Below, piece by piece: positions 1 to 64,000 of a stretch of 64,000 bases of DNA (positions are counted from its first letter, which is position 1; the number at the start of each line of letters is the position of its first letter). A program made the position numbers and the translations under genes. This stretch comes from Nitrososphaeria archaeon. Lineage in GTDB: Archaea > Thermoproteota > Nitrososphaeria > Conexivisphaerales > UBA164. A model generated the notes under the pieces. The model searched no databases. It saw only the letters and a program-made list of their open reading frames with translations, and was not told the origin of the DNA. The stretch is from positions 1,836-65,835 of the forward strand of contig JAWDMM010000003.1 of assembly GCA_046536595.1 (NCBI GenBank). The letters run 5' to 3'.

Positions 1-231
1 AGCAGCGGGGGTGAAAGGGTGCACGATCCTGCGTTGTTGAGAAAGGGACTTAAGAGGACAGGACTTTCTGCAAAGGGCTTTAAGTACCATTTGGAAGTTT
101 ACAACTACGGCATGCCCCCTCACGGCGGTTTTGGGCTTGGAGTTGATAGATTCATGATGGTCGTTACCGGAGCAGAAAACATAAGAGAAGTTGTGCTGTA
201 TCCAAGAGATGTAAGGAGGCTGGTACCATGA
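1..231 (+). CDS. aspS: Aspartyl-tRNA synthetase (likely non-discriminating), C-terminal fragment; 5' end lies outside the window
   Basis: Frame open from base 1 (SSGGERVHD). Class II motif 3 GMPPHGGFGLGVDR and C-terminal NIREVVLYPRD. Directly upstream of gatCAB. Confidence 0.93.
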   Translation, partial: SSGGERVHDPALLRKGLKRTGLSAKGFKYHLEVYNYGMPPHGGFGLGVDRFMMVVTGAENIREVVLYPRDVRRLVP

Positions 232-494
232 GGTACTCAATAAACAAGTTATCAAAGTTATCCATGTTAAAGATATCAAAAGAAGAAGAAAGGATGATAG
301 CAAAAAAGGTTCAGGCATTAGGGGAATTACTTGAGAAACTGGATACAGTAGAGCCCCCTAAAGAGGCTTTTGTGCTGGCTCCTGAAGGCGAGCACAAAAG
401 AGATGACGTCCCCGTGCAGTTCGATTCTGACGATATAATAAAGGTTTTCAACAACGTAAAGGAAAGGTACTTAAAGGGTCCAAAGACATTATGA
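228..494 (+). CDS. gatC: Asp/Glu-tRNA amidotransferase subunit C
   Basis: 88 aa between aspS and gatA. N-terminal 'KLSKLSMLKISKEE' and C-terminal 'YLKGPK' are GatC-like. Confidence 0.85.
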   Translation: MRYSINKLSKLSMLKISKEEERMIAKKVQALGELLEKLDTVEPPKEAFVLAPEGEHKRDDVPVQFDSDDIIKVFNNVKERYLKGPKTL

Positions 495-1885
495 ACCTGG
501 AAGGTTACACTCTGCAGCTTATTTTAAAGGAAATAGAGAACGGTAGCCTGAGTCCCGAAGATATAAACGAGTTCTACTATAAAAGGTCTGTTGATCTTAA
601 CAGAGTTCTTAACGCATACATAACGTTGCTAGAGCCAAAGAAGTCAAGAGCAGAAGGGGATCTAAAGGGCATCGCAATCGCAATAAAGGACAACATATCT
701 ACAAAAGGGGTTAGGACCACATGCGCTTCCAAAATGCTTGAAAATTATATACCACCTTATGATGCAACCGCTGTTTCCAGTCTAAAAAAACACGGTGGGA
801 GCTTGCTGGGCAAGACAAATATGGACGAATTTGCCATGGGTAGCTCCGGAGAAAACAGCGCCTTTGGCCCAACTAGAAACCCGTTAAACAGAGAATACGT
901 AACTGGAGGTTCTAGCAGCGGGAGCGCAGCAGCAGTTGCTGCCGATATGGCACCCATAGCTCTCGGTTCAGATACAGGCGGCTCTGTCAGAGCTCCTGCC
1001 AGCTTTACAGGCATAGTTGGCTTTAAACCATCATATGGTGCAATCTCAAGGTATGGACTAATAGCTTACGCTAACAGCTTAGAAGTCATAGGAATTTTAG
1101 GAAAAAGCGTGGATGATGTAAACATTCTGTTTAAAATGATAGCCGGAAAAGACCCGATGGATTCCACATCTGTAAACGTAGAGCTCAAGGAGAAGAACAT
1201 ATCAAAACCCAAGATTCTTGTGATAAAAAGTTTTGTCGAGCTATCTGCTGACGAAGTTAAAAAAGAATTTTACAGCTCTATTGGAAAGTTAGAAAGCGCC
1301 GGTTTTGAAATAAACTATGCAGACAAATTCAGTTTGACAGATTATATGCTGAGCGCTTATTATACGATAGCCTGTGCTGAAGCAAGCACAAACCTGTCAA
1401 GGTATGACGGGATCAGGTATGGCCCCAAGGTTGAGTCTGCTAGCAACTGGAGAGATTATATCAGCAGGGCAAGGTCTTTCTTTGGTCCAGAAGTCAAGGC
1501 TAGAATAATGATGGGTACATTTATACTTTCAGCGGGTTACTATGAAACCTATTACCTTAGGGCGCTTCAGCTAAGAAAGATAATAAAACAGGAATTCGAA
1601 AAAATCATCAGCAACTATGATGCAGTTTATGTTCCAACAATGCCAGTTCTTCCTTGGAGGATAGGAAACGCAATAGAAGATCCCAAAATAGCTTACGCAG
1701 CGGACGTGCTCACGGTCTTGCCCAACCTTACCGGTTCTCCTGCAATATCGCTTCCTGTTGGCAAAGTCAGGGAATTCTTTGTGGGTGGTCAGTTCATTGG
1801 TTTGAAGAATGAAGATATGAAATTGTTGAAGGTTGCCGAAATTGCAGAAAAAGTTCTGCAGGTGAAGAGAAGTGGAAGAAATTAA
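491..1885 (+). CDS. gatA: Asp/Glu-tRNA amidotransferase subunit A
   Basis: Amidase signature GGSSSGSAAAVA, GSDTGGSVRAPA, KTNMDEFAMGSS. Confidence 0.97.
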   Translation: MNLEGYTLQLILKEIENGSLSPEDINEFYYKRSVDLNRVLNAYITLLEPKKSRAEGDLKGIAIAIKDNISTKGVRTTCASKMLENYIPPYDATAVSSLKKHGGSLLGKTNMDEFAMGSSGENSAFGPTRNPLNREYVTGGSSSGSAAAVAADMAPIALGSDTGGSVRAPASFTGIVGFKPSYGAISRYGLIAYANSLEVIGILGKSVDDVNILFKMIAGKDPMDSTSVNVELKEKNISKPKILVIKSFVELSADEVKKEFYSSIGKLESAGFEINYADKFSLTDYMLSAYYTIACAEASTNLSRYDGIRYGPKVESASNWRDYISRARSFFGPEVKARIMMGTFILSAGYYETYYLRALQLRKIIKQEFEKIISNYDAVYVPTMPVLPWRIGNAIEDPKIAYAADVLTVLPNLTGSPAISLPVGKVREFFVGGQFIGLKNEDMKLLKVAEIAEKVLQVKRSGRN

Positions 1886-3263
1886 GGTCGGTTTAGAGGT
1901 TCACGTTCAGCTCGTTACGTTAAGGACAAAACTTTTCTGTTCATGCTCTTCTGATTACAGGGGTAAACCGCCAAACGTAAACATATGTCCGGTGTGTACC
2001 GGGCTTCCTGGTTCAATGCCGACGCTTAACAGAAAAGCTGTAGAAGAAGCGCTTAAAGTTGTGCTGATGCTTAACGCCAAGCCTTATGAAACTTCATACT
2101 TTTTCAGGAAAACTTACTTTTACCCTGACTTGCCTAAAAACTTTCAGATAACCCAGTATGATAAAGCAGGGGGTTATCCTCTGGCTCACGACGGTTCTCT
2201 AAAGCTAAGCAACGGAAAAACAGTAAGGATAGAAAGGATTCACCTTGAGGAAGATCCAGGAAGGATATACTATGAGGGATCCAGAGCAACGGCCAGGTAT
2301 TCTCTTATAGATTATAACAGATCCGGAATCGCTCTTATAGAAATAGTCACAGCTCCCGACATGTCATCTCCTGAGGAAGCGAGAGATTTTGTAGAAAGGT
2401 TGACTACGATACTTTCTGACGTTGGCATCAACGTAAAAGATTATGAGGGAGCCCTCAGGGTTGACGTTAACGTTTCTTATGCCGGTGGGGAAAGGGTCGA
2501 AGTGAAAAACGTAACTGGAGCAGCTTCTGTTGAAAAAGCGATCGTCTATGAAATGTTCAGACAGAAAACTATGTACGAAAAGGGAATAAAAGTGGTCAGG
2601 GAAACAAGGGCCTGGGATGAAAAAAGAAGGATAACCATAGCAAGCAGGGGGAAAGAGTTTGAAGCCGAATACAGGTACATGCCAGAACCAGATCTTCCTC
2701 CTGTAACAGTAACCGAATCTCTGGTGCAGAAGGTTAAGGACGAAATAGGAGGTTCACAGGAAGATAGATACAGGGAACTCATAAACGACGGCATAAACGA
2801 AGAACTCGCAAAAAAGATAAGTTCAGATAAGGACCTTTTTAACATCTATGAAAAAATAAAATTTTATGAACCATCGCTTAAACAGTTGGCTGCCAACGTT
2901 CTTGCAAACGAAATATCTTACCTTAAAAAGAGGTATTCAATAAAAACCCTGCCTGAAGATGTTTCAGGGCTTGCAGAGATACTTCAGAACTACAGAGTGA
3001 TACCCGATCATGAAAGCGTTGTGGCTTACCTTAAAAAATGGATGGAGGGAGAAAAAGTAAAGGTTTCCTTAAAGACCGTTTCTGCTGAAAACCTGCATGA
3101 TGACATAATGCAAATAATTTCAGAAAACTATGAAAAAATCAAAAACCTTGAATACAATAAAAAGTTTGAGTTCCTTATGGGAATCCTTATAAAAAAGTTC
3201 GGAAAGGATAACAAAAAGATTCTTGTTGAAGAGTTGACCAAGGTTCTGAACAAAACCAAATGA
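1872..3263 (+). CDS. gatB: Asp/Glu-tRNA amidotransferase subunit B
   Basis: GLEVHVQL, KLFCSC, CPVCTGLPG, YFYPDLPK, YRYMPEPDL motifs. Confidence 0.97.
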   Translation: MEEIKVGLEVHVQLVTLRTKLFCSCSSDYRGKPPNVNICPVCTGLPGSMPTLNRKAVEEALKVVLMLNAKPYETSYFFRKTYFYPDLPKNFQITQYDKAGGYPLAHDGSLKLSNGKTVRIERIHLEEDPGRIYYEGSRATARYSLIDYNRSGIALIEIVTAPDMSSPEEARDFVERLTTILSDVGINVKDYEGALRVDVNVSYAGGERVEVKNVTGAASVEKAIVYEMFRQKTMYEKGIKVVRETRAWDEKRRITIASRGKEFEAEYRYMPEPDLPPVTVTESLVQKVKDEIGGSQEDRYRELINDGINEELAKKISSDKDLFNIYEKIKFYEPSLKQLAANVLANEISYLKKRYSIKTLPEDVSGLAEILQNYRVIPDHESVVAYLKKWMEGEKVKVSLKTVSAENLHDDIMQIISENYEKIKNLEYNKKFEFLMGILIKKFGKDNKKILVEELTKVLNKTK

Positions 3264-4087
3264 AAGTCTCAGACATTCTGCCGCTTCCTGGGGTAAGCAT
3301 CACATACGAAGATTTTGTGATGCATATATCTAGACTGAGAAGCTTTAAGTATAATACAGTTGAAAGAGCAAAAGCTGGTAAGTGTTATGTTATCGGGGAT
3401 ATTCACGGCGACGTTGTTACATTTCAGAAGATCCTTGAAAAAATAGGAGAAATAGGGAGCGATGAAATGCTGATAACTCTTGGAGATTATGGAGACAGAG
3501 GGATGTATCAGGCTGAAACATGGCTTGGAGTTTCTTACCTCAAACAGGTCTTAAACGATAAATACGTTCCTTTAAGAGGGAATCACGAGCCAGACTTAAA
3601 TTCAATACCTTATCCTCATGACATACAGCATCAGCTTAAAGAAAAGTTTGGAGAAGAGAGAGGAGAATTTGCATACAGAGAGCTCTTTAACACTTTTCAG
3701 GTTTTGCCCCTTGTTTTTGAGGAGGAATCGTTCATAGCTATGCACGGTGGCTTTCCAGTAGAAGTTTTTAACCTTAACAATGAAGAAAAAGTAAGAAAAG
3801 CAATGTATGAAATACTTTGGAACGATCCCTTTGAAGGGCTTGGGTTTGTTGAATCACCTCGGGGTCTTGGATTTCTCTTCGGTAAAGATATATCAGAAAG
3901 GTGGCTTTCCTTAAACGGGAAAAATTTTTTGATAAGGGGTCATGAAGCTGTTGAAGGTTATAAGTTCAACCACGACGGTCTGGTCATAACAGTTTTTTCA
4001 AGGATAGGTGCACCGTACTTCAACAGGACCGCCGCCTTTGCCATTATTGAATCGGGAAAAGTATCTTTTGAAACCGTAAAACAATAA
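3260..4087 (+). CDS. PPP-family Ser/Thr protein phosphatase (metallophosphoesterase)
   Basis: GDIHG, GDYGDRG, RGNHE, MHGG, LWNDP, RGHE motifs. ATGA overlap with the gatB stop. Confidence 0.9.
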   Translation: MKVSDILPLPGVSITYEDFVMHISRLRSFKYNTVERAKAGKCYVIGDIHGDVVTFQKILEKIGEIGSDEMLITLGDYGDRGMYQAETWLGVSYLKQVLNDKYVPLRGNHEPDLNSIPYPHDIQHQLKEKFGEERGEFAYRELFNTFQVLPLVFEEESFIAMHGGFPVEVFNLNNEEKVRKAMYEILWNDPFEGLGFVESPRGLGFLFGKDISERWLSLNGKNFLIRGHEAVEGYKFNHDGLVITVFSRIGAPYFNRTAAFAIIESGKVSFETVKQ

Positions 4088-4135
4088 ATAAGCAAAAGTT
4101 ATTTATAACCTGATTTTAATACTCATAGTGATTTT

Positions 4136-4777
4136 ATGTTGAGTAACAATCTTCCTATAACTAAAACTGGCACAACAACTATCGGGTTTATTGTAAAGGA
4201 TGCTGTAATAATGGCCACAGATGCAAGGGTTACTTCGGGTTATTTTGTGGCCAATACATTAGGAAGAAAGCTATACCAGCTTGATGATCACGTTGCAATG
4301 ACCATAGCTGGAACAGTAGCTGATGCTCAAAACGTAATCGATGTATTAAAGTATCACGCGAGGATGTACAAAGTAGAAAGAGGTCGTCCTATCCCTGTAT
4401 CAGCCATAGCAAGGCTTGCCGCAAACGTTTTCTTTTACAACAGAATGTACCCGTTACAAGTTGAATCCCTGATAGGAGGGTATGATGAAAAGGGACCCAA
4501 TCTGTTCATGGTGGACCTTTTTGGATCTCTTTCTCAGGAAGAAATGGCCGCCACGGGAAGCGGGTCACCTATAGCGCTGGGAGTTCTTGAAGATCTTTAT
4601 AATAAAGACATCAAACTCGATGATGGAATAAAACTGGCTGCCCTCGCCATAACGTCTGCTATGAGGCGTGACATAGCTACTGGGAACGACTTTAACATAG
4701 GCATTATTGACGCAAAAGGTTACAGGGAGCTTTCAAAGGAAGAAAAAGAATCGCTTCTTAAAAATTTAAAGATATAA
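4136..4777 (+). CDS. psmB: Proteasome beta subunit
   Basis: Short propeptide, then TGTTTIG (catalytic Thr). ATGSGS motif. Confidence 0.96.
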   Translation: MLSNNLPITKTGTTTIGFIVKDAVIMATDARVTSGYFVANTLGRKLYQLDDHVAMTIAGTVADAQNVIDVLKYHARMYKVERGRPIPVSAIARLAANVFFYNRMYPLQVESLIGGYDEKGPNLFMVDLFGSLSQEEMAATGSGSPIALGVLEDLYNKDIKLDDGIKLAALAITSAMRRDIATGNDFNIGIIDAKGYRELSKEEKESLLKNLKI

Positions 4778-4778
4778 A

Positions 4779-6701
4779 ATGGGTATAGAAGAAGGAAAGC
4801 TTTCATCGGTTATATCGGAAATTTTTCAGAGGCTTCCTCCTGAATCTCAGGTAAGCAGGATAGAGTTTGAAGGACCAAAGATAGCTCTTTACACAAAAAA
4901 TTTAAAGTTCTTTATACAAAATCCAACAGTAATACCTAGCATAGTCAGCGCTATAAAAAAGCACGTTGTCGTAAAAGCTGATGAAAGCGAAAGAAAAGAA
5001 GAAGAGGAGGCCAGGGCTGAAATTTCAAGGCTTATACCGAAAGAAGCAGGGGTCAGCGGGATAATATTTGACGGGATACAGGGCGAAATACTCATCGAAG
5101 TTAAAGATCCATCGCTCCTCGAAGGAGAAGTAAAATCAAAGATAGACGAGGTTGCACAAGAAATAGGCTGGAAGGTAAAGGTAAGGAGGGTTATATATCA
5201 TAACCCCCAGACTTACGAATTTTTGGTGCACACTTTAAAGACAAACGAGGAAGAAAGGTTGCTTTTGCTCAGAGAAATAGGTAACAGGATATTCAGAGAC
5301 AGAATAATATCAAAAAAAGACATAATGATTACCTTACTGGGAGGAGCTGACGAAGTTGGAAGGTCTTCAATCCTTGTGACAACGCCTGAGTCAAAGATAA
5401 TGCTTGACTGCGGAGTAAACCTTGGAGTTTCTTCAATGGCTGACATGTTTCCAAGGCTTGACCTGATAAATTTATTGTTAGAAGACCTAGATGCTGTAGT
5501 GCTCTCGCACGCACATCTGGACCACTCTGGTTTTATACCGGTGCTGTTCAAATACGGGTACGAAGGGCCCGTGTACTGCACAGAACCAACTCTTACGTTG
5601 ACCACACTGCTTTTGACCGACGCGCTCAAGGTTGCTGAAGCTGAAGGCAAGAAGCTATACTACGATATGTCTCACGTTAAAGATTTCATAAAACACTGCA
5701 TAACTTTACCATACAGCTCCGTAACAGACATAGCACCTGATGTAAAGCTAACCTTAACCAACGCAGGGCACATTTTAGGCTCTGCAACAATACACCTGCA
5801 CATAGGTCAGGGCCTTTTCAACCTGGTTTATACTGGGGATTATAAATTTGGCAGATCCAGGCTTTTCCAGCCTGCCAACTATATTTATCCAAGAGTAGAA
5901 GTTCTCATAACTGAGTCCACATACGGAGGAAAAGACGATATAATGCCTGCAAGGGAAGAAGCTGAGGACAAGCTGATAAACGCCATAAACGAAACCATCA
6001 ATCAGGGTGGCAAAGTTCTAATACCGGTCCCTGCAGTAGGAAGAGCGCAGGAAATACTTCTTGTACTGAACGATTACATAAGCCAGAAGAAGCTGGCAGA
6101 AGTTCCAGTATACATAGAAGGAATGCTTACAGAAGCTACAAGCATACACCTCCTTTATCCAGAATTTCTTAACAAAGAAATAAAGGATAAGATAATTTTC
6201 CAGGGAGAAAACCCATTTATAACAGAAAGGTACACGATAATAAATCATCCCAAGGACAGGGAGGAAGTTTTTACGGGCGGGCCGTCCATAATACTCGCGA
6301 CATCAGGGATGCTTGAGGGAGGTCCATCGGTCGCTTATTTTTCTGAACTTGCAGAAGATCCACGTAACAAGGTGATTTTTGTGTCATATCAGGTTTCTGG
6401 AACAATGGGAAGAAGGGTTCTGGACGGTTCAAAGCAGATTAATATATTGGACTCTAACGGCAAGATAAAGGTCATCAACGTCAACCTTAAGGTTGAAAAG
6501 ATAGACGGGTTCAGCGGTCACTCTGATTATAACCAGCTTTTGAATTATATATCAAAGTTCAAGAACAAGGTTCAAAGAATAATAGTGGTGCACGGTGAAG
6601 ACACAAAAGCAAGAAACCTTAACGAATCCATAAACAGAATAATATTCAGGAAAAACATATCTGAAGTTCCTAAAGTTGGAGAAACCATTAAATTATACTG
6701 A
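4779..6701 (+). CDS. Beta-CASP ribonuclease aCPSF1 (N-terminal KH domains)
   Basis: KH region EFEGPKIALY, GGADEVGRS, SHAHLDHSG, AGHILGS, GFSGHSD. Conserved position after psmB. Confidence 0.95.
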   Translation: MGIEEGKLSSVISEIFQRLPPESQVSRIEFEGPKIALYTKNLKFFIQNPTVIPSIVSAIKKHVVVKADESERKEEEEARAEISRLIPKEAGVSGIIFDGIQGEILIEVKDPSLLEGEVKSKIDEVAQEIGWKVKVRRVIYHNPQTYEFLVHTLKTNEEERLLLLREIGNRIFRDRIISKKDIMITLLGGADEVGRSSILVTTPESKIMLDCGVNLGVSSMADMFPRLDLINLLLEDLDAVVLSHAHLDHSGFIPVLFKYGYEGPVYCTEPTLTLTTLLLTDALKVAEAEGKKLYYDMSHVKDFIKHCITLPYSSVTDIAPDVKLTLTNAGHILGSATIHLHIGQGLFNLVYTGDYKFGRSRLFQPANYIYPRVEVLITESTYGGKDDIMPAREEAEDKLINAINETINQGGKVLIPVPAVGRAQEILLVLNDYISQKKLAEVPVYIEGMLTEATSIHLLYPEFLNKEIKDKIIFQGENPFITERYTIINHPKDREEVFTGGPSIILATSGMLEGGPSVAYFSELAEDPRNKVIFVSYQVSGTMGRRVLDGSKQINILDSNGKIKVINVNLKVEKIDGFSGHSDYNQLLNYISKFKNKVQRIIVVHGEDTKARNLNESINRIIFRKNISEVPKVGETIKLY

Positions 6702-6746
6702 CTCCTTTTAATAATCAGCGTTGATTATTAAAGGTGGAAATACCAC

Positions 6747-7820
6747 ATGGATATAGTAAACGGGTTTTCGCCGCCATACGTTTACCTTCCACTCATAGGT
6801 TCAAAAAAGCTGCTGATTGGTCCTAGCCTTGTAAACCCTGATGTGCTGAACGTTTACACAGACCCCAAGTACTGGATCAGGCTTACATCAAGGCAGGTGC
6901 TTTACATAAGAAAAGCCGGGAAAGGAATTTTCAAGCCGGCCGACCCTAGCAGGGACATAAACGAAAGCTCCATATCAAGGTTAAGGGAAATAAGCCTCTA
7001 CAGCGGCAACGTAGAAGTTGAGCTTGAATATGTCAAGAGCAGGTCAAACATCATTTTTGACCCTTACGAAGGCGTAACTTTAAGTGGTGGTGAGCTCGGT
7101 CGTATAATACATTATTCAGGGGGCGTTGCTGACAGAAGGATTGAAAAGGCTTATGGAGACAGAGACCTTTTGGCCAAAGACGCCGTTTTATACCTGCATA
7201 ACAGCGGTATAAGCGTTTACAAGATACAGCAGCTTCTTAGCGTAGGTGCCCTCGGTTCTAAAAGAAAGCTTGTCGCAACAAGATGGTCAATAACTGCTGT
7301 GGATTCGATTATTTCTTCAAAGCTCATAGATGAGATAAAAAACTATCCAGAGTTAAACGAATACTATCTTGGAGAAAGCTATGCTGTCGGGAACAGGATC
7401 ATAGTAATGATGTTTCCGGGGAAATTTTATTATGAAATGATGGAAAGCTGGGGACCGTTTTTCGGTAACAGGAACCCAAATGTCGCTATGGATTATGAGG
7501 GGTTTTTAGGCAGAACAAATTATGCTGAAGAAGTTGAAGGCGCTTATTACGCAGCAAGATACAGCGTTGCCAGACATCTGCAGAAAATAAAGAGACAGGC
7601 AAAGATAGTTGTTCTTTTAGAAGTTGACAGGAACTGGATCCCGAATCTCGGCGTATGGAGGGTTAGAGAGGGCACAGAAATAGCGCTTAAAAATCTCAAA
7701 AAATTTGAAGACGAAAACGCTATGATCGATTATGCTTTTTCTAAAACTTATACTTCAAAAAAGAGCTGGCTGAGCAGTTCTTTCTTCTTAAGGCAGAAAA
7801 CTCTCGAAAGCTTCTTCTAA
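6747..7820 (+). CDS. Nre-family PCNA-interacting DNA repair protein
   Basis: SPPYVY, LVATRWSITAVD, GAYYAAR, LGVWRVRE and a C-terminal PIP box RQKTLESFF. Confidence 0.88.
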   Translation: MDIVNGFSPPYVYLPLIGSKKLLIGPSLVNPDVLNVYTDPKYWIRLTSRQVLYIRKAGKGIFKPADPSRDINESSISRLREISLYSGNVEVELEYVKSRSNIIFDPYEGVTLSGGELGRIIHYSGGVADRRIEKAYGDRDLLAKDAVLYLHNSGISVYKIQQLLSVGALGSKRKLVATRWSITAVDSIISSKLIDEIKNYPELNEYYLGESYAVGNRIIVMMFPGKFYYEMMESWGPFFGNRNPNVAMDYEGFLGRTNYAEEVEGAYYAARYSVARHLQKIKRQAKIVVLLEVDRNWIPNLGVWRVREGTEIALKNLKKFEDENAMIDYAFSKTYTSKKSWLSSSFFLRQKTLESFF

Positions 7821-7864
7821 ACCTGGGCTAAACGCTTTTATTAGAAGGTTATAAATCTGATTGT

Positions 7865-9118
7865 ATGGAAAAAATACAAGAATTTTCCAGGATAAAGTTC
7901 AGGATTAAGGATGCTGTTTATGAAGGCATAGTCATGCCTCGAACTCTTTATGAAGATGAGGATCACTTTACCGTTAAGCTGAACAATGGCTATAACATAG
8001 GAGTGGAAAAAGGCAAGATAGAAATTTTAGAAATTGAACCCCCAAAGGTTTCTTCAGAACAGCCGTATGAAAAGGGTTTTGAATCGACTGGACCTAAAAT
8101 ACTCATACTGGGAACAGGCGGAACGATTTCGAGCAAAGTAGATTACAGGACAGGCGCTGTCAAGCCGGCCTTTACCGCATCTCAGATAGTTGACATGGTT
8201 CCCGAGCTGAAGAACCTCGCTTCGATTAGCGTAAAGACGATAATGAACGAGCTCAGCGAAAACATGCAGCCTTCAAACTGGACACTGATGGCAAGGGAGG
8301 TTTATAATGCCTTTAAAGACGGTTATGAAGGGGTAGTGATAGCTCACGGTACTGACACTATGCATTATTCGGCATCAGCTCTCTCGTTTGCTATAGAAAA
8401 TCCATCAGGTCCTGTAGTATTCGTTGGTTCTCAGAGGTCATCTGATCGTCCTTCTTCAGATGCAGCAACAAACCTGCTCGGGGCCGCAATTTTTGCCGCA
8501 AAAAGCCACAGTCCGGGGGTTTATGTAGCGATGCACGCCTCGATGGATGATGACATTATTGCCATTCACAAGGGGGTAAAAGTAAGGAAAAATCATACCA
8601 GCAGAAGGGATGCTTTTAAATCTATAAACGCGAAGCCCTTTGCTCACGTAGACGTAAAAAATTTACAGATAAAGTTTAGCGAGAAAAAAACTGAAGTGGA
8701 AGAACCAATGAACATTTATGAAAAGTTTTCTGAAAGAGCAGCACTGTTAAAGTTCTATCCCGGAATAAGCGAGAAACTGCTTTCTTCAATCTTTAATAAA
8801 GAATTGTTTGATGCAATAATTATAGAGGGCACTGGTCTCGGGCATGTATCAAGGAAAGCGTTTCCTTACATAAAGGATTACATAAATAAAGGGGGGTTTG
8901 TAGGCATGACATCTCAGTGCATCTGGGGTTCTGTGAGGCTTACTGTCTATGAAACAGGTAGAGACCTGCTCTCAATGGGCGTAATTCCGCTTGAAGACAT
9001 GCTGTCAGAAGTTGCGCTCGTCAAATCGATGTGGGTAATAGGAAATGGTTTAGATCTGAAAGCAACAATGCCTAAAAATTTGAGGGGAGAAATCAGTGAA
9101 AGGAGGGAAGCTTTATGA
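7865..9118 (+). CDS. gatD: Glu-tRNA(Gln) amidotransferase subunit D
   Basis: Asparaginase-like TGGTISS, HGTDTM, GSQRSSDRPSSD. N-terminal NNGYNIG domain. Confidence 0.97.
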   Translation: MEKIQEFSRIKFRIKDAVYEGIVMPRTLYEDEDHFTVKLNNGYNIGVEKGKIEILEIEPPKVSSEQPYEKGFESTGPKILILGTGGTISSKVDYRTGAVKPAFTASQIVDMVPELKNLASISVKTIMNELSENMQPSNWTLMAREVYNAFKDGYEGVVIAHGTDTMHYSASALSFAIENPSGPVVFVGSQRSSDRPSSDAATNLLGAAIFAAKSHSPGVYVAMHASMDDDIIAIHKGVKVRKNHTSRRDAFKSINAKPFAHVDVKNLQIKFSEKKTEVEEPMNIYEKFSERAALLKFYPGISEKLLSSIFNKELFDAIIIEGTGLGHVSRKAFPYIKDYINKGGFVGMTSQCIWGSVRLTVYETGRDLLSMGVIPLEDMLSEVALVKSMWVIGNGLDLKATMPKNLRGEISERREAL

Positions 9119-10971
9119 AAGTAGGGTTTGAGATACACATTCAGGTCAACAGCAGAAGAAAACTTTTCTGCAACTGTAACCCAAAGGACGATGATAGTTC
9201 GCAGTTAGAATTCAGAAGAAGGCTTAGGGTTTCTACGAGTGAGCTGGGCGAAATAGATCCAGCTGCCGCTTTTGAAATAAAGAAAGGTTTAAACATAGTT
9301 TACGTTTCTGGTAATAAGACCAGCTGTCTAGTTGAAGCTGATGAAGAACCCCCGCATGAACCAGACCCATATTCTGTGGAAGCTGCAATAAAGGTATCGA
9401 ACATGCTGAACTCGTTTATAGTAGATGAAATACATTTTATGAGGAAGATAGTGGTGGACGGCTCAAACACATCTGGATTTCAAAGAACAGCCATAATAGG
9501 TTTGAACGGAAGTTATGCTTTTCGTGGAAAAAATGTTCGCATTCAGACAATATGCTTGGAAGAGGACGCTGCCAGGCTGCTGGAAAAAGGTGAAGGTTAT
9601 GTAAAGTATGAATTAAAAAGGCTCGGCATACCGCTTCTTGAGATAACAACTGAGCCACTTGAGATTTCACCAGAAGAAGCAAAAGCGCTTGCAGAAAGCT
9701 TAGGAAGGACATTAAAACTGACAGGCCTTTTTGCAAGGGGTCTTGGAACCATAAGACAGGACGTGAACGTATCAGTAGAAGGTGGAGGTATTGTAGAGGT
9801 TAAAGGTGTTCAGAAGCTGGAGCAAATACAAAAAGTGATTGAATTTGAAGAAAAAAGGCAGAAGATGCTATTAGAGGTTGCAGCCAAGTTAAAAGAAAGA
9901 GGTATAAGCGAAGAAAGCTTTGCTGATCTAAAACCTATAGAAGTTTCTGATGTTTTTAAGAATCATTCAAACATTCTTAGCGTAAAAAGGTTCTTCAAAG
10001 ATTACGCGTTTGCCCTAAAAGCGCCTGGCCTGAATGGTTTATTTTCATATGAAACAGTTCCAGACTCAAGGCTTGGGCTGGATCTTGCCGATATATGCAG
10101 GCTATTTGGCTTTAAAGGCATAATTCATTCTGATGAGATTTCTAAATACGATTTTGGCCAAGACATTCTGAAAGAACTTGAAAATAAACTCAAAATAAGC
10201 GAGAACGACGGCTTTGTTATAGTCTTCGGAGATAAAGAAAAAGCGGTTTTATGTCTTCAAATGGTGAAAGAAAGGCTCAAGATGGCATTGAAAGGTCCTG
10301 TAGCAGAAACCAGGTACGCAACAGAGAAGGGAACAACAAGATATCTCAGACCTAGACCGGGAGCTTCAAGGATGTATCCCGAAACTGACATTCCGACCAT
10401 AAGGATTACTCAGGAAATGAAGGATAAATACATGGTTGAAATCAAAAGCTGGGAAAAGGCAGTAGAAGAATTCTCTTCAAGGCACTTGATAAATAAAGAA
10501 ATGGCTGAACAAATACTAGATTCTGAATTTACTGATTTCTTTGAGAATGCCGTAGAAAACTATAAAAATGTACCTCCTACGCTTCTGGCTTCTCTTATCG
10601 TGCAAGTTTTCATTCCGTATCAAAATTCAGGGAAAGCTATAGAATATGATGAATTTTTAAAGCTGCTTGATGAGTTTTCTAAAGGAAATATAGCAAAAGA
10701 AGCCGTTATTGATGTAGCAAGGTATATGTTAGAAAAAGGAGTAAACCTTGAAAGCGCGCTCAAGGAAATGAACATAGAGAAGCTTAGCTTAGAAGAGCTT
10801 AGAAAAATAATAAAGGAGAAAATTGATGAGGCTTTGCAGGAAAACGTTGAACCTTCAAAAATCTACGGCACTGTAATGGGAAGAGTCATGTCCTTGGTCA
10901 GGGGAAAGATTGAAGGAAAGATCGTTAACGAGGAAGTAAAAAAGGCTCTCGAAAATATAAATAAAGCTTAA
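9115..10971 (+). CDS. gatE: Glu-tRNA(Gln) amidotransferase subunit E
   Basis: KVGFEIHIQ, KLFCNC, DGSNTSGFQRT, LEEDAAR, RPGASRMYPETD. Confidence 0.97.
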   Translation: MKVGFEIHIQVNSRRKLFCNCNPKDDDSSQLEFRRRLRVSTSELGEIDPAAAFEIKKGLNIVYVSGNKTSCLVEADEEPPHEPDPYSVEAAIKVSNMLNSFIVDEIHFMRKIVVDGSNTSGFQRTAIIGLNGSYAFRGKNVRIQTICLEEDAARLLEKGEGYVKYELKRLGIPLLEITTEPLEISPEEAKALAESLGRTLKLTGLFARGLGTIRQDVNVSVEGGGIVEVKGVQKLEQIQKVIEFEEKRQKMLLEVAAKLKERGISEESFADLKPIEVSDVFKNHSNILSVKRFFKDYAFALKAPGLNGLFSYETVPDSRLGLDLADICRLFGFKGIIHSDEISKYDFGQDILKELENKLKISENDGFVIVFGDKEKAVLCLQMVKERLKMALKGPVAETRYATEKGTTRYLRPRPGASRMYPETDIPTIRITQEMKDKYMVEIKSWEKAVEEFSSRHLINKEMAEQILDSEFTDFFENAVENYKNVPPTLLASLIVQVFIPYQNSGKAIEYDEFLKLLDEFSKGNIAKEAVIDVARYMLEKGVNLESALKEMNIEKLSLEELRKIIKEKIDEALQENVEPSKIYGTVMGRVMSLVRGKIEGKIVNEEVKKALENINKA

Positions 10972-11765
10972 GACCCAAACGTACACAGCTTTCTTTTTGT
11001 AACATTAAAATCCTTGATTTTTAATTTGTCTGTTAAAAAAGGAACTATGTTGCTCCTGTAAAGGCTAAATTTTTCGTTCTCATAAACGGCAAAAGAAAAC
11101 GGGAAATCGTCTATCTTTATGAGCAAATTTTCATATGGGGAAGAAGCTACTCTGTTTCCTCCCGAATAAAGCTCAACATCAATTCCGTAGTGCCCGCTGA
11201 TTGCTCCTGAACACTTTCCAAGGTTTCTTATAATTTTTTGAAGTATGAATCTTCTTTCATGGGTTGCAATGATTTTTGAGTTTTTTATTTCAGCTGAATC
11301 AAATGAAGATCCATAAGCTATAAGCAAAATCTCTGTATCAGCCAGTTTGAACTTTTCGCGGCCTTTAACAAATACACCTCTTCTTAGGTTATTATGTAAA
11401 AATATATCTCCATAGTCTATGAATGAATCGTGGTTTCCGTTTATAAGCGCATAACCTATTCCGAGCTCCTCAAGCAGCTTTAATGTTTTTAAGAAGTAAT
11501 AAAGGTGAACCTTAAAAAGTTCTTTTGAGACGTGCGTATTGCCTTTAAACATTGTGTAGTCTTCAAAAGACTCAGCTCTGTTCTCTTTTGATAGCTGCTC
11601 AACGTCTGCAAAGCGTAGACGCTCTCCTTTTTTTATAAAGTAAAATTGGCCAGGGCCGTCAAACAAAACGTCGCCTAAAAAGAAAAAATAATCTGGTTTG
11701 AAAAGCTTTATAAGTGAATCAGTAAACTGGAAATTTCTTACATCCGATATGAACATCAATTTCAT
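10968..11765 (-). CDS. Divergent calcineurin-like metallophosphoesterase (ATG at 11765 preferred over upstream GTG at 11807)
   Basis: FISD, GDVLFD, GNHD, THE, SGH motif order. Confidence 0.7.
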   Translation of the reverse strand: MKLMFISDVRNFQFTDSLIKLFKPDYFFFLGDVLFDGPGQFYFIKKGERLRFADVEQLSKENRAESFEDYTMFKGNTHVSKELFKVHLYYFLKTLKLLEELGIGYALINGNHDSFIDYGDIFLHNNLRRGVFVKGREKFKLADTEILLIAYGSSFDSAEIKNSKIIATHERRFILQKIIRNLGKCSGAISGHYGIDVELYSGGNRVASSPYENLLIKIDDFPFSFAVYENEKFSLYRSNIVPFLTDKLKIKDFNVTKRKLCTFGS

Positions 11766-11837
11766 TTTATGTGCTGATAATTGTTTGTTTTTTAAAAACT
11801 TTAACACATATAAGCAGGCTACGTTTATAAAAACATC

Positions 11838-12239
11838 ATGATAAAAAATATTTATTTTGAGGTAGAAACTAAAAAAAGAAGAGAGCTGATAGATATAACT
11901 GAGAAGTTAAAAGATATAGTATTAAAGGAAAACGGTTCAGGCTGTATAAACATTTTTGTTCCCCATACTACAGCAGGAATTTTGATAAACGAAAACGAGA
12001 GAGGGCTAAAAAACGACATCCTGAGCATGTTTGAAAAAGTTGTTCCCGAAAATGAAAAATACGAACATAACCTGATCGACAACAATGCAGATGCGCATAT
12101 TTTATCCGTAATCGTAAAGAACAATTCCTGTATACCTTTCTCTGACGGGAAATTATTGCTAGGGACATGGCAGAGCGTTTTCTTTGTAGAACTGGATGGT
12201 CCAAGGCACAGAAATGTAATAGCCACCCTGATTAAATGA
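11838..12239 (+). CDS. YjbQ/UPF0047 family protein
   Basis: PHTTAGILINE, NADAH, LGTWQSVFFVELDGPR. Confidence 0.93.
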   Translation: MIKNIYFEVETKKRRELIDITEKLKDIVLKENGSGCINIFVPHTTAGILINENERGLKNDILSMFEKVVPENEKYEHNLIDNNADAHILSVIVKNNSCIPFSDGKLLLGTWQSVFFVELDGPRHRNVIATLIK

Positions 12240-12280
12240 GTTTTATAAAAAATGAGTTTTAGGGGCTTAAAAATACACTT

Positions 12281-13252
12281 TCAAATTGAAGATGGGCTCA
12301 ACCAATTTTCTTTTATTTTTTCGTAAATTTCTTTTGAAACCTTTTCAAATTCATCTGGTTTAACTTTTTTACCAAGGTTTGCTCCCGAGGCGTATTCATG
12401 TCCTCCTCCTCCAAATATGTTCGCAAGCGGAACCAAGTTTATATTAGAATTTTTCTTTCTTCTGAAGCTCATGCCACCTTCATCTTTGACTATTATGTAG
12501 ACATCGGCATCGTTGTTCTCTATTATTTTATTGGCGGCCTGCGTACCTGAGATCAACGATGTTGCATAAGCTATCGCGAACCTGTAGCCATTTATGTTAA
12601 AAAATCTAACCGATTTCGCTGTGTACTCCAATTCTTCTCTTTTTTTATTCCTATAATATTCAAGCACATTCTTAAGGTCTTCAGTAACGACTTCTTTGGG
12701 CCCCTTTAAAGCGAGTTGAACAGCTAAAAAAGCCAGCCTGCACCTAGGCGGATCCTTTTCTAGGTAATTAAAATAATCTATGATATCGACCAAGTCCATT
12801 ACGTATTGATCTTTTATGTTCAGCGTGTCTGATTGAAATCCAGCATCAGCTATGAGTTTAGAAATTTCATCTTCAAGATCATAACGCTTTTGTACAAGTA
12901 CTGAAGCTGAACCCGCATCCTTTTCAACAAGCAAACCCACGTTTATGCCTTCTAATTTTTTTATTATTTCTTCTTTTGTTACGTGATGATCAGTCCATTC
13001 AACATTTCCATCAGTTTTCTTTATTCTTTCTATTATAAGATCTATCGAGTTTAAGTTGGTCGAGATATCAGCTATAAACACTTTAACTTCTTTAATGTTA
13101 GTAATATTTTCAGGATAAACCCTGTCATTGTCCTTATAATCCCTTAAATAAAGCAAATATGGCGTGTCCGAAGAAATTGACTTTCTTATTAGAAGTGCAG
13201 CTGAAGAAATTCCGTCAAGATCTGCGGAATGTGAAATTATAACATTGATCAT
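12281..13252 (-). CDS. DHH/DHHA1 family phosphoesterase
   Basis: HSADLDG, DHH, GGGHEYASG motifs. Confidence 0.9.
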   Translation of the reverse strand: MINVIISHSADLDGISSAALLIRKSISSDTPYLLYLRDYKDNDRVYPENITNIKEVKVFIADISTNLNSIDLIIERIKKTDGNVEWTDHHVTKEEIIKKLEGINVGLLVEKDAGSASVLVQKRYDLEDEISKLIADAGFQSDTLNIKDQYVMDLVDIIDYFNYLEKDPPRCRLAFLAVQLALKGPKEVVTEDLKNVLEYYRNKKREELEYTAKSVRFFNINGYRFAIAYATSLISGTQAANKIIENNDADVYIIVKDEGGMSFRRKKNSNINLVPLANIFGGGGHEYASGANLGKKVKPDEFEKVSKEIYEKIKENWLSPSSI

Positions 13253-13285
13253 TTCGATTCCCTATATTTATACAGTTTTAATCAT

Positions 13286-13427
13286 GTGAACTACCCTGCC
13301 CTCACTGGCAAGGCTTCCCGGTTCATCGAAACGCTTACGTGTGGAATGTTTGCATTCCACCGTCGCAGAGGCGTTTCATCCCTGGGCGTCTCGCCTGCAT
13401 TCCACAGGCAAAGCCCATTTGGGCATC
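13286..13427 (-). ncRNA. Putative TnpB omegaRNA scaffold (3' guide would continue into 13285-13266)
   Basis: Hairpins GCCTG/CAGGC, GAAACGC/GCGTTTC and GTGGAATG-CAAA-CATTCCAC. Ends at the right-end GTAGTTCAC. TATA-like TTTTATATAAA at ~13444-13454 lies upstream. Expression is inferred. Confidence 0.65.
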
Positions 13428-13523
13428 AATAATATAAAATTTCTTTATATAAAAACATTTCTGTAAGTGGCTATTCATCCCCTACCTCGCGGAAGGGGAC
13501 TTTCGCCCCTTAACCCCAAAAAG
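13286..13523 (-). mobile_element. Non-autonomous IS200/IS605 (IS1341-like) mini-element, copy E1; no ORF
   Basis: Minus strand reads TTTAA | CTTTTTGGGGTTAAGGGGCGAAAGTCCCCTT (hairpin with GAAA loop and bulged T) ... TCGATGAACCGGGAAGCCTTGCCAGTGAGGGCAGGGTAGTTCAC. Collinear homology with 55572-55825. Confidence 0.85.
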
Positions 13524-13623
13524 TTAAAAAATTATCTGAATAAATTATAAGCTCATAACACAGAAAATTCATCTGTGCTGATTATAAGTTTGATAGATTT
13601 GGATTAATGTTTTAATAATAAGA

Positions 13624-14424
13624 TCATTTTCCAAACCTTCTGTTTCTTTTTTCATAAGTTCTAAGGATCCTCAAAAAATCAATCTTTCTTAAATCTGGCC
13701 AGTATATATCCATAAAAACCATTTCGCTGTAAGATGATTGATAGAGTAAAAAGTCGCTCAACCTCATTTCGCCAGAAGTTCTTATTATAAGATCTGGCTC
13801 AGGGAATGGAAGGTCTCCAGTATAAAGCTTTGACATAAAAAACTCTTCATCAACAGCTTCAGGAGAAATTTTTCCATCCTTTACTTCCCGGACTATTTCT
13901 TTTACAGCATTTAGAATTTCATACCTTCCACTGTACGCAACAGCCACGTTTATGACCATTCCATCGTTGTTTTTTGTACTGCTTTCAAGCTCTTCGAACT
14001 CCCGTTTAAGAGCATCAGGCAGAAGCTCTTTATTTCCAAGTGTTTTAATTCTTATTTTGTGCTTTTCTATAAGCCCGCTTTCTTCAAGCTTTTTAAGCTT
14101 TTCATACATGTTCTCGACTATAGAGCTGAGCTCCTCAGGTGATCTCTTAATGAGATTGTCTTTAGACAGAGCATAGAATGTTATTATCTTTATATTATAA
14201 TCCAGAGACCATAGAACAAACTTTTCCGCTATATCAGCTCCATACCTGTACCCTTCCCAGGAGGGAAGGTTTCTCTCGTTTGCCCATCTTCTGTTACCGT
14301 CCATTATAACAGCTATGTGCTTTGGCAAAGGGCCTCCTTTAACCTCTTCATCGAGCATCTTTTCATAAAGGGATTCTATACCCATGATTTTGATTATTTT
14401 TCTTAAAATTGTATTGGCTTTCAT
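13624..14424 (-). CDS. uppS: Cis-prenyltransferase (undecaprenyl/polyprenyl diphosphate synthase)
   Basis: HIAVIMDGNRRWA, PDLIIRTSGEMRLSDFL, RRFG. Confidence 0.96.
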   Translation of the reverse strand: MKANTILRKIIKIMGIESLYEKMLDEEVKGGPLPKHIAVIMDGNRRWANERNLPSWEGYRYGADIAEKFVLWSLDYNIKIITFYALSKDNLIKRSPEELSSIVENMYEKLKKLEESGLIEKHKIRIKTLGNKELLPDALKREFEELESSTKNNDGMVINVAVAYSGRYEILNAVKEIVREVKDGKISPEAVDEEFFMSKLYTGDLPFPEPDLIIRTSGEMRLSDFLLYQSSYSEMVFMDIYWPDLRKIDFLRILRTYEKRNRRFGK

Positions 14425-15515
14425 TTTTGTTTAACCTTAAAGTAATCAGCAAGGATATAGTAAATCAGAATTATCATTATGGCAAGTATAGCCAGTATTA
14501 TAACAACAAGGGATATGCCAGAGATCTGAGGGTTCATAAGAACTATGCCAACGTTGTACACTGGTATGTAAAAAAGAAGAAGAGATATCAAAAGCGTCGC
14601 TTCTCTTAAAGCAAGATATCTGCTTCTTCTGAAATACAGAAAGAAGTTTACAACAAGTTGCAGACCTATGGCTATCCACACATAAGTTTCCATGGTTATT
14701 ATGGAAGCTCCAACAAGGTACCCAAATGCATATACTTCAAAACCTTTTTGAAGCACGGCAAACTGCTGCGAAAGCAAAATCTCCTGTGCGGTCTTTATGC
14801 TGCCCAAAATTACTATTATCAGCCCTGACATGGCGCTCAAAAATTTTACAAGAAAGTTTGTGCTCTTTCTCATCTGACCTACAGCGTTGTCAAGGTTAAA
14901 CCCTCTAATGATAAGAGCCAGACTCAGAATCAATGCGAGAAGATACCCTGCATATTCCCTTATGGGCGAAAGGTAAAGAAGAGAGTATGCTAGCAAAAGT
15001 ATGCCAGGAACGCCTAGAAAATACTTTGAATATCTAGTATCGTATATAGCCATTTTTAAGTACTTGCCCAGTATTATGTAGCTCTCTTCGATGTTGCGGC
15101 TGTACTTAACCACAATTCTGACGATAGACCTTATTGATCCATAATTCATTATGATGGGTAAAATTTCTTCATCTTCAACGCCATCTGATACAAGTATTAT
15201 TTCTTCAAAATTAAGCTGTTTTTTAAGGTATGCCACTTGATTTCTGATCTTCGTATCAGCTTTTAACCCGCCGTTGCTGTCTCCGCTAACAGCTGCTATT
15301 TCGCAATCTTCGTTTGATTTTTTTAATTCATCATAAACCTTGATAGCGCCCATCATTGCATTTCCGTCAGCTTCTTCAGGATCGTTTAGCAAAAGTTTGT
15401 TAGCCGCTTCTAAAACCTTCTCTCTTCCGATTATGGGAGTAGATAAACCTGCCTTTAAACCTATATCATCGTCGCGATCAGCAACAAGAACGAGTGTTTT
15501 CGACAAACTATACAA
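14421..15515 (-). CDS. DUF373 family membrane protein
   Basis: LVLVADRDDDIG, DPEEADGNAM, VSDGVEDE and hydrophobic C-terminal helices. Typical neighbour of uppS in archaea. Confidence 0.85.
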   Translation of the reverse strand: MYSLSKTLVLVADRDDDIGLKAGLSTPIIGREKVLEAANKLLLNDPEEADGNAMMGAIKVYDELKKSNEDCEIAAVSGDSNGGLKADTKIRNQVAYLKKQLNFEEIILVSDGVEDEEILPIIMNYGSIRSIVRIVVKYSRNIEESYIILGKYLKMAIYDTRYSKYFLGVPGILLLAYSLLYLSPIREYAGYLLALILSLALIIRGFNLDNAVGQMRKSTNFLVKFLSAMSGLIIVILGSIKTAQEILLSQQFAVLQKGFEVYAFGYLVGASIITMETYVWIAIGLQLVVNFFLYFRRSRYLALREATLLISLLLFYIPVYNVGIVLMNPQISGISLVVIILAILAIMIILIYYILADYFKVKQK

Positions 15516-15627
15516 TTAAGATAAACGGCTATTATTTTAAGTTTATTGGTAGCTTCAAAGATAAACTGCTAATATATGAAAAAATAAAAAATTTAAAAAC
15601 AAGCAAACAAATGGTTAAACAATTAAA

Positions 15628-16728
15628 TTGAACTACCAGCCACGGGTTTCAGTGATCATACCAGTTTATAAAAACCCAATGAATCTTAGCGAAATTTTAA
15701 GAGCTATTTTTAACGACAGTTATAAAGAAAAAGAAGTCATAATCATAGCAGATGAACCGGATGATGATTTTTTTAGAACTGATTTTTTAGAGAGATGCAA
15801 GTTAATAGTCAACGAAAAAAGAATTGGAAAAGTTGAATCTCTTAACAAAGCTGTTAAAATAGCTAACGGGGATTACCTGATATTTTTGGATTCCGACGTA
15901 TTTATACCAGATGACCTTGTATCAAGGTCTGTTCAGGTTGCTCTAAATTCTAATGCGGACATAATAGATTATGTAAAGCTTGGTTACGGCAGCAAGCTTA
16001 TTGAGAGGATGGCATCAATAGACTACGCAATAGCAAGCGAGTTCCTCGAAATAGGCTCCAAGTTTTCTAGAAAGACCATAGCTCTGGATGGCGCTGCATT
16101 TATGATAAAAAAGGATAGCCTGATTAAGGTTGGTGGTTTTGATCACTTTTTTGCTGAAGATTTATATCTGGGTTTGAAAAGCTATAATCACGGGTTAAAG
16201 TATATAATTTCTGATATAGAAGTTCGCGTTAAGCAGCCTGATAACATAAAAAAATGGTTTGATCAGAGGATAAGATGGTCTTATGGATTATCAGAATGGA
16301 TTTTAAACAACCTTTTAAGGTTGATTTTTTATTTTATGAAGACGCCTTGGCTTTTTATCTCTTTTATTGTCTTTGTTGTCTCACCTTTAACTTCATTGGG
16401 CTTCTTTTATCTAATTTCAGCTCCTTTTGTTAACAATTTTATGATGCTTTATATGTTTAATCCGGTTATCAAATTTACGCCTTTGTTAGCAAGGTTTCCT
16501 ATGATTTATCTGGTTTATTTTACACGTTTTTTTGCGATATTTATGGGATCATTTGTTTTAACCATGATAGCTTACTCATTTATTTTAAAACATTACAAAA
16601 TTAAATACAGATTTTATGATCTGTTAGTTTATTATTTCCTTTATCAGCCATTGTTGTTCGCAACTTACATGCTTGGGTTTGCAATCTACGTTCTTAAAGT
16701 TAGGGTTGAACTTAATTGGAAAGTTTAA
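15628..16728 (+). CDS. Processive membrane glycosyltransferase family 2 (polysaccharide synthase-like)
   Basis: SVIIPVY, FLDSD, AEDL and QRIRW (QxxRW), followed by several TM helices. Confidence 0.9.
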   Translation: MNYQPRVSVIIPVYKNPMNLSEILRAIFNDSYKEKEVIIIADEPDDDFFRTDFLERCKLIVNEKRIGKVESLNKAVKIANGDYLIFLDSDVFIPDDLVSRSVQVALNSNADIIDYVKLGYGSKLIERMASIDYAIASEFLEIGSKFSRKTIALDGAAFMIKKDSLIKVGGFDHFFAEDLYLGLKSYNHGLKYIISDIEVRVKQPDNIKKWFDQRIRWSYGLSEWILNNLLRLIFYFMKTPWLFISFIVFVVSPLTSLGFFYLISAPFVNNFMMLYMFNPVIKFTPLLARFPMIYLVYFTRFFAIFMGSFVLTMIAYSFILKHYKIKYRFYDLLVYYFLYQPLLFATYMLGFAIYVLKVRVELNWKV

Positions 16729-17732
16729 AAAGGATAAAGTTTTCCTTTAACAAGCCAGTAAGCTATAAGTATCTATATGACAGGAGTGACGAAATAAGGA
16801 AATTATCAGAAACAGAATCCGCTTTTCTGTTAGGGCCGTTGGGAATAGGTAAGACATCTCTTTTGAAATCTTATCTGGAACATAAAATGTGTAACGCATT
16901 ATGGATAAACGGAGAAAGGATAAGGAATTTTAACGCTTTTATAAACAGTTTAAAGAAACAGTACAGCGAACTGCTTAAAAATAGGTTGGTTAAAAAATCA
17001 CCCGGCCCATTATCTGAATTAAATGCCCCACTTTTAGAGATAGAAAGTTATAAGGAGGGCAAATCAGACAGGTATACTTTTTTAAATAATTTTTTAGAAG
17101 AGCTAACTTTTATAAGCGACCAAAAAATCTGTCTGGTTATAGATGATTTTACTGAAATTAGAAAGATAGGACCAGCTTTTTTGGATATAAGCAGATCTAT
17201 CTATAAGGTTCTTAAAAAAAGAAATATAAGCATACTGTTAGCTTCATCAGAACTCGGTTATGCAAGAGAAATTTTAAAAAAGAAGGATCTCCCGCTTGAA
17301 AAAGTATTTTCTGTGCTAACTTTAAAGCCATTTAGTCTTGAAGACTCATCTGATTTTTTATCTAAAGGACTAGAAGGTTACGGCGTTAGCTGTCCAAAAA
17401 AGTACATAGGAGATTCCTATTATGTATCTGAAGGCTTTCCTCTTTGGCTCTCACTTATTGGTTTAAGAATGTTAGAAGGAAAGTGCAACCCAGAAGGCAT
17501 TTATACAGACAGAAGAGCACAGCTGTTCTGGGTTGAAAGGATGACAAAGCTTTCAGCTAAAGAGAAGTACATACTGAGGCTTATAGCAAAGGGGGAAAGC
17601 TACAGATCCGTAGGACCACACAGCAGGCGTGCACTAATTTCTCTTATAAGAAGAGGTTACATAATAAAAAACAAGCAAGAAGAAATAGTAGACCCAGTTC
17701 TTCAATATCTTTTAAAGATGGAACTCATATGA
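16716..17732 (+). CDS. Archaeal AAA-type ATPase with probable C-terminal winged helix
   Basis: Walker A GPLGIGKT, Walker B LVIDDF, C-terminal 'RRALISLIRRGYI'. Confidence 0.8.
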   Translation: MESLKRIKFSFNKPVSYKYLYDRSDEIRKLSETESAFLLGPLGIGKTSLLKSYLEHKMCNALWINGERIRNFNAFINSLKKQYSELLKNRLVKKSPGPLSELNAPLLEIESYKEGKSDRYTFLNNFLEELTFISDQKICLVIDDFTEIRKIGPAFLDISRSIYKVLKKRNISILLASSELGYAREILKKKDLPLEKVFSVLTLKPFSLEDSSDFLSKGLEGYGVSCPKKYIGDSYYVSEGFPLWLSLIGLRMLEGKCNPEGIYTDRRAQLFWVERMTKLSAKEKYILRLIAKGESYRSVGPHSRRALISLIRRGYIIKNKQEEIVDPVLQYLLKMELI

Positions 17733-17852
17733 ACGTTATGCATTTTTATATATGTTGATTAAACGAAGAAAATTTTTGGAAGCAAGGTCATAATAAGCTA
17801 AAAACGATAAATGTTTAAATAAGAACGTATTTTTATTATTTAAAGCAATAAG

Positions 17853-18728
17853 TTGTATGATATTCTGAGATCAGAGAACATTAGAAGGATGCTTTTAGAT
17901 TTTATTTTAGGTTACCCTATAGATATTAGAATTTCTCTTTCAAAAAAAGAACCTATATATTCTGTTAACAACAAAGTTTTAGATGAGAATACTTTAAAGC
18001 TTCTGATTGAAAGCAAGATCATCTATTATGCTGGTAATGAAAGTTTTTTAGCTTGCCCTAAAGATGCCTCGATGAACCTGCATGTAATTTTAATCTGTCC
18101 CGTGCATAAAGTTGCGTTGCAAAAAATAGAAATATACGAAAATAAAACAACCGGCGCCATAATCAATGCTGCAGCAGGTGAAACGTCTCAGAATTTAATT
18201 AAGAGGGGTTATTATCTAAAATGCGAGAAAGGAGAGACAGTTTTTAACCCGGACTTTCTTTATAGGTGTGAGAATGGTCATGTTTTTGGCCTGGAAGATG
18301 CGATCGTAGCTAACGTTAAAAAGTACAGGGTGAACGAAGATACGCTTAATTTAGTAAAAGAATATTTTAACGAGTTAAATCAGGTTTCTAATTTCCTGTC
18401 AAACGAAGGGTATAAAATACTTGAAAACAGGAAATTTAAAGGATTGAGCGGTGTAGATTATGAGTTTGATTTGATGGCTAAGAAAGGCGAACAGCAGATA
18501 GCCTTTTATTTTATCAAAGGGGATAAAGTAGAAGAATTACTTTCTCTCCTTCCAAAACTTTATGATATATCGCAGATACGCAATGTACCTTTGAACATTT
18601 TTATAGTCACGGGTAAACAGGTAAACGACGATCTGCTACACATGTTTGACAGGTACAACGTAAAGGTTATAAAAGCAGAAAAAGCAGACGAAATCTTAGA
18701 CTTTATAACCAAAAACCTTAAATCATAA
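17853..18728 (+). CDS. TackOD1-like Zn-ribbon domain fused to a PD-(D/E)XK/Mrr-like fold domain
   Basis: LACPKD, ICPVH, YRCENGHVF and KKYRVNE resemble thaumarchaeal output domain 1. C-terminal GLSGVDYEFDL. Confidence 0.6.
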   Translation: MYDILRSENIRRMLLDFILGYPIDIRISLSKKEPIYSVNNKVLDENTLKLLIESKIIYYAGNESFLACPKDASMNLHVILICPVHKVALQKIEIYENKTTGAIINAAAGETSQNLIKRGYYLKCEKGETVFNPDFLYRCENGHVFGLEDAIVANVKKYRVNEDTLNLVKEYFNELNQVSNFLSNEGYKILENRKFKGLSGVDYEFDLMAKKGEQQIAFYFIKGDKVEELLSLLPKLYDISQIRNVPLNIFIVTGKQVNDDLLHMFDRYNVKVIKAEKADEILDFITKNLKS

Positions 18729-18843
18729 GTTTTGAAAATTATTAATATTTTATGAGAACCATCAGTTATAAAAAAATTTGGTTGAAATCAGGACATTTTA
18801 GCATATTGTTTTATACATTTTTGTACAGCACAGCTATTGAACG

Positions 18844-19707
18844 GTGAAAAACTTGTCTATTTTAGATTCATTAGCAAAGTTTGCCCTTTCTAGAATAGGA
18901 CCAAACACATGGCTGTTTAAAATTTTCGGTGATCCTACTGAAGACATTAAAAAGGCATGGATTAACCTTACAGCTGACGAATACTCTTCCTTGATGTTTC
19001 TGATTTCGATCATAGCATCAGCTTTAAGCGCTGACATTTTGGCGCTATTGTTTGTATTTATAAGGATTCCCTGGTATATTGTCCCAACGGCTTTTGTTCT
19101 GGTTTTCTTTTTGAGCAACGCAACGTTTAGAGTTTACCCGATTTTTCTCAAATCAGAAATTTCAAGCAGTTTAAGCTTGAGGTTGCCTTATCTGGTAATA
19201 GAAATGGCCGCCCTATCAGACACCGGGATGACCATTGAAAAAATATTTGAAAGTATGTTAGCACTTGAGCCAGATAAGTATACTAGAAAGGTGCTGAGCT
19301 TTATAGTTAGAAACATCAAAATTTTTGGGATGGACATAACTCAATCTTTGGACGCAACGATTAAAAGATCCCCAAGCAGAGACTTTGCAGAGTTTATCCT
19401 TTCACTTAAGGGCGCGCTCATGACGGGTTCTGAAGTACGACATTTTCTTGCTGAATACTCTCAAAAGGTTATGATAGATAAAAAGATAAACCTAAGATAT
19501 CTTATAGAAAGGCTTAACATAATTGCTGAAGCTTTCACAACTCTTTTCGTGGTTCTGCCATCAGTTTTGCTGATCATGATACTGCTCTTCACAATGATCT
19601 CGTTTAAACCTTATTATTATGTATTTTTCCTGATCATAACATATGGGCTCATACCGTTAATGGGGATCTTCTTTATAATGTTGCTGGAGGCAACGAGGCC
19701 AAGATGA
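18844..19707 (+). CDS. Type II secretion F-domain / TadC-ArlJ-like membrane platform protein
   Basis: TM pairs flanking 'LPYLVIEMAALSDTGMTIEKIF', 'GMDITQSL...RSPSRDFAEFI'. Confidence 0.85.
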   Translation: MKNLSILDSLAKFALSRIGPNTWLFKIFGDPTEDIKKAWINLTADEYSSLMFLISIIASALSADILALLFVFIRIPWYIVPTAFVLVFFLSNATFRVYPIFLKSEISSSLSLRLPYLVIEMAALSDTGMTIEKIFESMLALEPDKYTRKVLSFIVRNIKIFGMDITQSLDATIKRSPSRDFAEFILSLKGALMTGSEVRHFLAEYSQKVMIDKKINLRYLIERLNIIAEAFTTLFVVLPSVLLIMILLFTMISFKPYYYVFFLIITYGLIPLMGIFFIMLLEATRPR

Positions 19708-20525
19708 ATAAAAAAGATATTCCGTTGCTGGCTGGCATATTTGCTGGCATCGTTATCATTCTGATTATACCGTTAAAGCGCATAGAAATAATGAGTTATC
19801 AGTTCGGCATGATACTCGGGATAACCCTGGCAGTTTCTGTTATGCCTTACGGCATAACAGTATACCTTCAGGAAAGGGAAAATTTAATATTGGACAAAGA
19901 TCTGCTGGATTATCTATCTCAGGTAGAAAGCTATGTAAAATCTGGGAAAAGTTTAATGTTCGTTATAACTTTACCAAAAAATGAAAGGAAGAAGCCATTA
20001 AGAAAAAGGCTTGAAGCGCTCGAGAGGATGCTTAACCTTGGAATGTCGCCCGATGATGCTTTAAACAGAATAGCTTTGTCTATGCCAACGCTGCTTTCAA
20101 AAGAAGCTTTTTCAATCATACACAGGCTGGTTGTGTACGGCGGCGACGTAAGTGGAGTGCTGGAATCAGTAAGAGAGCATCTTGGAGACCTTTATGCAAT
20201 TGAAAATGAAAAAAGAAGCGTCATGAGAAACTATGGAAGCATAATATACATTTCATTTTTTATCCTGCTGATCATAATAATATTTTTTATCAGGTTTTTC
20301 GTTAACAACACAAGCTCTTTTTCTGCTGTTTCCATGACTTCGCCTTTTAGCTCATTTTCAAACACCTCTACTGTTAAAAATCTAATTCTCCAATTCCTCA
20401 TTATTGAAGGTTTTGTTTCAGGTTTGATAACCGGAAAATTGATATCGGGGAAGACATCCTCAGGCTTGCTGCACTCAGCAGTAATGGTAATTCTTACGCT
20501 TTTTGTTTACTCAATATTTATATAA
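19704..20525 (+). CDS. Type II secretion F-domain / TadC-ArlJ-like membrane platform protein
   Basis: 'SYVKSGKSL', 'LGMSPDDAL', 'YGGDVSGVLE', 'IEGFVSGLITGK...SSGLLHS'. Confidence 0.85.
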   Translation: MNKKDIPLLAGIFAGIVIILIIPLKRIEIMSYQFGMILGITLAVSVMPYGITVYLQERENLILDKDLLDYLSQVESYVKSGKSLMFVITLPKNERKKPLRKRLEALERMLNLGMSPDDALNRIALSMPTLLSKEAFSIIHRLVVYGGDVSGVLESVREHLGDLYAIENEKRSVMRNYGSIIYISFFILLIIIIFFIRFFVNNTSSFSAVSMTSPFSSFSNTSTVKNLILQFLIIEGFVSGLITGKLISGKTSSGLLHSAVMVILTLFVYSIFI

Positions 20526-20569
20526 AATAGGTTAAAGGGAAAGCTGCGCTTTTTAATGCTGAGAGATGC

Positions 20570-21244
20570 TCAGGATTTGTGTATTCTAGAATGCCAGATG
20601 TAAGCTATTTCTCCGGTAAGCTTGTATACTTTAACGTTATTGAAACGCTCGAACATTTTTTTCCTAACAAATTCAGGGTTGAGATCCATTATACTGTTTG
20701 TAAGCCAGCGATAAGCCGGGTTGTTGTACAACCCTCCAACAAAATTCACCATTTTAAAGTAAACATAAAAAAAGGCCAGCACGAGCCCTTTTGTAGGCTT
20801 GGCAGTATCTAGCATGACAAGGTTTCCTTTTTCGTTTAGAACCCTTGCGCATTCATCAAAAACTTTGTCTATACCCACCTTTTTAAAGCTGCGTAAAGTG
20901 AAAGAAGATACTATAGTATCAAAAGCACCATCCCTGAACGGCATGTTTGTCGCTGTGCCTATTACAGGATCAGAAAAGCGTTGAAGCTTCTTTATGTTTT
21001 TTAATACCATACTCCTTGTTAAATCCAAACCAACTGGGAAAACACCTGTGTCCTGGTTAACGTTACTTGATAGGTAACCTGTACCAATTCCAAGGTCAAG
21101 TACAGACCTTGATTGGCTGAGAAAGTGTTTCGTAACGCTCCTCCTCCACAGCCTTACTAGCATAAAGCTGAAGAGATCGTTGAAGAAATCATACAGCTTT
21201 GATACGTTCTCAAACATGCTTTTTATTTCTTTTTCTGGGATCAT
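20570..21244 (-). CDS. UbiE/MenG-like SAM-dependent methyltransferase
   Basis: YDFFNDLFSF...WRR, VLDLGIGTG, MPFRDGAFD, RVLNEKG. Confidence 0.85.
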   Translation of the reverse strand: MIPEKEIKSMFENVSKLYDFFNDLFSFMLVRLWRRSVTKHFLSQSRSVLDLGIGTGYLSSNVNQDTGVFPVGLDLTRSMVLKNIKKLQRFSDPVIGTATNMPFRDGAFDTIVSSFTLRSFKKVGIDKVFDECARVLNEKGNLVMLDTAKPTKGLVLAFFYVYFKMVNFVGGLYNNPAYRWLTNSIMDLNPEFVRKKMFERFNNVKVYKLTGEIAYIWHSRIHKS

Positions 21245-21245
21245 T

Positions 21246-22016
21246 TTAAACGATCTCTATTTCAATCTCGTTTCCTGTCTTTAATTTTAAAAGATCAGAA
21301 GCGCTTCCCTGATTGAGAGCAAGTTCATAAAACCCAGAACTTCCAAAAACCATGCAAAGCCCCGTGCACTCTGAAAAAGTAGCTTTTATTTGCACGTTTC
21401 TGTTTTTTATCATTAACTTTTCACTAATACCATTTATGTGTTCTTTTTTTAAGTTTAAAACGATGTCGCCAAATTTATCAACGTGCAAAACAGTAGCTTT
21501 TATGTTATCTTTATTGACTGTGGGCTCAGGAAACAAATATTTTTCTTTAACTTCTGTATATTCCCCGAGTTCTTCAATGGGTATACCTTTAGAAAGGTAA
21601 GCCGCTGCAGGAGCAAAAACATCTCTGCCGTCAAACGTTCCATTTCTGTTTTTTAATATTACTTTTTCAGAAGCTATTTTTACTACATTTTCTATATGAT
21701 CTTCATACGCAGCTGGGTACAGAACGCCGTTGTCTGGTCCCACAAAAAAGTAATTTTTTGTTTTAATGGCTAACGGCTGTCTGCCGGTTCCAACCCCGGG
21801 ATCTACCACTACCAGAAAAATGGTTTCATCAGGAAAGTACTTATATGAAGCCCACAGTTGAAAAGCCGCATCCATTACAGAAAAACTTTTTGCAGATGTA
21901 ACAAGGTCTAGAATCAGCGCATCGCTGTTTATTTTAAGAATAACGCCTTTCATGATGCCGTTGTAATGTTCTTCTACTCCAAAATCAGTAAGCAAAGCTA
22001 TAGCCCTTTTTACCAT
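21246..22016 (-). CDS. SAM hydroxide adenosyltransferase (DUF62 / chlorinase family)
   Basis: LLTDFG, VVDPGVGT, GPDNG, TFDGRDVFAP, DKFGD. Confidence 0.92.
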   Translation of the reverse strand: MVKRAIALLTDFGVEEHYNGIMKGVILKINSDALILDLVTSAKSFSVMDAAFQLWASYKYFPDETIFLVVVDPGVGTGRQPLAIKTKNYFFVGPDNGVLYPAAYEDHIENVVKIASEKVILKNRNGTFDGRDVFAPAAAYLSKGIPIEELGEYTEVKEKYLFPEPTVNKDNIKATVLHVDKFGDIVLNLKKEHINGISEKLMIKNRNVQIKATFSECTGLCMVFGSSGFYELALNQGSASDLLKLKTGNEIEIEIV

Positions 22017-22107
22017 AAAACGACATTAAAGCTGCAATTAATTAACTTTTTCAGCGCATTGCCCATCGACAGTTAAGTTTTTAAACTCACACGCAAACTC
22101 ATTTTCA

Positions 22108-23022
22108 ATGAAAGATTTCCTTTCTATAACTGATCTTTCAAAAGAGGAAATCAAAGAAGTATGGTCTATGACAAATAAACTCAAATCTAACCCGTATAAT
22201 GAGTTGTTAAAAGGGAAAAACATACTTTTGCTTTTTGAAAAGCCATCTACAAGAACACGCGTAAGCTTTGAAGTCGGAATAAACCAGATGGGAGGCAGTC
22301 CCATTTATATGGACGCCTCTACATCTCAATTATCAAGGGGTGAATCAATAGAGGATACAGGTCATACTTTAGAGAGATACGTTGATATGATAGTGGCCAG
22401 GGTGTACAGGCATGAAGATTTGATCAAGCTTGCAATGAACTTCAGCAAGCCAGTAATCAACGCCCTTTCAGATTTAGAGCATCCAGCACAGATACTGGCT
22501 GACTATTATACAATAAACGAAAAGTTCGGTAAAGTGGAAGGGTTAAAGTTAGCGTTCATAGGTGATGGTCAGAACAACGTAGCTAATTCCCTTATACTTG
22601 GAGCTGCAATTTTAGGATTAAAGGTAGTAATCGCATCGCCTTCAAAATATCAGCCAAAACAGGCCATAATAAGTCTTGCAGAAGAAATAAGAAAGGGGAC
22701 TGTAGAGGTTACAGAGGACCCGGTCAAAGCTGTATCTGACGCTGATATAATATATACTGATGTGTTTACGAGCATGGGGCAGGAAAAAGAAAAAGAAGAA
22801 AGGATCAAAGCATTTCTCCCTAAGTACCAGGTAAACAATGAACTTTTATCAAAAGCTCCAAAGCACTCTCTCTTCATGCATTGTTTGCCAGCACATTATG
22901 GAGAAGAAGTAACAAAAGACGTGATTTATGGTCCAAAATCGATAGTGTTTGATCAGGCCGAAAACAGGTTGCATGTGCAGAAAGGGTTGCTGCTTAAGAT
23001 GTTTAAAATAAGCTTAAAATGA
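22108..23022 (+). CDS. argF: Ornithine carbamoyltransferase
   Basis: FEKPSTRTR, HPAQILAD, YTDVFTSMG, HCLP, QAENR. Confidence 0.96.
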   Translation: MKDFLSITDLSKEEIKEVWSMTNKLKSNPYNELLKGKNILLLFEKPSTRTRVSFEVGINQMGGSPIYMDASTSQLSRGESIEDTGHTLERYVDMIVARVYRHEDLIKLAMNFSKPVINALSDLEHPAQILADYYTINEKFGKVEGLKLAFIGDGQNNVANSLILGAAILGLKVVIASPSKYQPKQAIISLAEEIRKGTVEVTEDPVKAVSDADIIYTDVFTSMGQEKEKEERIKAFLPKYQVNNELLSKAPKHSLFMHCLPAHYGEEVTKDVIYGPKSIVFDQAENRLHVQKGLLLKMFKISLK

Positions 23023-23047
23023 CTGGAAAAGCATAATATAGGTAAAA

Positions 23048-23055
23048 TTTATAAA
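23048..23055 (+). promoter_or_regulatory. TATA box of the tRNA-Lys gene
   Basis: TTTATAAA preceded by purine-rich GGTAAAA, ending 24 nt before the mature tRNA 5' end. Confidence 0.6.
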
Positions 23056-23078
23056 AACACCGCGTAATACTTTCAGAT

Positions 23079-23152
23079 GGGCCTGTAGCTCAGCCAGGCA
23101 GAGCGGCTGGCTCTTAACCAGTAGGTCGAGGGTTCGAATCCCTCCAGGCCCG
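23079..23152 (+). tRNA. tRNA-Lys(CTT), no intron, CCA not encoded
   Basis: Acceptor GGGCCTG/CAGGCCC, D-arm TAGCTCAG, anticodon loop CT-CTT-AA, T-arm GGTTCGAATCC. T-rich tract follows. Confidence 0.96.
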
Positions 23153-23306
23153 ATAGTTTTTTATTTTTATGTTAAATCGTAAAAAATTGTGCTGGTCTTA
23201 GAAAGTTATAAAAAGTTGTTAATGAAGCTGAAAATATGTCTCAGTGTATATATAAAGCTAGAAATTGATTAAAAAAGTTTATAAAAACAACATTAAAGAA
23301 TACTGT

Positions 23307-23945
23307 ATGAAAATTTCAGCCGTTCTTTTCGATCTAGATGGGACAATAACAGATAGCGCGCCGAACTTGATGTTTTCTTGGGCATCTGCTCTTTCTGAAA
23401 TTGGTATAAATGTAAAACCTGAAGACTTAAAAAAATTTGTTGGATTATCACCAAAGGTTATAGTTTCAAAATTTATACCAGATCCAAGTGATGAACTAAT
23501 TGAAAAACTAAAAGAAAGAAGAAAGATGTACTTTAAAATGAACATACATCGCGTAAAACTTTTTGATGATGCAGTTGAACTTTTAAATCATCTGAATCGG
23601 GTCAGAATAAAGGCTGCTCTGGCAACCAGCATGGGAAGGGATATGCTGATTGATATAATTCAGTACTTCGATCTTGACAGGTACCTTTGCTGCTGGGTAA
23701 GCGCCGAAGACGTAAAAAATCCAAAACCCGCACCAGACGTGTTCTTAAAAGCGCTCGAACTTACAGGAGCAAAAAAGGATCTATCTCTGGGGGTAGGGGA
23801 CAGAGAGTATGATATTATAGCGCTTAAAAAGGCCGGAATAAAGTCTGCCCTTGTTAAAAGAGATGAATTTAGCGTGTGCAGCACAGTTACTCCGGACATA
23901 ACGGTTAACAGATTGAGCGAGCTTATTCCTTTAATAGAGCCCTAG
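23307..23945 (+). CDS. HAD superfamily hydrolase (phosphoglycolate phosphatase-like); ATG at 23307 preferred
   Basis: FDLDGT, KPAPD, VGDREYD motifs. Confidence 0.9.
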   Translation: MKISAVLFDLDGTITDSAPNLMFSWASALSEIGINVKPEDLKKFVGLSPKVIVSKFIPDPSDELIEKLKERRKMYFKMNIHRVKLFDDAVELLNHLNRVRIKAALATSMGRDMLIDIIQYFDLDRYLCCWVSAEDVKNPKPAPDVFLKALELTGAKKDLSLGVGDREYDIIALKKAGIKSALVKRDEFSVCSTVTPDITVNRLSELIPLIEP

Positions 23946-25241
23946 ATTGACTGAAACTTCTTCTACTTTAGCTTTGGCATATTCAACGAGCTTTTCAACA
24001 TTAACGATCCTGTAACTTTCCTTATCTATGATCCCCTGTTCGCTCATTTCGTTCAGTATCCTTTCTAAGTTCTTTTCATCGAGTCCAAATAAGCTTATGA
24101 CAGACTTTTTAAAATCCTCATTGTACCCATCTTTCAGCAGCATAATGGTTGCGGCAAGAGAAGCCACGGGTTCCACATTCTCATCTTTTTGGAACTTCTT
24201 TACAAATTCTTCTCTTGTAGCGTCGAGAATGGCTTTAGTCAGGTCCGGCACTATGCAGAAAACTTCCGAGTCTTTTCCCGAAATCTCGGCCCTGTTCAGG
24301 CTTGCGAGATAACTCGCCGTAAGCTCGTACAACGTGTTATAAAGCATTTCAGAAATCGAATCGCTGTAAAGTATAAAATCTGCAAAGAGCGCCAGTTTTG
24401 GTGGAAGCTGTGAGGTAAGAAGCTTTTCACATGCGTTTTTTCCTTTTACAGCACACGGTATATGATGTACTTTGGTTGTCGCCTCTCTGGTTAGCATGCA
24501 ACAGTTAGGATAGTTAGCGTAAATGCTGCTGTGCGAAACAGCGTAAGCTGCAAGATATGCGGTTGCCGGATCATGTCTGTCTAGCCACATGCCCACTATA
24601 GACTGTTTAGCAGTAAACATTTCTTCTGAAAGTTTTTGAGCCAGTTCTATACCAAGAGGAGTAAGCGAATAAACATACAGGTATTCCTCGTTTGATGGAG
24701 CTATATAGTTTAACTGTACAAGATCTAAATCCTCAGCTACTTTTACGAACTTTTCTCTAGTAAACGTTGTATCGCTTTTAAACGAAGTTTTTTTAACCAG
24801 CATCCTTCCAGTAGCGTAAAACTTTATCAAAGTATTTTCAAACTGAGAAAGGTTACTGCCAAGCGCCACTTCACTTATCCTTCTTAATGCTTCAAGGCTG
24901 ACCTCTTTAGGCCTGAGGTATTCTTTGTAACTTTTTTCAAAAAGAAGCTTTTCATTGCCGATTTTTAGGTAGCTTCTGACATATTCTTCTAAATATGATA
25001 TATCGATGTTTGTTATGCCGTTTTCTATGTAAAACTTGGGTATTCCCCAGGTTACTTTTATCATTTTATCTTTGAAGTTTTGGCATTCTTTATCTAACAT
25101 TATAAAGATTTCAGAAGCTTGACCTTTTATAACGAGGCCTTTGCAGCTTTCAGAAACAATTTCTTGCACGTTAAAATTATAATAATGTGCTAGATCATTT
25201 ATGTAGCTTTTGAGCAAATCTTCCCAAACTGAGGATTGCAT
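23931..25241 (-). CDS. Hypothetical protein, 436 aa, possible winged-helix segments
   Basis: Long intact ORF with no recognisable family. 'YSLTPLGIELAQKL' and 'LERILNEMSEQGIID' resemble wHTH wings and helices. Confidence 0.6.
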   Translation of the reverse strand: MQSSVWEDLLKSYINDLAHYYNFNVQEIVSESCKGLVIKGQASEIFIMLDKECQNFKDKMIKVTWGIPKFYIENGITNIDISYLEEYVRSYLKIGNEKLLFEKSYKEYLRPKEVSLEALRRISEVALGSNLSQFENTLIKFYATGRMLVKKTSFKSDTTFTREKFVKVAEDLDLVQLNYIAPSNEEYLYVYSLTPLGIELAQKLSEEMFTAKQSIVGMWLDRHDPATAYLAAYAVSHSSIYANYPNCCMLTREATTKVHHIPCAVKGKNACEKLLTSQLPPKLALFADFILYSDSISEMLYNTLYELTASYLASLNRAEISGKDSEVFCIVPDLTKAILDATREEFVKKFQKDENVEPVASLAATIMLLKDGYNEDFKKSVISLFGLDEKNLERILNEMSEQGIIDKESYRIVNVEKLVEYAKAKVEEVSVNLGLY

Positions 25242-25290
25242 TGATATACTTTCAAGCTGTTAAATTATAATCTTTCCTAAAAAACTTCAA

Positions 25291-25541
25291 CTTTATGGGG
25301 GTTAAGGGGGCGGAAGTCCCCTTTCTCAAGCTCTAAATAGTCCCTTATACAAATATTTTTAAACACTTTAGCACATTATCTTTAAAATACCGGTGTCCAA
25401 ACCTGAAAATAATGCAGGTATCGGAGAAAAATCTTTTTAGAAGGAAATTGCAGGAAGCCAGAACATATGAGTTGAAGATTTAAAAGAGCCAACGTGGCAT
25501 ATAAGCTGGAAGCCCTGGCTGCAAAGGTTGTGGTAGTTTAC
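25291..25541 (+). mobile_element. Diverged copy (E3) of the IS200/IS605 mini-element
   Basis: TTCAA | CTTTATGGGGGTTAAGGGGGCGGAAGTCCCCTT, then TAAATAGTCCCTTATACAAATATTTTTA (cf. E2 TAAATAGCCCCTATAGAAACGTTTTTA). Ends GGAAGCCCTGG...GGTAGTTTAC. Length similar to E1/E2. Confidence 0.65.
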
Positions 25542-25599
25542 AAAAATAGGAACATTTAGAAAACTTTTAAAATGCGCCAAAATCATATTTCTTGTTGTC

Positions 25600-26154
25600 A
25601 TGGAATTTATAAAAACGATTAAAGTTAATAAAGACAGGATTGGCGTCATTATAGGTAAAAACGGTGAAGAAAAGAAGTTTATCGAAGATACCTTTAAAGT
25701 TAAGCTTCAGATTGACAGCGAGTCAAACGAAGTAGAGGTCCTGGCTACAGATGCAAACTCTGACCCTTTTACAGCATCAATCTACATCGAAGCCCTAGGA
25801 AGAGGTTTTTCACCTGAAAGAGCATCCGACCTCCTTAAAGAAGGATACACCATGGTTGTGATAAACCTTAGGGACTACGCAGGTACAAGGAATTCATTGA
25901 TAAGGATCAGATCAAGAATAATAGGGACTAATGGGTCAGCTAGAAAGAGGGTGGAACAACTGACCGACACAAAGATTTCCGTCTACGGTGATCACATAGC
26001 TATAATCGGAAAACCGGATGATGTTAAGATAGCTGCAGATGCCGTCATGGACCTTATAAAAGGGGCCAGGCACGTGAGCGTTTTTAACAAGCTGCAGAGA
26101 ATCAGAACGATCTTGAAGAAAGACCGCTTAAAGCTCTGGGAGAACGAAGCATGA
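25600..26154 (+). CDS. KH-domain RNA-processing protein (Pno1/Dim2-like)
   Basis: RIGVIIGKNG, ALGRGFSPERA, RIIGTNG. Conserved position upstream of top6B. Confidence 0.92.
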   Translation: MEFIKTIKVNKDRIGVIIGKNGEEKKFIEDTFKVKLQIDSESNEVEVLATDANSDPFTASIYIEALGRGFSPERASDLLKEGYTMVVINLRDYAGTRNSLIRIRSRIIGTNGSARKRVEQLTDTKISVYGDHIAIIGKPDDVKIAADAVMDLIKGARHVSVFNKLQRIRTILKKDRLKLWENEA

Positions 26155-27650
26155 TTTCATTTAAAGAAATTTCACCCAGCGAATTTTTTTACCAGCACAG
26201 GGAACTGGCTGGTTTCAGCAACCCTGCTAGGGCTCTTTATTCAGCTATTAGAGAGCTTGTAGAAAATTCGCTTGACGCCTGCGACGGTTACGGGATTCTA
26301 CCAGATGTTCTTATAAGAATAACAGAAAAAGAACCTTCACCCTCTGATATTAAAGAATTTGAGATCTATATAAAAGACAACGGAATAGGCATACCTCCAG
26401 AAAGGCTTCCAAGAGCTCTGGGAAAAGTTTTCTACGGCTCAAAGTTTACGTTAAAACAGTCCAGAGGAACTTTCGGAATGGGAGGAACGATGAGCATCCT
26501 TTATGCACAGATAACCACCAACAAGCCTTTGCGGGTATGGAGCAACACAGGTAACGGGGAAACACATTACTTTGAGCTCATGATAGATATTGAAAACAAC
26601 AAACCGATGGTTTTAAAGCATAAAAAATTCTCACCCGAGAACTGGAGAGGGACGGCTATCAAAATTAACATGCTGGGAGACTACGTTAGGAGTTCCCAAA
26701 AGATTCAGGAATATTTTAGAAGATTGGCTCTGTTTACACCATATGCAAACATAGTCTTTGAAGACCCGAACGGGGAAGTTTTCGCTTTTAAGAGGAGCGT
26801 TGACAAAGTTCCGCCTCCCCCGCGAGAGGTCCAGCCACATCCAAAAGGAGTTGATCTAGAATTGTTAAGAAGAGTTGTTCAGAGATCAACATCGAAGACA
26901 GCTTTGAGCTTGCTTACAAACAGCTTTCAGAGGGTCGGAAGGAAAACAGCGCTTGAAATACTGAAGATGGCTAACGTGGATCCAAACAAACGTCCCTCAG
27001 AACTTAAAATGGAAGAAATGATGAACATTATCAACGCAATGAAAACATACGAAAAGTTTTTGCCGCCTGACCCTTCTTGTCTTTCTCCTCTCGGTAAAGA
27101 GCTTATAGGAGAAGGTATTAAGAAGGAGCTTAACCCACAGTTCGTATATGCGTTATCAAGGAAACCGTCATCTTATGAGGGTTATCCGTTTATAGTAGAA
27201 GCCGCAGTGGCGTCTGATAAAACGCCCGGAATCAAAGTTTTAAGGTATGCAAACAGGATACCTCTTCTTTATGATGAAAAGAGTGACGTGGTATGGAAGT
27301 TGCTTAATGAAGAAATAGATTTGAAACGTTATAAGATAGATGAAGATGAACCAGTTATGATTCTTACTCACATATGTTCAACAAAAGTTCCTTACAAAAC
27401 TGTTGGAAAAGAGTTTGTTGCCGATATACCAGAAGTTGAAAAAGAAATGAAGCTCGCACTCCAAAAAGTGCTCAGGGAATACTCTTTGTTCATAGGTAAA
27501 AAGGTAAAAATTGAAGCACAAAAAAAGAAAAAGAACGTCTATGAGCTTTATCTACCTATGATAGCTAAATTTGCAGCTTTGCTGGGGGAAACGAAAACCC
27601 CGAACGTTTCTGGATTGATAGATTCTGTAAAGGTTGTTGACATTGAATAG
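26151..27650 (+). CDS. top6B: DNA topoisomerase VI subunit B
   Basis: ELVENSLDAC, DNGIG, QSRGTFGMG (GHKL), RYANRIPL. Confidence 0.97.
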   Translation: MISFKEISPSEFFYQHRELAGFSNPARALYSAIRELVENSLDACDGYGILPDVLIRITEKEPSPSDIKEFEIYIKDNGIGIPPERLPRALGKVFYGSKFTLKQSRGTFGMGGTMSILYAQITTNKPLRVWSNTGNGETHYFELMIDIENNKPMVLKHKKFSPENWRGTAIKINMLGDYVRSSQKIQEYFRRLALFTPYANIVFEDPNGEVFAFKRSVDKVPPPPREVQPHPKGVDLELLRRVVQRSTSKTALSLLTNSFQRVGRKTALEILKMANVDPNKRPSELKMEEMMNIINAMKTYEKFLPPDPSCLSPLGKELIGEGIKKELNPQFVYALSRKPSSYEGYPFIVEAAVASDKTPGIKVLRYANRIPLLYDEKSDVVWKLLNEEIDLKRYKIDEDEPVMILTHICSTKVPYKTVGKEFVADIPEVEKEMKLALQKVLREYSLFIGKKVKIEAQKKKKNVYELYLPMIAKFAALLGETKTPNVSGLIDSVKVVDIE

Positions 27651-28707
27651 GAAGCAGGAAGCGTTCAAAAGGTTAACGGCGATCGGGAAAAGAGTTGTAG
27701 ATGACATAAAAAACAACAGGTTTCCGGCCTTAGAAATACCAAGCCGTTCGGTCGACAATATAATATATGATACTAAGCTTAGACAGTATGTTCTTGGGGA
27801 TGAAAAAATTGTGAGAAATACAAAAAACATAAAACATCTGAGAGCTTTTGCACAGCTTTTATGGATAGCTTATTTCAGTAAGGAGCTCCTTAAGAACAAC
27901 AAAACATCAACTTTAAGAGATATTTATTATTCTGCACAGGCTTATCGCATAGACTTTGAGGACCAGGACGAGTCTGATGAAATGATAACAGAACTCGAAA
28001 GCATAGTTAAAATGCCCCGTGAAGATTTTAACATATACCCGGAAGAAAGAAGCGCCATCTTTGGAGATCTTACCATAGAATACACTGTTCCGGGTTACGA
28101 AGGAAAAACGCTTGTTTTAACAACTCATCCAGACGGCGTCATGATAGGGCCTGCTCTGACAACAGCCAATTTTATAAAAACATCAGCTGACAAAGTTATA
28201 GTTATAGAAAAAGGAGCTCTTTTTACGAGATTTATAGAGGAAAAGGTTTACGAAAAATACAGATCCATTCTTATAGCAACTGCGGGACAGGCGCCAAGAA
28301 GTACCAGATACTTGATAAGAAGGTTAAACAGGGAGCTTGGGTTGCCAGTTTATATATTTACTGATGCTGACCCGTGGGGGATGCACATAGCAATGGTAAT
28401 TATATCTGGTTCTGCGAATGCGGCTCATGTCACAGATCTGGTAACTCCGGACGCAAAGTGGGCTGGGGTTTGGGCTTCCGATATAACATCTTATAAACTG
28501 CCTAGTGACCCCCTTACTGACATAGACGTTAAGAGGCTTTATGAATTGAGAGATGATCCAAGGTATAACGAAGAAATATGGAAGAGGGAAATTGATGAAT
28601 TTTTACGCATAAAGAAAAAATCAGAACAAGAAGCTTTCGCTAGGTACGGATTAACTTATATAGTAGACAGATATTTACCTACTAAGTTAAAGGAGATGGA
28701 AAAATGA
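27634..28707 (+). CDS. top6A: DNA topoisomerase VI subunit A
   Basis: TLRDIYY (catalytic Tyr), VIEKG, FTDADPWG toprim, KKKSEQEA. Confidence 0.97.
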   Translation: MLTLNRKQEAFKRLTAIGKRVVDDIKNNRFPALEIPSRSVDNIIYDTKLRQYVLGDEKIVRNTKNIKHLRAFAQLLWIAYFSKELLKNNKTSTLRDIYYSAQAYRIDFEDQDESDEMITELESIVKMPREDFNIYPEERSAIFGDLTIEYTVPGYEGKTLVLTTHPDGVMIGPALTTANFIKTSADKVIVIEKGALFTRFIEEKVYEKYRSILIATAGQAPRSTRYLIRRLNRELGLPVYIFTDADPWGMHIAMVIISGSANAAHVTDLVTPDAKWAGVWASDITSYKLPSDPLTDIDVKRLYELRDDPRYNEEIWKREIDEFLRIKKKSEQEAFARYGLTYIVDRYLPTKLKEMEK

Positions 28708-28949
28708 AGCTTGAAGAAGTAATCGCAAAAGTGATGACTGTGCCCATTATACTCATAGGGATTTACGTCTTCTTGTTATCCTACCATCAGTCCAACATAA
28801 TTATCAGGTGGATATACTATATTATGACCGGAATACTTTGGGTTTTTCCAGCTATAGTTCTGATTTCGAGGATAGAAGGGTCAAAAAAAGAAACAGAAAC
28901 CCAGAAATCTAAAACTGGACAAAAAGAAATTAAGGACAAAAATAAATAA
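28704..28949 (+). CDS. Small two-TM membrane protein, unknown function
   Basis: Two hydrophobic stretches and a basic tail. ATGA overlap with the top6A stop. Confidence 0.65.
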   Translation: MKLEEVIAKVMTVPIILIGIYVFLLSYHQSNIIIRWIYYIMTGILWVFPAIVLISRIEGSKKETETQKSKTGQKEIKDKNK

Positions 28950-28956
28950 AACATAA

Positions 28957-29511
28957 TTGAGCAAAAAAGGCATAATAGTAATAGGGGGTTGCCCCGCAAC
29001 TGGCAAGAGCGTGGTAGGCAAGATCATTTCAGAAATGCTTTCTCTGGAACATATTGATTATGCTTATTATCTTTTAGAAAAGAAAGCCGCGAAAATTTTA
29101 GATAATGAAATAGTTATCGAAGAAGCTAAGGCAAAAAAGATTTTAAAAGAAAAAGATGAAGCAGTAGTCTCTGGGGTTTATGCTCTTGATTACCTTGATA
29201 TAAGAAAAGTAAAAAGCGTTTATGTGCTTAGGTGCAACCCGAAGATCTTGTTTTATAGGTATTTACAAAGGGACTATGATCTTGATAAAATAAAAAACAA
29301 CATAACCTCTGAATATCTTGATCTCTGTTTAAAGATGGCTTTGGAAAAGGCTGGCCATGAAAAAGTAAACCAGCTTGATGTCTCAAACGACGAGCCGCAT
29401 TATACTGCTCTAAGAATATACTTTTCTTTAAAAAATGGCTACAGAATATTTGATAACGTTGATTGGCTTTCTCAGGTATCAAGAACGTTTGATATGATTT
29501 TAATGAAATGA
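28957..29511 (+). CDS. Adenylate kinase (AK6/Fap7-like) nucleoside monophosphate kinase
   Basis: P-loop GGCPATGKS, 'VYVLRCNP...RYLQRDY...KIKNN', C-terminal VDW. Confidence 0.8.
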   Translation: MSKKGIIVIGGCPATGKSVVGKIISEMLSLEHIDYAYYLLEKKAAKILDNEIVIEEAKAKKILKEKDEAVVSGVYALDYLDIRKVKSVYVLRCNPKILFYRYLQRDYDLDKIKNNITSEYLDLCLKMALEKAGHEKVNQLDVSNDEPHYTALRIYFSLKNGYRIFDNVDWLSQVSRTFDMILMK

Positions 29512-30861
29512 TTTTTCAACCTTTTTCTTAGCTTCTCTAACTAATTGTACTCCTAGAGTAGCCATTTCTTCTGCCTTTTTTAAAACCCTATCGTGAGCAA
29601 AAACCCTGATTACGGGTTCGGTCCCTGAAGCTCTTATTAGCAACCATTCATGATTTTTGTAATAGACCTTTATACCATCTTTATGCATCTTTTTGCCCTC
29701 TAAAGCCCTGTCAACTTCATCTATAACGCTGTATTTTATTTGGTCTGAGCACCTTACTTCTCTTTTAACTACATAAAATCTTGGAACGTTCTTTAAATTT
29801 TCAATAAAATTTTCATCTTCTAAAGCTTTTAGCGTTGAATAAACAGAATCCCCATAAAGCAGTATTTCAGGCCATATGTATTTTCCCGATTCCTCAAACG
29901 CGAAAACAACTTCGCTTTTGTTCTTTCTTACAGCGTCAATCATAGCTGGAGGACCCACCTTTGTCCATATTAATTTAGCACCATATCTGCGAGCTATTTC
30001 TACGATCGAATCTGAAGAGTTTATAGGAGTAACAATCTTACCCTTCTTTGATTCGAGCTGTCTTGCAGCAAAGTATGCTCCCGCAATGTCCCCAATGATT
30101 ATTTTTCCGTTGCCGTCTAAAAAAATTGCCCTGTCCCCGTCGGCGTCAGTAGCAACACCAAAATCATAATTGCTTTTTTTGATCTCCTTTACGGTTATTT
30201 TTAGATGCTGCAGTGTGGGGCTCGGTAACCTTTTAGGGAAGCTCCCGAGTGGTAGAGAATTTATTATTTTGAAATCCAATCCCAATTCTCTAAAAGTTTC
30301 TTTTGCATAAGCTCCCGCTACCCCGTTAGCGGCATCAAACATGAATCTGTAATTTTTTACTTTTTTTACATCCCTCAGTAAGCTTTTTACATAAATGCTC
30401 TTTGCATCATCAACGGTCTCATATCTGCCAAGTTTTTTCCAGTTTTTTGGAGAATCTAGAGTTTTTTCAAACATCTTTTCGACTTTTTCAGAATCGTCTA
30501 AACCAAGCTCACCTGTGTCTTTCAGAAAATATAATACTCCAGCTATGTACGGTGGTGTATGACTTCCGGTAACAGATACAGCGCCTTCAGCCTTAAATTC
30601 TTTTATCATTCTGGCTATTACAGGGGTAGGTGCCAGGCCTATATCAAGAACGTTAACTCCTTGAGAAAGCAGCGCATCTATAACGGCAAACTTTAAAGTT
30701 CTCGATTGCTGTCTGTCATCTTGGCCTACAAGAACAGTGCTGTAACCCGTATATTTCAGGTAAGCTGTGGTAAGCCTGTATACAACGTTAGGCTTTAGGT
30801 TTTTATCTATAAACCCTCTGGCTCCAGAAGTGCCGAATATCATACGGTGTAACTTATGCAA
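29500..30861 (-). CDS. Phosphoglucomutase/phosphomannomutase family phosphohexomutase
   Basis: FGTSGARG, TGSHTP (phospho-Ser), DADGDR, FEESG, RASGTEP. Confidence 0.93.
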   Translation of the reverse strand: MHKLHRMIFGTSGARGFIDKNLKPNVVYRLTTAYLKYTGYSTVLVGQDDRQQSRTLKFAVIDALLSQGVNVLDIGLAPTPVIARMIKEFKAEGAVSVTGSHTPPYIAGVLYFLKDTGELGLDDSEKVEKMFEKTLDSPKNWKKLGRYETVDDAKSIYVKSLLRDVKKVKNYRFMFDAANGVAGAYAKETFRELGLDFKIINSLPLGSFPKRLPSPTLQHLKITVKEIKKSNYDFGVATDADGDRAIFLDGNGKIIIGDIAGAYFAARQLESKKGKIVTPINSSDSIVEIARRYGAKLIWTKVGPPAMIDAVRKNKSEVVFAFEESGKYIWPEILLYGDSVYSTLKALEDENFIENLKNVPRFYVVKREVRCSDQIKYSVIDEVDRALEGKKMHKDGIKVYYKNHEWLLIRASGTEPVIRVFAHDRVLKKAEEMATLGVQLVREAKKKVEKSFH

Positions 30862-30869
30862 AAGGACTT

Positions 30870-31262
30870 TTATCTTTTATGAGTGGCGCAGCTTACTATC
30901 TTATCGTTCGAAAGCGTATAGCAGGGCAACCCCAGATCGCTTAATCTTCTTGCGAGTTCAAGGTCTAATGTAAATACAGGGTACCTGGTTTTTAAAGCGA
31001 GTTTTAAAATATCGTCGTCAGCATTTTTGTTAAATTCTTCAAAACTTTCGACCGTCAGCAACCTGTAGTTTTTAATTATCTTCCTTTTTTTGGAAAGTTT
31101 TTCGAGTTCAACTATGACTGATTTCGGTACAGTTATTTCAGGCATTCCTATTTCATCTACTATACGATCTAGCACATTACTGGGTTTTTCTAAGAGGTAT
31201 ATTATAAAGCTCGTATCAAATATAACCTTCATATTATAATTCCGGAACCCGCAAGGCGCCAC
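30870..31262 (-). CDS. PIN-domain protein (Fcf1/Utp24-like), downstream of aIF2-gamma
   Basis: VIFDTSF, VIVELEKL, ADDDIL, VFTLD. Confidence 0.85.
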   Translation of the reverse strand: MAPCGFRNYNMKVIFDTSFIIYLLEKPSNVLDRIVDEIGMPEITVPKSVIVELEKLSKKRKIIKNYRLLTVESFEEFNKNADDDILKLALKTRYPVFTLDLELARRLSDLGLPCYTLSNDKIVSCATHKR

Positions 31263-32896
31263 CTGTCAGCCACTATTCTGCTTAACGCTACCCTGTCTCC
31301 ACGGAGCGTGACAGCTGGCCTCTTCAGTTTTATCCTCATAATTTCCTTTGTCACTTCTTCAACAACACCCAGGTTTGTCATTGTGCCTATGTTTAGCCTC
31401 ACATTTTCTCCAGGCCTCAGCTTTTCATACCTTACCATTTCCTTCAAGCCTATTACGTATTCAAATAATTCATATTTTATAACGATTTCATTAACAGGGT
31501 CAGGCAAAAATCCTACCTTTGCTACATAGTTTCCAACCATTATATCGTTTTTGGTAAATATTGGATCAAGATTGGTGCCTATGGCTATAAGTCCACCGGG
31601 CAGGACCTCATCTACAGGTCCACTTGAAGTAGATAAGCTTACTGCTTCAGTGATTATTGGTTGATATGAACCCCTTACAGGTATGCCGGGTTTTATTTCT
31701 ATTTTGTCGCCGACCCTTATTTTTCCCTGTTTCAGTGATCCACCAAGAACTCCTCCTTTGAGTTCAGAAATTTTAGCGCCGGGTTTGTTTATGTCAAAAG
31801 ATCTCAAAACCTGCATGAGAGCTGGCGCGTCAGGATTTCTGGGCGGAGTTGGTATATATTCTTCTATAGCCTGTAAAAGGGCGTCAACGTTCAGCTTTTT
31901 CTGCGCTGAAACTGGAATTATTGGTACCTGATTATAGCCAAAGGAACTCAGAAACTCAACGATCTTGTTATAGTTATTCAGTGCCTGGTCATAAGTTACA
32001 AGGTCAACCTTGTTCTGAACAACGACAATGTTCTTGATTCCTATCATTTTAAGCGCCTGAAGGTGTTCCTTGGTTTGTGGTTGCGGTACTGGTTCATTTG
32101 CTGCTATAACTAGAAGAGAGCCGTCCATGAGTGCCGCTCCACTGAGCATGACGGACATCAAACTTTCATGACCCGGTGAATCAATAAAACTTATAACCCG
32201 TTTCAGCCTTGCTTCTCCTTTTGGACAGTTGCCATCTGTGTTAAATTTTTCTGGTTCAGGAAGCTCGGGACATTCATAAATAGCAGCATCAGCATATCCT
32301 ATTTTGATCGTAATTCCCCTTTTGAGTTCTTCGCTGTGCATGCTCGTCCATTTGCCTGTAATGGCTTCAACCAGCGTTGTATTATGAGAGATTATACCGT
32401 GTGAAGAAATAAAGTTATGAAAAAACGGTACGCTTAAATCAAAAAGATAGCCTTCATAATTTTTGGGTATGTTTTTTACGACTTTATCTAGTATAAGCTT
32501 CTTTCCTTCATAAACTAATATCGATTCATCAGGTTTAATTGTCTGAGCCTTTTTCCAATGATCCTTTACAAGCAATTTATGTACAGGTGTAACGGATATG
32601 GATCTGCCGGTTTCGGTTTCTATTGATATTATCTTCCCTCTGTACTTCTGGAGATATACAAAACCACGGCTTTTTCTCAAATCTTTTCCGGAAAGAGAAA
32701 CAGAAGACAAAGGAGGTTCAAAAAGCTTTTCATCATAAGCTTTTTTAAAATCATATCCTACGATTTCTTTTAATATTTCACGTCCTGTGTAAAAAGTGTC
32801 TCCAATATACGCGCTTTCTTCTAAAGTAAGGCACTTTCCATGATCAACGTGGCCTGCAGTACCTATGTTAACTTCTGGCTGTTTTGGAATTTTCAA
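31229..32896 (-). CDS. eif2g: Translation initiation factor aIF2 gamma subunit, intein-containing
   Basis: QPEVNIGTAGHVDHGK, [intein], TTLVEAITG, ELKRGITIKIGYA, DSPGHE, NKVD, RWRLAGSG. Confidence 0.96.
   Translation of the reverse strand: MKIPKQPEVNIGTAGHVDHGKCLTLEESAYIGDTFYTGREILKEIVGYDFKKAYDEKLFEPPLSSVSLSGKDLRKSRGFVYLQKYRGKIISIETETGRSISVTPVHKLLVKDHWKKAQTIKPDESILVYEGKKLILDKVVKNIPKNYEGYLFDLSVPFFHNFISSHGIISHNTTLVEAITGKWTSMHSEELKRGITIKIGYADAAIYECPELPEPEKFNTDGNCPKGEARLKRVISFIDSPGHESLMSVMLSGAALMDGSLLVIAANEPVPQPQTKEHLQALKMIGIKNIVVVQNKVDLVTYDQALNNYNKIVEFLSSFGYNQVPIIPVSAQKKLNVDALLQAIEEYIPTPPRNPDAPALMQVLRSFDINKPGAKISELKGGVLGGSLKQGKIRVGDKIEIKPGIPVRGSYQPIITEAVSLSTSSGPVDEVLPGGLIAIGTNLDPIFTKNDIMVGNYVAKVGFLPDPVNEIVIKYELFEYVIGLKEMVRYEKLRPGENVRLNIGTMTNLGVVEEVTKEIMRIKLKRPAVTLRGDRVALSRIVADRWRLAGSGIII
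32381..32833 (-). mobile_element. Mini-intein (151 aa, no homing endonuclease) in the aIF2-gamma P-loop
   Basis: In-frame insertion between GHVDHGK and TTLVE. Starts CLT, has block B TPVH and block F FDLSV, ends SHN with Thr at +1. Confidence 0.93.
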
Positions 32897-32984
32897 TCTT
32901 CAATCATTTAAGCTACTAATGGCTATAAACTTATCTCTCTTAATTGAGAGTATCGCTTAAAAACATACAATCAAGATATAATCT

Positions 32985-34118
32985 GTGGAAAAATACTCTA
33001 TTGCAAGCATTTCAATAATATTTAGCAGAGCCGTTTACAGCATGTACTGGGTTTATCTTTCTCCGGCTTACATCTACTACATGCAGGAATTTTCAATACC
33101 CAAATCTTTTCTGGGATACATATCATGGTCATTCATAGTTGGATCTGCTGTAACTCAAATGCCAGCGGCCTATTTAGCTTCCTACAGGGGGCCCATAAAG
33201 GTTTACCTGTTAGGCCTTTTTTTGCTTTCGTTTTCCGGCATATTTTCAGCTTTCAGCTTTAACTTTCAGATGCTTCTCATAACAAGAATTATAGCAGGGG
33301 CAGGAGCAGGGCTTTTCTTTTCCACTGCTGGGTACGTTCTCTCTTATATAAATCAGAAAAGGCTGGGTTTTTGGATGGGTGTTTATAACGCGGCCTTTGC
33401 TGTCGGAGCTATAACGGCTTATGCTTATGGTATGTTATACACTTATACAAACTGGAAAGTTCTCGTATCGTCGATATCATTATTTGGAGTTATGGTTACA
33501 CTAACAGATTACTTTCTGTTAAGAAGGATGGGTATAAAAATTGAAATCGACAGGAACAGACCAAAAATCACCAAAAACATAAAGCCGATCCTCGTCGCTG
33601 TAGCTATTTCAGGTTTCTGGGGGACTTACTATGCTGCGGAAACGCTGCTTCCTTCTTACTTTGCGATCGTAAACGGTTCAGTAAAATTTGGCAACGAAGT
33701 TACCATAATGTTACTGGTTTTCAGCTTTATCGGAGGTTTCTTCAATTATTTTTATGACGTTTCGCCCTCTAAAAGGCTTTTCCTATTTATAACGGTTTTT
33801 CTCGGCGGTATCGGGTTCCTTATGTTTAGCTCAAAAGAACTTTTTTATTTTGGTCTGTTTTTGATAGGTTTTTTTGACGAGATTGCTTTTTCGGCTTTAT
33901 ACGCCATTTCACTCCAGCTTTCAGAAGAAAAGTACTCAGCAATGGCTTTATCGGTAGTTAATTTCATTAACATGGTTCTTGGTATGTGGATTTCTATAGT
34001 ATTTTCATACTCAATGGTTTATCTGGCCAAATATCTGTGGCTGCTGATGTTTCTCATAACAGTCATTCCTTCTATTCCTCTTTTGCACAAATATTTTGAA
34101 CCAAACAAGTCAAAGTAA
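32985..34118 (+). CDS. MFS transporter
   Basis: About 12 hydrophobic segments, 'TRIIAGAGAG', 'GVYNAAFAVG'. Confidence 0.9.
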   Translation: MEKYSIASISIIFSRAVYSMYWVYLSPAYIYYMQEFSIPKSFLGYISWSFIVGSAVTQMPAAYLASYRGPIKVYLLGLFLLSFSGIFSAFSFNFQMLLITRIIAGAGAGLFFSTAGYVLSYINQKRLGFWMGVYNAAFAVGAITAYAYGMLYTYTNWKVLVSSISLFGVMVTLTDYFLLRRMGIKIEIDRNRPKITKNIKPILVAVAISGFWGTYYAAETLLPSYFAIVNGSVKFGNEVTIMLLVFSFIGGFFNYFYDVSPSKRLFLFITVFLGGIGFLMFSSKELFYFGLFLIGFFDEIAFSALYAISLQLSEEKYSAMALSVVNFINMVLGMWISIVFSYSMVYLAKYLWLLMFLITVIPSIPLLHKYFEPNKSK

Positions 34119-34249
34119 TTGTTAAGCTTTATCTTTTTACCAGAGACCTTATCCGAAACAGTATACCAAACTTTTGTATGATGGATTTGCCGCCTTCAAG
34201 TTTTATGAGCGGCTTTTCCTTAAAATAGCTTTAAACTGTCAAGCAGGTT

Positions 34250-34440
34250 AATCAAATACGCTGATTATTATCACAATACATTATGTGGTGCCAGTCAATC
34301 GCAACTATTACGGGTTTTTGAACGCGCCAGAATCTCTCATTTTTATAATTAGTTCGTTGTACTCATGGGCCCTGTTGCTTCAGGTTGTTCCTTATAGCAT
34401 GTCCACATAGGTTTAAAAAGCATTATCCATAGATTTTTCC
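34250..34440 (-). pseudogene. Degenerate ISH3-like (IS4 superfamily) transposase fragment
   Basis: Minus strand gives AHEYNELIIKMRDSGAF, then a one-base shift in an A-run to KPVIVAIDWHHIMY, which resembles the ISH3 first catalytic-Asp motif. Stop codons nearby. Confidence 0.5.
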
Positions 34441-34539
34441 AAAGGTTGATTAAAACATAATGCGCTTTACCATTATTAGATCGTAAGATTGTTTATGGTT
34501 TGCATAAACGGTAAAAGGCCATCCTGCGTTAAAAAAATT

Positions 34540-34572
34540 TTGAACTACTGGTAAGGGCGGGGTAGTTTTCAA
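34540..34572. repeat. Isolated IS605-type right-end remnant forming a hairpin
   Basis: TTGAACTACTGGTAAGGGCGGGGTAGTTTTCAA shares GTAAGGGCGGGGTAGTT with the E2 right end. AACTAC/GTAGTT are inverted. Confidence 0.55.
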
Positions 34573-34629
34573 GCTCGTATAAATTCTATTTGTTAATTAA
34601 AATATATAAAATCGGGGTCACAAAGGATA

Positions 34630-35493
34630 ATGATGAGCTATCGGGAACTTTTTATTTCGCCGTCTCCAAAAATTTCAACTGGCGACGAAAGTTCAAAGGT
34701 TTACATAATGGGCGTGCCTTTTGATTTTACTACATCTTACAGACCAGGATCCAGGTTTGGGCCACTTACTGTTAGACAGGCCTACTGGAACATAGAAATA
34801 GTGGACCGCAAGCTAAACGTAAACGCTGAAAAAATACAAATCTTTGATATGGGTGACCTATCATATTTTGCCAGCACCGATGAGATGATAAACAGCTTAT
34901 CGAAAGTTTCAAAAGAAGTATTTTCAGAAAACAAGGTTCTTGGCACAATAGGTGGTGAGCACCTGATTACCTATCCGATTTTAAAAGGTCTAAAAAACAT
35001 ATCTCTGGTTGTTTTTGATGCTCATCTTGACTTAAGGGACACTCTTTACGGGCTTAAAGTATCACATGCAACTTTTTTGAGAAGGCTTCTAGAAGATAAC
35101 AAAAGCTTAAAAGTTTATCATATAGGGTCTCATACCTTTGTAGACGAGGAATTAGATTTTGCGATATCCCACGATGTTGATTTATATACCTATTATGATA
35201 TAACGGAAAGGAAGATAGAATCCCTTAAAAACATAATAAGAGATGACGAAAAAATTTACGTGTCGGTGGACATGGACGTGCTGGATCCATCGTGTGCTCC
35301 TGGAGTGGCAAACCCTGAGCCGGAAGGTCTTAATTATGAAAGACTTTTCAACCTTTTGAGGTCGTTAAAGGGAAAAAATATAGTGGGTTTTGATGTTATG
35401 GAGACTAACCCGTTGCTAGATCCTTCTGGCATAACTTCTATAGCTGCAGCCAAGGTTCTTTCCCTACTGGTTATAGATTCTTCAGGGGTCTGA
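34630..35493 (+). CDS. speB: Agmatinase (ureohydrolase family)
   Basis: RPGSRFGP, GGEHLIT, DAHLD, SHAT, DMDVLDP..APGV. Confidence 0.92.
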   Translation: MMSYRELFISPSPKISTGDESSKVYIMGVPFDFTTSYRPGSRFGPLTVRQAYWNIEIVDRKLNVNAEKIQIFDMGDLSYFASTDEMINSLSKVSKEVFSENKVLGTIGGEHLITYPILKGLKNISLVVFDAHLDLRDTLYGLKVSHATFLRRLLEDNKSLKVYHIGSHTFVDEELDFAISHDVDLYTYYDITERKIESLKNIIRDDEKIYVSVDMDVLDPSCAPGVANPEPEGLNYERLFNLLRSLKGKNIVGFDVMETNPLLDPSGITSIAAAKVLSLLVIDSSGV

Positions 35494-35494
35494 A

Positions 35495-36073
35495 TTGCCA
35501 GATTTTGTTAGGGATTATATAAATCCGGTAACTTTCAGAATTGGGAAAGCTCTTGGAAGAATTGTAAAGGATCCAAACGTAATAACTCTCACAGGTTTTT
35601 TCATAGGGGCGCTTACGGGCCCACTTCTTTATTTCAAGTCAGTTTATCTTGCAGTTCTGGCGCTGATAGTATCCGGAGTGTTTGACATGCTTGATGGTGC
35701 AGTAGCAAGAGCATTAAACAAAATTACAAAAAAAGGAGCTTTTTTAGATTCCAACCTAGACCGGCTTGTAGAGGCATCGCTCTATGCAGGCATAAGCGTT
35801 TATCAACCAGGCCTCGCGATCTATTCGTTCCTAGCTTTTATATTTTCTATAATGGTTAGCTATTCAAGGGCAAGAGTAGAGGGTCTTTCTCATGGAATAA
35901 GACCTAAATCCATAGAATTGGGAGAAAGAGGAATAAGGCTTTTGATAATGATAATAGCAATGCTTTCAGGTTACACATTTTACGGGCTTTTAATTGTCAT
36001 AGTAATAGCATTTGAGACTTTTATGGAAAGGCTAATACTTTATTACAGGTTTCTCTCAGCTCAAAACGATTAA
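35495..36073 (+). CDS. CDP-alcohol phosphatidyltransferase (archaetidylinositol phosphate synthase-like)
   Basis: FDMLDGAVAR...GAFLDSNLDR, SYSRARVE. Confidence 0.92.
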   Translation: MPDFVRDYINPVTFRIGKALGRIVKDPNVITLTGFFIGALTGPLLYFKSVYLAVLALIVSGVFDMLDGAVARALNKITKKGAFLDSNLDRLVEASLYAGISVYQPGLAIYSFLAFIFSIMVSYSRARVEGLSHGIRPKSIELGERGIRLLIMIIAMLSGYTFYGLLIVIVIAFETFMERLILYYRFLSAQND

Positions 36074-36139
36074 AAGCGTTGCTTTTTTCCGCGAAATATC
36101 CGAAATAATTAATAGTATCCAATTTCTTTTCTTTCTAGC

Positions 36140-36715
36140 TTGAAAATTTTAGCGCTACACGGTAAAGGCTCTGATCCAGCCAAAATAGCATGGTTAACTT
36201 CTCCGTTGAAGATTTTTGGAAATGTTGACGCTCCCTACGTTGATGTAGAGGCGAGCGAGTTCCTCAAATCTTACCTAAAGACAGAATATGATATTGTGGC
36301 TGGACATTCAAGGGGAGGGACTTACGCATTGCTTTATTCCGCTTTTAAGGGCAAACCTGTAATAGCTGTTTCATCCCCTTCTGACAGGTTAAAACAGTCA
36401 GAGTATTTAAAAGAGTTTCAAGCGGGTACAGTTCAAAAAAGGCTTTACGAAGATCTCCAAAAAATACCAAAAGAGTACTTGGCTGAGACATCGCCAATTA
36501 ATTATGCTGATAAAATCAAAAACGCGCTTTTAATTCATGGCAGTGAAGACGACATAGTTCCCGTACAGCAAAGCAAAGAACTCTGCAAAAAGATAGTCGA
36601 CTTAGGAGGGAAATGCATGCTTTACGTTATAAAGATGAGACATACGCCTCCAGCATCCCGTTATGGCGAAATACATAAAATTATAGAAAGCTGGGTGAGG
36701 GATAATGTCAGCTGA
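36140..36715 (+). CDS. Alpha/beta hydrolase (S9 peptidase/esterase-like)
   Basis: GHSRGG nucleophile elbow, LLIHGSEDDIVP, C-terminal His. Confidence 0.85.
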   Translation: MKILALHGKGSDPAKIAWLTSPLKIFGNVDAPYVDVEASEFLKSYLKTEYDIVAGHSRGGTYALLYSAFKGKPVIAVSSPSDRLKQSEYLKEFQAGTVQKRLYEDLQKIPKEYLAETSPINYADKIKNALLIHGSEDDIVPVQQSKELCKKIVDLGGKCMLYVIKMRHTPPASRYGEIHKIIESWVRDNVS

Positions 36716-37862
36716 AAAGTACATAGACGATGCTTTAAAAGGAGAACATGGAGAAGCGGCAATGATAGCTGCCAAGGTGCTGGTTGCTATAGAAAAAGCT
36801 TCAAGGTCAAAAGGATTTATAAAAATATCCTCTGCGCATATATCAGGGATCAACTATCATAACATAGGCGACGCAGGCCTTGAACTCCTAAAAGACATTT
36901 CCAAAGTTGCCAGGTTTAGCGTTCCAACCTCTATAAATCCGTGCGGAGCTCCTGTTCTTGAAACTGATAAAACTTTCAGTAAAGAATTGGTTGAGAAGCA
37001 GAAGGCTATCTACGATGCTTTTATTAAGATGGGCGCAAAAAATTCATGCACATGTGTGCCCTATGAAGGATTAAACGTGCCAAAAAGGGGGGAACATGTT
37101 AGCTGGGCAGAAAGCTCAGCTGTAGTCTACGGCAACTCGGTTTTAGGTATATACACCAACAAAGAAGGAGGGCTAAGCGCGCTCGCCTCAGCCATACTGG
37201 GCTTTACTCCCTACTACGGAATGCATGTGGATGAAAACAGGAAGCCTAAAAAGATAATAAAGCTACATTTTCAGATAAACGGCAATGTAAGATACGGAGC
37301 GCTGGGTTACTTTATAGGTAAATTTACAAAAGACATAGTGGGAATAATGGGGATAGCTTCAGCTAAAAAAGGAGAGCTTAAAGCACTTTCAGCTTCGATA
37401 GGTACTTACGGTCCCCAGCCAATGTTTGTTATTGAGCCACGTGCTGATGAAGCAGAAATAGTGCCTTTAGAAAAAAACCAACTAGATGAAGCAGTTTCCA
37501 AGATAAGCGATGAAGCTGAACCGCAAGCCATAGTACTGGGTTGTCCTTTCTTATCTGCTGAAGAAGTGAAAAAGCTTGCTGACCTTGTCAGAGGAAAAAG
37601 GTTTGACATACCAACGTATTTGTTCATTGATAGGACGAGCTTTGGCGAGCTGTCTCAGGAAGAAAAAGAAGCATTGCAGGCTTCAGGCGCAAAACTGTAT
37701 TTTGACGTATGCCCTACTTTATCGTATTTGCCAGAAACTTTTGGTTATACAAACGTCTTAAGCAACAGCGCAAAACACTATTTCTACACAAAGCATCAGT
37801 CAAACATAAAAGTAAAGCTGATGGATGTCGAAGAAATTGTTGACAAGCATGTAAAAAAATGA
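36705..37862 (+). CDS. Aconitase X catalytic (large) subunit, probable phosphomevalonate dehydratase large subunit
   Basis: AHISGINYHNIGDAG, SCTCVPY, WAESSAVVYGNSVLG, LGCP. Confidence 0.88.
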   Translation: MSAEKYIDDALKGEHGEAAMIAAKVLVAIEKASRSKGFIKISSAHISGINYHNIGDAGLELLKDISKVARFSVPTSINPCGAPVLETDKTFSKELVEKQKAIYDAFIKMGAKNSCTCVPYEGLNVPKRGEHVSWAESSAVVYGNSVLGIYTNKEGGLSALASAILGFTPYYGMHVDENRKPKKIIKLHFQINGNVRYGALGYFIGKFTKDIVGIMGIASAKKGELKALSASIGTYGPQPMFVIEPRADEAEIVPLEKNQLDEAVSKISDEAEPQAIVLGCPFLSAEEVKKLADLVRGKRFDIPTYLFIDRTSFGELSQEEKEALQASGAKLYFDVCPTLSYLPETFGYTNVLSNSAKHYFYTKHQSNIKVKLMDVEEIVDKHVKK

Positions 37863-37902
37863 GCATGTAAACCGATATATTTAAGGGAAAAAATGACATT
37901 TT

Positions 37903-38445
37903 ATGCAGGGATGGATAAAAGTATACACGGGACCTATGTTCAGCAGAAAGACTGAAGAATTGCTGATCGAGCTCAGAAGGTATGAACTCGCAAAAAAGAA
38001 GATAATACTGTTCAAGCATGCAATAGATAACAGGTACGGGGAAGAATATGTTACAAGTCACGACGGCAGAAAGATGAAGGCAATCAAGGTTTCAGATCCT
38101 TCAGAAATATACAACATTGGGAAGGAATACGAGGTCATAGGAATAGACGAAGCACAGTTTTTCGATACAGAAATTGCTGATGTTGTGAACAGGCTTGCTG
38201 ATGAAGGCAAGCGCATAGTAATAGCAGGATTAGACAAGAATTTTCTAGGAAAACCTTTTGGACCTATGCCTTTGCTTCTTGCTATTGCTGATGAAGTTAT
38301 CAAGTTAACTGCTGTTTGTCCTGTTTGCGGAGAACCAGCAACTTTTACTATACGTAAAAGTAAGGAAGAGCAAGAGATCCTTATAGGAGGGTATGACCAT
38401 TATGAACCCAGGTGCAGAGTTCATCATCATACAATATTAAGGTAA
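37903..38445 (+). CDS. tdk: Thymidine kinase
   Basis: GPMFSRKT, IDEAQF, AGLD, CPVC...YEPRCR. Confidence 0.95.
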   Translation: MQGWIKVYTGPMFSRKTEELLIELRRYELAKKKIILFKHAIDNRYGEEYVTSHDGRKMKAIKVSDPSEIYNIGKEYEVIGIDEAQFFDTEIADVVNRLADEGKRIVIAGLDKNFLGKPFGPMPLLLAIADEVIKLTAVCPVCGEPATFTIRKSKEEQEILIGGYDHYEPRCRVHHHTILR

Positions 38446-38524
38446 AATCAAAGCGTATTGTAACGGATGCTCTCAAAAAATAGGTTAATTAGAAAAATTT
38501 ATATTCAGAGCTATTTTAACTAGT

Positions 38525-38758
38525 TTGATGCTTTCACCAATAAGATGTTTTAGCTGTGGCGCTTTACTTGGCGATAAGTATGAAAAATTTAACGCCCTTG
38601 TTGCTAAAGGTATGGAACCTTCTAAAGCGCTGGATAAGTTAGGAGTTAAAAGATACTGTTGCAGAAGGATGATTTTGAGCAATTTTGAAACTTTAAACAA
38701 GATGCTTCCTTATGCAGAGGCAGCGGCCCTTTTAAACGATAAGGAGGAAGAAATTTAG
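38525..38758 (+). CDS. rpoN: RNA polymerase subunit N (Rpo10)
   Basis: PIRCFSCG, RYCCRRM. Confidence 0.97.
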   Translation: MMLSPIRCFSCGALLGDKYEKFNALVAKGMEPSKALDKLGVKRYCCRRMILSNFETLNKMLPYAEAAALLNDKEEEI

Positions 38759-39976
38759 TTGGAGATAACAGACGTTAAGATCCACCCCAGCTTTACCAGT
38801 AGAGGGGATGAAACAGTAGAGGCAACGGTGTTTATAAAAAACCATAAAGCAACTGCAACCGCGCCCGCTGGTGCTAGTACCGGCGAAACTGAAGTGATAC
38901 ACATGCCAAAAGGTGGATTTTCAACAATTGAAAAGAACTTTGATAAGAAAAAGCTTTTAGGAGTTGATGCATCAGATCTAAAGGCCGTTTATGAGGCTCT
39001 CGTTAATATAGGAGGTTCTGATAAATTTGAAAAGATAGGCGGAGCTACAGCATTTGCAGTATCAGTTGCAGCCCTTGCAGCTGAATCCCTTGCTTCAGGC
39101 AAACCATTTTACACGCTTATTGGTTTTGAACCCAGAATACCATATCCCATTGGGAATGTGCTAGGAGGGGGTAAGCATGCTGGAACTGGCTCTCCAGATA
39201 TACAGGAATTTTTATCGAGCCCTGTGGGAGCAAAGAACGCTTTTGAAGCTGTAACATTAAACCTTAAAGTTCACAAGGAAGTTAAAAAAGAAATAGAAAA
39301 AAGGGATCCGATGTTTGCTGGCGGCAAAGGTGACGAAGGTGCGTGGGCTCCAAGGCTTAAGGACGAAGAGGCGCTAGAAGTAGTAAGAACTGCTATAGAC
39401 AGGGTTTCAAAAGACTATGGCGTCAGGATAATAATGGGGCTAGATTTTGCCGCATCAACTCTTTATGAAAACGGTTTTTACAACTATGCGAGAAAGGGCA
39501 AAAAACTTTCTAAAGAGGATCAGTTTAAGTATGTAGAAGATATAATAAGCAAATATGATCTTAAGTATGTAGAAGATCCTTTCTTTGAAGAAGACTTTGA
39601 GTCTTTTGCTGAGCTTACAAAAAGTTCAAAAGCACTGATAGTAGGTGATGACATCTTTACAACAGACTATAAGAGGTTAGAAAAAGGGGTTAAAATGGGG
39701 GCTGCGAACGCGGTAATTCTCAAGGTAAATCAGGTGGGCACTCTGTACCAGGCAAAGCTTTTCGCTGAGGTTGCTCATAAGAACAATTATGCAGTGATAA
39801 CCTCCCACAGAAGCGGGGATGTGTGTGAAGGTTATCTTGCAGACATAGCTGTGGGTATGAAATCATCATTAATGAAAAGCGGAGTTGTTGGAGGGGAAAG
39901 AATATCAAAGCTTATAAGATTAGCAAGAATAAATGAAGAAAATGGAAATATACCTTTCTGGAGGCCGAGCATATAA
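38759..39976 (+). CDS. eno: Enolase
   Basis: SRGDETVE, GASTG, GDEG, VEDPF, KVNQVGT, SHRSG. Confidence 0.95.
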   Translation: MEITDVKIHPSFTSRGDETVEATVFIKNHKATATAPAGASTGETEVIHMPKGGFSTIEKNFDKKKLLGVDASDLKAVYEALVNIGGSDKFEKIGGATAFAVSVAALAAESLASGKPFYTLIGFEPRIPYPIGNVLGGGKHAGTGSPDIQEFLSSPVGAKNAFEAVTLNLKVHKEVKKEIEKRDPMFAGGKGDEGAWAPRLKDEEALEVVRTAIDRVSKDYGVRIIMGLDFAASTLYENGFYNYARKGKKLSKEDQFKYVEDIISKYDLKYVEDPFFEEDFESFAELTKSSKALIVGDDIFTTDYKRLEKGVKMGAANAVILKVNQVGTLYQAKLFAEVAHKNNYAVITSHRSGDVCEGYLADIAVGMKSSLMKSGVVGGERISKLIRLARINEENGNIPFWRPSI

Positions 39977-40647
39977 TGGCAGAAAAACAGCCTGAAGATA
40001 AAAGCGAAGAAGGTTCAGAAAATAGAAAGATAAATGTTCAGCTTACGGAAAGTGCTCTGATAGCTTCCGGGATAAGGATCGGAACAAACGTCGCAACAAA
40101 GCACATGAAACAGTTTGTGGCCAGGAGAAGAGAAGACGGTTTAAACATCCTGGATTTAAGCAAAATACTTTCAAGGATAGAAATAGCCGGAAAGTTCTTG
40201 TCAAGATACGATCCTAAAAAGGTTCTTGTTTATTCTACAAGGGAAGCGGCTTTTACTCCTATAACAAAATTTGCCGAGCTGACAGGGGTAAATTACGTTT
40301 TAGGGAGATTATTACCAGGAACTCTTACAAACCCGTATCTGCCTGATTATAAGAACGTTGACCTGGTTCTTATAGTAGATCCTGCAGTAGATAAGCAGGC
40401 TATAGAAGAGGCTATAAGGGTAAACATACCGGTTGTTGCCATCTGTGACACAAACAACGTCTGTAACTTTGTTGACCTGATAATACCTGGAAACAACAGA
40501 GGGAGAAAATCATTGGCAATGATATTTTGGCTGCTTGCCAGAAGCTATCTGATAAATTCTGGCGCTATGCAACCGAACGAAGCTATGAAATACAGTCCAT
40601 CGGACTTTGAAATGAAGTTTGAAGAAGGAAGCTATGTGGAGAGTTAG
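39976..40647 (+). CDS. rps2: 30S ribosomal protein S2
   Basis: GIRIGT, RLLPGTLTNP, PGNNRG. Position after eno. Confidence 0.96.
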   Translation: MAEKQPEDKSEEGSENRKINVQLTESALIASGIRIGTNVATKHMKQFVARRREDGLNILDLSKILSRIEIAGKFLSRYDPKKVLVYSTREAAFTPITKFAELTGVNYVLGRLLPGTLTNPYLPDYKNVDLVLIVDPAVDKQAIEEAIRVNIPVVAICDTNNVCNFVDLIIPGNNRGRKSLAMIFWLLARSYLINSGAMQPNEAMKYSPSDFEMKFEEGSYVES

Positions 40648-41482
40648 AAAACCAGCAGTTGCAGGATATTTTTACCCAAGCGAAAAGAATGAACTGATAA
40701 GTTTAATCGAAGAAACGTTTAGATCTAAAGATTTGGGTCCTGGTTTACTTCCACCATTAAATGAGCAAAAAAATGTTCTGGGCTATTTGGTGCCCCACGC
40801 AGGTTATGAATACTCTGGATATATAGCAGCTCACGCTTATCTTGAAATATCAGCACTGCCAGAAGGTTCTACCTTCATAATTTTGGGTCCAAACCACTAC
40901 GGTATTGGCAGTCCGTTAGCGCTTCCGCAGAGCGAAATCTGGGAGACTCCTCTCGGACAAGTAAAGGTTGATACGTCCTTGAGAAATGAAATAATGTCTG
41001 AAAAATCAATAATAGACATGGACGATGGGGCTCACTGGAGGGAACACAGCATAGAAGTCCAGATACCTTACCTTCAGTATGTAAAAAAGGACTTCAAAAT
41101 ACTCCCGATATCTATGACTCTTATGGAAAAGGAGTATGCAGTAGAAGTTGCAGAAATAATCTATAAAAAAATCAAAGAAAAGAAAAACTACTACATTATA
41201 GCATCTTCTGACTTGACACATTATGAGCCTGCTGAAAGCGTTAATAGAAAAGATGAAATTGCTATAAAAGCGATAACGAACAGAAATCTTGATGAGCTGT
41301 ACATGGTTCTTAGAAAGTATGATATAACAATGTGCGGTTATGGTCCTGCAGCTGTGTTAATGCACCTGAGCAACCTTCTAGGTTATGATAAAGTAAAGTT
41401 GCTAAAACATGCTAACAGCGGGGACGTAACAGGGGATTACAGCTCTGTTGTGGGCTACGCTTCTATCGGTTTTTATAAGTAG
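40619..41482 (+). CDS. MEMO1 family protein
   Basis: RKPAVAGYFYP, PHAGYEYSG, GPNH, EHSIEVQ, SSDLTHY, CGYGP. Confidence 0.93.
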   Translation: MKKEAMWRVRKPAVAGYFYPSEKNELISLIEETFRSKDLGPGLLPPLNEQKNVLGYLVPHAGYEYSGYIAAHAYLEISALPEGSTFIILGPNHYGIGSPLALPQSEIWETPLGQVKVDTSLRNEIMSEKSIIDMDDGAHWREHSIEVQIPYLQYVKKDFKILPISMTLMEKEYAVEVAEIIYKKIKEKKNYYIIASSDLTHYEPAESVNRKDEIAIKAITNRNLDELYMVLRKYDITMCGYGPAAVLMHLSNLLGYDKVKLLKHANSGDVTGDYSSVVGYASIGFYK

Positions 41483-41521
41483 CGGATTGTTTTTAAATAT
41501 GGTAACTTATTTTCTAATAGA

Positions 41522-42397
41522 ATGAAATTCAGCGAAGCTGTAGCTCCTGCAAAGGTCATTTTGTCTGGAGAACATTTTGTAGTGCATGGTGCAAGAGCTT
41601 TAGCCGGCGCTATAAACCTGTATCTGAAAACAAGGATTGAAGAAAGCGATAAAGACATCATACGTTCTAATGGTAAAATCATACGTGCCGATTACGTGCT
41701 TAAAAAGGTAAAGGAGATATCAGGAGTCAGAAATGTAAAGGTTTTGGTACGGAGCGCAGTACCAAAGTCAGCAGGCCTTGGTTCCTCGGCTTCTTTTCAC
41801 GTAGCAACTATAATTGCGGCGTTCAAACTCAGAGGTATAAATCCTTCCCGTGAAAAAATATTCGAAGAATCGATGGAGCTTGAAAGGGAGGTTCATAAAA
41901 ATCCAAGCGGCATAGACGTTTGGGCTGTTTTGAACGGTGGCGTCTTTATTTTTAAAAGAGGAGAAAAAAATTATTCAATAAATTCAAAGATTGAAAAAAT
42001 CCTGTTGATAGACTCAGGGCAAAGAAGAAACACCGGTACCCTGGTAAGTAAGGTTGGATACATGAAAGAAAATGAACCAGAAAGGTTCAGCGAGCTTGTA
42101 GAAATAGCCGATTCAATCTCATTATCGATGAAGAACGCTCTGGAATTGGGAGATGTTGAAAAAGTTAAAGGCCTTTTCAGGATAAACCAGTCTCTTCTTG
42201 AGCTTATAGACGTATCTACTCCAAAGATAGCTCGCCTTTTAAAAATGTTGCAGGAAAAAGGAATTTCAGCCAAAATTACCGGAGCTGGCGGTGGAGGATA
42301 TCTAATTGGATTACCTGTAAAAAAGGTTGATGGCTTAAAAACAAAAGAAGTAAAGATTGGAGTTCGTGGCGCTTACGATATAAACTTCACGCATTAA
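41522..42397 (+). CDS. mvk: Mevalonate kinase
   Basis: PAKVILSGEHFVVHG, PKSAGLGSSA, PSGID, KITGAGGGG. Confidence 0.95.
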   Translation: MKFSEAVAPAKVILSGEHFVVHGARALAGAINLYLKTRIEESDKDIIRSNGKIIRADYVLKKVKEISGVRNVKVLVRSAVPKSAGLGSSASFHVATIIAAFKLRGINPSREKIFEESMELEREVHKNPSGIDVWAVLNGGVFIFKRGEKNYSINSKIEKILLIDSGQRRNTGTLVSKVGYMKENEPERFSELVEIADSISLSMKNALELGDVEKVKGLFRINQSLLELIDVSTPKIARLLKMLQEKGISAKITGAGGGGYLIGLPVKKVDGLKTKEVKIGVRGAYDINFTH

Positions 42398-42483
42398 AGT
42401 CATCGATTTACTACAATTTAAGAAAAAGAACCATTTACAGAAAAAGTTAAGTTTAAAGATGCTAAAACAGAAACGTTAAGCAG

Positions 42484-43290
42484 ATGTCTTTGACAGTTGT
42501 AAAAATGGGCGGTTCCTCTATTACATTTAAAGATAAACCGTTCAGCATAAACGAAGAAGGAATAAACAATATAGCTGAAGCTTTGAGGGAGGCTGGAATG
42601 CGATATTTTTTAATTCACGGAGGGGGATCGTGGGGACACCCAGCAGCTACAATATATGGTCTTTCAAGTTTTTATCATTCAGATTCCGGCAAGGGGGTAA
42701 GCTTTACAAAGATCAAGATGCTGCAGCTCAGTGTCCAGGTTCAAAAAATTCTGATGGAGAAAGGCCTGTTCACGTTTTACTTTCCTGCACAGCTGATTGA
42801 TACGCTCAATAAAGATGAAGTTATAGAAATGATCGAAAGGTCTGTATATCCGCTGACGTTCGGAGATGTCATCTATGAGTATGGAAAAGGGTTCAGGGTT
42901 ATAGGAGGAGATGAGATAGCGTTAAAAATCAGCTACAAATTTCCAGTAAACAAGGTGGTGTTCATTATAGGAACTCCAGGGATAATGGATGAAAATGGTA
43001 ATGTGATTAAAAAAATAAGCGTAAAAAGATCTGAAGGATCTATTTACATAGGGAATGTGCCGATAATAAAAGGTAACAGCTTTGAGAGATTTCAAAAAGT
43101 ACTTACAAAAATATCAGAAAACTCTCCTGACGCAACGGGCGGTTTAAGTTTCAAGCTTTACATTGCTTATATGTTGGCTAAAGCGGGCATAAGCTCTGTG
43201 TTTATAAGCTCAGGCAATAAGGAAAATATTATTAAAGCATTAAAGGGTTATAAGTTTGATGGTAGTGTAGTGATGTCTGATGGAAGTTAA
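42484..43290 (+). CDS. ipk: Isopentenyl phosphate kinase
   Basis: KMGGSSIT.K, HGGGSWGH, GDE, DATGG. Lies between mvk and fni. Confidence 0.9.
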   Translation: MSLTVVKMGGSSITFKDKPFSINEEGINNIAEALREAGMRYFLIHGGGSWGHPAATIYGLSSFYHSDSGKGVSFTKIKMLQLSVQVQKILMEKGLFTFYFPAQLIDTLNKDEVIEMIERSVYPLTFGDVIYEYGKGFRVIGGDEIALKISYKFPVNKVVFIIGTPGIMDENGNVIKKISVKRSEGSIYIGNVPIIKGNSFERFQKVLTKISENSPDATGGLSFKLYIAYMLAKAGISSVFISSGNKENIIKALKGYKFDGSVVMSDGS

Positions 43291-44347
43291 GGATAGAAAG
43301 GTTGAGCACATAAACATCGTTAAAAAAGGCGGAGTTGAGTATGAAGAAACATCTGGTTGGTTTGAATACGTGCATCTTATTCATCAGGCGCTTCCCGAAA
43401 TTGATCTGCAGGATGTAGATACTTCTGTAAATTTTTTGGGTTTTAAGCTTCAAGCACCGCTAATAATAGACAGCATGACCGGAGGAAGCGAAGAAACGAA
43501 AGAAATAAACAAAAACCTTGCGGCCCTTGCGCATGAGCTCGGAATAGGAATGGGCGTAGGTTCTCAGAGAGCTGCAATAGAAGACCCATCTTTAGCAGAT
43601 ACGTATTCGGTTGTAAGGGAAATAGCTCCTGACATATTTGTTATAGGAAATATTGGAGCCGCACAGCTTCTTGCTTATGACCTTGATAAGATTAAAAGAG
43701 CAATAGAAATGATAAAGGCAAACGCTCTGGCAATACATTTAAACCCTCTTCAGGAAGCGATTCAACCTGAAGGGGAACCTAAATTCAGGGGGGTTCTGCA
43801 AAAGCTAGTAGAAGTTTCTAAATCAATAAACGTGCCAATAATAGTTAAAGAAGTAGGTTCTGGGATTTCAAAAGAAGTTGCGATAAACTTGAAGCTGGCT
43901 GGCGTTTCTGCTATAAATGTTGCGGGGGCAGGAGGGACAAGTTGGGCCAAAATCGAAGGAGTAAGGGCAAAAAAGGCAAAGAAGATGGAAAACTACAGCC
44001 TGGCCGAAATATTCGGGGAATGGGGCATACCAACAGCTGCATCCATAATAGAAGTAAGGAGCGTTACGGATCTCCCGTTAGTAGCCTCAGGAGGTATGAA
44101 AAATGGGCTTGAGCTGGCAAAGGCCATAACGCTTGGAGCCGATGTGGGAGCAATGGCTGGAACAGTGCTTAAAGAGTTGCTGAAGAACGGGTATGAAAAG
44201 GCGAAAGAAATTCTGCTCAACACAGTAAACGAATACAAGCTAGCTCTTTTCCTTACGGGTTCAAAAAACGCCTCAGAACTGAAGAAGAAAAGAAAGATTC
44301 TGCTGGGTCCGTTAGCAGAATGGGCCAGACAGGTTGGATACATATGA
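43280..44347 (+). CDS. fni: Type 2 isopentenyl-diphosphate delta-isomerase
   Basis: RKVEHI, MTGG, GSQR, HLNPLQE, KEVG.G, GAGGTSW. Confidence 0.96.
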   Translation: MEVKDRKVEHINIVKKGGVEYEETSGWFEYVHLIHQALPEIDLQDVDTSVNFLGFKLQAPLIIDSMTGGSEETKEINKNLAALAHELGIGMGVGSQRAAIEDPSLADTYSVVREIAPDIFVIGNIGAAQLLAYDLDKIKRAIEMIKANALAIHLNPLQEAIQPEGEPKFRGVLQKLVEVSKSINVPIIVKEVGSGISKEVAINLKLAGVSAINVAGAGGTSWAKIEGVRAKKAKKMENYSLAEIFGEWGIPTAASIIEVRSVTDLPLVASGGMKNGLELAKAITLGADVGAMAGTVLKELLKNGYEKAKEILLNTVNEYKLALFLTGSKNASELKKKRKILLGPLAEWARQVGYI

Positions 44348-45309
44348 TAAGCCAAGATGAATTTTTGAAAAATGTTGAAGTCTACTTAAAAGGATCATTA
44401 TCAAAAGAATATGATGTTTATAAGGCTTCAGCACACCTTGTATTTGCAGGAGGAAAACGTCTAAGGCCTCTTATGGTCGCAAGAATTTATGAATCGTTAG
44501 GAGGAAACGCTTTAGAAATAGTACCTGCTGCTGCATCAGTTGAGCTCGTGCATAACTTCACGCTGATACACGATGATATTATGGACAACGATGACTTCAG
44601 AAGAGGCGTGCCAACCGTTCACAGAGTCTTTGGGGTACCGGTCGCCATACTAGCTGGGGATCTTCTGTTCGCCATGGGTTACAAAGCACTTGAGGATGTT
44701 AAGCCTTATAAAGAAGATGAAGAAAAATTTTATAAAGCTGTTAGCGCGTTAACAAATTACGTCATAGAACTTTGTGAAGGCCAAAACATTGATATTGCGC
44801 CACCTGCGCAGTTCAGAGAAGAAGTTTATTACGAACTTATAAAGAAGAAAACTTCATCTCTTTTTATTCTTTCATCTCTTTACGGTGTCTACGCCGCAGG
44901 AAGGTTTGATCTTGAAGAATATGCTAAAAAGTTCGGTGAAAATTTTGGAATAATATTTCAGTTAACGGACGACCTTCTGGGTTTGATCGGAGATCCAAAC
45001 ATTACCAAAAAACCAGTAGGGTCTGACCTAAGAGAAGGGAAATCAACGCTCCCGATTTATTTGGCAATAAAAAAAGCAGACGATAAGCTCAAAAATGAAA
45101 TTTTGAGCGTCTACGGGAAAAAAGCTGAAGAACAGGAAATAAATTATGTTGTTAAAAGGATAAAAGAACTTGGTATTGAAGAAGATGTAAAGAAAATTAT
45201 AAACGTATATGTTGAAGGCGCGTTGTCAGCTTTAAAGCATCTAGGCTCAGGCGAGCCAAACTCAGAATTGATAAAAATGGTGAACAGCTTGGTTGAGCGT
45301 CAGCGATGA
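44320..45309 (+). CDS. Geranylgeranyl diphosphate synthase (polyprenyl synthetase)
   Basis: GGKRLRP, IHDDIMDNDDFRRG, QLTDD, DLREGK. Confidence 0.95.
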   Translation: MGQTGWIHMISQDEFLKNVEVYLKGSLSKEYDVYKASAHLVFAGGKRLRPLMVARIYESLGGNALEIVPAAASVELVHNFTLIHDDIMDNDDFRRGVPTVHRVFGVPVAILAGDLLFAMGYKALEDVKPYKEDEEKFYKAVSALTNYVIELCEGQNIDIAPPAQFREEVYYELIKKKTSSLFILSSLYGVYAAGRFDLEEYAKKFGENFGIIFQLTDDLLGLIGDPNITKKPVGSDLREGKSTLPIYLAIKKADDKLKNEILSVYGKKAEEQEINYVVKRIKELGIEEDVKKIINVYVEGALSALKHLGSGEPNSELIKMVNSLVERQR

Positions 45310-46981
45310 AGAACTTAGAGCAATAATAACTAAATACGCTGCTCAGAACGCGGTAAAACACGGGGGAAGGGCTGATCAGGTAGCAGTTATAGGAAAAATA
45401 ATCTCCGAAAGACCAGACATAAAACCAAAATTAAAAGAAATACTGCCATTGGTAAAGGAGGTCTGTGATTATGTCTCTGGCTTAAGCATTCAAAAACAAA
45501 AAGAGCTTGCAGGTGAGATGGAAGAAAAAAGGAAACAGGAGTTAAAACTGCCGCCTCTTGAGGGAGCTGAGACAGGTAAGGTTGTGACGCGTTTCGCACC
45601 TAACCCGAACAGCGTTCTTCATCTTGGATCTTCTAGAGCAGCAATCCTCTCTTACGAGTACGCTAAGATATACAAAGGCAGGTTTATACTGAGGTTTGAA
45701 GATACCGATCCACGGTTAAAAAGGTCCGATTTAAAGTTTTACAAATATATTGAAGAGGATCTTGAATGGCTTGGAATTAAATGGGATGAAGAGCATTATC
45801 AGAGCCAGAGGTTGCCAATATACTATGATTACGTTGAAAAGGCTATCAAAATAGGGGCAGTTTATATAACCGAATGTAATAGAGAGAAGTTTAAAGAACA
45901 TATAATGAAGCAGAAACCCTGCCCTGACAGGGATTTGCCGGTTGAGGTTCAGCTAAAAAGATGGGAAAAGATGCTTTCGGGAGAATATAAAGAGGGTGAG
46001 GCTGTTGTAAGAGTAAAAACAGACCTTTCGCATCCAAATCCCGCGGTCAGGGACTGGCCTGCCCTCAGAATAATAGATACGGAAAAATATTCTCATCCTA
46101 TTGTAGGCAACAAATACAGGGTTTGGCCGCTATATAACTGGGCTTCAGCCATAGACGACCACCTTATGGGGATAACCCATATTTTCAGGGGTCAGGAGCA
46201 TTTCGTTAATATGGTCAGACAAAAATACCTTTACGAAGCCTTTGGATGGAAGTATCCATACGCTGTTCATTATGGCAGGCTCATGATAGAAGGCAAACCG
46301 CTGAGCAAATCTGAAATCGAGAAGGGCATAAAAATGGGTGTTTACAGTGGCTACGATGACATCAGACTGGCTACGCTGAAAGCCTTGAAAAGGAGAGGCA
46401 TAGTTCCCGAGGCAATAAAACAGCTAATATTAACTATGGGAATAAATACAAACGATGCAGTAATAAGTTTAGAAAACCTGTACGCTATAAACAGAAAGAT
46501 AATAGATCCTATAGCAAATAGATATTTTGCCGTATTCGAGCCCCACGTAACGATAGTTCTTAAAAACATAGAAATTCCGAAGGTCGTTCAACTTTATAAA
46601 CATCCAAACAGAAAAAACGAAATAAGGACTTTAAAGCTAGAAAAAGCTGAAATAATAATAGAAAAAAGCGATCATGAAAAGAATGCAGGTAAGGAAGTCA
46701 GGTTTATGGGTCTGGGCAACTTCGTTCTTGAAGAAGATTATGCAACGTTCACTGATAACGATCTAGCAAGGGCAAAAGAATTTCCGCATCTACACTGGTT
46801 ACCTTCAGATACTCAAACTGAGATAAAGGTGCTCAATGACGATGGAAACGAAATAAACGGAATTGCAGAACAGGGGTTAAAATTAGAACTGAACAACGTC
46901 GTTCAGCTGGAGAGAAAATTTTTTTGCAGAATAGAGTCGGTAATCGATAACACGATAAAAGCAGTGTATACATCTAACTGA
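45293..46981 (+). CDS. gltX: Glutamyl-tRNA synthetase (archaeal type)
   Basis: RFAPNPNSVLHLG, RFEDTDP, LSKS. Archaeal N-terminal domain. Confidence 0.96.
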   Translation: MSVSDEELRAIITKYAAQNAVKHGGRADQVAVIGKIISERPDIKPKLKEILPLVKEVCDYVSGLSIQKQKELAGEMEEKRKQELKLPPLEGAETGKVVTRFAPNPNSVLHLGSSRAAILSYEYAKIYKGRFILRFEDTDPRLKRSDLKFYKYIEEDLEWLGIKWDEEHYQSQRLPIYYDYVEKAIKIGAVYITECNREKFKEHIMKQKPCPDRDLPVEVQLKRWEKMLSGEYKEGEAVVRVKTDLSHPNPAVRDWPALRIIDTEKYSHPIVGNKYRVWPLYNWASAIDDHLMGITHIFRGQEHFVNMVRQKYLYEAFGWKYPYAVHYGRLMIEGKPLSKSEIEKGIKMGVYSGYDDIRLATLKALKRRGIVPEAIKQLILTMGINTNDAVISLENLYAINRKIIDPIANRYFAVFEPHVTIVLKNIEIPKVVQLYKHPNRKNEIRTLKLEKAEIIIEKSDHEKNAGKEVRFMGLGNFVLEEDYATFTDNDLARAKEFPHLHWLPSDTQTEIKVLNDDGNEINGIAEQGLKLELNNVVQLERKFFCRIESVIDNTIKAVYTSN

Positions 46982-47070
46982 TCCTTATTCAACTCGTCGT
47001 AAAAAGCAAAAGTTACTTCTTTAGACCTGATTATACTTTAAAAAAGGAAGAAAGAAACAGTCAGTAAACG

Positions 47071-48213
47071 TCAAACGTTTTTAAGGGATTGTTCAAGATC
47101 TTCTATCAGATCTTCTACATTTTCAAGCCCTACTGAAAGTCTAAGCAGATTTTCGGTTATTCCAAGTTTTTTCTTGCAATCTTCGCTTAGAGATGATGAC
47201 GCAGAAAGAACAGGGTAGGTCATTATCGACTCAGTACCTCCCAAGCTCGGCGATGGAACTATAAGCTTCAGACGCTTTAAAACGGAAATCGCTTCTTCTT
47301 TTCCTCCATTTACCTTAAAGCTTACAACGCCCCCGCACCCATTAAAATATTTTTTTGCCAAACGGTAATAAGGGTCTGTCTCAAGGCATGGGTACATGAC
47401 TTCTTCAACCTTCGGATTTTCTGAAAGGTATTTTGCAATTTTGAGAGCATTTTCTTGCTGTACTTTTATCCTTGCAAATAAAGTTTTTAACCCTCTAAGA
47501 GTGAGGTAAGCGTTAAACGGGCTTAAAATCGATCCGGTCATCCTTCTGGTTTCCCAGAGCTCAAGGATATTTTCCTTTTTTCCAGCAATAATACCGCCTA
47601 TAACGTCATTGTGACCAGATATGTACTTTGTAAGGCTTTCAACAACAACATCAGCACCTTTTTCAATAGGTTTAAAGAGGGCCGGGCTCAAAAAAGTGTT
47701 GTCAACTGCAAACGTGGCCTTGCCTTTTATAGAATCCCTTACTGCATCAATTTCTATTACCTTTAACGTAGGGTTAGTCATGGCTTCTATAAATACAAGC
47801 TTTGTGTCTTTTGTTACAGCTGAAGCTATTTCTTCTGCATCAGGCATTACAACTTTAGCTTTTACGCCAAATTTTGAAAGATAACTCAAGAGCTTTATGG
47901 TTGTTCCGTATGCTTCGCATGTAACAACGGCTTCATCTCCTGATGAAAGAAGGTTCAAATACAAAGAGCTTATGGCAGCCATCCCGCTGGAAAAAGCAAG
48001 AGAATCCTCAGCTCTTTCAAGCTTTGATACAGCTTTCTCAAGATACCGCACTGTGGGGTTTTCTTCCCTAGAATACTTCAGATCTACATTTCTGTCGTTC
48101 TTCTTGGCTTCTCCTCTTTGTTCAAATATTGAAGAAAGATAAATAGGAGGTATCCTTGAACCTAAATCATCATTATATTCATGACCATGTATCGAATTAG
48201 TCTCATCATTCAA
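47071..48213 (-). CDS. PLP-dependent trans-sulfuration enzyme (cystathionine gamma-synthase/lyase)
   Basis: YSREENPT, FSSGMAAI, DNTF, SLTKYISGHND, SLGGTES, LRLSVGLE. Confidence 0.93.
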   Translation of the reverse strand: MNDETNSIHGHEYNDDLGSRIPPIYLSSIFEQRGEAKKNDRNVDLKYSREENPTVRYLEKAVSKLERAEDSLAFSSGMAAISSLYLNLLSSGDEAVVTCEAYGTTIKLLSYLSKFGVKAKVVMPDAEEIASAVTKDTKLVFIEAMTNPTLKVIEIDAVRDSIKGKATFAVDNTFLSPALFKPIEKGADVVVESLTKYISGHNDVIGGIIAGKKENILELWETRRMTGSILSPFNAYLTLRGLKTLFARIKVQQENALKIAKYLSENPKVEEVMYPCLETDPYYRLAKKYFNGCGGVVSFKVNGGKEEAISVLKRLKLIVPSPSLGGTESIMTYPVLSASSSLSEDCKKKLGITENLLRLSVGLENVEDLIEDLEQSLKNV

Positions 48214-48270
48214 TTTTATAATTATTCCTAACAGATATATAAAAACACTACTATTGATTCTTTTTAGGAA

Positions 48271-48798
48271 TCATTTAATCAATTCATTATATGCTTTTTT
48301 AAAATCTTCCTGGCAGGATTTGCACAGCATCGGTAGCTTTGTGTCAACGTCCTTTAAGCTTTTAGCATGGCTCATTATACATGTTTGATTTAAGCAGTGT
48401 CCCAAACCCCAGAAATGGCCTATAAGATGGGCAGCTTCTTTCATTATTCTTTCTTTTGCCAGTTTTGGATCGGAAATCAACCTATCTTCGCTCAGGATAG
48501 CTACCCTCTCTTTAGGATCTACTATACCGAAAATTCTTGAACCGGTTGAATCTACAATCGGCAAACCTGTTACGATAAAAACATAATGATGATTTTTTGG
48601 AATTATATCCCTTACCTGTTTAAGGATCTGATCCCCATCATAAGTTTTTAAATTAACGTTGAATTCTACATCCTGATGATCTCTGATGCTCATGTTATAG
48701 AGGGATGCAGCTATCTTATAGCTTTCTAAATACCTTGTTGCGTACCCGTTTAGGAAATAGAGGTCAATTTCAAGTTTGTTAATCTTTTTTTCACTCAA
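48271..48798 (-). CDS. Archaemetzincin-like protein with altered zinc motif (HLIGH)
   Basis: KEAAHLIGHFWGLGHC...CIM...CKSC matches the archaemetzincin pattern except for the catalytic Glu. Confidence 0.8.
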   Translation of the reverse strand: MSEKKINKLEIDLYFLNGYATRYLESYKIAASLYNMSIRDHQDVEFNVNLKTYDGDQILKQVRDIIPKNHHYVFIVTGLPIVDSTGSRIFGIVDPKERVAILSEDRLISDPKLAKERIMKEAAHLIGHFWGLGHCLNQTCIMSHAKSLKDVDTKLPMLCKSCQEDFKKAYNELIK

Positions 48799-50038
48799 TC
48801 ACTTCACCAGTCCTTGCGCATGTAGCGTTTAACCCCATACTATTTAGCTCTAACGCAAAAGCTTCGCAGTTTTCCTGTTCACCGTGAACAAGAATTATTT
48901 TTGGAGAGCCTTTGAGCGACTTGAACATCTGCAAAAGCTGAGACCTGCCAGAATGGCTCGATAGATCAAACTTACCAACCTTGGCGTTAACGCTGTAATG
49001 GTTTCCGTTAAAGTTCAAGCTACCTTCTTCTACCAGCGATCTGCCAGGCGTTCCCTCAACCTGATACGCGACTATAGCTATACCGTTCTTTGGGTCCTTT
49101 GAAATTTTTTTGCTGTAAAATACTGAAGCGCCCCCCATCAGCATCCCGGCTGGAGAAATTATGACTGCTGGCTCTTTTACAATTTTTCTTCTATCTTCCC
49201 ATCCATTAACATAATTTAAGCGCCCAAGAGCGCTTCTTAAAAATTCGGGGTCTCTTAAAAATTGCGGGTTGTTCAGGAGTATGTCGTTTACAGTAAGAGC
49301 CATACCATCCATATAAACGTCATGCTTAAAGTTATAAGAATAAAATATCTCGGCCAGCTCCTGAGCCCTTCCGACAGCGAAAGCTGGAACAAGAACAGTG
49401 CCTCCATCTTCTATTATTTCGTTAGAAAAATCTATGAGCTTTTTTTCTTCTTGTTCTCTTACAGGATGATCCTGCATTGCGTACGTACATTCAGACACAA
49501 TATAATCTACTTCCGGAAGATCATAAGATGCAGGGTTGAGCAACCTCGTTTGTATATGGTTTATATCTCCCGTATACAAAACCTTCTTGCTTCCCTTCAT
49601 GTAGACCATAGAGCTGCCAGGAATATGTCCGGCATTAAAAAATTCAGCTTCAATACCGTTTATGTTAAAAAGTTCTTCATATTCTATTGCTTTGCTCATC
49701 CTAACAAGTTTTTTTACTTCTTGTTGAGTGAACGGAAGCTTATCGCCTGAAATGTTTAATAGATCATAAAGTAGAAGCTCTGTGAGCTCAATAGTGACCT
49801 TTGTAGCATAATGTGGAACGTTCCCATCTATATAAAGATAAGGCTCATAGCCTATATGGTCTAGATGCGCGTGTGTCGTTATCAACGCAGTTAAGTCTTT
49901 GGGTCTTACATGTAAGGGGTGGACTATGTTTTTTCCTGGATTTAATCCATAATCTAAGAGTATGGTTGTGGAATTATCTTTTACTAAAATGCCGGAATTA
50001 CCTATGATTCCTCCGGCACCTAACACTTTTATTTGCAT
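48791..50038 (-). CDS. MBL-fold beta-CASP ribonuclease (aCPSF2-like)
   Basis: THAHLDH, AGHIPGS, ECTY, PAFAVGRAQE, SSHSG, LVHGE. Confidence 0.9.
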   Translation of the reverse strand: MQIKVLGAGGIIGNSGILVKDNSTTILLDYGLNPGKNIVHPLHVRPKDLTALITTHAHLDHIGYEPYLYIDGNVPHYATKVTIELTELLLYDLLNISGDKLPFTQQEVKKLVRMSKAIEYEELFNINGIEAEFFNAGHIPGSSMVYMKGSKKVLYTGDINHIQTRLLNPASYDLPEVDYIVSECTYAMQDHPVREQEEKKLIDFSNEIIEDGGTVLVPAFAVGRAQELAEIFYSYNFKHDVYMDGMALTVNDILLNNPQFLRDPEFLRSALGRLNYVNGWEDRRKIVKEPAVIISPAGMLMGGASVFYSKKISKDPKNGIAIVAYQVEGTPGRSLVEEGSLNFNGNHYSVNAKVGKFDLSSHSGRSQLLQMFKSLKGSPKIILVHGEQENCEAFALELNSMGLNATCARTGEVIE

Positions 50039-50111
50039 TTTACCTTCAGTTTTAACTTTTTGAAAACATTAACTTGCTTATTATTTAATCTTTCTCCAAA
50101 AATGCATTCAA

Positions 50112-50166
50112 CCGGTATTTTTATGCCAAGTTAGGAAGTCCCAGATTTTATGTTTAGGTAGTTCAC
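50112..50166 (+). repeat. Possible ~55 bp remnant of the IS605 mini-element family
   Basis: Follows TTCAA, contains GGAAGTCCC and ends GGTAGTTCAC. Confidence 0.4.
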
Positions 50167-50210
50167 AAAGGTTTATAACGCGCTAAACTACTTAAGTTTG
50201 AGGGAAATAA

Positions 50211-50645
50211 ATGTTTAAAGTGGCATCATCGGGTTGGGAAAAGCTCGATAAAGAAATATCAAGGATGAAAGAAAGCAGTCAAGTCAGCGCGTTGCTTTCA
50301 GTAGAGGTTGTACCTGCTCAGGAAAACATAGATTTGCAGAAAGAGCTTAAAAACGCATCAACCAGCACGGCGGATCTATGCGAGTTTGAGACAGACATTC
50401 ATGAAGACCATGGAGCATTGAACTGCCAAAAGTTGTTAGAAGATGGTTTTTCTGATGTGCTGAAAGACGTAATAAACAGAGTCAATTCGCTGGGAACACT
50501 GTTTGTGGCTGGCTTTCAGGCAGAAATCTACCGCGACCAGGATCTCATAATGATAATGTTTGGAGACAGCTATAACGCAACTGTAATCTATCCACATGAA
50601 AGCGGTAAAAAACTTGAAGTAATGCAGCTTGAGTTTACTATATAA
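50211..50645 (+). CDS. Hypothetical acidic protein
   Basis: 144-aa ORF with ATG, preceded by TATA-like TTTATAA. No recognisable motif. Confidence 0.6.
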   Translation: MFKVASSGWEKLDKEISRMKESSQVSALLSVEVVPAQENIDLQKELKNASTSTADLCEFETDIHEDHGALNCQKLLEDGFSDVLKDVINRVNSLGTLFVAGFQAEIYRDQDLIMIMFGDSYNATVIYPHESGKKLEVMQLEFTI

Positions 50646-50762
50646 AAGTTTCAAGACTGATTTAGTATAAACCTAAAAAAGTAAATAAGGTGCAGCGTGT
50701 GGGCATTTTTTAGAAAGCTCTAAAATAAAATAAAACGTTTATTAGCAAACAATTTTAAGGTT

Positions 50763-51938
50763 ATGAAGGTGAGTAAAATGGAAATTAAGAGGAAGTCTAT
50801 AATGCTCCCAGGCCCCGTGGACGTCCCTGATGACGTTTTGATGTCGATGAGCAAGCCTGTTATAAATCACAGGGGGGAAGAATTTCATCAGCTTATGTCA
50901 AACATAGAAAAGATAAGCAAGGAGCTTTTTAAGACCAAGTACAATGTTATAGTTCTCTCATCCTCGGGTACTGGTGGTGCTGAATCTGCTGTTATGAACA
51001 TCATAAGACCAGGCGACAAAGCAATAGTGCCAGTATTTGGAGAGTTTAGCGGCAGGTTAGCGCAACAGATAGAAATGGCCAGAGGCAAAGTTGTTAGGGT
51101 CAATGCGCCTTTTGGGACGGCTCCTTCTGTAGAACAGATTGAAAAGGCTGCTTCTGAAAACAAAGACGCCAAGGCCATATACCTTGTCTATAACGATACT
51201 TCGCCGGGAACTACTTACAGGTATGCAAAAGAATTGGGCGAAATAGCTGAAAAATATGGCATGTTTTACGTAATAGATGCTATATCTGTGTTTGGAGGAG
51301 ACGTCCTTCCGATGGATGAGTGGCATGCTGACGTCGTGATAGCAGGAAGCCAGAAATGTCTTTTCACGCCGCCGGGTTTGGCCTTGGTTGGCGTAAGCGA
51401 CGACGTAATTAACTATGTGAGGAAGGACCCACCATACTCAACGTACTTTAACTACGCATCATATGTGGATTTTCTTGCAAAATATGAGACACCATTTACT
51501 CCAGCTCTTCCATTATTTTATGCTCTGGAAACTGCGTTAGAGAAGATAGCAAGTGTAGGATTGGAAAGGACAATCCAAAAACACATGATAGGAGCTCAGG
51601 CCTATTATAGCGCGTTTGAATCGATGGGTCTTAAGCCATTTGTTGATGAAAAATTCAGATCAAACGTCGTGATATCTATAAAGTACCCACAGGGAGTTGA
51701 TGACATAAAGTTTAGAAAATATCTTGAAAATAATTATAATATCGTTATAACTGGCGGCTTTGGTGAGCTTAAAGGAAAAATATTCAGAATTGGTAACATG
51801 GGCATCATAGAGCGCTCTAAGATTCTGCCAACCATCATAGCTGTAGGTTATTCAATGATAGCGCAAGGCATAAATGTTAATGTTGAAAAAGCTATAGAGG
51901 TGGCAGAGGAAAAATTAAAGGGGTTAGATAATATTTGA
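50763..51938 (+). CDS. Class V aminotransferase (serine-pyruvate/alanine-glyoxylate type)
   Basis: MLPGPV, HRG, SGTGG, VIDAISVFGG, GSQKCL..PPG, FRIGNMG. Confidence 0.93.
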   Translation: MKVSKMEIKRKSIMLPGPVDVPDDVLMSMSKPVINHRGEEFHQLMSNIEKISKELFKTKYNVIVLSSSGTGGAESAVMNIIRPGDKAIVPVFGEFSGRLAQQIEMARGKVVRVNAPFGTAPSVEQIEKAASENKDAKAIYLVYNDTSPGTTYRYAKELGEIAEKYGMFYVIDAISVFGGDVLPMDEWHADVVIAGSQKCLFTPPGLALVGVSDDVINYVRKDPPYSTYFNYASYVDFLAKYETPFTPALPLFYALETALEKIASVGLERTIQKHMIGAQAYYSAFESMGLKPFVDEKFRSNVVISIKYPQGVDDIKFRKYLENNYNIVITGGFGELKGKIFRIGNMGIIERSKILPTIIAVGYSMIAQGINVNVEKAIEVAEEKLKGLDNI

Positions 51939-52609
51939 ACCAAAATTCGTTGATATTAATAAACTATACAACTAAAATAAAAGAAACAGGAGAAGTAATA
52001 GAGACAACTATAGAAGAAGTAGCAAAGGCTAACAAAATCTACAAAGAAGGAGCAAAGTATGAGCCGAAGCTCATTGCTGTTGGTAAAGGCTGGATACTTA
52101 AAGCACTTGACGAAGAAATACAGAAGCTTAACGTAGGAGATAAAGCTACGATTGAAGTACCTCCTGAAAAAGCATTCGGAAACCGTGATCCTTCAAAGAT
52201 AAAGGTTATACCTCTGAGAAAGTTTGGGGAAAAAGCAAAAGACGTAAACGTTGGTGACCAAGTTGAATATAATGGACAGGTCGGAACAGTAATTTCTATA
52301 AATAGTGGTAGGGTTCAGATTGACTTTAACGATAGACTAGCTGGCAAAACTCTAATATATGAAATTGAAATAATTAAGGAGATAACCGATCTGAACGAAA
52401 AGGTGGAAAAGCTAATTCAGAGAAGGATAGAGATACAGAACCCTGTATATAAGGTCGATCAGGGTAAAGTCAGGATTGAAATTCCTGAGCAGTATTTTCT
52501 TACGGATGGCCTTCAGTACATAAAGAGAGCAATAGCGAACGATATTCTTGATATAATTCCAGAGATAAGTCAAGTAGAGTTTGCTGAAATATACGCTAAA
52601 AAACAATGA
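51935..52609 (+). CDS. FKBP-type peptidyl-prolyl isomerase (SlyD-like)
   Basis: VPPEKAFG.RD, IDFN..LAGKTL. Confidence 0.92.
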   Translation: MNQNSLILINYTTKIKETGEVIETTIEEVAKANKIYKEGAKYEPKLIAVGKGWILKALDEEIQKLNVGDKATIEVPPEKAFGNRDPSKIKVIPLRKFGEKAKDVNVGDQVEYNGQVGTVISINSGRVQIDFNDRLAGKTLIYEIEIIKEITDLNEKVEKLIQRRIEIQNPVYKVDQGKVRIEIPEQYFLTDGLQYIKRAIANDILDIIPEISQVEFAEIYAKKQ

Positions 52610-53880
52610 AAATACTTTTTAAAGGAAAGTATTTATTAACTGATTATTTAAACGAACCTTTAAAAGATTTTTCAGTTCTTGTCGAAGATAAAAAAATAGT
52701 TAAAACAGGAAAAACAGATAAGCTAAGGCCAGAGGCAGAAGACGTCTACGACCTGGGTAACGTTTTGATAGCGCCGTCTTTTGCAAACACTCATTCTCAC
52801 GTTGGAATGGTGGCCTTAAGAGGTATAGGAGAAAATAAAACCCTCTATGATTGGTTGCAAGAGGTTTGGAAGATAGAGTCTAAACTTAACTACGAATTTC
52901 TTTATCACGCAAACATTCTGGGCCTTGGGGAAATGATAAGCTCAGGCGTTACAGCCTTCCTCGATTTTTATGATATACCGCCAATGGTAAGGGCCGTTAA
53001 GGCGATAGGTTTACCTGTTAAGGTAAAGCTTGGGTTGGCTTTTATGGACAGGGTTCCCTACATGAAAGAAGAAAGCTGGAAAAGGCTCAGAAACATAAAA
53101 AACATTTCAGCTGATCTTTTGAAGGATGGTTTTGAAGTCTTCATTTCGCCTCATTCACTCTACGCAGTAAGTGAGGAAATGTTAAAAGAGCTCTTCAGCA
53201 TGCAGGGTTTCAGGTATCAGATGCACTTTGCTGAAAACAGAGAAGAACTTGCAGAAATAAAGAAGGCTTATGATAAGAGCCCGGTTGAAATTCTGGAAAA
53301 AATAGGTGCTATAGATAAATGGCTTATACTAGCTCACGCAGTGCACCTTGAAGTCAATGAACTCAGCAAGCTTTCTCGAAATAATATATTTGTTTCTCAC
53401 TGCCCTTTTTCTAATTCTAGGCTAGCAAGCGGCATAGCTAAAATAAACGAAATGAAAAGGTTTGGAATACAGGTTAGCATTGGGACGGATGGTCCAGGAA
53501 GTTCTGAAACTCTTAACATTTTTAACGAAATAAGGCTTGCAGCGCTTTTATCCAGAGCCTATTCAATGAGCGTTAACATTTCTATAAAAGAAGTAATGAA
53601 GATGGCTTCCCACTATGGACATATTGCTCTAGGATTGGACTCAGGCGAAATAAAACCAGGAAAAAACGCAGACTTTATTGCATATGATCTGAATAAGATT
53701 TATCCGTCATGGGATCTGGTGGCTTCTCTTGGCTATCAAGGGGGACCCGAAATCGTGAAGGACGTGATATCTGATGGATCTTTCTTAAAGAAAGATGGGA
53801 AGCTGTTATTTTATGATCTGTACAAAGAAAGTTTGATTAAGGTTGATGAATTTATATCAGGTAGAGGCGAAAGGAATTAA
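52606..53880 (+). CDS. Amidohydrolase (MtaD/DadD-like methylthioadenosine/SAH deaminase)
   Basis: NTHSH, MHFAE, AHAVH, HCPFSN.RLASG, GTDG. Confidence 0.88.
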   Translation: MKILFKGKYLLTDYLNEPLKDFSVLVEDKKIVKTGKTDKLRPEAEDVYDLGNVLIAPSFANTHSHVGMVALRGIGENKTLYDWLQEVWKIESKLNYEFLYHANILGLGEMISSGVTAFLDFYDIPPMVRAVKAIGLPVKVKLGLAFMDRVPYMKEESWKRLRNIKNISADLLKDGFEVFISPHSLYAVSEEMLKELFSMQGFRYQMHFAENREELAEIKKAYDKSPVEILEKIGAIDKWLILAHAVHLEVNELSKLSRNNIFVSHCPFSNSRLASGIAKINEMKRFGIQVSIGTDGPGSSETLNIFNEIRLAALLSRAYSMSVNISIKEVMKMASHYGHIALGLDSGEIKPGKNADFIAYDLNKIYPSWDLVASLGYQGGPEIVKDVISDGSFLKKDGKLLFYDLYKESLIKVDEFISGRGERN

Positions 53881-53888
53881 GCCATATA

Positions 53889-54905
53889 ATGGAACTGCCT
53901 GAAATTGTTATAGTAGGGGATAACACATTCAACAAAGATAATTTATCAAAATTAATAAAGAAAAAAGCCCTTTTGCTTACAGGACCTAACGTAAGCGGAT
54001 TATTTACTGAAAAAATCGATACAGCGTTAAGAGGATTTGAATATGAAAAGGAGGTTGTCTATGCATCAACGTACGATGAGGCTGAAAGAATATATAACAG
54101 ATGCTACGGCAAAGATTTTGAAGCGGTAATAGGTTTTGGAGGGGGTAAGGTGCTGGACGTTGCAAAGTACGTAGGATACAAAACAGGGATCCATGTGATA
54201 AGCGTGCCAACTTCTGCTTCGAACGATGGCATAGCTAGCCCTTTCTCTTCTTTAAAAGGAGGGACACATCCTTATTCAGTTAAAGTTAAACCTCCCCGCG
54301 GAGTAATAGTTGATCTTTCTGTGATAATGAAAGCTCCTAAGAGGTTCATACTAAGCGGTTTGGGCGATCTTTTGGGAAAGTTCACTTCGATCAGGGATTG
54401 GAAACTTGCCTGGATTGAGAAGAACGAATACTATGGAGAATACGCTTCTAAGCTGGCATATGAAAGCGCAAAACACGCAATGATAAGCACAAAAGGAATA
54501 GAGCTTTTAAAATACGTTTCGGTAAGGAACCTTATGGAAGCGTTGATAAGCGCAGGAGTTGCAGGTGGCATAGCGGGAAGCAGCAGACCATTAAGCGGCA
54601 GCGAGCACCTTGTATCTCATGCGCTTGATGTCATAGCTCCTGAAAAAGGTACACATGGCGAAAAAGTAGCCCTGAGCACCGTTTTTATAGCTTACCTCTA
54701 CGGGATTAACTGGAGAAAGATCAAATCAAAGATCCAGGAGGTGAGCTTACCTTCATCTTTTTCTCAGATAGGAATTAAACGTGAGGAAGTTGTCGATGCC
54801 GTTCTTATGGCCCCTTCGTTGAGGCCTGAAAGGTACACTATACTTCATAAGCTTAACTTGACAAAAGACACAATAAATAACATACTTGATGAGATAAACA
54901 TTTAA
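53889..54905 (+). CDS. egsA: sn-glycerol-1-phosphate dehydrogenase
   Basis: GFGGGKVLDVAK, SNDGIASP, SRPLSGSEHLVSHALD, HGEKV. Confidence 0.95.
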   Translation: MELPEIVIVGDNTFNKDNLSKLIKKKALLLTGPNVSGLFTEKIDTALRGFEYEKEVVYASTYDEAERIYNRCYGKDFEAVIGFGGGKVLDVAKYVGYKTGIHVISVPTSASNDGIASPFSSLKGGTHPYSVKVKPPRGVIVDLSVIMKAPKRFILSGLGDLLGKFTSIRDWKLAWIEKNEYYGEYASKLAYESAKHAMISTKGIELLKYVSVRNLMEALISAGVAGGIAGSSRPLSGSEHLVSHALDVIAPEKGTHGEKVALSTVFIAYLYGINWRKIKSKIQEVSLPSSFSQIGIKREEVVDAVLMAPSLRPERYTILHKLNLTKDTINNILDEINI

Positions 54906-54929
54906 TATTAATTTCTTGATATTATTATT

Positions 54930-55571
54930 ATGCAGGGACTTGACATAGCTCTTGATTTAATAGAAGAAAAACTTGTTGCTCTTAACAGGACACCGATAAT
55001 AGGCTTGGGAAGCGGGAGGACCGCATCAAGAGTTTTAAAAGAACTCGGGAAAAGGTTGAACAACAAGAATATAAGGCCTGTAGGCGTTCCTACTTCAGGT
55101 CAGATAAAGCTTGAGGTTCTTGATTATTATCTTATATCAGAACCAAACTTTAGCTTTCTCGACTTAGTAATCGACGGTGCAGACCAGGTGTCAAGCTATA
55201 ACGGATACATAATAAAAGGCGGTGGAGGGGCACTTACAAAGGAAAGGATAGTCTGGGAACTTTCTAAAGAAAGGCATGTTTTTGTATCACAAGATAAGGT
55301 AGTTGAAAAGCTAGTTTACCCTTTACCAGTTGAGTTTATTCCATTTTCTTACTTTCTGGTAAAAGACAGCCTGATAAGGCTAGGGCTTAAACCAAGTTTA
55401 AGGGTTGACTCACGGGGCTATCCTTTTATAACCGAAAACGGGAATTATATATTCGATGCTTCATATTCTGAAAACTCTGACCTCAAAAGCGCTTATGAAG
55501 AGATAATCAGGATACCTGGTGTTCTTGATGCTGGCCTGTTTATTTATGACATAAATCTTCATGTAATTTAA
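54930..55571 (+). CDS. rpiA: Ribose-5-phosphate isomerase A
   Basis: IGLGSGRT, IDGADQV, IKGGGGAL..E, ITENGNYI.D. Confidence 0.95.
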   Translation: MQGLDIALDLIEEKLVALNRTPIIGLGSGRTASRVLKELGKRLNNKNIRPVGVPTSGQIKLEVLDYYLISEPNFSFLDLVIDGADQVSSYNGYIIKGGGGALTKERIVWELSKERHVFVSQDKVVEKLVYPLPVEFIPFSYFLVKDSLIRLGLKPSLRVDSRGYPFITENGNYIFDASYSENSDLKSAYEEIIRIPGVLDAGLFIYDINLHVI

Positions 55572-55825
55572 CTGGCAGGCGAAGGGGGGGAAAGTCCCCT
55601 TGCACGAGGGGGAAATAAATAGCCCCTATAGAAACGTTTTTATTATGAGAAAATATTACATTATTGATGCCCAACCTAGAAAAGGAGAGGCTTTCCCTTT
55701 GGAGCATAGGGGAGACGCCAGGCTATGGAAAACGCCCCTGCGATGGTGGAATACTTGCAAAGTATTCCGCAGGTAAGCATATCGATGAACCGGGAAAACA
55801 AGCTCGTAAGGGCGGGGTAGTTCAC
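55572..55825 (+). mobile_element. Non-autonomous IS200/IS605 mini-element, copy E2, between rpiA and the next gene
   Basis: TTTAA (includes the rpiA stop) | CTGGCAGGCGAAGGGGGGGAAAGTCCCCTT ... TCGATGAACCGGGAAAACAAGCTCGTAAGGGCGGGGTAGTTCAC. Collinear with E1. Confidence 0.85.
55666..55825 (+). ncRNA. Putative TnpB omegaRNA scaffold (guide would continue into 55826-55845)
   Basis: Same hairpin order as E1 with changed but still pairing stems, e.g. GGAATACT-TGCAA-AGTATTCC. TATA-like TTTTATTA at ~55637-55645. Expression is inferred. Confidence 0.65.
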
Positions 55826-55826
55826 A

Positions 55827-56159
55827 GTGAGTGAAGACATGGTTTTTAAATTGGCCCAGTACATAATAGAGCAGAAGGAGAGCCTTACTCCTCAAGTTCT
55901 TTCTGAATGGTATAACATAATTAAGGAAGATTATATCAAGATCGCACCAGAAGAACTGAAGGATAAACTTGAAATCGAACAGGATCCGATATTACCTATG
56001 AAGTTTAACATTAAGGTAAGCAAAAGGGCTATAGAGTATTTTATAGCAGCGGTAGAAAAAAACCTTAGCAAGATGCCAAAGCCGACTCAAATATATTTCA
56101 TGAAAGTCGAAGAGCTTGTGTTAAAAAGATATGAAGAAGAAGTTAAGGGAAAAAGTTAA
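55827..56159 (+). CDS. Hypothetical protein
   Basis: 110-aa ORF with GTG start 1 nt after the element's right end. Contains 'QDPILPMKF'. Confidence 0.75.
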   Translation: MSEDMVFKLAQYIIEQKESLTPQVLSEWYNIIKEDYIKIAPEELKDKLEIEQDPILPMKFNIKVSKRAIEYFIAAVEKNLSKMPKPTQIYFMKVEELVLKRYEEEVKGKS

Positions 56160-56189
56160 TAAGAAGTATAGTTAAACTGAGCTGATTAG

Positions 56190-56915
56190 GTGAAAAAGTT
56201 GAGTTATAACAATTACGTCTCTATATACCCAAAAAATGCGTCGTTAAAGGGTAAAACTCTAATAAGCGGGTTTCACGGTATAGGCGCAACAGGTTACTGG
56301 ACTGTAAAGTATCTAGTTCAAAAGCTTTCCGTAAAGAGATGCTGCATAGTTGATTATGAAGACTCCGCACCGGTTTCTACCCTGATCAACGGCATGATAA
56401 GCACGCCTTATGAAATTTTTGTGCACGACAACATAGCTATATTTAAGGTTGACGTCCCTGTACAGAAAGATAAAGAATTAAAGTTTTACAGAAGCTTTGC
56501 GGATCAGATAATCAAAAAAGGCGTTAAAGAGGTATTCCTCGTTGGGGGGTTAGATTCTACCTTGAAAGCAGATGACAGCAGGTACAGGATTGCAGCAACA
56601 AGCGCATACAAGCTCAGGGGAATACTTTCTGATGCTAAGCCTTTGGAAGACGAGCATATCATAGTCGGACCAGTAGCTATACTCTTAAATTATTTTGAGA
56701 TAAAGAATTTTCCAGCAGTAGCTCTTCTCGTTTATGCTTCTCCTGATAGAGTAGATCCCAGAGCCGCAAGCGTTGCTGTTGAAACGCTGTCAAAATATTA
56801 TGGCTTTGAAGTAGATGTCACTCCACTTATAAAAGGAGCAGAAACAATTGAAGCAGAACTAGCAAAAGAAACATCTCAACAGGAGTTTAAGCCACCCACA
56901 AACATATATACTTAA
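56190..56915 (+). CDS. PAC2-family proteasome assembly chaperone
   Basis: LISGFHGIGATG, VFLVGGLD, PDRVDPRAA. Confidence 0.88.
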   Translation: MKKLSYNNYVSIYPKNASLKGKTLISGFHGIGATGYWTVKYLVQKLSVKRCCIVDYEDSAPVSTLINGMISTPYEIFVHDNIAIFKVDVPVQKDKELKFYRSFADQIIKKGVKEVFLVGGLDSTLKADDSRYRIAATSAYKLRGILSDAKPLEDEHIIVGPVAILLNYFEIKNFPAVALLVYASPDRVDPRAASVAVETLSKYYGFEVDVTPLIKGAETIEAELAKETSQQEFKPPTNIYT

Positions 56916-56938
56916 AAGAATTAATCATAAACGTAAAA

Positions 56939-57664
56939 ATGTTAGCAGGAAAGCTGTTTAGAATAAACACAGAACAGAGCGTCGCATTTATAGCGGAGAA
57001 GCTATCAAGCTTTAAAATAACAAGAGAAGACGAAGAAACGCACGTCCAGTTAAATTTTGAATTTTCTGTAGATGGATACGATGTGTCGTCCCTTAACGGC
57101 ACGATCTACTATGATAAAGTTATAAAAGTAGGAACAAAAGAGGGGTACAAACCTGAGGTTTCAACGATAAAGGTCCAATTTTTCGTAAAAAACATAGAAG
57201 GGTACTATTTCCTTTTCATACTTGCAAAAAAGCCTTTGGCCAATTATCTGGCAAACGAATTTAGCAAAGCCGTGTTTATTAGGCCCGGTTATGTAGTTGA
57301 GGCAAGAATCGACCCCAATATATTTCTAGATTACTATAACAAAAGCCTCGAAGAGACGAGGGTTGCGTACTTTGACCAGATAGACATACCAAACGTAAAC
57401 GTCCTCGCGCTTTACGGAGATGCGCTTTCCCAGACCGATCTTTTTAAAATGTACCAAGAACACGGACTTTTATGGTACATAGTGGTCAGGGCAAAAAGCA
57501 TATCGCAAATAATAGGGTTAACCAGAAATTGTGTTATAACAATGTTTTCAAGAGGCACGGTAGATGATATAGTAAAGTATGCCTTTGAAGAGGTAGCACC
57601 GCTCGTAATAGAAAGTTATAACAAGAAAAAGCAGGAAAATGAAGAAGAGAACAAAAATGCTTGA
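56939..57664 (+). CDS. Hypothetical protein
   Basis: Intact 241-aa ORF co-oriented with the PAC2 gene. No motif assigned. Confidence 0.7.
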   Translation: MLAGKLFRINTEQSVAFIAEKLSSFKITREDEETHVQLNFEFSVDGYDVSSLNGTIYYDKVIKVGTKEGYKPEVSTIKVQFFVKNIEGYYFLFILAKKPLANYLANEFSKAVFIRPGYVVEARIDPNIFLDYYNKSLEETRVAYFDQIDIPNVNVLALYGDALSQTDLFKMYQEHGLLWYIVVRAKSISQIIGLTRNCVITMFSRGTVDDIVKYAFEEVAPLVIESYNKKKQENEEENKNA

Positions 57665-57742
57665 ACAGTTTTTTGATCAATAACTTTTTGTTAAAAACCA
57701 TTCTGAGGTAATTTTATAAAACAGCCGATGAATGATTAGATT

Positions 57743-58273
57743 ATGCAAATAGGGATAGCTGCTCATAGTGGGGATGTTCCAGAAGCGCTCATTAAGGAAA
57801 CACAAAAACTCTTGGAACTTATAAAGAAAGATTGTGAAGATCCAGTTTTGCTCCTAGGAGGATATTGGGGTTTAATGAAGACAGTTGTGGATCAAGCTTC
57901 CAAACTTAATTTAAGGGTTTTGCTTTTGCTTCCGATTGAAAACGAAAACGTCAGAGTTCCTAAAGGCGTCTATCTTATAAAAACTGGCGAAGAGTACAGG
58001 GCTAGGTCTGTGCCTATGGTCAGATCTTCCGATTTTTTGATAGCGCTTGGAGGTAGCTCGGGAACCATGATTGAAGCGCTTATGGGTTATGCTATGGGAA
58101 AGGAAGTATTTGTTTTAAAGGGAAATGGAATGCCTTCGGACAAGCTAGAAAATTTGGGAGAGTTTCCTGATCAAAGAAAGAATGGAAGACTCAGATTTTA
58201 CGATAGTGCTGAAAAGCTTGTTAATGATCTTTGCAATTCAAGCGCATCAAAAGAGATAAGCGAAATAGGTTAG
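57743..58273 (+). CDS. LOG/SLOG family protein
   Basis: LLGGYWGLM, RSVPMVRSSD.LIALGGSSGTMIE. Confidence 0.88.
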   Translation: MQIGIAAHSGDVPEALIKETQKLLELIKKDCEDPVLLLGGYWGLMKTVVDQASKLNLRVLLLLPIENENVRVPKGVYLIKTGEEYRARSVPMVRSSDFLIALGGSSGTMIEALMGYAMGKEVFVLKGNGMPSDKLENLGEFPDQRKNGRLRFYDSAEKLVNDLCNSSASKEISEIG

Positions 58274-58277
58274 AGAC

Positions 58278-59156
58278 TTAAGGAAGCTTACCATTTAGAG
58301 AGGCCAGAACGCCGGCTCCAACTATAACAGAATCTTCCCTAAGAGTCGCTGTTTTAATAGCTGGCATTCTGTTCATTACGTATTTTTTTGTGAGTTGCGG
58401 AAGTTTTTTTAAAAAAAGTTCTTCGTTATTAAGGTAGACACTGCCGCTCAATACAATAACGTCTGGATCATAGACGTTTATAATGCTGGCCAATCCTGCT
58501 GCGTTTATGTTCATGCATCTTTCTATAAACTCTGCGGCATCCTGACTGCCATCATAATACAACTTAAAAATTTCTTCAGGAGTATTAACCTTTTTGCCGG
58601 TTGTTTTTTGATAAAATTTCGGCATGGACTTTCCGCCGCAAAAAGCTTCCCAGTGACCCGTTTTTCCGCATCCGCATTCAATATTATCTTCATAATTCAG
58701 CACAATGTGTCCTACTTCGTGTGCGTTTCCATCTTTACCTATCAATATGTGGCCGTCCACCATAACGCCAGCCCCTATGCCGCTGCTGAACGTAAGGTAA
58801 ACGGCGTTTTCTGCCCATTTTGCTTCTCCAAACTTTTTTTCAGCCAAAAGGCCTGCTATGCAGTCGTTGGTTATGTAAACCTTGCCGTATTCTTTTAAAG
58901 AATCTAAATAATTAATCGTTAAATTGTTATAGTTTATCAAAGTAACCGTACCATTTTTTAAATCCATAGGTCCAGCACTGGCTATGCCGATACGGTTGCA
59001 TGATTTTGAAAACTTTTCAAGGTAAGCCGTAATGTAATTCAGCGGGTTAACAGAACCCTGCAGTTTAAAAGAAACCCTATCCTTGAGCTCCTTACCATTA
59101 AAAGTTGCCAGCCTTAAGTTCGTAGCTCCTACATCGACAGCTATTGTGCATTTCAA
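58278..59156 (-). CDS. ROK-family sugar kinase (glucokinase-like)
   Basis: DVGATN, NDCIAG, SSGIGAG, AHEVGH, CGCG..GHWE. Confidence 0.93.
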   Translation of the reverse strand: MKCTIAVDVGATNLRLATFNGKELKDRVSFKLQGSVNPLNYITAYLEKFSKSCNRIGIASAGPMDLKNGTVTLINYNNLTINYLDSLKEYGKVYITNDCIAGLLAEKKFGEAKWAENAVYLTFSSGIGAGVMVDGHILIGKDGNAHEVGHIVLNYEDNIECGCGKTGHWEAFCGGKSMPKFYQKTTGKKVNTPEEIFKLYYDGSQDAAEFIERCMNINAAGLASIINVYDPDVIVLSGSVYLNNEELFLKKLPQLTKKYVMNRMPAIKTATLREDSVIVGAGVLASLNGKLP

Positions 59157-59878
59157 CTTACAGCATCAACAAATTCAGCTATTGCAGATGATATATCAAG
59201 GATTATGGCTTTATCCCACACTATAGCGTTAGTTGTAATGACCTGAGTCATGCCGCTTACCGGTTCTGGCGAGAATGCAAAAAAAGTTGAAAACAGATAT
59301 GTCTTTATTCCTTTTTCCTTGTAGGTTTCGAGTATGGGAATGTATTTTTCGGGATCATCAACGTAATTGTCTATCAGCATAACAGAATCTTCGCTTTTTC
59401 CCACAGAACTTTCTATTATCTTCGCCTGAGTCGTAAGTTCTGAATTAAAAGTCATGACCTTTGTTTTTATACCGTTTTCTTTTAGAAACTTGATAAGAGT
59501 TGGTATAGCAGAAAGGTTAACTGAAGGTCTCGGCGTAAGCCCAATCTTGCTAACTGGTGTCAGGTCGAAAAATATTATTCTGCCAACAAAATCAAAATCG
59601 GCCATTTCCTCCATAAATTTTGATTGATCTCCTCCCTTTTGATACGGTCCGGGCAGCAAAAGCAGTACTTCTATGTAACCCGAATCATTAAGTTCTTTTA
59701 AAATTCTCTTAAGTTTTGTTCTCTCCTGTTCATAGTTTGTCCTGTAACTCCAGAGCACCATATATCTATCGTAAATTACATTAGTTCCTGCCTGATATGC
59801 CGGCGCTTCACTAATTTTTGAAAGAGAAGAAGCTAATTTTTTGAGTCTTGGGTCAAAAATTATAGCATAATCTTTCAT
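59153..59878 (-). CDS. Degenerate ribose-phosphate pyrophosphokinase-like protein
   Basis: NLSAIPTLIKFL, VMLIDNYVD and VITTNAI...ILDISSAIAEF parallel PRPP synthetase elements. The canonical DDxxxTGGT is absent. Confidence 0.55.
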   Translation of the reverse strand: MKDYAIIFDPRLKKLASSLSKISEAPAYQAGTNVIYDRYMVLWSYRTNYEQERTKLKRILKELNDSGYIEVLLLLPGPYQKGGDQSKFMEEMADFDFVGRIIFFDLTPVSKIGLTPRPSVNLSAIPTLIKFLKENGIKTKVMTFNSELTTQAKIIESSVGKSEDSVMLIDNYVDDPEKYIPILETYKEKGIKTYLFSTFFAFSPEPVSGMTQVITTNAIVWDKAIILDISSAIAEFVDAVS

Positions 59879-60120
59879 TTCTGCTCTGTTTGTTCAATCT
59901 GTTTGTTGTTTTCTGGCGTTTCTTCAACGGGCTTAGGAGCAGGCGTTGTTAAAAGCGTATAGCCTATCCATGCTAGGATGCCCAAAAGAACAGCTATAAC
60001 CAGAAAAACCGTTATCTGCAGAACTATCAGGGGGTACATGAAGATCAAATAACCGTACACAATTATAACCAGTATGCTTACAATCATTATTATTGCACCT
60101 AAAATTTGATCTGTATTCAT
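59875..60120 (-). CDS. Small two-TM membrane protein
   Basis: Two hydrophobic helices ('LGILAWIGYTLLTTP') and an acidic tail. Confidence 0.75.
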   Translation of the reverse strand: MNTDQILGAIIMIVSILVIIVYGYLIFMYPLIVLQITVFLVIAVLLGILAWIGYTLLTTPAPKPVEETPENNKQIEQTEQK

Positions 60121-60196
60121 ATCAAAATTATGGTAACAACATATTAAAAAGCATTTTGATTCGCAAAGCTCTTGCTTGTTTAAGGTCCTGGCATTT

Positions 60197-60931
60197 TTAA
60201 TCAGCTTCTTCTTCTATTATGCTTCTAAGGTTTTTCAGCGTACCTAAATCGTAGCCATCAAGAGTGATTACTTTTAACTCCTGGAGCTTAAAATCGGTGA
60301 AAGGCACCTTTGCTTCAACGTCTTCTACATAATATCCAGATAGCAGATCGTTAAACGGGGGCATTAGAATTACGGTCTTTTTGTTTTTTCTTCCAACGAG
60401 CCAAACCGGATACTTGCTGTTTTCATATTTTATGTAAAAATGCAGGTGCGCAAGAATCAGCGTGCCGCTTTTCAGACATTCATCAGAAGGTCTTGCATGG
60501 CCATGAGCAAGCGCAACATTTGCCCTTCCATTTTTTAGAACGATGCCTTCAGTCCCGGCAAAGCTGGCAAAATTCCTTAGAATTTTATCTATGTATGCAT
60601 CATGGTTTCCCTGTATTATGGTTATCTTAAATAGCTTGGAAATTTCTTCAAAAACGGATATCAGTTCGCTTATTTCTTCTGCATTAGGCATCATTATGCT
60701 GTCCTTTACATCCCCAACGATTATCAGCTCTTCAGCACCCGTAAGATCCTTAAGTTCTTTTATCCTTTTTACGTATCTCGCTTTCTGTATTGGTATATGA
60801 ATACCGTTTTCTCTTTCTGAAATTTCGTATCCTATGTGAAGGTCTGCTATAGCCAAGTATCTGTCAAATATTAAAAGGGCCGGATAGCCCTCCACGAACT
60901 TTATGTAAATAGGCAAAAGTTTATTGTGCAT
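60197..60931 (-). CDS. Calcineurin-like (ICC-like) metallophosphoesterase; ATG at 60931 preferred
   Basis: IADLHIGYE, GDVKD, GNHD, HGH, AHLH, MPPFN. Confidence 0.88.
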   Translation of the reverse strand: MHNKLLPIYIKFVEGYPALLIFDRYLAIADLHIGYEISERENGIHIPIQKARYVKRIKELKDLTGAEELIIVGDVKDSIMMPNAEEISELISVFEEISKLFKITIIQGNHDAYIDKILRNFASFAGTEGIVLKNGRANVALAHGHARPSDECLKSGTLILAHLHFYIKYENSKYPVWLVGRKNKKTVILMPPFNDLLSGYYVEDVEAKVPFTDFKLQELKVITLDGYDLGTLKNLRSIIEEEAD

Positions 60932-61040
60932 ACGCCATTTCTGTTTTGTCTGATTTGTTATAAAAACAGTTATTAAATTCTTTTTTAGATTTTTAAACAT
61001 AATCTCTTATCAAACAATTATTTCACCCCCATAAGCTAGC

Positions 61041-61480
61041 AGTACGTTTGAGCAAATTTTGGATAAATACGTTAAAAGAAGTGTGCTTACAGATTACCAG
61101 ATAAATTGAATGGTTAAGCAAAAGATTGAAGGTAAGTTAAAGAATGAAAAATAGCGGCTGTTAAGGGAATTTCTGTAGGGGGAGCGCAGCTGATACATTA
61201 TTTATACAAGAATAATGGAATTTTGCCAGTCTTGAAGCTAGAAGGCATAAGCTTTAAAGAAGAAGAAAAGTTCTTCAATTCTGTCGATGAATTTATGAAT
61301 TGGTACAACTTCATAAGGCCACATGGAGCCTTTGATATTGAAAGGCTTGAAACGCCAGCAGTTATATACTATAAGAGGCTTCCTAAAAAGGAGATAATTG
61401 AACAGTCATTCTTTGATATGCTAGAGAGGGGGTGTAATAATTTGGGAATAAAACACAGGAAAGCATTGCCGATAAATTAA
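61041..61480 (+). pseudogene. Degenerate DDE integrase-core (IS481/IS3-like) transposase fragment
   Basis: ORF 61223-61480 has WYNFIRPHGA...TPAVIY. The upstream frame reads TFEQILDKYVKRSVLTDYQ (resembles KYG.P..ILTD.G), interrupted by stops. Confidence 0.65.
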
Positions 61481-61598
61481 TAAGCAGCTCACATGGGTAT
61501 AAGCTAGGGGCTAAAATCTGGTTTGAAAAAAGCAACATAAGATTAAACCAAAAGTTAATCAAAAAACAAAAGTTCATCAATTACGTTGTTAATTATAA

Positions 61599-62099
61599 TT
61601 GAAATGCCGTACTTGCGGGAGTACTGATTATAAGAAAAATTTTATTAACAATTGCATTATAAAAATAAGGAAAAAGATAACATTGAAAGATAGGAAGCAG
61701 ATAAATAAATGGCAGATAGAGAGTAAAAGGAAAGTTGCTTCCTCATTACATAAACTTTTTTCTGAAATTAATGATGAAAAAACCATCGTTGTAGTTGAGG
61801 GAAAAAGAGATTTTCTGGCTATCAAGAGTCTTGGATACAGGGGGAAGATTTTTCAGCTTTGCGGCAGCGGAAAAGGTACAGGAAACCTTGCATCCGAACT
61901 TTCATTTTATAAAAAAGTTATAATCATGCTTGATTATGATAAAAAAGGAGAAAGCCTTACCAAGTCCATTATAGAAAAGCTATCTTATGGGGGCGTTACA
62001 ATAGACCTGAACTTAAGAAAAAAGGTCAGAGAAATAGCCAAAGGTGTAGACCACATAGAAGATTTGAAAAAATTCTCTCAGTACTTGGTACAAGAATAA
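61599..62099 (+). CDS. Stand-alone Toprim-domain protein (start uncertain)
   Basis: IVVVEGKRD..AIKSLG, IIMLDYDKKG. Confidence 0.82.
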   Translation: MKCRTCGSTDYKKNFINNCIIKIRKKITLKDRKQINKWQIESKRKVASSLHKLFSEINDEKTIVVVEGKRDFLAIKSLGYRGKIFQLCGSGKGTGNLASELSFYKKVIIMLDYDKKGESLTKSIIEKLSYGGVTIDLNLRKKVREIAKGVDHIEDLKKFSQYLVQE

Positions 62100-62111
62100 G
62101 GCTTTTAAAAA

Positions 62112-62900
62112 TCAAACCTGCTGTTCAAGGTAATCGTTTACAACGGAAAGCAGGGTAAAGTTTACAGTGCAAGGATCATCTTCTCCTTCTATGTATATTT
62201 TATCTCCATAAGGATAATAGTTGCTTAAGTTTATATAATTCTCCCAAACAAGCTTAAGGAAGCTCAGGTTTTCATACGCATCAGGGTTCGCATTACGCTT
62301 TAACGAAGTTTCTGGCTTTATATCGAGTATCAGAGTAAGATCCTGCTTTGGTATGTTTTTCTCAAAGCTAATTATTTCATCAGCCATTATGCCTTTTGCT
62401 GCATGATAAACTACGTTGCTTTCGCTCCAGCGTTTTGCTAAAACTATGTTCTTTTCCTCACCTAACCATCTGATAACGTTTTCAGCGTGCTGGGCCCTAT
62501 CGAGGCTCCAAAGCATCCATGCCAGCTCTATTGTTTTTTTGTTTTCCGTAAGGTAATATTTTATAAGCCCTCCCAGCCTTGTTTCGTAAGAAGGCTGCAT
62601 TATGGTATAAACTCTGTAACCTTTTTCGGTTAAAAACTTGCTTAAAGGTTTAACACAACCGCCGCCCGAAATCGCTTGAGTTTCTTTACCAGATTTATCG
62701 ATTCCAGAAACTACTAAAAACTTTCCTTTTCTTAAATAATTTTTTTCCGAGATGATGTTCCTGTATGAATTGACAACGTCTTCAGCAAGCATTTTATCGT
62801 TTACATAAGGTAAAATTTCTTCGCGCTCGATAGGTTTTGTCACTTTGTACCTTTCATAAATTAACGATAAGAGAGCTTCGAAATCTATTCTATTGCTCAT
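62112..62900 (-). CDS. tmk: Thymidylate kinase with N-terminal extension
   Basis: P-loop GIDKSGKETQ, LDR, KRWSES, DLTLILD. Confidence 0.8.
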   Translation of the reverse strand: MSNRIDFEALLSLIYERYKVTKPIEREEILPYVNDKMLAEDVVNSYRNIISEKNYLRKGKFLVVSGIDKSGKETQAISGGGCVKPLSKFLTEKGYRVYTIMQPSYETRLGGLIKYYLTENKKTIELAWMLWSLDRAQHAENVIRWLGEEKNIVLAKRWSESNVVYHAAKGIMADEIISFEKNIPKQDLTLILDIKPETSLKRNANPDAYENLSFLKLVWENYINLSNYYPYGDKIYIEGEDDPCTVNFTLLSVVNDYLEQQV

Positions 62901-63294
62901 CGATTAAGATCTCCCCGCTTTTTGCGTTTACTTTTATTGTTCTTTCTTTGTATTTTTTAAGAAGCTCAAAATCGCTCTGTGTAACTGTTAAAAGCGGTAT
63001 ATCGCTTATCGCACAGCCTGAAGCAAGGAGCGCGTCTACTGATGAGCATATCATAGCTACGGGCGCCTTTTTATTTCTCTTGAGGCTGTAAATTATATAC
63101 GGAGCTACGGTGCTCCCTATCATGTAAGGAAAAGAAAGAATAACCCCCGTTATTTCAACATGATTATCTTCAGCCTTTAAAATGCCCGTCTTAGGATTAA
63201 CCATGCCAAGGAACGAAACCGGTTTATCTATGACTTTTAGCGTAGATCTTATCATTGATGGACCTTCTACTATTACTTCAGCTTTTATGTTCAT
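62890..63294 (-). CDS. Aconitase X swiveling (small) subunit, DUF126
   Basis: VSFLGMVNPKTG, GVILSFPYMIGSTV, LASGCAISDIP. Confidence 0.87.
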   Translation of the reverse strand: MNIKAEVIVEGPSMIRSTLKVIDKPVSFLGMVNPKTGILKAEDNHVEITGVILSFPYMIGSTVAPYIIYSLKRNKKAPVAMICSSVDALLASGCAISDIPLLTVTQSDFELLKKYKERTIKVNAKSGEILIDEQ

Positions 63295-64000
63295 TTTTTG
63301 ATTCGCCAGGTATTTTAGCCTCTTTAAACCTTTCTTTGTTAGCTCTTAAAGTTATCGTGGCGTCTATACCGAGCTTGTCAGTCAGAAGCATTTCCTGGTC
63401 GCTTGATGGATCGAGACTTGAACCTTTCGCGTTCTTGATAACGAGCAAACCTCTTGATGCCTGGAACCTTGTAGCTATAGCTCTTTCAACATCAACAGGG
63501 TTTTTTGGGTCTATATCGTCATCAACTACTATAGCAAGCTTAAGTGAAGGATGAGCGGCGAATGCCGCTATCATAGCGTTAACGGGCTCGCCTTCAAGTT
63601 TTTTGTCAATCTGAATTACTGCATGAAGCCATTTGCTGCCTCCTTCTGTCAAATACACTTTTTTTACCGATGGAACAGAGCTTTTTACTTCTTTGTTAAG
63701 TTTAGCTTCTACCGGGAAACCCATGAGCCATCTGTGTTCAGTACCTCCTGGCAAAACGTCCCAGTAAATCGGTTCATTTCTACTGTATATTTTTTCAAAC
63801 CTAATTACAGGCTGTTGTCTTGTATGGTCATAGTTGCCAAGCATCTCCACCATGCTGTCAGAATCCTTTTCATCTTTGCTTATATATCCTTCAATGATAA
63901 ATTCCGCTTCGGGTATAGGCAACCCGAGCTCAGGGCTTCTATAAAATTCTAGACCATCAACAAGAGAATTAGCAATATCCATTTCGAATGTGCCCAGAGG
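63278..64000 (-). CDS. UbiD-family decarboxylase, C-terminal part (start lies outside the window); candidate anhydromevalonate phosphate decarboxylase
   Basis: PEAEFIIEG, EMLGNYD, PGGTEH, VVDDDID, SSLDPS, KLGIDAT. Frame is open to the window edge. Confidence 0.9.
   Translation of the reverse strand, partial: PLGTFEMDIANSLVDGLEFYRSPELGLPIPEAEFIIEGYISKDEKDSDSMVEMLGNYDHTRQQPVIRFEKIYSRNEPIYWDVLPGGTEHRWLMGFPVEAKLNKEVKSSVPSVKKVYLTEGGSKWLHAVIQIDKKLEGEPVNAMIAAFAAHPSLKLAIVVDDDIDPKNPVDVERAIATRFQASRGLLVIKNAKGSSLDPSSDQEMLLTDKLGIDATITLRANKERFKEAKIPGESKNEHKS

Follow-up and report, generated by a model that had tools for sequence, protein, structure and literature searches.

We analyzed a 64-kb window (i.e., the whole stretch of DNA under study) from a thermophilic hot-spring Nitrososphaeria archaeon and found three intergenic repeats of approximately 240 to 250 bp each, which we refer to as E1, E2, and E3. 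All three had been placed here by the initial annotation; their positions were confirmed, and their ends were refined to the limits given below. In the IS200/IS605 family, the guide of an omegaRNA is the DNA flanking the right end of the element, and the presumptive guides were assigned by this rule. The features are as follows.

13270-13285, minus strand: presumptive guide of E1, ATGATTAAAACTGTAT, which is flanking DNA
13286-13522, minus strand: E1, a structurally intact mini element (237 bp) comprising the left end, the promoter and the start codon of tnpB, and ~137 nt from the 3' end of tnpB and the right end
13286-13418, minus strand: omegaRNA-type scaffold of E1 (3' end of tnpB plus right end), terminating in GGGTAGTTCAC
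13424-13426, minus strand: remnant tnpB start codon (ATG) of E1
13444-13453, minus strand: TATA box of E1, TTTATATAAA, inherited from the tnpB promoter (TTTTTATATAAAG is also present in the full-length relative L027, see below)
13495-13509, minus strand: left-end hairpin of E1, GGGGC-GAAA-G(T)CCCC
13523-13528, minus strand: TTTAAC directly 5' of the left end of E1, the presumed target/transposon-adjacent motif (TAM)
25286-25291, plus strand: TTCAAC motif of E3
25292-25541, plus strand: E3, a mini element (250 bp) of another deletion class with a weak TATA box, consisting of the left end, a tnpB 5' remnant, and the right-end tip
25393, plus strand: GTG of the E3 tnpB remnant (~36 decayed 5' codons)
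34545-34572, plus strand: probable solo right-end tip remnant, GTAAGGGCGGGGTAGTT, identical to E2 at 55804-55820 (17-mer; chance of identity, ~2e-3 by a rough hand estimate; nhmmer marginal, E=1.1)
55567-55572, plus strand: TTTAAC motif of E2, overlapping the rpiA stop codon (55569-55571)
55573-55825, plus strand: E2, a mini element (253 bp) with the left end, a TATA-like box, and the tnpB start fused to the last ~140 nt
55637-55646, plus strand: TATA-like box of E2, TTTTTATTAT
55667, plus strand: tnpB start (ATG) of E2 (MPNLEK); the ORF reads MPNLEKERLSLW
55687-55825, plus strand: omegaRNA-type scaffold of E2, partly decayed (right-end profile by nhmmer, E=6e-37; fold)
55826-55841, plus strand: presumptive guide of E2, AGTGAGTGAAGACATG, overlapping the start of a downstream 106- to 110-aa ORF (ATG 55839)

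As had been annotated, the three elements share a left-end hairpin, a TTYAA-type motif on its 5' side (TTTAAC or TTCAAC), and a terminal GGTAGTT(C/T)AC at the right end. The left-end motif GGGG[C/G]G[A/G]AAGTCCCCTT, which corresponds to the hairpin with a bulged T, occurred exactly three times in the window (0.01 expected). Both ends carry subterminal hairpins, not terminal inverted repeats; the left one is present in all three copies, and the right one (CCYYGYCC-loop-GGRCRGGG, with CG/UA covariation at pair 116-129) is degraded in E2. E1 matched both the left-end (E=6e-30) and the right-end (E=8e-37) profiles in nhmmer searches. E1 and E2 have a collinear layout, the identity of their right-end arms being 81%; E3 resembles them only over ~110 nt at the left and ~50 nt at the right. 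The right end of E1 lies 33 nt from the start (13252) of a downstream DHH-family gene, and this interval contains the guide. No tnpA or tnpB ORF was found in the window, in agreement with the initial annotation.

Regarding the boundaries, at 57 distinct sites among the relatives described below, the left end was preceded by TTTAAC or a one-base variant, the motif being nearly invariant. Information content was approximately zero upstream of this motif (57 distinct left flanks) and directly after the terminal TTCAC (83 distinct right flanks), where there was no repeat. An empty site would have TTTAAC joined straight to ATGATTAAAAC (or AGTGAGTG), and look-ups of the exact proteins of neighboring genes gave only occupied, decayed, or rearranged alleles. 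Because no empty site was recovered, the reading of TTTAAC as a target, not an element terminus, rests on the IS200/IS605 family rule.

Derivation from a tnpB-bearing element

Metagenome scans yielded approximately 100 relatives, among them a full 1,367-bp copy (L027) with an intact TnpB of 419 aa. Its layout (~1.37 kb) consists of TTTAAC, the left-end hairpin, a TATA box, tnpB, the right-end hairpin, and the terminal sequence GTAGTTCAC. TTTTTATATAAAG is located ~20 nt upstream of the GTG start of this tnpB, which is probably leaderless, and GGGTAGTTCAC follows 5 nt after its stop codon. The 419-aa ORF matched Pfam OrfB_IS605 and Cas12f1-like_TNB as well as ISDra2 TnpB in PDB (8exa; E=2e-10), and proteins P0001 to P0004 are its close relatives. 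A window-like contig is present in the JGI metagenome from which L027 was recovered, and the G+C content of L027 is similar (38.4% versus 38.6%). A TnpB gene with matching ends thus exists in the metagenome, on a contig that is not binned to this organism.

A second full-length copy (L117), from a Nitrososphaeria MAG, was 89% identical over 1,368 nt, with a tnpB that is a frameshifted pseudogene. An IS605-type relative (L076) has the same left- and right-end hairpins and carries a Y1_Tnp gene in addition to tnpB; this Y1_Tnp is also a pseudogene, and only pseudogenes of TnpA were linked to matching ends (L076 and L039). Two further loci, L106 and L069, looked full length, with a left end located ~1.4 kb on the 5' side of the right end, and were rejected as noncoding composites or assembly chimeras; they have one right flank in common with the mini element L032, and their left flanks are unrelated. 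The contigs hosting the relatives ranged from 35% to 66% G+C.

Both ends of E1, E2, and E3 are homologous to the ends of L027, which bears out the earlier proposal that the three are internal-deletion derivatives of an IS200/IS605 element. By blastn, E1 corresponds to nt 3 to 86 plus nt 1231 to 1367 of L027, and E2 corresponds to nt 23 to 120 plus nt 1224 to 1367. Both have lost ~1.1 kb of tnpB; what remains is the left end with the TATA box and start codon of tnpB, followed by the terminal ~137 to 145 nt. The translated remnants match the TnpB N and C termini (MPNLEK|ERLSLW in E2; NAGETP and VSVSMNREALPVRAG, ending in a stop codon, in E1). These coding remnants are short and frame-broken, and the indels between E1 and E2 are not multiples of three. 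An independent noncoding RNA gene family was rejected as an explanation because both halves of the elements map onto the tnpB element.

The body of E3 had been regarded as a diverged form of that of E1 and E2. It instead derives from the 5' end of the parental tnpB: nt 2 to 211 of L027 matched 25285 to 25490 of the window (nhmmer, E=4e-12), and the Smith-Waterman score against the parent was ~5 standard deviations over the shuffle mean. The 140-nt right-end profile gave no nhmmer match in E3. The right end of E3 comprises the last ~50 nt only, so E3 has no omegaRNA scaffold.

Across the relatives, mini elements occupied 38 distinct insertion sites and fell into at least three junction classes. 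Elements of deletion classes A and B retain ~140 nt from the 3' end, and those of class C retain 50 to 70 nt or less; since class C elements have spread, this shorter length is evidently enough for spread. An additional hairpin at the left end, similar to the one at the right end, was observed in E1 and in class B copies; it was absent from L027 and was therefore given no weight.

Scaffold structure and sequence decay

The last ~140 nt form a conserved multihelix fold with compensatory changes. In an alignment of 84 unique sequences, 93.9% of the cells contained standard pairs. Double-sided changes occurred at 10 pairs (shuffled controls: mean, 6.1, and maximum, 9; slid controls: 1 to 6), in a set whose sequences are related and in a region that is partly coding in full-length copies. 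At pair 15-23, for instance, 38 sequences have AU and 27 have GC. Covariation thus gives moderate support to a conserved scaffold structure. The mini elements as a class were paired as well as the full-length copies (93.8%). The E1 scaffold had a minimum free energy of -63.4 kcal/mol (z=-5.3; parent fold, z=-4.5) and kept 90% of the consensus pairs. The E2 scaffold kept 84% (z=-2.5), with a right-end hairpin that is unformed, its 5' arm being mutated. The fold of E3 gave z=+1.3. Rfam scans at the gathering threshold and at a permissive one (E<=1) matched no family to the elements and returned only tRNA-Lys and noise, as is expected for lineage-specific omegaRNAs.

These results support the reading of a mini IS605 element with a promoter and an omegaRNA for E1 and E2 only, the use of the promoter and the 3' ends of the RNA being putative. 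The earlier proposal that promoter and omegaRNA were kept in all copies therefore stands for E1 and E2, which have the native TATA box, the start codon, and a folded 3' segment (in E2 with a disrupted right-end hairpin), and fails for E3.

Orthologous copies of all three elements diverged faster than their flanks. For E1 and E2, the divergence was 1.6 to 5.4%, against 0 to 1% in the flanks, which are mostly coding; no strong purifying selection is thus visible on the mini elements. At the E3 locus, alleles have decayed to 59 to 69% identity, with flanks at 92 to 99%. E2 and E3 are decaying relics. Such decay might be extended to a reading in which all three elements are inert, with no RNA made or used and with a structure explained solely by a functional parent in the recent past together with hairpins required for earlier transposition. 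The broken right-end hairpin of E2, the missing scaffold of E3, the pseudogenes among many full-length copies, and a window without tnpB would all fit. However, every helix of E1 is kept via compensatory variants, with a fold on par with that of the parent, and pairing in the mini elements is as good as in full-length copies. Moreover, classes A and B retain their long 3' segment although class C spreads without it, and the promoter and the start codon are still present. On balance, we consider it unlikely that all three are inert.

Guides, effector, and proposed maintenance

The identity of each guide is set by the insertion site; i.e., the guides are flanking DNA. Searches of IMG/VR with the 16-mer guides of E1 and E2 returned 39 and 17 matches, respectively, which is approximately the level expected by chance by our own estimate, and none had a TTYAAY 5' flank. 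The E1 guide had no TAM-adjacent match elsewhere. A role of the guides as antiviral spacers was rejected on the basis of these chance-level matches, none of which had a TAM.

The canonical RuvC-II Glu of TnpB is replaced by an invariant Gln in the cognate clade (97 of 97 sequences; motif V-x-[YF]-Q-[DN]-[DE]), and the nuclease activity of this clade is thus only putative. Other TnpB clades with a rearranged RuvC site have been described, with predicted activity, and exapted TnpB regulators also exist.

We consider it likely that E1 to E3 are nonautonomous, gene-less (PATE/MITE-like) derivatives of a tnpB-only (IS1341-like) IS200/IS605 element, of which E1, and doubtfully E2, could supply an omegaRNA in trans for selfish maintenance, with E2 and E3 as relics. 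An internal deletion in tnpB would have brought the promoter and the start codon next to the final ~45 codons, which are followed by the right end. A Y1 TnpA acting in trans may mobilize the resulting mini elements by recognizing the ends that they share. Where the scaffold is intact (E1, doubtfully E2), the tnpB promoter that was kept would drive transcription, and the transcript would be an omegaRNA with a 3' guide from the DNA adjoining the right end. A compatible TnpB from elsewhere could use this omegaRNA to cut the vacated site (TTTAAC plus guide), and retention of the element itself would be favored by such cutting. The outcome would be selfish maintenance, not a guide repertoire of the host.

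There is another possibility, which we regard as improbable: E1-type elements might be expressed from the tnpB promoter that they have kept and loaded in trans by a TnpB whose rearranged RuvC-II site contains the invariant Gln and which binds rather than cuts, or cuts with altered specificity. The dispersed cassettes would then form a multisite RNA-guided targeting or regulatory network serving either the lineage of the host or the family of transposons. Still less probable is a host-beneficial version of the repertoire proposed in the initial annotation, i.e., dispersed trans-acting guides, CRISPR-like but without an array, serving a TnpB or a nuclease-dead TnpB in defense or regulation. The promoter and scaffold of E1 and E2, the absence of the canonical Glu, and the precedent of exapted regulators are consistent with it. 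However, the guides are whatever flanks an insertion (the right flanks carry no information), viral matches are at chance and lack the adjacent target motif, and the copies are polymorphic and decaying, with orthologs that diverge faster than their flanks. In addition, the orientation of neighboring genes is unbiased (33 co-oriented versus 32 opposite), and an invariant Gln in a mobile, multicopy clade is more readily reconciled with a rearranged active site than with exaptation. The proposal was left unsupported.

That the mini elements are mainly portable promoters, with the retained tnpB TATA box driving a downstream host gene, is scarcely credible: all three window copies are co-oriented with the next ORF and lie 13 to 58 nt upstream of it, and there is no space for another promoter between E2 and ATG 55839, but this co-orientation was not reproduced over 72 distinct sites (the same 33 versus 32), and at E1 and E3, TATA-like boxes are located past the right end and ahead of the gene.

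Relation to known systems

Elements of this kind have close parallels. PMC10691335, which summarizes the 2021 OMEGA paper, and PMC10055086 describe standalone omegaRNAs acting in trans. They also describe PATEs (palindrome-associated transposable elements), i.e., derivatives of IS200/IS605 elements that have no genes of their own, depend on TnpB supplied in trans, and often encode omegaRNAs; examples are those of Geobacillus stearothermophilus (Meers et al. 2023, PMC10055086) and Haloquadratum (PMC3119063). The idea put forward in the initial annotation is not new, since both kinds of element had already been published.

E1 and E2 resemble standalone OMEGA loci in being mobilized scaffolds without an effector or a transposase that stop at the right end and have a flank-derived guide, and by analogy they would be expected to function in trans with a compatible TnpB. 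Unlike those loci, they are archaeal (Nitrososphaeria and a hot-spring community), their function in trans is putative, their origin is explicit (the promoter and the start codon of tnpB joined to its final ~45 codons), and their cognate TnpB has Gln for the RuvC-II Glu. With PATEs, E1 to E3 share a short, gene-less form, subterminal-hairpin ends in common with a full-length IS, a conserved 5' motif (the putative target), and many copies that are presumably TnpA-mobilized in trans; they differ in sequence and host, and at least three deletion classes occur together, of which only two have the scaffold. Regarding IS1341-type (tnpB-only) elements and the ISDra2 TnpB/omegaRNA, the architecture of L027, its TnpB matches, and an omegaRNA region overlapping the tnpB 3' end and the right end are similar, whereas the window copies lack tnpB and the clade has the Gln-containing RuvC-II motif in place of the canonical Glu. 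We conclude that E1 to E3 are a clear but ordinary example of an already described kind of element, not a new kind of system.

As such, they provide a clean, traceable archaeal case of the birth of a standalone omegaRNA cassette by internal deletion, and one 64-kb stretch presents three states: E1 intact, E2 decaying, and E3 without a scaffold. The family is of use for annotating MAGs of Nitrososphaeria and from hot springs, in which repeats of this type are also a cause of assembly breaks. On sequence grounds, it would define a TAM (TTTAAC) and an omegaRNA of ~140 nt for a thermophilic clade of TnpB in which RuvC-II contains Gln, and it is useful to population studies of transposon retention.

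Mini elements in the window and their full-length parent

The three gene-less elements of IS200/IS605 type proposed in the initial annotation were all present, and each was mapped onto L027, the best full-length copy of the family (L numbers denote loci with family copies from genome and metagenome scans).

Mini elements and the parts of L027 that they retain
13286-13522, minus strand: E1; L027 nt 3-86 and 1231-1367; apparently intact
55573-55825, plus strand: E2; L027 nt 23-120 and 1224-1367; right-end hairpin mutated
25292-25541, plus strand: E3; L027 nt 2-211 and approximately the last 50 nt; without scaffold

The left-end motif GGGG[C/G]G[A/G]AAGTCCCCTT had three exact occurrences in 64 kb (0.01 expected), and GGTAGTT(C/T)AC formed the terminus of all three elements. 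E1, read on the minus strand, was collinear with E2 from end to end, and E3 was alignable to them only at its left ~110 nt and last ~50 nt. No tnpA or tnpB ORF was found within the 64-kb window (GC content, ~39%) of this archaeal host. Genes nearby code for a KH/Pno1-like protein, PAC2, a beta-CASP nuclease, and topoisomerase VI, and exact sequence matches place the host among Nitrososphaeria MAGs from hot springs.

The TTTAAC motif of E2 (55567-55572) overlaps the rpiA stop codon, and its right end lies 13 nt upstream of the next ATG (55839). The gene at 55839 thus has no space for its own promoter and would be transcribed either through E2 from the upstream operon or from a promoter within E2. 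At 34545-34572 (plus strand), within a 512-nt intergenic region (34119-34629), GTAAGGGCGGGGTAGTT, which has the same sequence as the right-end tip of E2 (55804-55820), is followed by TTCA; another copy, otherwise erased, has probably left a solo right end here, and no left end was detectable nearby. A fourth exact GGTAGTTCAC (50157-50166, plus strand; intergenic, upstream of the ORF at 50211-50645) had no further element similarity around it and may be a chance occurrence (8 matches with at most one mismatch; 4.9 expected).

Scanning species-representative genomes with the left-end pattern yielded six loci, four of them archaeal (one in a Sulfolobus MAG and three in one Nitrososphaerales MAG, the latter being short copies when read individually). 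The right-end pattern detected 106 loci in metagenomes, predominantly from hot springs; these were mainly minis (i.e., gene-less short copies; 196 to 274 bp), with full-length copies among the rest. L027 (1,367 bp in total) has the 5' motif TTTAAC, the left end TTTATGGGGGTTAAGGGGCGAAAGTCCCC, the TATA box TTTTTATATAAAG, and, after a ~20-nt spacer, a GTG start codon. Its 419-aa ORF (2311-3570) stops 5 nt upstream of ...GGGTAGTTCAC and encodes TnpB on the basis of Pfam matches (OrfB_IS605 and Cas12f1-like_TNB) and similarity to the ISDra2 TnpB structures 8exa and 8h1j (E=2e-10). Homologues (422 at E<=1e-10) occur in Nitrososphaeria, Conexivisphaerales, Thermoplasmata, Thermofilum, Micrarchaeota, and others. 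An intact tnpB locus with matching ends, as called for in the initial annotation, exists on a contig (38.4% GC) whose JGI metagenome also contains a window-like contig; it is not assigned to the genome studied here. A second full-length copy, L117 (NCBI Nitrososphaeria MAG; 39.5% GC), is 89% identical to L027 over 1,368 nt and has a frameshifted tnpB.

The cognate TnpB clade retains the RuvC-I Asp and the RuvC-III DRD. In place of the canonical RuvC-II Glu, 97 of 97 full-length homologues (from the relatives P0001-P0120; 40 to 100% identity) have an invariant Gln (V-x-[YF]-Q-[DN]-[DE]-x-[IV]-x-x-W). TnpB clades with a rearranged RuvC-II have been documented and are predicted to be still active (PMC10691335); the Gln-bearing clade is rearranged or possibly non-cutting.

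Deletion anatomy and the RNA scaffold

E1 and E2 are deletion derivatives in which the 5' part of the parent (left end, native TATA box of tnpB, and its start codon) is joined to the last ~45 tnpB codons and the right end. E2 begins ATG-CCC-AAC-CTA-GAA-AAG (MPNLEK, the TnpB N terminus), and the E1 remnant ...NAGETP...VSVSMNREALPVRAG-stop matches the TnpB C terminus ...LWNAGETPGDENAS...VSVSMNREALSVRAG-stop. Indels between E1 and E2 have lengths not divisible by three, indicating that the nucleic acid, and not the protein, is conserved. E3 belongs to a distinct deletion class. It retains ~36 decayed 5' tnpB codons (Smith-Waterman score, ~5 standard deviations above shuffles) and was undetected by the 140-nt right-end profile; its body, previously described as diverged, is thus not homologous to that of E1 and E2 and derives instead from the tnpB 5' end. 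The description of mini elements carrying a promoter and an omegaRNA scaffold accordingly holds for E1 and E2, through their mapping on L027 and their fold, but not for E3.

We aligned the last 140 nt of 84 unique copies. RNAalifold predicted a multi-helix structure closed by pairing of the 5' end with the ...GUAGUUC 3' end, with standard pairs in 93.9% of cells, a value to be read with the relatedness of the 84 sequences and the fixing of some columns by right-end-pattern retrieval in mind. Compensatory pairs were 11-27 (CG, 54; GC, 18), 15-23 (AU, 38; GC, 27), 70-76 (UA, 39; CG, 27), 116-129 (CG, 51; UA, 24), and 37-106 (GC, 61; AU, 8). Covariation across copies was moderately supported: double-sided changes affected 10 pairs (column-shuffle mean, 6.1; maximum, 9; slid controls, 1 to 6) in a set of related sequences whose scaffold region is also coding in full-length copies. 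Pairing in minis was as good as in full-length copies, with 93.8% of cells paired in 38 minis versus 98% in three full-length copies whose left end was mapped and 91% in six further copies classed as full length from a long upstream ORF.

E1 and E2 retain the conserved scaffold fold. Folded singly, the sequences had minimum free energies of -63.4 kcal/mol for E1 (z, -5.3), -59.0 for L027 (z, -4.5), -48.9 for E2 (z, -2.5), and -22.8 for E3 (z, +1.3). The 5' arm of the E2 right-end hairpin reads AACAAGCTC (consensus, GCCCCGTCC), a change common to the orthologues L093 and L113-L116.

Insertion, mobility, and decay

Information content was ~0 directly upstream of TTTAAC (57 distinct left flanks) and right after ...TTCAC (83 distinct right flanks), and no target duplication was seen at insertion sites. 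With a specific 5' motif as presumptive target/TAM, hairpin ends, and no duplication seen, the family resembles IS200/IS605 elements. Since a search for an empty insertion site recovered none, TTTAAC is treated here as the inferred target. The minis are widely dispersed over 38 distinct sites, with at least three junction classes among them; host contigs span 35% to 66% GC.

Junction classes of the minis (slash, junction)
Class A, E1 type: GATGCCCAA/ATGGGC
Class B, E2-like type: ...PNLEK/EGLSLW...
Class C, E3 type: 5' tnpB part plus short right end

The ends are common to TnpB- and TnpA-carrying elements. L076 (5185-7350, minus strand), an IS605-type relative, has a left-end hairpin and a right-end hairpin with GTAGTTCAC, the same as in the minis. 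An ORF with LAGLIDADG_1/_3 domains interrupts its tnpB, which has the canonical Glu; this points to an intein or intron, inserted in tnpB, that encodes a homing endonuclease. A tnpA with matching ends was found, but this Y1_Tnp gene is frameshifted and degraded in L076; it could represent the kind of TnpA able to mobilise minis in trans.

In L029 (~4395-4805, minus strand), one family member follows another head to tail, with CTTGAC alone between right and left ends, the second apparently having inserted beside the TTCAC-like end of the first. L106, L069, and L032 share an identical 600-nt right flank (ATACGAATTAGACAAATAAATAACA) and have unrelated left flanks, with 1,451, 1,496, and 231 nt, respectively, upstream of the right end (both long versions non-coding); either assembly chimeras across the repeat or recombination between copies explains the mismatch.

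E2 and E3 are decaying, because their copies or alleles diverge more than the flanks. In other assemblies, E1 and E2 orthologues were 1.6 to 5.4% divergent (mostly coding flanks, 0 to 1%), and alleles of the E3 locus in other strains had 59 to 69% identity to E3 (flanks, 92 to 99%). The region 5' of the KH-domain gene (25242-25599; L121-L130), where contig ends are frequent, is highly variable among strains with an identical KH protein.

Alleles at the E3 locus
E3: window, L128
Decayed, with many G>A and C>T changes: L122, L124
IS110-like DNA (PF01548/PF02371 fragments), with the last 8 nt of E3 remaining (TAGTTTAC): L125, L127, L129
Unrelated sequence: L121, L126, L130

E1 looks structurally intact, and the comparison of orthologue and flank divergence did not point to strong purifying selection. 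At the E1 locus, L024, L119, and L120 have flanks at least 99% identical to those of the window and a different right-end hairpin (CCCTGTCCGTAAGGTCAGGG; window, CCTTGCCAGTGAGGGCAGGG). Each variant is found family-wide, as would be expected if copies had converted or replaced one another and not if point mutation had produced the difference.

Guides and a possible role in trans

The proposal of a CRISPR-like guide repertoire was unsupported. The presumptive guides (13270-13285, minus strand, for E1; 55826-55841, plus strand, for E2) are flanking DNA, and their 16-mers had 39 and 17 IMG/VR matches, respectively, approximately chance level by our own estimate and none with a 5' TTYAAY. Orientation relative to neighbouring genes was unbiased over 72 sites (33 co-oriented versus 32 opposite), so the co-orientation of all three window elements is not evidence of a regulatory role.

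Under the established IS200/IS605-TnpB model, TnpA would act on the hairpin ends, and the omegaRNA would comprise the tnpB 3' end and the right end. The right flank would serve as the guide and the motif preceding the left end as the TAM, and the vacated donor site would be re-cut by TnpB. Intact minis such as E1 could then give rise to omegaRNA from the retained tnpB promoter; its use in trans by TnpB made elsewhere could favour retention of that mini. The concept of the initial annotation is already in print, as both effector-less omegaRNA loci working in trans and omegaRNA-encoding PATEs have been described (PMC10691335; Meers et al., PMC10055086). The novelty lies in a specific archaeal family whose promoter-to-scaffold fusion is explicit.

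Follow-up and report, generated by a model that had tools for sequence, protein, structure and literature searches.

A 238-bp transposon derivative with a predicted promoter and an omegaRNA-type scaffold upstream of a DHH phosphoesterase gene in a hot-spring thaumarchaeon

The window (the whole 64,000-nt stretch of DNA that was analyzed) carries on its minus strand a 238-bp insertion, here termed E1. It is best explained as a PATE-like mini element composed of a promoter and an omegaRNA scaffold, and a probability of about 0.8 was assigned to this reading. E1 derives from a tnpB-only (IS1341-type) IS200/IS605 element by the deletion of nearly all of tnpB. The left end (a hairpin, a predicted BRE/TATA promoter and a leaderless start codon with the 5 nt that follow it) was fused in this way to the last ~131 nt, which in full-length copies encode the C-terminus of TnpB and, in the same stretch, the omegaRNA-type scaffold. 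The narrower statement on identity and anatomy, namely that E1 is a deletion derivative with a guide-RNA scaffold, is very probably correct.

Results

Insertion site and boundaries

The features at the insertion site are as follows.

13286..13523, minus strand: E1, a 238-bp non-autonomous (PATE/MITE-like) derivative of a tnpB-only IS200/IS605 element, placed by comparison with G002, G005, G007 and G001
13524..13528, minus strand: target or transposon-adjacent motif (TAM) TTTAA, directly 5′ of E1
13493..13511, minus strand: left-end subterminal hairpin AAGGGG-CGAAAGT-CCCCTT, read from the sequence and kept in mini and full-length copies

Comparison with the orthologous site in the sister species G002 identified E1 as a single 238-bp insertion that spans exactly 13286-13523, the same limits that a preliminary description of the locus had given. 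The empty site of G002 reads TTTTTTTAA/ATGTTTAAAAC, with E1 absent between the halves (in summary form, TTTAA/ATGTTTAAAAC). The spacer between uppS and the DHH gene is ...AATTTTTTTAA/ATGTTTAAAACTGTATAAAG... in that species and ...AATTTTTTAA(CTTTTTGGGG...GTAGTTCAC)ATGATTAAAACTGTATAAAT... in the window, where the parentheses enclose E1. The site was also empty in G005, G007 and G001, which brings the relatives with an empty site to four. Because four species lack the insertion and many copies occur elsewhere, a deletion in the relatives is an unlikely reading of this difference.

No target-site duplication was found when the window (TTTAA, E1, ATG) was compared with the G002 empty site (TTTAA/ATG), and the ends of E1 are not inverted repeats of each other. 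Subterminal hairpins are located at both ends (left, 13493-13511; right, 13293-13314). Throughout the genome, almost every one of the 46 left-end starts has TTTAA directly before it. Insertion 3′ of a short motif without duplication and subterminal hairpins without inverted repeats are hallmarks of IS200/IS605 peel-and-paste transposition (PMC10055086, PMC3119063). At 238 bp, E1 is too short for a protein, and its ends are common to full-length tnpB elements.

Parent element, deletion junction and related copies

The genome (G000) is a 91% complete thaumarchaeal MAG of 1.54 Mb in 122 contigs. The E1 repeat family produced 45 BLAST matches in this 1.54-Mb genome; with the two halves of E1 as separate queries, 51 left-end and 34 right-end matches were obtained. 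In C63 and C77, the left and right ends are ~1.12 kb apart and bracket a TnpB ORF, whereas they are adjacent in seven mini copies. The full-length ORF was identified as TnpB by Pfam OrfB_IS605 and Cas12f1-like_TNB and by NCBIfam guided_TnpB (95.6 bits). C63 carries a nonsense codon and C77 a frameshift, so that both of the full-length copies assembled whole in this genome are broken; otherwise, intact copies came to light solely in RNA, in metagenomes or where a contig end leaves a fragment open. One such sequence, L087 from a JGI metagenome, has an intact 419-aa TnpB (P0008, 50 member sequences) and an identical TAM, left-end hairpin, TATA, GTGCCCAAC start and right end.

Three features of E1 were located relative to these elements.

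13419..13426, minus strand: relic tnpB start ATGCCCAA (GTGCCCAA in full-length copies), from alignment to C63, C77 and L087
13416..13419, minus strand: deletion junction that joins tnpB codons 1-3 to the last ~131 nt, from BLAST breakpoints at query positions 112/115
13291..13293, minus strand: TAG, the relic of the tnpB stop, 7 nt short of the right end; the full-length translation ends ...REALPVRAG(stop)

E1 retains the first 8 nt of tnpB (the start codon and 5 nt). At the junction, (A/G)TGCCCAA is joined to (AT)GGGCTTTGCCTGTGG, with tnpB codons 1-3 out of frame with the 3′ block. The tnpB stop of full-length copies is the TAG of GGGTAGTTCAC; its position so close to the right end means that the last ~131 nt are coding in those copies. 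The preliminary description had suggested that ATG CCC AA was the relic start of tnpB fused to its 3′ omegaRNA region, and full-length elements (C63, C77 and L087) do share both parts. Alignment to the full-length elements of the same genome mapped the junction as that description had anticipated, the stretch from the left end to (A/G)TGCCCAA and the 3′ block both being shared. At least seven copies have one junction in common (E1, C6:16875-17121, C72, C9, C45, C2 and C15), and the mini form itself therefore multiplied after the deletion.

The relic ATG also opens a 16-codon ORF (MPKWALPVECRRDAQG) at 13376-13426 on the minus strand. It lies in a leaderless context and overlaps the first two helices described below; nothing suggests selection on this ORF.

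A sister mini copy with a different junction is present in the window.

55572..55825, plus strand: E2, with its TAM at 55567-55571 and the junction CCCAACCTAGAAAAGGAGAGGC

E2 is ~75% identical to E1 and keeps 13 more nt of the 5′ end of tnpB. Comparison with the full-length sequence suggests that a deletion between short GAAG repeats gave rise to its junction. Another segment, E3 (~25291-25541, plus strand), has a family-type left end (BLAST match C3:27126) and the right-end motif GGTAGTTTAC at 25532-25541 around an unlike body; possibly it represents a further TnpB/omegaRNA family with a shared left end. Isolated decamers resembling the right end were also noted, i.e. GGTAGTTCAC at 50157-50166 (plus strand) and GGTAGTTCAA at 15628-15637 (minus strand). 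No recognizable right-end body was found upstream of GGTAGTTCAC at 50157-50166. These decamers may be minimal remnants or chance matches.

Predicted promoter of E1

13443..13462, minus strand: predicted archaeal promoter, BRE-like AGAAAT and TATA box TTTTTATATAAAG, kept in all family left ends
13428..13439, minus strand: second TATA-like stretch TTTTATATTATT, in the E1-type mini subfamily only

A strong promoter motif just under 20 nt upstream of GATGCCC had been proposed earlier. The motif is indeed there: TTTTATATAAA occupies 13454-13444 and GATGCCC 13427-13421 on the minus strand, with 16 nt between them, and the predicted geometry fits the mode of the genome. Mini and full-length copies alike preserve AGAAAT followed by TTTTTATATAAAG. 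In the upstream regions of 678 long ORFs of this genome, the starts of TATA-like hexamers peak between -35 and -26 relative to the ATG, a sign that most genes are leaderless; in E1, the TATA core TTTATATA begins at -27 relative to the relic ATG, and its geometry is thus that of a normal promoter of this genome. At the equivalent of the second TATA-like stretch (13428-13439), full-length copies have AAATATTACATTGTT or AACATCACATTAATA. From these motifs, we infer that the left end of E1 functions as a promoter. Transcription would start near 13424-13427, and the transcript would consist of a short leader, the omegaRNA scaffold and a guide from the flank (ATGATTAAAACTG...).

Core promoter of the DHH gene

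12281..13252, minus strand: DHH/DHHA1 phosphoesterase gene (Pfam DHH and DHHA1), co-oriented with E1 and downstream of it

The gene begins 33 nt downstream of E1, and the insertion point, 3′ of TTTAA, was placed 38 nt upstream of the DHH start codon. Orthologues of the gene are intact in seven members of the genus, and the G002 protein is 96% identical. In the relatives, TTCTTTAAAT is conserved at -38 to -41, and a TATA-like box occurs at -30 to -33. The TTTAAAT box at -38 to -41, conserved in four relatives, is split by E1. The -30 TATA-like box (ATTAAAAC here, TTTAAAAC in G002) follows 5 nt after the right end of E1; because this box survives, the DHH gene may have retained its own promoter as well.

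The preliminary description had named a different sequence, TATAAATA, as the TATA-like element of the DHH gene. This motif is present beyond the right end, in the flank at 13272-13265, and to that extent the description holds. It starts at -20 from the DHH ATG, outside the modal window of -35 to -26, and it was rejected as the TATA box on account of this spacing, which makes the role unlikely. The TTTAAAT box at -38 to -41 and the box at -30 are better candidates.

The placement of other family ends was examined in the same way. Of 24 right ends, 12 are followed within 120 nt by a co-oriented ORF of at least 100 aa, compared with 28% of random positions (about p = 0.02 against a crude null). 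Left ends were not enriched next to divergent ORFs (15 of 46, crude null). A divergent start codon lies 33-55 nt away from nine of the left ends, and a co-oriented one follows about nine of the right ends at a distance of 25-63 nt. Many family ends are 25-65 nt from start codons, and the elements are therefore often found in core promoters. The TAM TTTAA resembles the TATA boxes of this genome.

Structure and covariation of the scaffold

13286..13416, minus strand: omegaRNA-type scaffold, the relic 3′ end of tnpB, from fold and covariation
13412-13404/13398-13390, 13417-13413/13387-13383 and 13377-13371/13334-13328, minus strand: scaffold helices
13367-13364/13339-13336, 13360-13353/13348-13341, 13325-13321/13291-13287 and 13314-13307/13300-13293, minus strand: further scaffold helices

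The nested stems, right-end stem and terminal motif that had been described earlier are all present on the minus strand. GCCTG/CAGGC is found at 13409-13405 and 13397-13393, and GAAACGC/GCGTTTC (13377-13371 and 13334-13328) surrounds GTGGAATG-CAAA-CATTCCAC (13360-13341). The right-end stem is at 13314-13293, and GTAGTTCAC at 13294-13286 closes E1. The idea of a structured RNA body was borne out by folding: RNA 13427-13286 had a minimum free energy of -63.4 kcal/mol, compared with -44.6 ± 3.9 in dinucleotide shuffles (z = -4.84), and none of 200 shuffles was as good.

The alignment comprised 34 distinct copies, which were taken from this genome, three related ones, a Marsarchaeota MAG and other thaumarchaeal loci. 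The minimum-free-energy structure of E1 was projected onto this alignment, and the pairs were counted. On this structure, which was taken from one of the aligned sequences, and among copies that are related, 86.2% of the cells were paired, compared with 33-46% when the partners were slid by 1-3 columns. Both sides had changed in 17 of the 47 pairs, and doubly changed cells numbered 57 versus 24.7 ± 3.8 in shuffled data (reached in 0 of 500 shuffles); part of the pairing signal could reflect single-stranded DNA hairpins for the transposase, which the terminal hairpin also serves. The first hairpin occurs as GCCTG/CAGGC, CCCTG/CAGGG and CCCTA/TAGGG, and the terminal hairpin has many variants. 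Default RNAalifold gave only 14 pairs on the 34-copy alignment because indels in the loops disturb the alignment. A search of Rfam 15 returned no match at the gathering threshold and only noise at E ≤ 10.

A position at the 3′ end of tnpB, the size and covariation in several helices match what is expected of a TnpB omegaRNA (PMC10055086, PMC4615843). The block of E1 corresponds to the 3′ end of tnpB and ends at the right end of the transposon. It is thus expected to be an omegaRNA scaffold, as its structure and position would predict.

RNA at the locus

The RNA data consisted of seven metatranscriptomes (hot-spring, mat and lake) that contain the locus, in the form of undirected assembled contigs. 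Contigs that join the DHH gene to E1 were found in five of the seven runs (X14 to 13333, X16 to 13339, X22 to 13302, X24 to 13347 and X25 to 13319), in keeping with the earlier proposal of read-through toward the DHH gene. They cross the boundary between the right end of E1 and the flank and continue into DHH; each ends at the point at which the sequence becomes shared with other copies of the family. In those five runs, the depth over DHH was 6-14, versus 0-5 over the 3′ half of the upstream uppS. No RNA was found over the unique spacer 13534-13600 in any of the seven runs; one DNA run covers it. Because RNA bridges DHH and E1 and none covers the upstream DNA, E1 probably feeds transcription into the DHH gene. 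Unterminated transcription from E1 would run on in this direction, and a fairly good chance is given to E1-derived transcription reaching DHH. The mini copy C72, which is followed after 29 nt by a 548-aa ORF, served as a control and showed no RNA bridge to the downstream gene. No RNA contig containing the mini-specific junction (13411-13445) was found.

The scaffold region 13286..13416 is covered by RNA contigs at high depth. The last ~50 nt of the family right end reached a depth of 200-1600, compared with 4-16 for neighboring genes; this value sums ~35 copies. In X16, the last ~40-70 nt of the right end (e.g. L079:98-136 and L088:613-680) had a contig depth of 1200-1600, versus 4-14 for neighboring genes and ~100 in DNA, which suggests a stable RNA fragment with the terminal hairpin.

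In X16, two contigs that could stem from either E1 or C6a run into Illumina adapter sequence at 13410/13411, where the first helix has its base. Tentatively, a mature 5′ end could lie at this point, or the second TATA-like box could direct transcription to begin there. Little weight was placed on these ends because of this ambiguity and because a similar adapter-tagged end occurs in a loop of C72.

Guide segment, TnpB and mobility

13266..13285, minus strand: guide segment ATGATTAAAACTGTATAAAT, predicted from comparison with TnpB omegaRNAs; it is the flank immediately 3′ of the right end

The predicted 20-nt guide covers the core promoter of the DHH gene because the TAM resembles a TATA box. 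For 21 guides of the family, the whole genome was searched for TTTAA followed by 16 nt with at most three mismatches, and no second TTTAA-flanked match was found for any of them. This result fits selfish homing on the empty site rather than regulation in trans. TnpB supplied by full-length copies would bind E1 RNA in trans, and the guided protein would cut TTTAA-flanked empty sites, which would favor retention of the element. By analogy with characterized systems, the chances that E1 RNA is used as a guide by TnpB in trans are about even.

The family tnpB is transcribed, and in three runs the RNA contigs carry one extra base at the C77 frameshift (G000:C77:4560; L075:861). Transcribed copies without the frameshift imply that intact copies exist in the community. 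The genome contains 51 TnpB-like matches in at least four groups by length and sequence, which represent several families; about ten are intact 421-423-aa copies of another family. Many contigs end inside these repeats.

No Y1 transposase (PF01797) was matched in the 91%-complete assembly or in G002, G005, G007 and G025, which carry the family. Among the 40 relatives searched, PF01797 was present in the genus members G003 and G006 and absent wherever the family occurs. A Y1 tnpA may reside in unassembled DNA. The missing Y1 bears on any possible present mobility and not on origin.

In the parent TnpB, GIDLG and DRD are present, each with its Asp, as is CPVC...CPSC. Where RuvC-II normally has its Glu, all 24 aligned members of the clade carry an invariant Gln (motif FQDDD), with an invariant D/E at +2. 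These members derive from Thaumarchaeota, Methanoperedens, Thermoplasmata and Aquificae (e.g. G000:C63:1462-2721, L049:1426-2694 and L087:601-1860). Rearranged RuvC-II sites that probably remain active have been described (PMC10691335), and the clade is possibly one of the rearranged branches described there; with Gln at the Glu position, its nuclease activity is not assured.

A broader scheme can be drawn in which stand-alone guide-RNA minis propagate themselves as parasites of full-length TnpB, E1 acts as the promoter and leader of DHH, and binding or processing by TnpB couples DHH expression to transposon activity; taken as a whole, it is improbable. In a more extreme variant of this scheme, the Gln-for-Glu TnpB would bind DNA without cutting it. 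A TldR-like repressor does not fit the family, which is multi-copy, has transposon ends and yielded no TTTAA-flanked target in trans.

Alternative explanations

The alternative that best survives these data, although we regard it as unlikely, is that E1 has been exapted as the promoter and structured 5′ leader of the DHH gene, the native core promoter having been disrupted and guide function being irrelevant. The split TTTAAAT box and the replacement of the sequence just upstream of the -30 box would be accounted for, as would the occurrence of DHH-E1 RNA contigs in five of seven runs with none over the DNA upstream of E1, and the excess of right ends near co-oriented ORFs (12 of 24 versus 28% of random positions). 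However, the surviving -30 TATA-like box (ATTAAAAC) could itself drive DHH, and the lack of a bridge at C72 means that promoter donation is not general. The orientation enrichment is also weak (about p = 0.02, crude null), and the insertion, being species-specific, may be recent and tolerated.

Quite unlikely is the proposal that E1 is an inert relic, i.e. a decaying transposon remnant with leftover hairpins and tnpB coding sequence, the RNA being incidental read-through. It draws on the missing transposase in the assembly, the many truncated or decayed family copies (including some with broken stems, such as L060 and L065) and the fact that the depth of repeat contigs sums ~35 copies. Simple decay is at odds with the junction shared by seven copies, which shows that the mini form multiplied, and with compensatory pair changes in helices that are non-coding in the mini copies. 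E1-type copies have, moreover, kept the promoter region and gained a second TATA-like stretch, and the DHH-E1 RNA bridge is locus-specific.

A small protein gene, either the 16-codon ORF (MPKWALPVECRRDAQG) from the ATG at 13426 or a 47-aa ORF at 13335-13478, is highly improbable: the ATG does stand at a leaderless distance from the TATA box and the short ORF is kept in mini copies, but it is out of frame with tnpB, conservation of the peptide simply follows that of the DNA, GTG stands in place of the ATG in C45, the E2 junction differs, variation follows base-pairing and not codons (no synonymous bias was seen), and the 47-aa ORF starts upstream of the predicted promoter. A host structured RNA (riboswitch or sRNA) unrelated to transposons, as a strong fold in an intergenic position upstream of a gene might suggest, is refuted by the empty sites in four relatives and the identity with the tnpB 3′ end of full-length copies, and it matches no Rfam family.

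Discussion

The reading of E1 as a mini element with promoter and omegaRNA scaffold places it among several known systems. [quoted passage not shown] 2011, PMC3119063). Like E1, the haloarchaeal PATEs (HqIRS71 and the terminal-only ISHwa23; PMC3119063) are transposase-free core-deletion derivatives present in many copies. They share with it the lack of inverted terminal repeats and of target duplication, subterminal palindromes and a short 5′ target oligonucleotide. In contrast to them, E1 comes from a hot-spring thaumarchaeon and has a whole predicted promoter and start codon fused to a complete omegaRNA-sized block; the analysis of E1 also took in the empty site, covariation of the RNA structure and coverage by RNA contigs.

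PATEs frequently specify omegaRNAs, for which TnpB has to be supplied in trans (PMC10055086). The PATE-like, omegaRNA-only elements of Geobacillus stearothermophilus (Meers et al. 2023, PMC10055086) have no protein genes and depend on TnpB and TnpA in trans. In the TnpB homing model (PMC10055086), the guide is the right-end flank and the target is the TAM-flanked empty site, an arrangement that is predicted for E1 as well. The G. stearothermophilus elements are bacterial and were tested experimentally, whereas E1 has TTTAA as its TAM, a predicted BRE/TATA promoter, no TnpA in the assembly and a presumed function. The sotRNAs of Halobacterium salinarum (Gomes-Filho et al. 2015, PMC4615843) are non-coding RNAs that overlap the 3′ end of tnpB in the sense direction, as the E1 block does; they lie within full-length genes, while E1 has the equivalent region without the gene, behind the predicted promoter of the element.

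Use of the TAM TTTAA by an archaeal TnpB has been reported (doi 10.1101/2023.03.06.531077). This protein, SisTnpB1 of Sulfolobus islandicus (doi 10.1101/2023.03.06.531077), is a thermophilic archaeal TnpB with the TAM 5′-TTTAA found here; compared by description, it has the canonical RuvC-II Glu (E271), whereas the clade treated here has an invariant Gln with an acidic residue at +2. The nuclease-dead TldR proteins are RNA-guided repressors (Wiegand et al., PMC10705468), and action on promoters is conceivable in the present case, given a TATA-like TAM and guides that cover promoters. Unlike TldR systems, the E1 family is multi-copy with transposon ends, its guides match their own flank only, and nothing shows domestication.

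PATEs with an omegaRNA and TnpB in trans, and an archaeal TTTAA TAM, are thus already described. What E1 adds is a fusion of a predicted promoter to an omegaRNA-type scaffold that has spread as a lineage and landed in a core promoter, where RNA contigs point to transcription into the host gene. The family also has practical consequences for this genome. Its ~35 right-end and ~50 left-end fragments, together with the 51 TnpB-like matches, explain much of the fragmentation of the MAG, and such fragments should not be annotated as host sRNAs or riboswitches. E1 itself is a boundary-resolved archaeal transposon reduced to a predicted promoter and a guide-RNA scaffold, for which the empty site, the parent, covariation and coverage are all available. 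It favors the idea that TnpB, omegaRNA and transposase form separable modules supplied in trans, and it shows a TTTAA-targeting element that has landed in an archaeal core promoter and probably feeds transcription into the host gene.

Follow-up and report, generated by a model that had tools for sequence, protein, structure and literature searches.

A predicted endonuclease-less mini-intein in the P-loop of the translation initiation factor aIF2-gamma from a hot-spring Nitrososphaeria archaeon

The aIF2-gamma gene and its insertion

The window analyzed here is a stretch of 64,000 nucleotides on contig JAWDMM010000003.1 of a Nitrososphaeria archaeon (assembly GCA_046536595.1). Its minus strand carries the gene of an aIF2-gamma precursor (Table 1), with a TTTATA box about 27 nt upstream. 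The exteins scored 532.6 bits against the equivalog model TIGR03680 (curated cut-off 514.5) and 545 bits against NF003077 (cut-off 315). With the first of these scores and the domains GTP_EFTU, GTP_EFTU_D2 and eIF2_C, the host qualifies as an archaeal aIF2-gamma, the identity that a first, sequence-only reading of the window had given it. The gene ends in TGA, which shares the tetranucleotide ATGA (31229-31232, minus strand) with the ATG of the following PIN_9-domain gene; this suggests translational coupling of the gene pair. Four Cys ligands are found in the zinc knuckle of many archaeal aIF2-gamma proteins; the corresponding region of the C-extein (about 32200-32270, minus strand), YECPELPEPEKFNTDGNCPKGE, contains two Cys only.

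Table 1. Features of the aIF2-gamma locus; positions are those of the window.
Feature	Position	Strand	Basis and remarks
aIF2-gamma precursor gene	31229..32896	-	ORF list; TIGR03680 and NF003077 matches; 555 aa, TTG start
N-extein, 21 aa, ending in P-loop GHVDHGK (residue -1 = Lys)	32834..32896	-	translation; orthologues with identical context
Predicted class-1 mini-intein, 151 aa, HINT fold, without homing endonuclease	32381..32833	-	profile matches, AF2 model, Foldseek, PDB profile search
Cys1 codon, block A nucleophile	32831..32833	-	invariant in 21 aligned aIF2-gamma mini-inteins
Block B, T82-P83-V84-H85 (TxxH)	32579..32590	-	ACA CCT GTA CAT; P83 and H85 invariant
Block F, YLFDLSVPFFHNF, with Asp132	32408..32446	-	D132, P136 and F141 invariant; H139 at least 90% conserved
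Block G, terminal His150-Asn151	32381..32386	-	CAT AAT; invariant
+1 Thr (ACA), P-loop Ser/Thr of GxxxxGK[ST]	32378..32380	-	sequence and orthologue comparison
C-extein, 383 aa + stop: remaining G domain, domain II, eIF2_C	31229..32380	-	Pfam GTP_EFTU, GTP_EFTU_D2, eIF2_C
PIN_9-domain gene, 120 aa, downstream of aIF2-gamma (context, outside the intein)	30870..31232	-	ATG overlaps aIF2-gamma TGA

In minus-strand translation the precursor reads MKIPKQPEVNIGTAGHVDHGK / CLTLEES…SVTPVHKLL…YLFDLSVPFFHNF…GIISHN / TTLVEAITGK. The 151-aa in-frame insertion between GHVDHGK and TTLVE, followed by Thr at position +1, had been noticed in the sequence-only reading and is borne out by the ORF translation, the motifs and the intein profiles. 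It is placed between the Lys and the Thr of the G1/P-loop (GHVDHGK/CLT…SHN/TTLVE), and deleting the 151 residues gives back the canonical G1 motif GHVDHGKTTLVE of the intein-free orthologues. The insertion scored 49.0 bits with the Pfam model Intein_splicing (PF14890, cut-off 35.8), 42.7 bits with TIGR01445 intein_Nterm (cut-off 24.5) and 20.3 bits with TIGR01443 intein_Cterm (cut-off 15.6). Motif conservation was assessed in an alignment of this intein with 20 homologous aIF2-gamma mini-inteins from related genomes (21 rows). Of the 50 complete aIF2-gamma inteins listed, 49 are followed by Thr at position +1 and one by Ser.

Neither a LAGLIDADG nor an HNH domain was found in the insertion by Pfam and TIGR/NCBIfam profile searches, which agrees with the earlier statement that it has no LAGLIDADG domain. 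Aligned with relatives of 206-257 aa, the intein shows no gap-filling insert at all. A length of about 130-200 aa, with blocks B and F not separated by an endonuclease domain, defines the class of mini-inteins here, and with its 151 residues and no such domain it falls into this class. An AlphaFold2 model of the intein, built from the 21-row alignment, reached a pLDDT of 95.4. The top 30 matches of this model in a Foldseek search of the PDB were all inteins, with TM values of up to 0.85 (0.77-0.85 for the solved mini-inteins). The best structural matches include PabCDC21-1 (6rpp, TM 0.83) and TvoVMA (4o1s), with TM values of 0.81-0.83. These two are archaeal mini-inteins found in nature, each about 168-170 residues long; they differ from this intein in their hosts, MCM/CDC21 and V-ATPase A, and share 23-26% sequence identity with it. 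The insertion thus combines in-frame position, Cys1, TxxH, the block F Asp, His-Asn/Thr+1, profile matches and the HINT fold. Given the canonical motifs, the modeled HINT fold and the structural matches, it is, by sequence and model, a canonical class-1 mini-intein.

The profile search of PDB sequences ranked the mini-intein of the Pyrococcus horikoshii (Pho) RadA protein first (PDB 4e2u, 4e2t and 2lqm; E 4e-23), and the TM value with 4e2t is 0.85. The Pho RadA intein is likewise small and sited in the P-loop of an NTPase (PMC4513877). Its host is a recombinase, whereas the host here is a translational GTPase.

Presumed dependence of the host protein on splicing

The assembly is a MAG of 1.54 Mb, 91% complete, with a single aIF2-gamma. 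The other matches of the aIF2-gamma search in this genome are EF-1alpha, aIF5B, EF-2 and similar proteins, and a second aIF2-gamma copy is ruled out by the search within this 91%-complete MAG. A P-loop cut by 151 residues should be unable to bind GTP, so that the cell would depend on protein splicing. Since an intein-free paralogue, which was looked for throughout the genome, was not found, splicing must work, as the sequence-only reading had argued for an essential host.

The intein-bearing sequence is present in hot-spring metagenomes and metatranscriptomes. The latter suggest that the aIF2-gamma gene is expressed in situ, although such libraries and contigs can hold DNA carry-over. RNA-run contigs from the hot-spring metatranscriptomes cover the gene continuously, with neither a gap nor a joint, and one contig extends over positions 31290-32836; removal of the insertion at the RNA level is therefore rejected, with the reservation that DNA carry-over is possible in these contigs. 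On this evidence splicing must take place at the protein level. Hot-spring and microbial-mat metatranscriptome runs, and runs labelled 'hypersaline lake', contain contigs more than 99% identical to positions 31100-32840. In unsaturated within-genus comparisons, dN/dS is 0.12-0.28 for the intein versus 0.03-0.08 for the exteins. The intein is under purifying selection, weaker than that acting on the host protein.

We propose that transcription and translation of the gene yield a 555-aa precursor with a split P-loop. The first reaction would be an N-S acyl shift at Cys1. The second would be a trans-esterification onto the hydroxyl group of Thr+1, and the third the cyclization of Asn151 with the assistance of His150. 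An O-N shift would complete the reaction. GHVDHGK would thereby be ligated to TTLVE, yielding the normal 404-aa aIF2-gamma with the predicted junction peptide …AGHVDHGKTTLVEAITGK. Splicing is probably constitutive.

Splicing could alternatively act as a conditional switch, with temperature, redox state, GTP or the subunits aIF2-alpha/beta controlling it and gating the pool of active aIF2 post-translationally. This is considered unlikely. A precedent exists in the P-loop intein of Pho RadA, for which conditional splicing has been shown (PMC4513877, PMC5790916). The hot-spring habitat of the organism is compatible with such control, and so is the fact that an intein without endonuclease has been kept under purifying selection as the sole intein detected in the 91%-complete MAG with our own profiles, PF14890 and TIGR01445. 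Retention and purifying selection would, however, be expected just as much of any intein that is locked into an essential motif, and close relatives (genus g2, family f3) thrive without it. A redox switch would call for a second Cys able to pair with Cys1. The intein contains one Cys, which is Cys1, and the N-extein none; a disulfide trap within the intein or with the N-extein is therefore ruled out. There is perhaps a slight chance that contacts between extein and intein place splicing under the control of temperature, nucleotide or partner subunits, and that the intein has been retained for this reason. Such control would gate the assembly of the aIF2 ternary complex, and with it global translation initiation, at the post-translational level in the manner of Pho RadA.

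Distribution and ancestry of aIF2-gamma inteins

The gene was found in seven other genomes of the genus, and each of them has a homologous mini-intein at this site; so do two more genera of the family (g3 and g4). The intein-bearing proteins of these relatives are 63-95% identical over their whole length, and the mini-inteins of the family-level relatives are 35-95% identical to the intein studied here. The mini-inteins of the three genera form one clade (SH-aLRT 98) that is congruent with host taxonomy. By this phylogeny, the intein is inherited vertically across at least three genera. A third genus of the family, besides g3 and g4, has a 406-aa aIF2-gamma without an intein. The exteins of this genus lie at the same distance as those of other families, and it is therefore unnecessary to assume a precise loss from within the group that bears the intein. 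Among 301 sampled genomes of the class, intein alleles are confined to a few non-mainstream families; for the two large families f7 and f12, every row listed from this sample is without an intein.

In a collection of 5.8 billion proteins, about 45 clusters (90% identity) of aIF2-gamma contain an intein at exactly GHVDHGK/T. These inteins are 146-638 aa long (146-642 aa with those of the species representatives included) and have Cys1, His-Asn and a +1 Thr (Ser in one case). The large ones carry the Pfam domain LAGLIDADG_3, although a strict LAGLIDADG regular expression gave no match in them, whereas the intein of 151 aa described here has no endonuclease. GTDB species representatives were also scanned for DNA encoding GHVDHGK-C, which returned at least 120 loci. 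By N-extein context, at least 39 of the junctions are in aIF2-gamma, in Nitrososphaerota, Geothermarchaeota, Iainarchaeota, Woesearchaeota, Nanoarchaeota and Bathyarchaeia. An additional locus from Bathyarchaeia (L031) was left unclassified by the context rule, and its exteins match aIF2-gamma. One protein cluster labelled Odinarchaeia also has an aIF2-gamma intein at this site. Across the public genomes of uncultured Nitrososphaerota/Conexivisphaerales, Geothermarchaeota, Bathyarchaeia, Iainarchaeota, Woesearchaeota and Odinarchaeia, the aIF2-gamma P-loop inteins share with the present one the insertion point GHVDHGK/T[TS], Cys1, His-Asn and Thr+1 (one Ser).

Junctions in aIF5B/IF2 numbered at least about 70 in the same scan, with Thermococcus, Methanocaldococcus, Archaeoglobaceae, Desulfurococcales, Caldarchaeum, DPANN archaea and, for IF2, some Patescibacteria as hosts. 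The presence of aIF5B inteins at the equivalent GHVDHGK/T site in Thermococcus and Methanocaldococcus had been stated correctly in the sequence-only reading. Four loci (L037, L088, L089 and L143) are bacterial IF2 genes of Patescibacteria (Uhrbacteria, Saccharibacteria) with inteins of about 526-546 aa in the context GHVDHGK/C…HN/T.

Given the protein clusters and the junctions in species representatives, aIF2-gamma is, as far as predicted inteins go, a common intein host in sequence databases. The present P-loop intein is near-identical (97-98%) to proteins deposited in public databases, and many archaeal lineages have this site occupied. Two expectations of the sequence-only reading, that aIF2-gamma is not a common host and that an intein at this site would be novel, are overturned by these database counts. 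We take COG0532 to be the COG of aIF5B/InfB. The entry 'aIF2, 15 inteins, COG0532, IF-2 subunit gamma' in Table 2 of PMC4760082 is therefore ambiguous, and it was the nearest to a clear description of an aIF2-gamma intein that the literature searched contained.

The sequence-only reading had further proposed that the intein moved between paralogous translational GTPases through their shared motif, which would here mean homing from aIF5B into aIF2-gamma through the GHVDHGK/T DNA motif. The P-loop inteins of aIF5B ('IF2'; NF011418), known from Thermococcales, Methanococcales, Desulfurococcales and DPANN archaea, are located at the same G1 position (GHVD[HAS]GK/T), and many archaea have the identical peptide motif at the point of insertion. 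In two genomes of the same order, both genes contain P-loop inteins and lie about 2 kb apart (L019, G024:C44; L020, G028:C94). The inteins of these two genomes measure 337 and 365 aa in aIF5B (GHVDAGK/C) and 160 and 158 aa in aIF2-gamma. Trees of the splicing domains alone (250 and 153 rows, about 157 columns) showed strong clustering by host and weak backbones; the AU test rejected neither a clade of aIF2-gamma and aIF5B inteins (p-AU 0.61) nor the monophyly of all aIF2-gamma inteins (p-AU 0.82).

Other evidence stands against homing from aIF5B. The aIF5B of this genome (C19, 592-aa ORF) is itself intein-free and reads GHVDAGK/TSLLD. When the intein alone was searched against 1.8 billion representative proteins, the best matches were inteins of MCM, FlaI and aIF2-gamma. 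Only two aIF5B proteins were among the best 150 matches, at an E value of about 1e-4, and they ranked under the inteins of MCM, FlaI and Lhr. With a profile of the mini-intein family, the best aIF5B inteins reached 106 bits, equal to unrelated P-loop inteins with about 108 bits; some large aIF2-gamma inteins scored 83-97 bits, which is likewise not above the other P-loop inteins. In a tree of full-length endonuclease-bearing inteins (91 rows, 534 columns), the aIF2-gamma inteins are united in a single clade (SH-aLRT 89), with the P-loop inteins of Lhr helicases as its sister (SH-aLRT 99), and the aIF5B inteins stand apart in a clade of their own (99) next to the MCM inteins. Endonuclease regions of the aIF2-gamma inteins of 572-642 aa scored 72-138 bits with the Lhr intein P0151 versus 47-59 bits with the best aIF5B intein. 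Forcing an exclusive clade of aIF2-gamma and aIF5B on the full-length inteins is 55 lnL worse, with a p-AU of 0.053, so that this grouping is disfavored and not formally rejected. In view of the search ranks, the profile scores, the full-length trees and the endonuclease matches, an origin from aIF5B is not supported. The aIF5B inteins have a paralogous host, form separate clades and show no specific affinity to the aIF2-gamma mini-intein, and the proposed movement between the paralogues is regarded as improbable.

The nearest relatives in the full-length tree are inteins of archaeal Lhr-type helicases, found in the context PTGSGK/C…HN/TLA in four proteins (P0151, P0147, P0135 and P0148). The first three are sister to the aIF2-gamma inteins that carry an endonuclease; they also show the best similarity in the endonuclease region. 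Unlike aIF2-gamma, the protein in which they reside is a helicase of the SF2 type (Pfam DEAD, WH_Lhr and DEAD_assoc). These data suggest a relationship of the aIF2-gamma inteins with the P-loop inteins of Lhr helicases and not with those of aIF5B. The link to Lhr is seen for the large endonuclease-bearing alleles and weakly for the 151-aa mini-intein; it appears better supported than an aIF5B origin.

A divergent aIF2-gamma lineage (P0041, P0044 and P0045) has a 146-aa intein, CLHPSERV…, which resembles the Desulfurococcales aIF5B inteins (CLHPDERV…). It falls inside an aIF5B clade in a FastTree run and not in an IQ-TREE run; its branch is long. This lineage may represent a true transfer from paralogue to paralogue. 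Such jumps may thus occur, though not demonstrably for the 151-aa intein.

The mini-intein family is most likely linked to the large aIF2-gamma inteins, as suggested by the shared site, the weakly supported splicing-domain trees and the non-rejecting AU test. Relatives of 191-263 aa carry 50-110 extra residues, for which no similarity to the middle regions of the large inteins was found; a stepwise decay of the endonuclease is therefore put forward as an inference.

A probable relic intein in an essential protein

That the insertion is dead and does not splice, or that it is an assembly artefact, is exceedingly improbable, the artefact being rejected by the same insertion in many independent MAGs and in metatranscriptomes, and the dead insertion being contradicted by invariant catalytic residues, by a dN/dS well below 1 and by an essential P-loop that would be split without a back-up gene.

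The insertion is very probably a functional, splicing-competent, endonuclease-less relic class-1 mini-intein, vertically inherited and trapped in the essential, single-copy aIF2-gamma. It would most likely descend from endonuclease-bearing aIF2-gamma inteins, which are still present in other Nitrososphaerota. The endonuclease would then have been lost, with vertical inheritance ever since in at least three genera of the family. The intein very probably persists because nothing short of an exact deletion within this essential P-loop could remove it.

The 151-aa insertion of aIF2-gamma is thus an ordinary, vertically inherited, endonuclease-less relic intein, and little about it is new. As a compact natural mini-intein with Thr+1 from a hot-spring archaeon, it could serve as a part for protein engineering. 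It could also provide a test case for conditional splicing in a translation factor. The analysis documents aIF2-gamma as a recurrent intein host, a role without a clear description in the literature searched, and it suggests a kinship of the aIF2-gamma inteins with the P-loop inteins of Lhr helicases over those of the paralogue aIF5B.

Follow-up and report, generated by a model that had tools for sequence, protein, structure and literature searches.

A decayed tnpB-derived mini-element, E2, between rpiA and ORF110, and the probable loss of the native spacer at its locus

Results

E2, which lies between the rpiA-like gene and ORF110 in the window (the whole stretch of 64,000 nucleotides that was analysed), is very probably a decayed derivative of a tnpB element that inserted at TTTAA, at a locus where the native spacer was lost. 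It is a PATE/MITE-like omega-RNA element, a kind already known, and belongs to a hitherto unnamed family of mini-elements that derive from tnpB elements, bear an omega RNA and are common to hot-spring Nitrososphaeria and Marsarchaeota MAGs. Coordinates are collected in Table 1.

Table 1. Positions of E2, its parts, its neighbours and related elements (a slash in a joint marks where its two sides meet)
Feature	Position	Strand	Sequence or description
rpiA-like ORF	54930-55571		terminates ATT TAA; Pfam RpiA
TTTAA target/transposon-adjacent motif (TAM)	55567-55571	+	directly 5' of E2 left end; final 3 nt are the rpiA stop codon
E2	55572-55825	+	254 bp; non-autonomous internal-deletion derivative (PATE/MITE-like); parent a tnpB-only IS200/IS605-family element
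E2 left end, G/C hairpins	55572-55635	+	GGGGGGGAAAGTCCCC; CCCCTTGCACGAGGGG; GGGGGAAATAAATAGCCCC; left-end comparison, DNA fold
Retained tnpB promoter region	55636-55666	+	same block between left end and tnpB in full-length L015, L054 and L044
First 7 tnpB codons	55667-55687	+	ATG CCC AAC CTA GAA AAG GAG (MPNLEKE); fused by internal deletion to tnpB 3' end
Omega-RNA-like scaffold	55688-55825	+	138 nt; helices ~55694-55712 and 55746-55768; alignment, RNAalifold, pair counts
E2 terminal hairpin	55797-55818		AACAAGCTC GTAA GGGCGGGGT, then AGTTCAC; 3/9 pairs broken
Positional 'guide'	55826-55845	+	flank past right end, AGTGAGTGAAGACATGGTTT; contains ORF110 GTG; by position only
ORF110	55827-56159		110 aa, GTG start; directly 3' of E2
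E1	13286-13523	-	238 bp; second deletion subfamily; joint ATGCCCAA/ATGGGC
E1 target TTTAA	13524-13528	-	
E3	25291-25541	+	third, decayed element; different (X/KMA-type) deletion subfamily
tnpB family of full-length relatives			MPNLEKNAKIREKR...

E2 is a discrete element with exact ends

An earlier note on this DNA had described E2 as a discrete element with TTTAA on its left and AGTGAG on its right, and this was borne out. The first base of E2 is C (55572) and its end is ...GTAGTTCAC at 55825, followed by A (55826) and then GTG AGT GAA GAC ATG. The right end ...GGTAGTTCAC recurred at 30 independent loci of hot-spring archaeal MAGs with unrelated flanks that diverged straight after TTCAC, which fixes the right boundary to the base. 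These 30 loci with the pattern GATGAACCGGGAA-N-GGTAGTTCAC were found in MAGs of Marsarchaeota, Nitrososphaeria and Thermoproteati, many of them at contig ends. The left boundary, TTTAA/C, was confirmed by the family, in which TTTAA precedes 17 of the 20 left ends, and by the comparison of filled and empty sites of E1. E1 sits cleanly inserted, with uppS on one side and a gene of the DHH family on the other; its empty site in L046-48 reads ...TTCTTTAA/ATATTTAAAA, and the window is colinear once positions 13286-13523 are deleted. The E1 empty site in a 90%-identical relative is TTTAA/A without duplication, with TTTAA belonging to the host and C being the first base of the element. Altogether, the IS200/IS605-type features that had been assigned to E2, namely the position 3' of TTTAA, the TTCAC end, the lack of a target duplication and structured stems with compensatory changes, all held. 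The ends C...TTCAC are not inverted repeats, and palindromes occur near both ends in the family (left, GGGGGCGAAAGTCCCCC and CCCCCTCCGTGAGGTGGGGG; right, CCCCGTCCGTGAGGGCGGGG, covarying).

Three element copies, E1, E2 and E3, are present within the window. E2 and E1 share 73% global identity (blastn 73.7% over 243 nt, E=3e-35), and the closest copies of E1 (L007, L010 and L024) are 82-86% identical to it. E3 is flanked by TTCAA on the left and ends in GGTAGTTTAC on the right. The stem differences between E2 and E1 were found to be real: GGAATACT pairs with AGTATTCC in E2 where E1 has GGAATG and CATTCC, and CCCT..AGGG stands in place of GCCTG..CAGGC. These changes, correctly called compensatory, affect helices for which covariation is seen among 18 distinct copies. 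When 40 pairs were scored in these copies, 95.8% of the cells were paired, compared with at most 49.5% when the partners were slid; cells with a double change numbered 29 versus at most 4 in the slid controls, and 8 pairs had changed on both sides. Compensatory changes were present in three helices. Both elements fold stably (E1, z=-4.75; E2, z=-2.1), and the elements form GC-rich islands in a genome of 39% GC.

E2 is linked to full-length tnpB elements

Full-length relatives of about 1.34 kb encode TnpB. The full-length copies L015 (780-2118) and L044 have the left end, promoter and right end seen in E2, and L054 has the same left end and promoter; both E2 ends are homologous to these tnpB elements. 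In L025 the conserved 3' part is preceded by an ORF that scored 40.3 bits for OrfB_IS605 (cut-off 30.5) and 30.7 bits for Cas12f1-like_TNB (cut-off 26.3). TnpB homologues of 365-387 aa were found. In four copies, L025, L044, L015 and L014, there is overlap between the conserved 138 nt, which end at GGGTAGTTCAC, and the final ~45 codons of tnpB. No tnpA was detected in L044 and L015 in the interval from the left end to tnpB, or in the loci examined, and tblastn for the window revealed neither an intact tnpB nor a tnpA. The traced TnpB homologues P0014 and P0032 come from other assemblies, and none was tied to the window's own genome. Viral contigs, searched as a candidate vector between phyla, gave 0 matches. 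RNase P and other known structured RNAs, suggested by the motif GAAAGTCC as well as by the GC richness of the island, were rejected after Rfam returned no match, either at gathering thresholds for the whole window or at E up to 10 for positions 55400-56000.

The internal anatomy of E2 agrees with this origin. An AT-rich, TATA-like block, GTTTTTATTATG, occupies positions 55636-55647, and the TATA-like TTTTTATTAT is centred ~26 nt upstream of the ATG at 55667. By the spacing between TATA box and start that is general for archaeal promoters, and by conservation, a leaderless start is predicted near 55667, in close fit with the transcription start at ~55666 foreseen earlier. The mini-ORF MPNLEKERLSLWSIGETPG... 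joins MPNLEKE to ...LSLWSIGETPG, to be compared with the C-terminus ...KEGLSLWNVGETPGDENASAM of the L025 TnpB. Both the TATA box and the G-rich run that the earlier note placed just upstream of ORF110 are present, but the latter, GGGCGGGGTAG, is not special to this site, as it belongs to the conserved right-end hairpin of every copy. The guide position is indeed taken by the first codons of the downstream gene, and the same sequence follows TTTAA in the relatives L036 and L034.

E2 is very probably a fixed, gene-less derivative of an IS1341-type insertion sequence of ~1.34 kb, a tnpB-only member of the IS200/IS605 family, from which an internal deletion took nearly all of tnpB. Four parts are left: the left end with its subterminal hairpins, the tnpB promoter with 7 codons, the last 138 nt corresponding to the omega-RNA scaffold, and the right end ...GGGTAGTTCAC. 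According to the family rule, demonstrated here for E1, a single strand would have been inserted directly 3' of TTTAA without duplication of the target. The internal promoter may produce a scaffold RNA that reads into the flank as guide, for use by a TnpB supplied in trans.

The native spacer was probably lost at the E2 locus

The earlier note had further seen, in the rpiA stop and the GTG start that meet once E2 is removed, what looked like a tightly coupled operon junction. As an ancestral state, this was contradicted by every element-free relative (ORF110 identity 90% for L036, 88% for L041/L042, 74% for L031-33 and 75% for L043): in all of them, representing five lineages, a spacer of 74-107 nt with a conserved promoter-like block separates the called genes. 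The native spacer ends in a second TTTAA just before AGTGAG. The proposed empty site was found in part: TTTAA is joined to AGTGAG in L036 and L034, but this TTTAA consists of the last five bases of the spacer and is not the rpiA stop. In the 95% relative (L034/L035) a different element is followed by 127 nt of native spacer; this element X, of another subfamily (L034 2592-2872), sits exactly at the rpiA-stop TTTAA and the spacer is intact. L034 has two ATTTAA repeats (GTAATTTAA ... GGATTTAA). The native promoter-like block GTCTTTTATTTGTTTAWATA is missing from the whole window, even when 3 mismatches are allowed.

Both joints of E2 look canonical (TTTAA/C ... TTCAC/A) and have the exact form of transposase-type joints, yet each belongs to a TTTAA site of its own: the left one to the TTTAA of the rpiA stop, and the right one, /AGTGAG, is what follows the second TTTAA in the relatives. 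Since the two joints belong to different sites, the native spacer, 127 nt long in the closest relative L034, appears to have been lost besides the insertion. It might have been removed by a deletion that joined the two ATTTAA repeats, either preceding or following insertion of E2, by recombination between two elements at the two sites, or by an adjacent deletion made by the transposase. An intermediate with the spacer retained and E2 at the ORF110-proximal TTTAA (GTAGTTCACAGTGAGYGAAGA) was not found in the metagenome contigs; the one true match to the joint of right end and ORF110, L053, has the arrangement of the window, and L051 and L052 are chance matches.

Homologous recombination between two elements in the same orientation, one at the rpiA-stop TTTAA and the other at the ORF110-proximal TTTAA, with deletion of one copy and the spacer, would account for two exact transposase-type joints at different sites, and X, with the spacer intact in the 95% relative, demonstrates that insertion at the rpiA-stop TTTAA does happen. 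We nevertheless regard this route as rather unlikely: it requires two insertions plus a recombination event, the tandem intermediate was not found in metagenome contigs, and no chimeric signature was seen, the E2 tip CTGGCAGGCGAA having no clear match to the X tip CTTAACTGGGGTTGA or to the E-type consensus. A simple peel-and-paste insertion into a pre-existing tight junction, with the TTTAA of the rpiA stop one base from the GTG, is improbable, even though it would fit the canonical look of both joints and the junction may have formed first, by deletion between ATTTAA repeats like those of L034, before E2 hit it. Such a junction occurs in no relative, as the spacer lengths of the five element-free lineages and of the 95% relative given above illustrate, and the predicted joint GTAATTTAAAGTGAGYGAAGA gave 0 matches in metagenome contigs. 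At best it would be a derived state and not an ancestral coupled operon; if deletion preceded insertion of E2, the tight joint could have existed transiently. It is hardly credible that E1 and E2 are host paralogues encoding a structured non-coding RNA (e.g. catalytic or housekeeping) and not mobile DNA; the empty sites and the link to TnpB in effect refute this. GC-rich islands, stable folds, covarying stems and a GAAAGUCC motif that recalls RNase P would suit such genes, but Rfam gave no match at gathering thresholds for the window or at E up to 10 for positions 55400-56000, and the sequence occurs in multiple copies with unrelated flanks in several MAGs, forms one unbroken stretch with the tnpB coding region where copies are full-length and is missing from orthologous sites of close relatives.

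E2 is decayed

Insertion of a tnpB-element derivative at TTTAA together with loss of the native spacer is the preferred reading, with decay of E2 afterwards. In every strain, 3 of the 9 pairs of the E2 right-end hairpin are disrupted, and the left-end comparison shows that its left tip CTGGCAGGCGAA now departs from the CTTTATGGGGGTTAA of the family consensus. In six near-identical strains, 8 of 254 columns were variable in E2, compared with 2 of 642 in rpiA and 1 of 333 in ORF110; E2 is therefore ~10-fold more polymorphic than the flanking genes, a difference that stems from few sites, some of them in G-runs prone to assembly error. The broken hairpin, the diverged tip and the high polymorphism make E2 look immobile, and it is probably no longer mobile.

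E2 as a candidate promoter of the downstream genes

The earlier suggestion that E2 may drive ORF110 and PAC2, the latter confirmed by Pfam as the second gene downstream, gains indirect support from the absence of the native promoter block from the whole window. As ORF110 and PAC2 are intact, they would now be transcribed either from the outward promoter of E2 or by read-through from rpiA. A take-over by E2 is plausible but unproven. In its specific form, where the tnpB/omega-RNA promoter (TATA at 55636-55647, start near 55667) would be the working promoter of ORF110-PAC2 and the ~160-nt guide-RNA scaffold its 5' leader, the take-over is possible though doubtful. If it were true, exaptation would have turned a guide-RNA gene into a promoter with a structured leader, which would explain why the decayed E2 is fixed in all sampled strains.

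Discussion

The current understanding of how such elements work is left unchanged by E2 and its family. The family has exactly defined ends, TTTAA as TAM and an RNA structure backed by covariation; it can be used in annotation, where its GC-rich islands otherwise resemble unknown non-coding RNA genes, and for mining thermophilic pairs of TnpB and omega RNA. The E2 locus provides a natural example of an IS200/IS605 remnant found together with the apparent loss of a neighbour gene's promoter region.

PATEs, first defined in Haloquadratum walsbyi, lack terminal inverted repeats, have near-terminal palindromes, cause no target duplication and arise by core deletion of IS605-type elements (PMC3119063), and the PATEs noted in Geobacillus often code for omega RNAs that are used in trans (PMC10055086). 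The E2 family resembles them closely: its multi-copy members are too short for a protein, have G/C palindromes near both ends but no terminal inverted repeats, cause no target duplication and are internal deletions of a tnpB element that keep the omega-RNA region. It differs as a new sequence family, found in thermophilic Nitrososphaeria and Marsarchaeota MAGs, and in that E-type copies retain the promoter and the start codon of tnpB, which would give the scaffold its own promoter ~20 nt upstream. The E2 copy itself differs further in being decayed and associated with the loss of its neighbour's native spacer.

Like Sulfolobus SisTnpB1, for which a 5'-TTTAA TAM was shown experimentally (PMC10640517), the full-length relatives are TnpB elements of an archaeal thermophile with 5'-TTTAA at the left end and the omega RNA at the tnpB 3' end. 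Unlike the TTTAA elements of S. islandicus, which carried tnpA and tnpB while solo-tnpB elements had TTTAT (PMC10640517), the full-length relatives of E2 that were seen are tnpB-only. The TnpB of ISDra2 (PDB 8bf8, 8exa, 8h1j) is likewise comparable: P0013, a TnpB from the full-length relatives of E2, aligns to it over residues 71-348 (E=1.6e-12), including RuvC-I GIDLG, RuvC-III DRD and the zinc ribbon, and in both systems the 3' end of the gene shares sequence with the guide RNA scaffold, which stops at the right-end boundary. The TAM is different, TTTAA here and TTGAT in ISDra2, and the canonical RuvC-II glutamate seems to be aligned to Gln (VVFQGDD) in P0013, which would point to a rearranged catalytic site such as PMC10691335 describes.

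Boundaries and target site of the element family

The element E2 (GC content about 50%, compared with 39% for the genome) lies between an rpiA-like gene and ORF110, a 110-aa ORF for which no Pfam family was matched and which is followed by a PAC2-family gene. The sequence that the earlier note had described at this site, including its comparison with element E1, was correct throughout.

Coordinates and layout of the elements, their neighbours and the corresponding loci (L-numbers) from other MAGs and metagenomes; percentages are ORF110 identities and a slash marks a joint
Feature	Position	Strand	Details
rpiA-like ORF	54930-55571		Pfam Rib_5-P_isom_A, E=2.9e-36; 3' end ...GTA ATT TAA
E2	55572-55825	+	254 nt; from C to ...GGGCGGGGTAGTTCAC
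E2 TATA-like block	55636-55647		GTTTTTATTATG; retained
E2 tnpB start	55667-55687		ATG CCC AAC CTA GAA AAG GAG; retained
ORF110	55827-56159		GTG AGT GAA GAC ATG; preceded by A (55826)
T5 run	55843-55849		GGTTTTTAAA; ORF110 codons 6-8
E1	13286-13523	-	between UppS-type prenyltransferase and DHH/DHHA1 genes
E3	25291-25541	+	decayed; different deletion subfamily (X/KMA-type)
L036 (90%)			element-free; 74 nt + 14 nt of called ORF; ends GAGTTTAA/AGTGAGCG
L041/L042 (88%)			element-free; 100 nt; AACTTAA/AGTGAGCG 13 nt before called ATG
L031-33 (74%)			element-free; 102 nt
L043 (75%)			element-free; 107 nt
L034/L035 (95%)	X: L034 2592-2872		different-subfamily element X directly 3' of rpiA-stop TTTAA; native spacer after X 127 nt, ends GGATTTAA/AGTGAGCG

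E1 was absent from L046-48, relatives whose DHH protein is 90% identical; their empty site reads ...TTCGATAATTCTTTAA/ATATTTAAAAATT...GAAATG. After removal of 13286-13523, the window was colinear with these loci across the joint. Thus, TTTAA is host sequence, the element extends from C to TTCAC and nothing is duplicated upon insertion. For a TnpB from the archaeon Sulfolobus islandicus, TTTAA has been shown by experiment to be the transposon-adjacent motif (PMC10640517).

When species-representative genomes were searched with the pattern GATGAACCGGGAA-N10-30-GGTAGTTCAC, taken from the conserved 3' part, 30 loci matched. Most belonged to the Marsarchaeota MAG JAWDNK01 and the Nitrososphaerales MAG JAGDXJ01, the remaining ones to two more Nitrososphaeria/Thaumarchaeota MAGs and a 'Thermoproteati archaeon'; many were located at contig ends, as expected of repeats. 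Similarity ended exactly after TTCAC in all copies, with unrelated flanks. At the left end (family consensus C TTTATGGGGGTTAAGGGGGCGAAAGTCCCCCTCCGTGAGGTGGGGGATGGATAGCCCCC) 17 of 20 copies began with C directly 3' of TTTAA, which bears out the E2 boundaries proposed in the earlier note.

The third element, E3, has the left end TTTATGGGGGTTAAGGGGGCGGAAGTCCCC with TTCAA instead of TTTAA as 5' flank, and the right end GGTAGTTTAC; its identity was 56-58% to E1/E2 and ~62% to X. At 34548-34567, 19 of 20 nt matched the right-end hairpin and tail of E2 (GTAAGGGCGGGGTAGTT). This match lies inside the 510-nt intergenic region 34119-34629, which gave no Rfam match, and is surrounded by no other element sequence; either a solo right-end remnant or chance could account for the match.

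Origin from tnpB and deletion subfamilies

In L014, L015, L020, L025 and L029, the last ~138 nt run straight on from coding sequence ending ...CPSCNSAFDRDVASAIVILKEGLSLWNVGETPGDENASAM.... The joined ORF scored above the Pfam thresholds for OrfB_IS605 and Cas12f1-like TNB, its homologues have 365-387 aa, and the homologue P0013 aligned with solved ISDra2 TnpB structures (E=1.6e-12). Full-length elements of ~1.34 kb were found in L015 (780-2118, frameshifted) and L044, and L054 shares their left end and promoter. The order of parts in these elements is TTTAA / left end / TATA-like block / tnpB (MPNLEKNAKIREKRKQTLL...) / right end GGGTAGTTCAC; between left end and tnpB, no tnpA was found in L015, L044 or L054. 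The assignment to the IS200/IS605 type in the earlier note was right. In L045 (1230-2530), the right end of a full-length tnpB copy is cut off after ...GTGAGGGCTGAGTA, and fragments of IS110-family transposases (DEDD_Tnp_IS110, Transposase_20) follow closely downstream; another IS may have inserted into its right-end hairpin.

In P0013, P0009 and the L025 TnpB (e.g. L044 188-1351), VVFQGDD/VVFQDDD stands opposite the ISDra2 RuvC-II glutamate (IGTEHL) in an ungapped alignment, and a conserved Glu is found ~17 residues downstream, within (Y/Q)ETSIGG; the HMMER alignment is gapped at the RuvC-II position, which makes the assignment uncertain. Clades with 'rearranged RuvC-II' have been described (PMC10691335), and these TnpBs may represent one of them.

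Like its left end, the promoter and tnpB start of E2 are retained, the latter fused to ...GGCTTTCCC..., the beginning of the conserved 138-nt 3' block; the product of this 5'/3' fusion is a 56-aa mini-ORF, MPNLEKE-RLSLWSIGETPG.... The same deletion joint occurs in L001 and in L016, the closest copy to E2 among those scored (78%). The E1 joint, ATGCCCAA/ATGGGCTTTGCC, is unlike that of E2 and common to L007, L010 and L024. E1 was 82-86% identical to these copies from a MAG assigned to another phylum (JAWDNK01), whereas its identity to E2 in its own genome was 73%, end to end. Because the joints differ and closer relatives occur in another MAG, E1 and E2 represent two deletion subfamilies and are not duplicates of each other. 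The likeness to L007/L010/L024/L016/L001 suggests that mini-element subfamilies spread horizontally among archaea living together in hot springs, or else that the binning of JAWDNK01 is faulty.

Conserved RNA structure

For the last ~138 nt of 18 distinct copies (alignment A3), RNAalifold gave a consensus of 40 pairs. Standard pairs occupied 95.8% of cells on the consensus, compared with 37-49.5% when partners were slid by 1-3 columns, and both-side changes were found in 29 cells, compared with at most 4 in slid controls and 9.9 ± 3.0 in shuffles (examples are C-G/G-C at columns 9/25 and U-A/C-G at columns 75/88). The stems for which compensatory changes had been noted between E1 and E2 correspond to its helices 2 and 4, and such changes hold family-wide. 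No Rfam family matched the element.

X/KMA-type mini-elements (L017, L022, L013, L012, L005, L034 and E3) retain the left end, promoter and ~100 nt from the 5' end of tnpB, but of the 3' end just the final ~60 nt, so that most of the scaffold of the omega RNA (TnpB guide RNA) is gone. Unlike these, both E-type deletion subfamilies retained the scaffold precisely, which hints at selection of E-type copies for a complete guide-RNA scaffold.

Spacer loss at the E2 site

In the earlier note, the rpiA-ORF110 boundary without E2 was said to look like a tightly coupled operon junction. Six ORF110 homologues were found, all in Nitrososphaeria MAGs or metagenomes and in the common order amidohydrolase, Fe-ADH, rpiA, ORF110, PAC2. 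Element-free relatives have spacers of 74-107 nt (measured between called genes, whose start codons vary by locus), and a search of the metagenome collection did not recover the empty joint that the note had predicted; the tight junction is thus not ancestral. A promoter-like block, AAAAAAGTTGTCTTTTATTTGTTTAAATATA, is common to the L036, L041 and L034 spacers.

The window and L037-L040 and L053, five nearly identical loci of other samples, have the rpiA-stop TTTAA as the left joint of E2. At the right joint stands what comes after the spacer-terminal TTTAA in relatives, and the native spacer is missing. The promoter-like block had no occurrence anywhere in the window, and no intermediate with both E2 and native spacer was found. 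Judged from these junctions, at least two events are needed, insertion and spacer loss. The spacer could have been lost by deletion between two ATTTAA repeats, which may have preceded or followed the insertion, by recombination of two elements, one per TTTAA, or by an adjacent deletion made by transposase. The rpiA-stop TTTAA is demonstrably a target, since X resides there in L034, and is therefore a recurrent one, hit independently or with one element replaced (X in L034/L035, E2 in the window).

State and possible activity of E2

The family right-end hairpin, CCCCGTCC-GTGA-GGGCGGGG, is preserved through compensation in E1 and L015, but in E2 (AACAAGCTC-GTAA-GGGCGGGGT) three of nine pairs are broken in all six strains. 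The left tip directly 5' of the first hairpin is GCGAAG in E2 and GTTAAG in other copies; by analogy with IS608, a DNA 'guide' that recognises the target motif would be expected at this position. Among the six strains, 8 of 254 columns varied in E2 (0.031), compared with 2/642 in rpiA, 1/333 in ORF110 and 8/726 in PAC2. The broken hairpin, diverged tip and high variability suggest that E2 is a fossil, immobile and under weak constraint.

In an active copy, the tnpB promoter that has been kept would drive transcription. The E2 TATA is centred ~26 nt 5' of ATG 55667, the usual archaeal TATA-to-start spacing, so that the RNA would probably be leaderless. Scaffold and flank-derived guide would form the transcript, with which TnpB from elsewhere would re-cut TTTAA-flanked empty sites; movement would require Y1 TnpA in trans. 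The E2 guide would be AGTGAGTGAAGACATGGTTT, which has two mismatches in its first 17 nt to the spacer-terminal TTTAA site of relatives. An omega-RNA guide would end at roughly the position of the T5 run in ORF110, 18-22 nt past the right end of E2; as the run belongs to host coding sequence and is partly conserved in relatives, its placement is probably coincidental.

ORF110 and PAC2 are intact and conserved but their native promoter region is lost, so that they would now be transcribed from the E2 promoter or by rpiA read-through, which a T5 run within the TATA block of E2 could, speculatively, hinder. This possible promoter replacement is the sole non-routine aspect of E2.

Palindrome-associated transposable elements (PATEs) are defined by absent terminal inverted repeats, near-terminal palindromes, lack of target duplication and an origin by IS605-type core deletion (PMC3119063); omega RNAs are often encoded by PATEs, and TnpB must then use them in trans (PMC10055086). 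The anatomy of E1 and E2 fits both the definition and the omega-RNA remark. E2 is a further member of an already known kind of element, a PATE-type tnpB deletion derivative.
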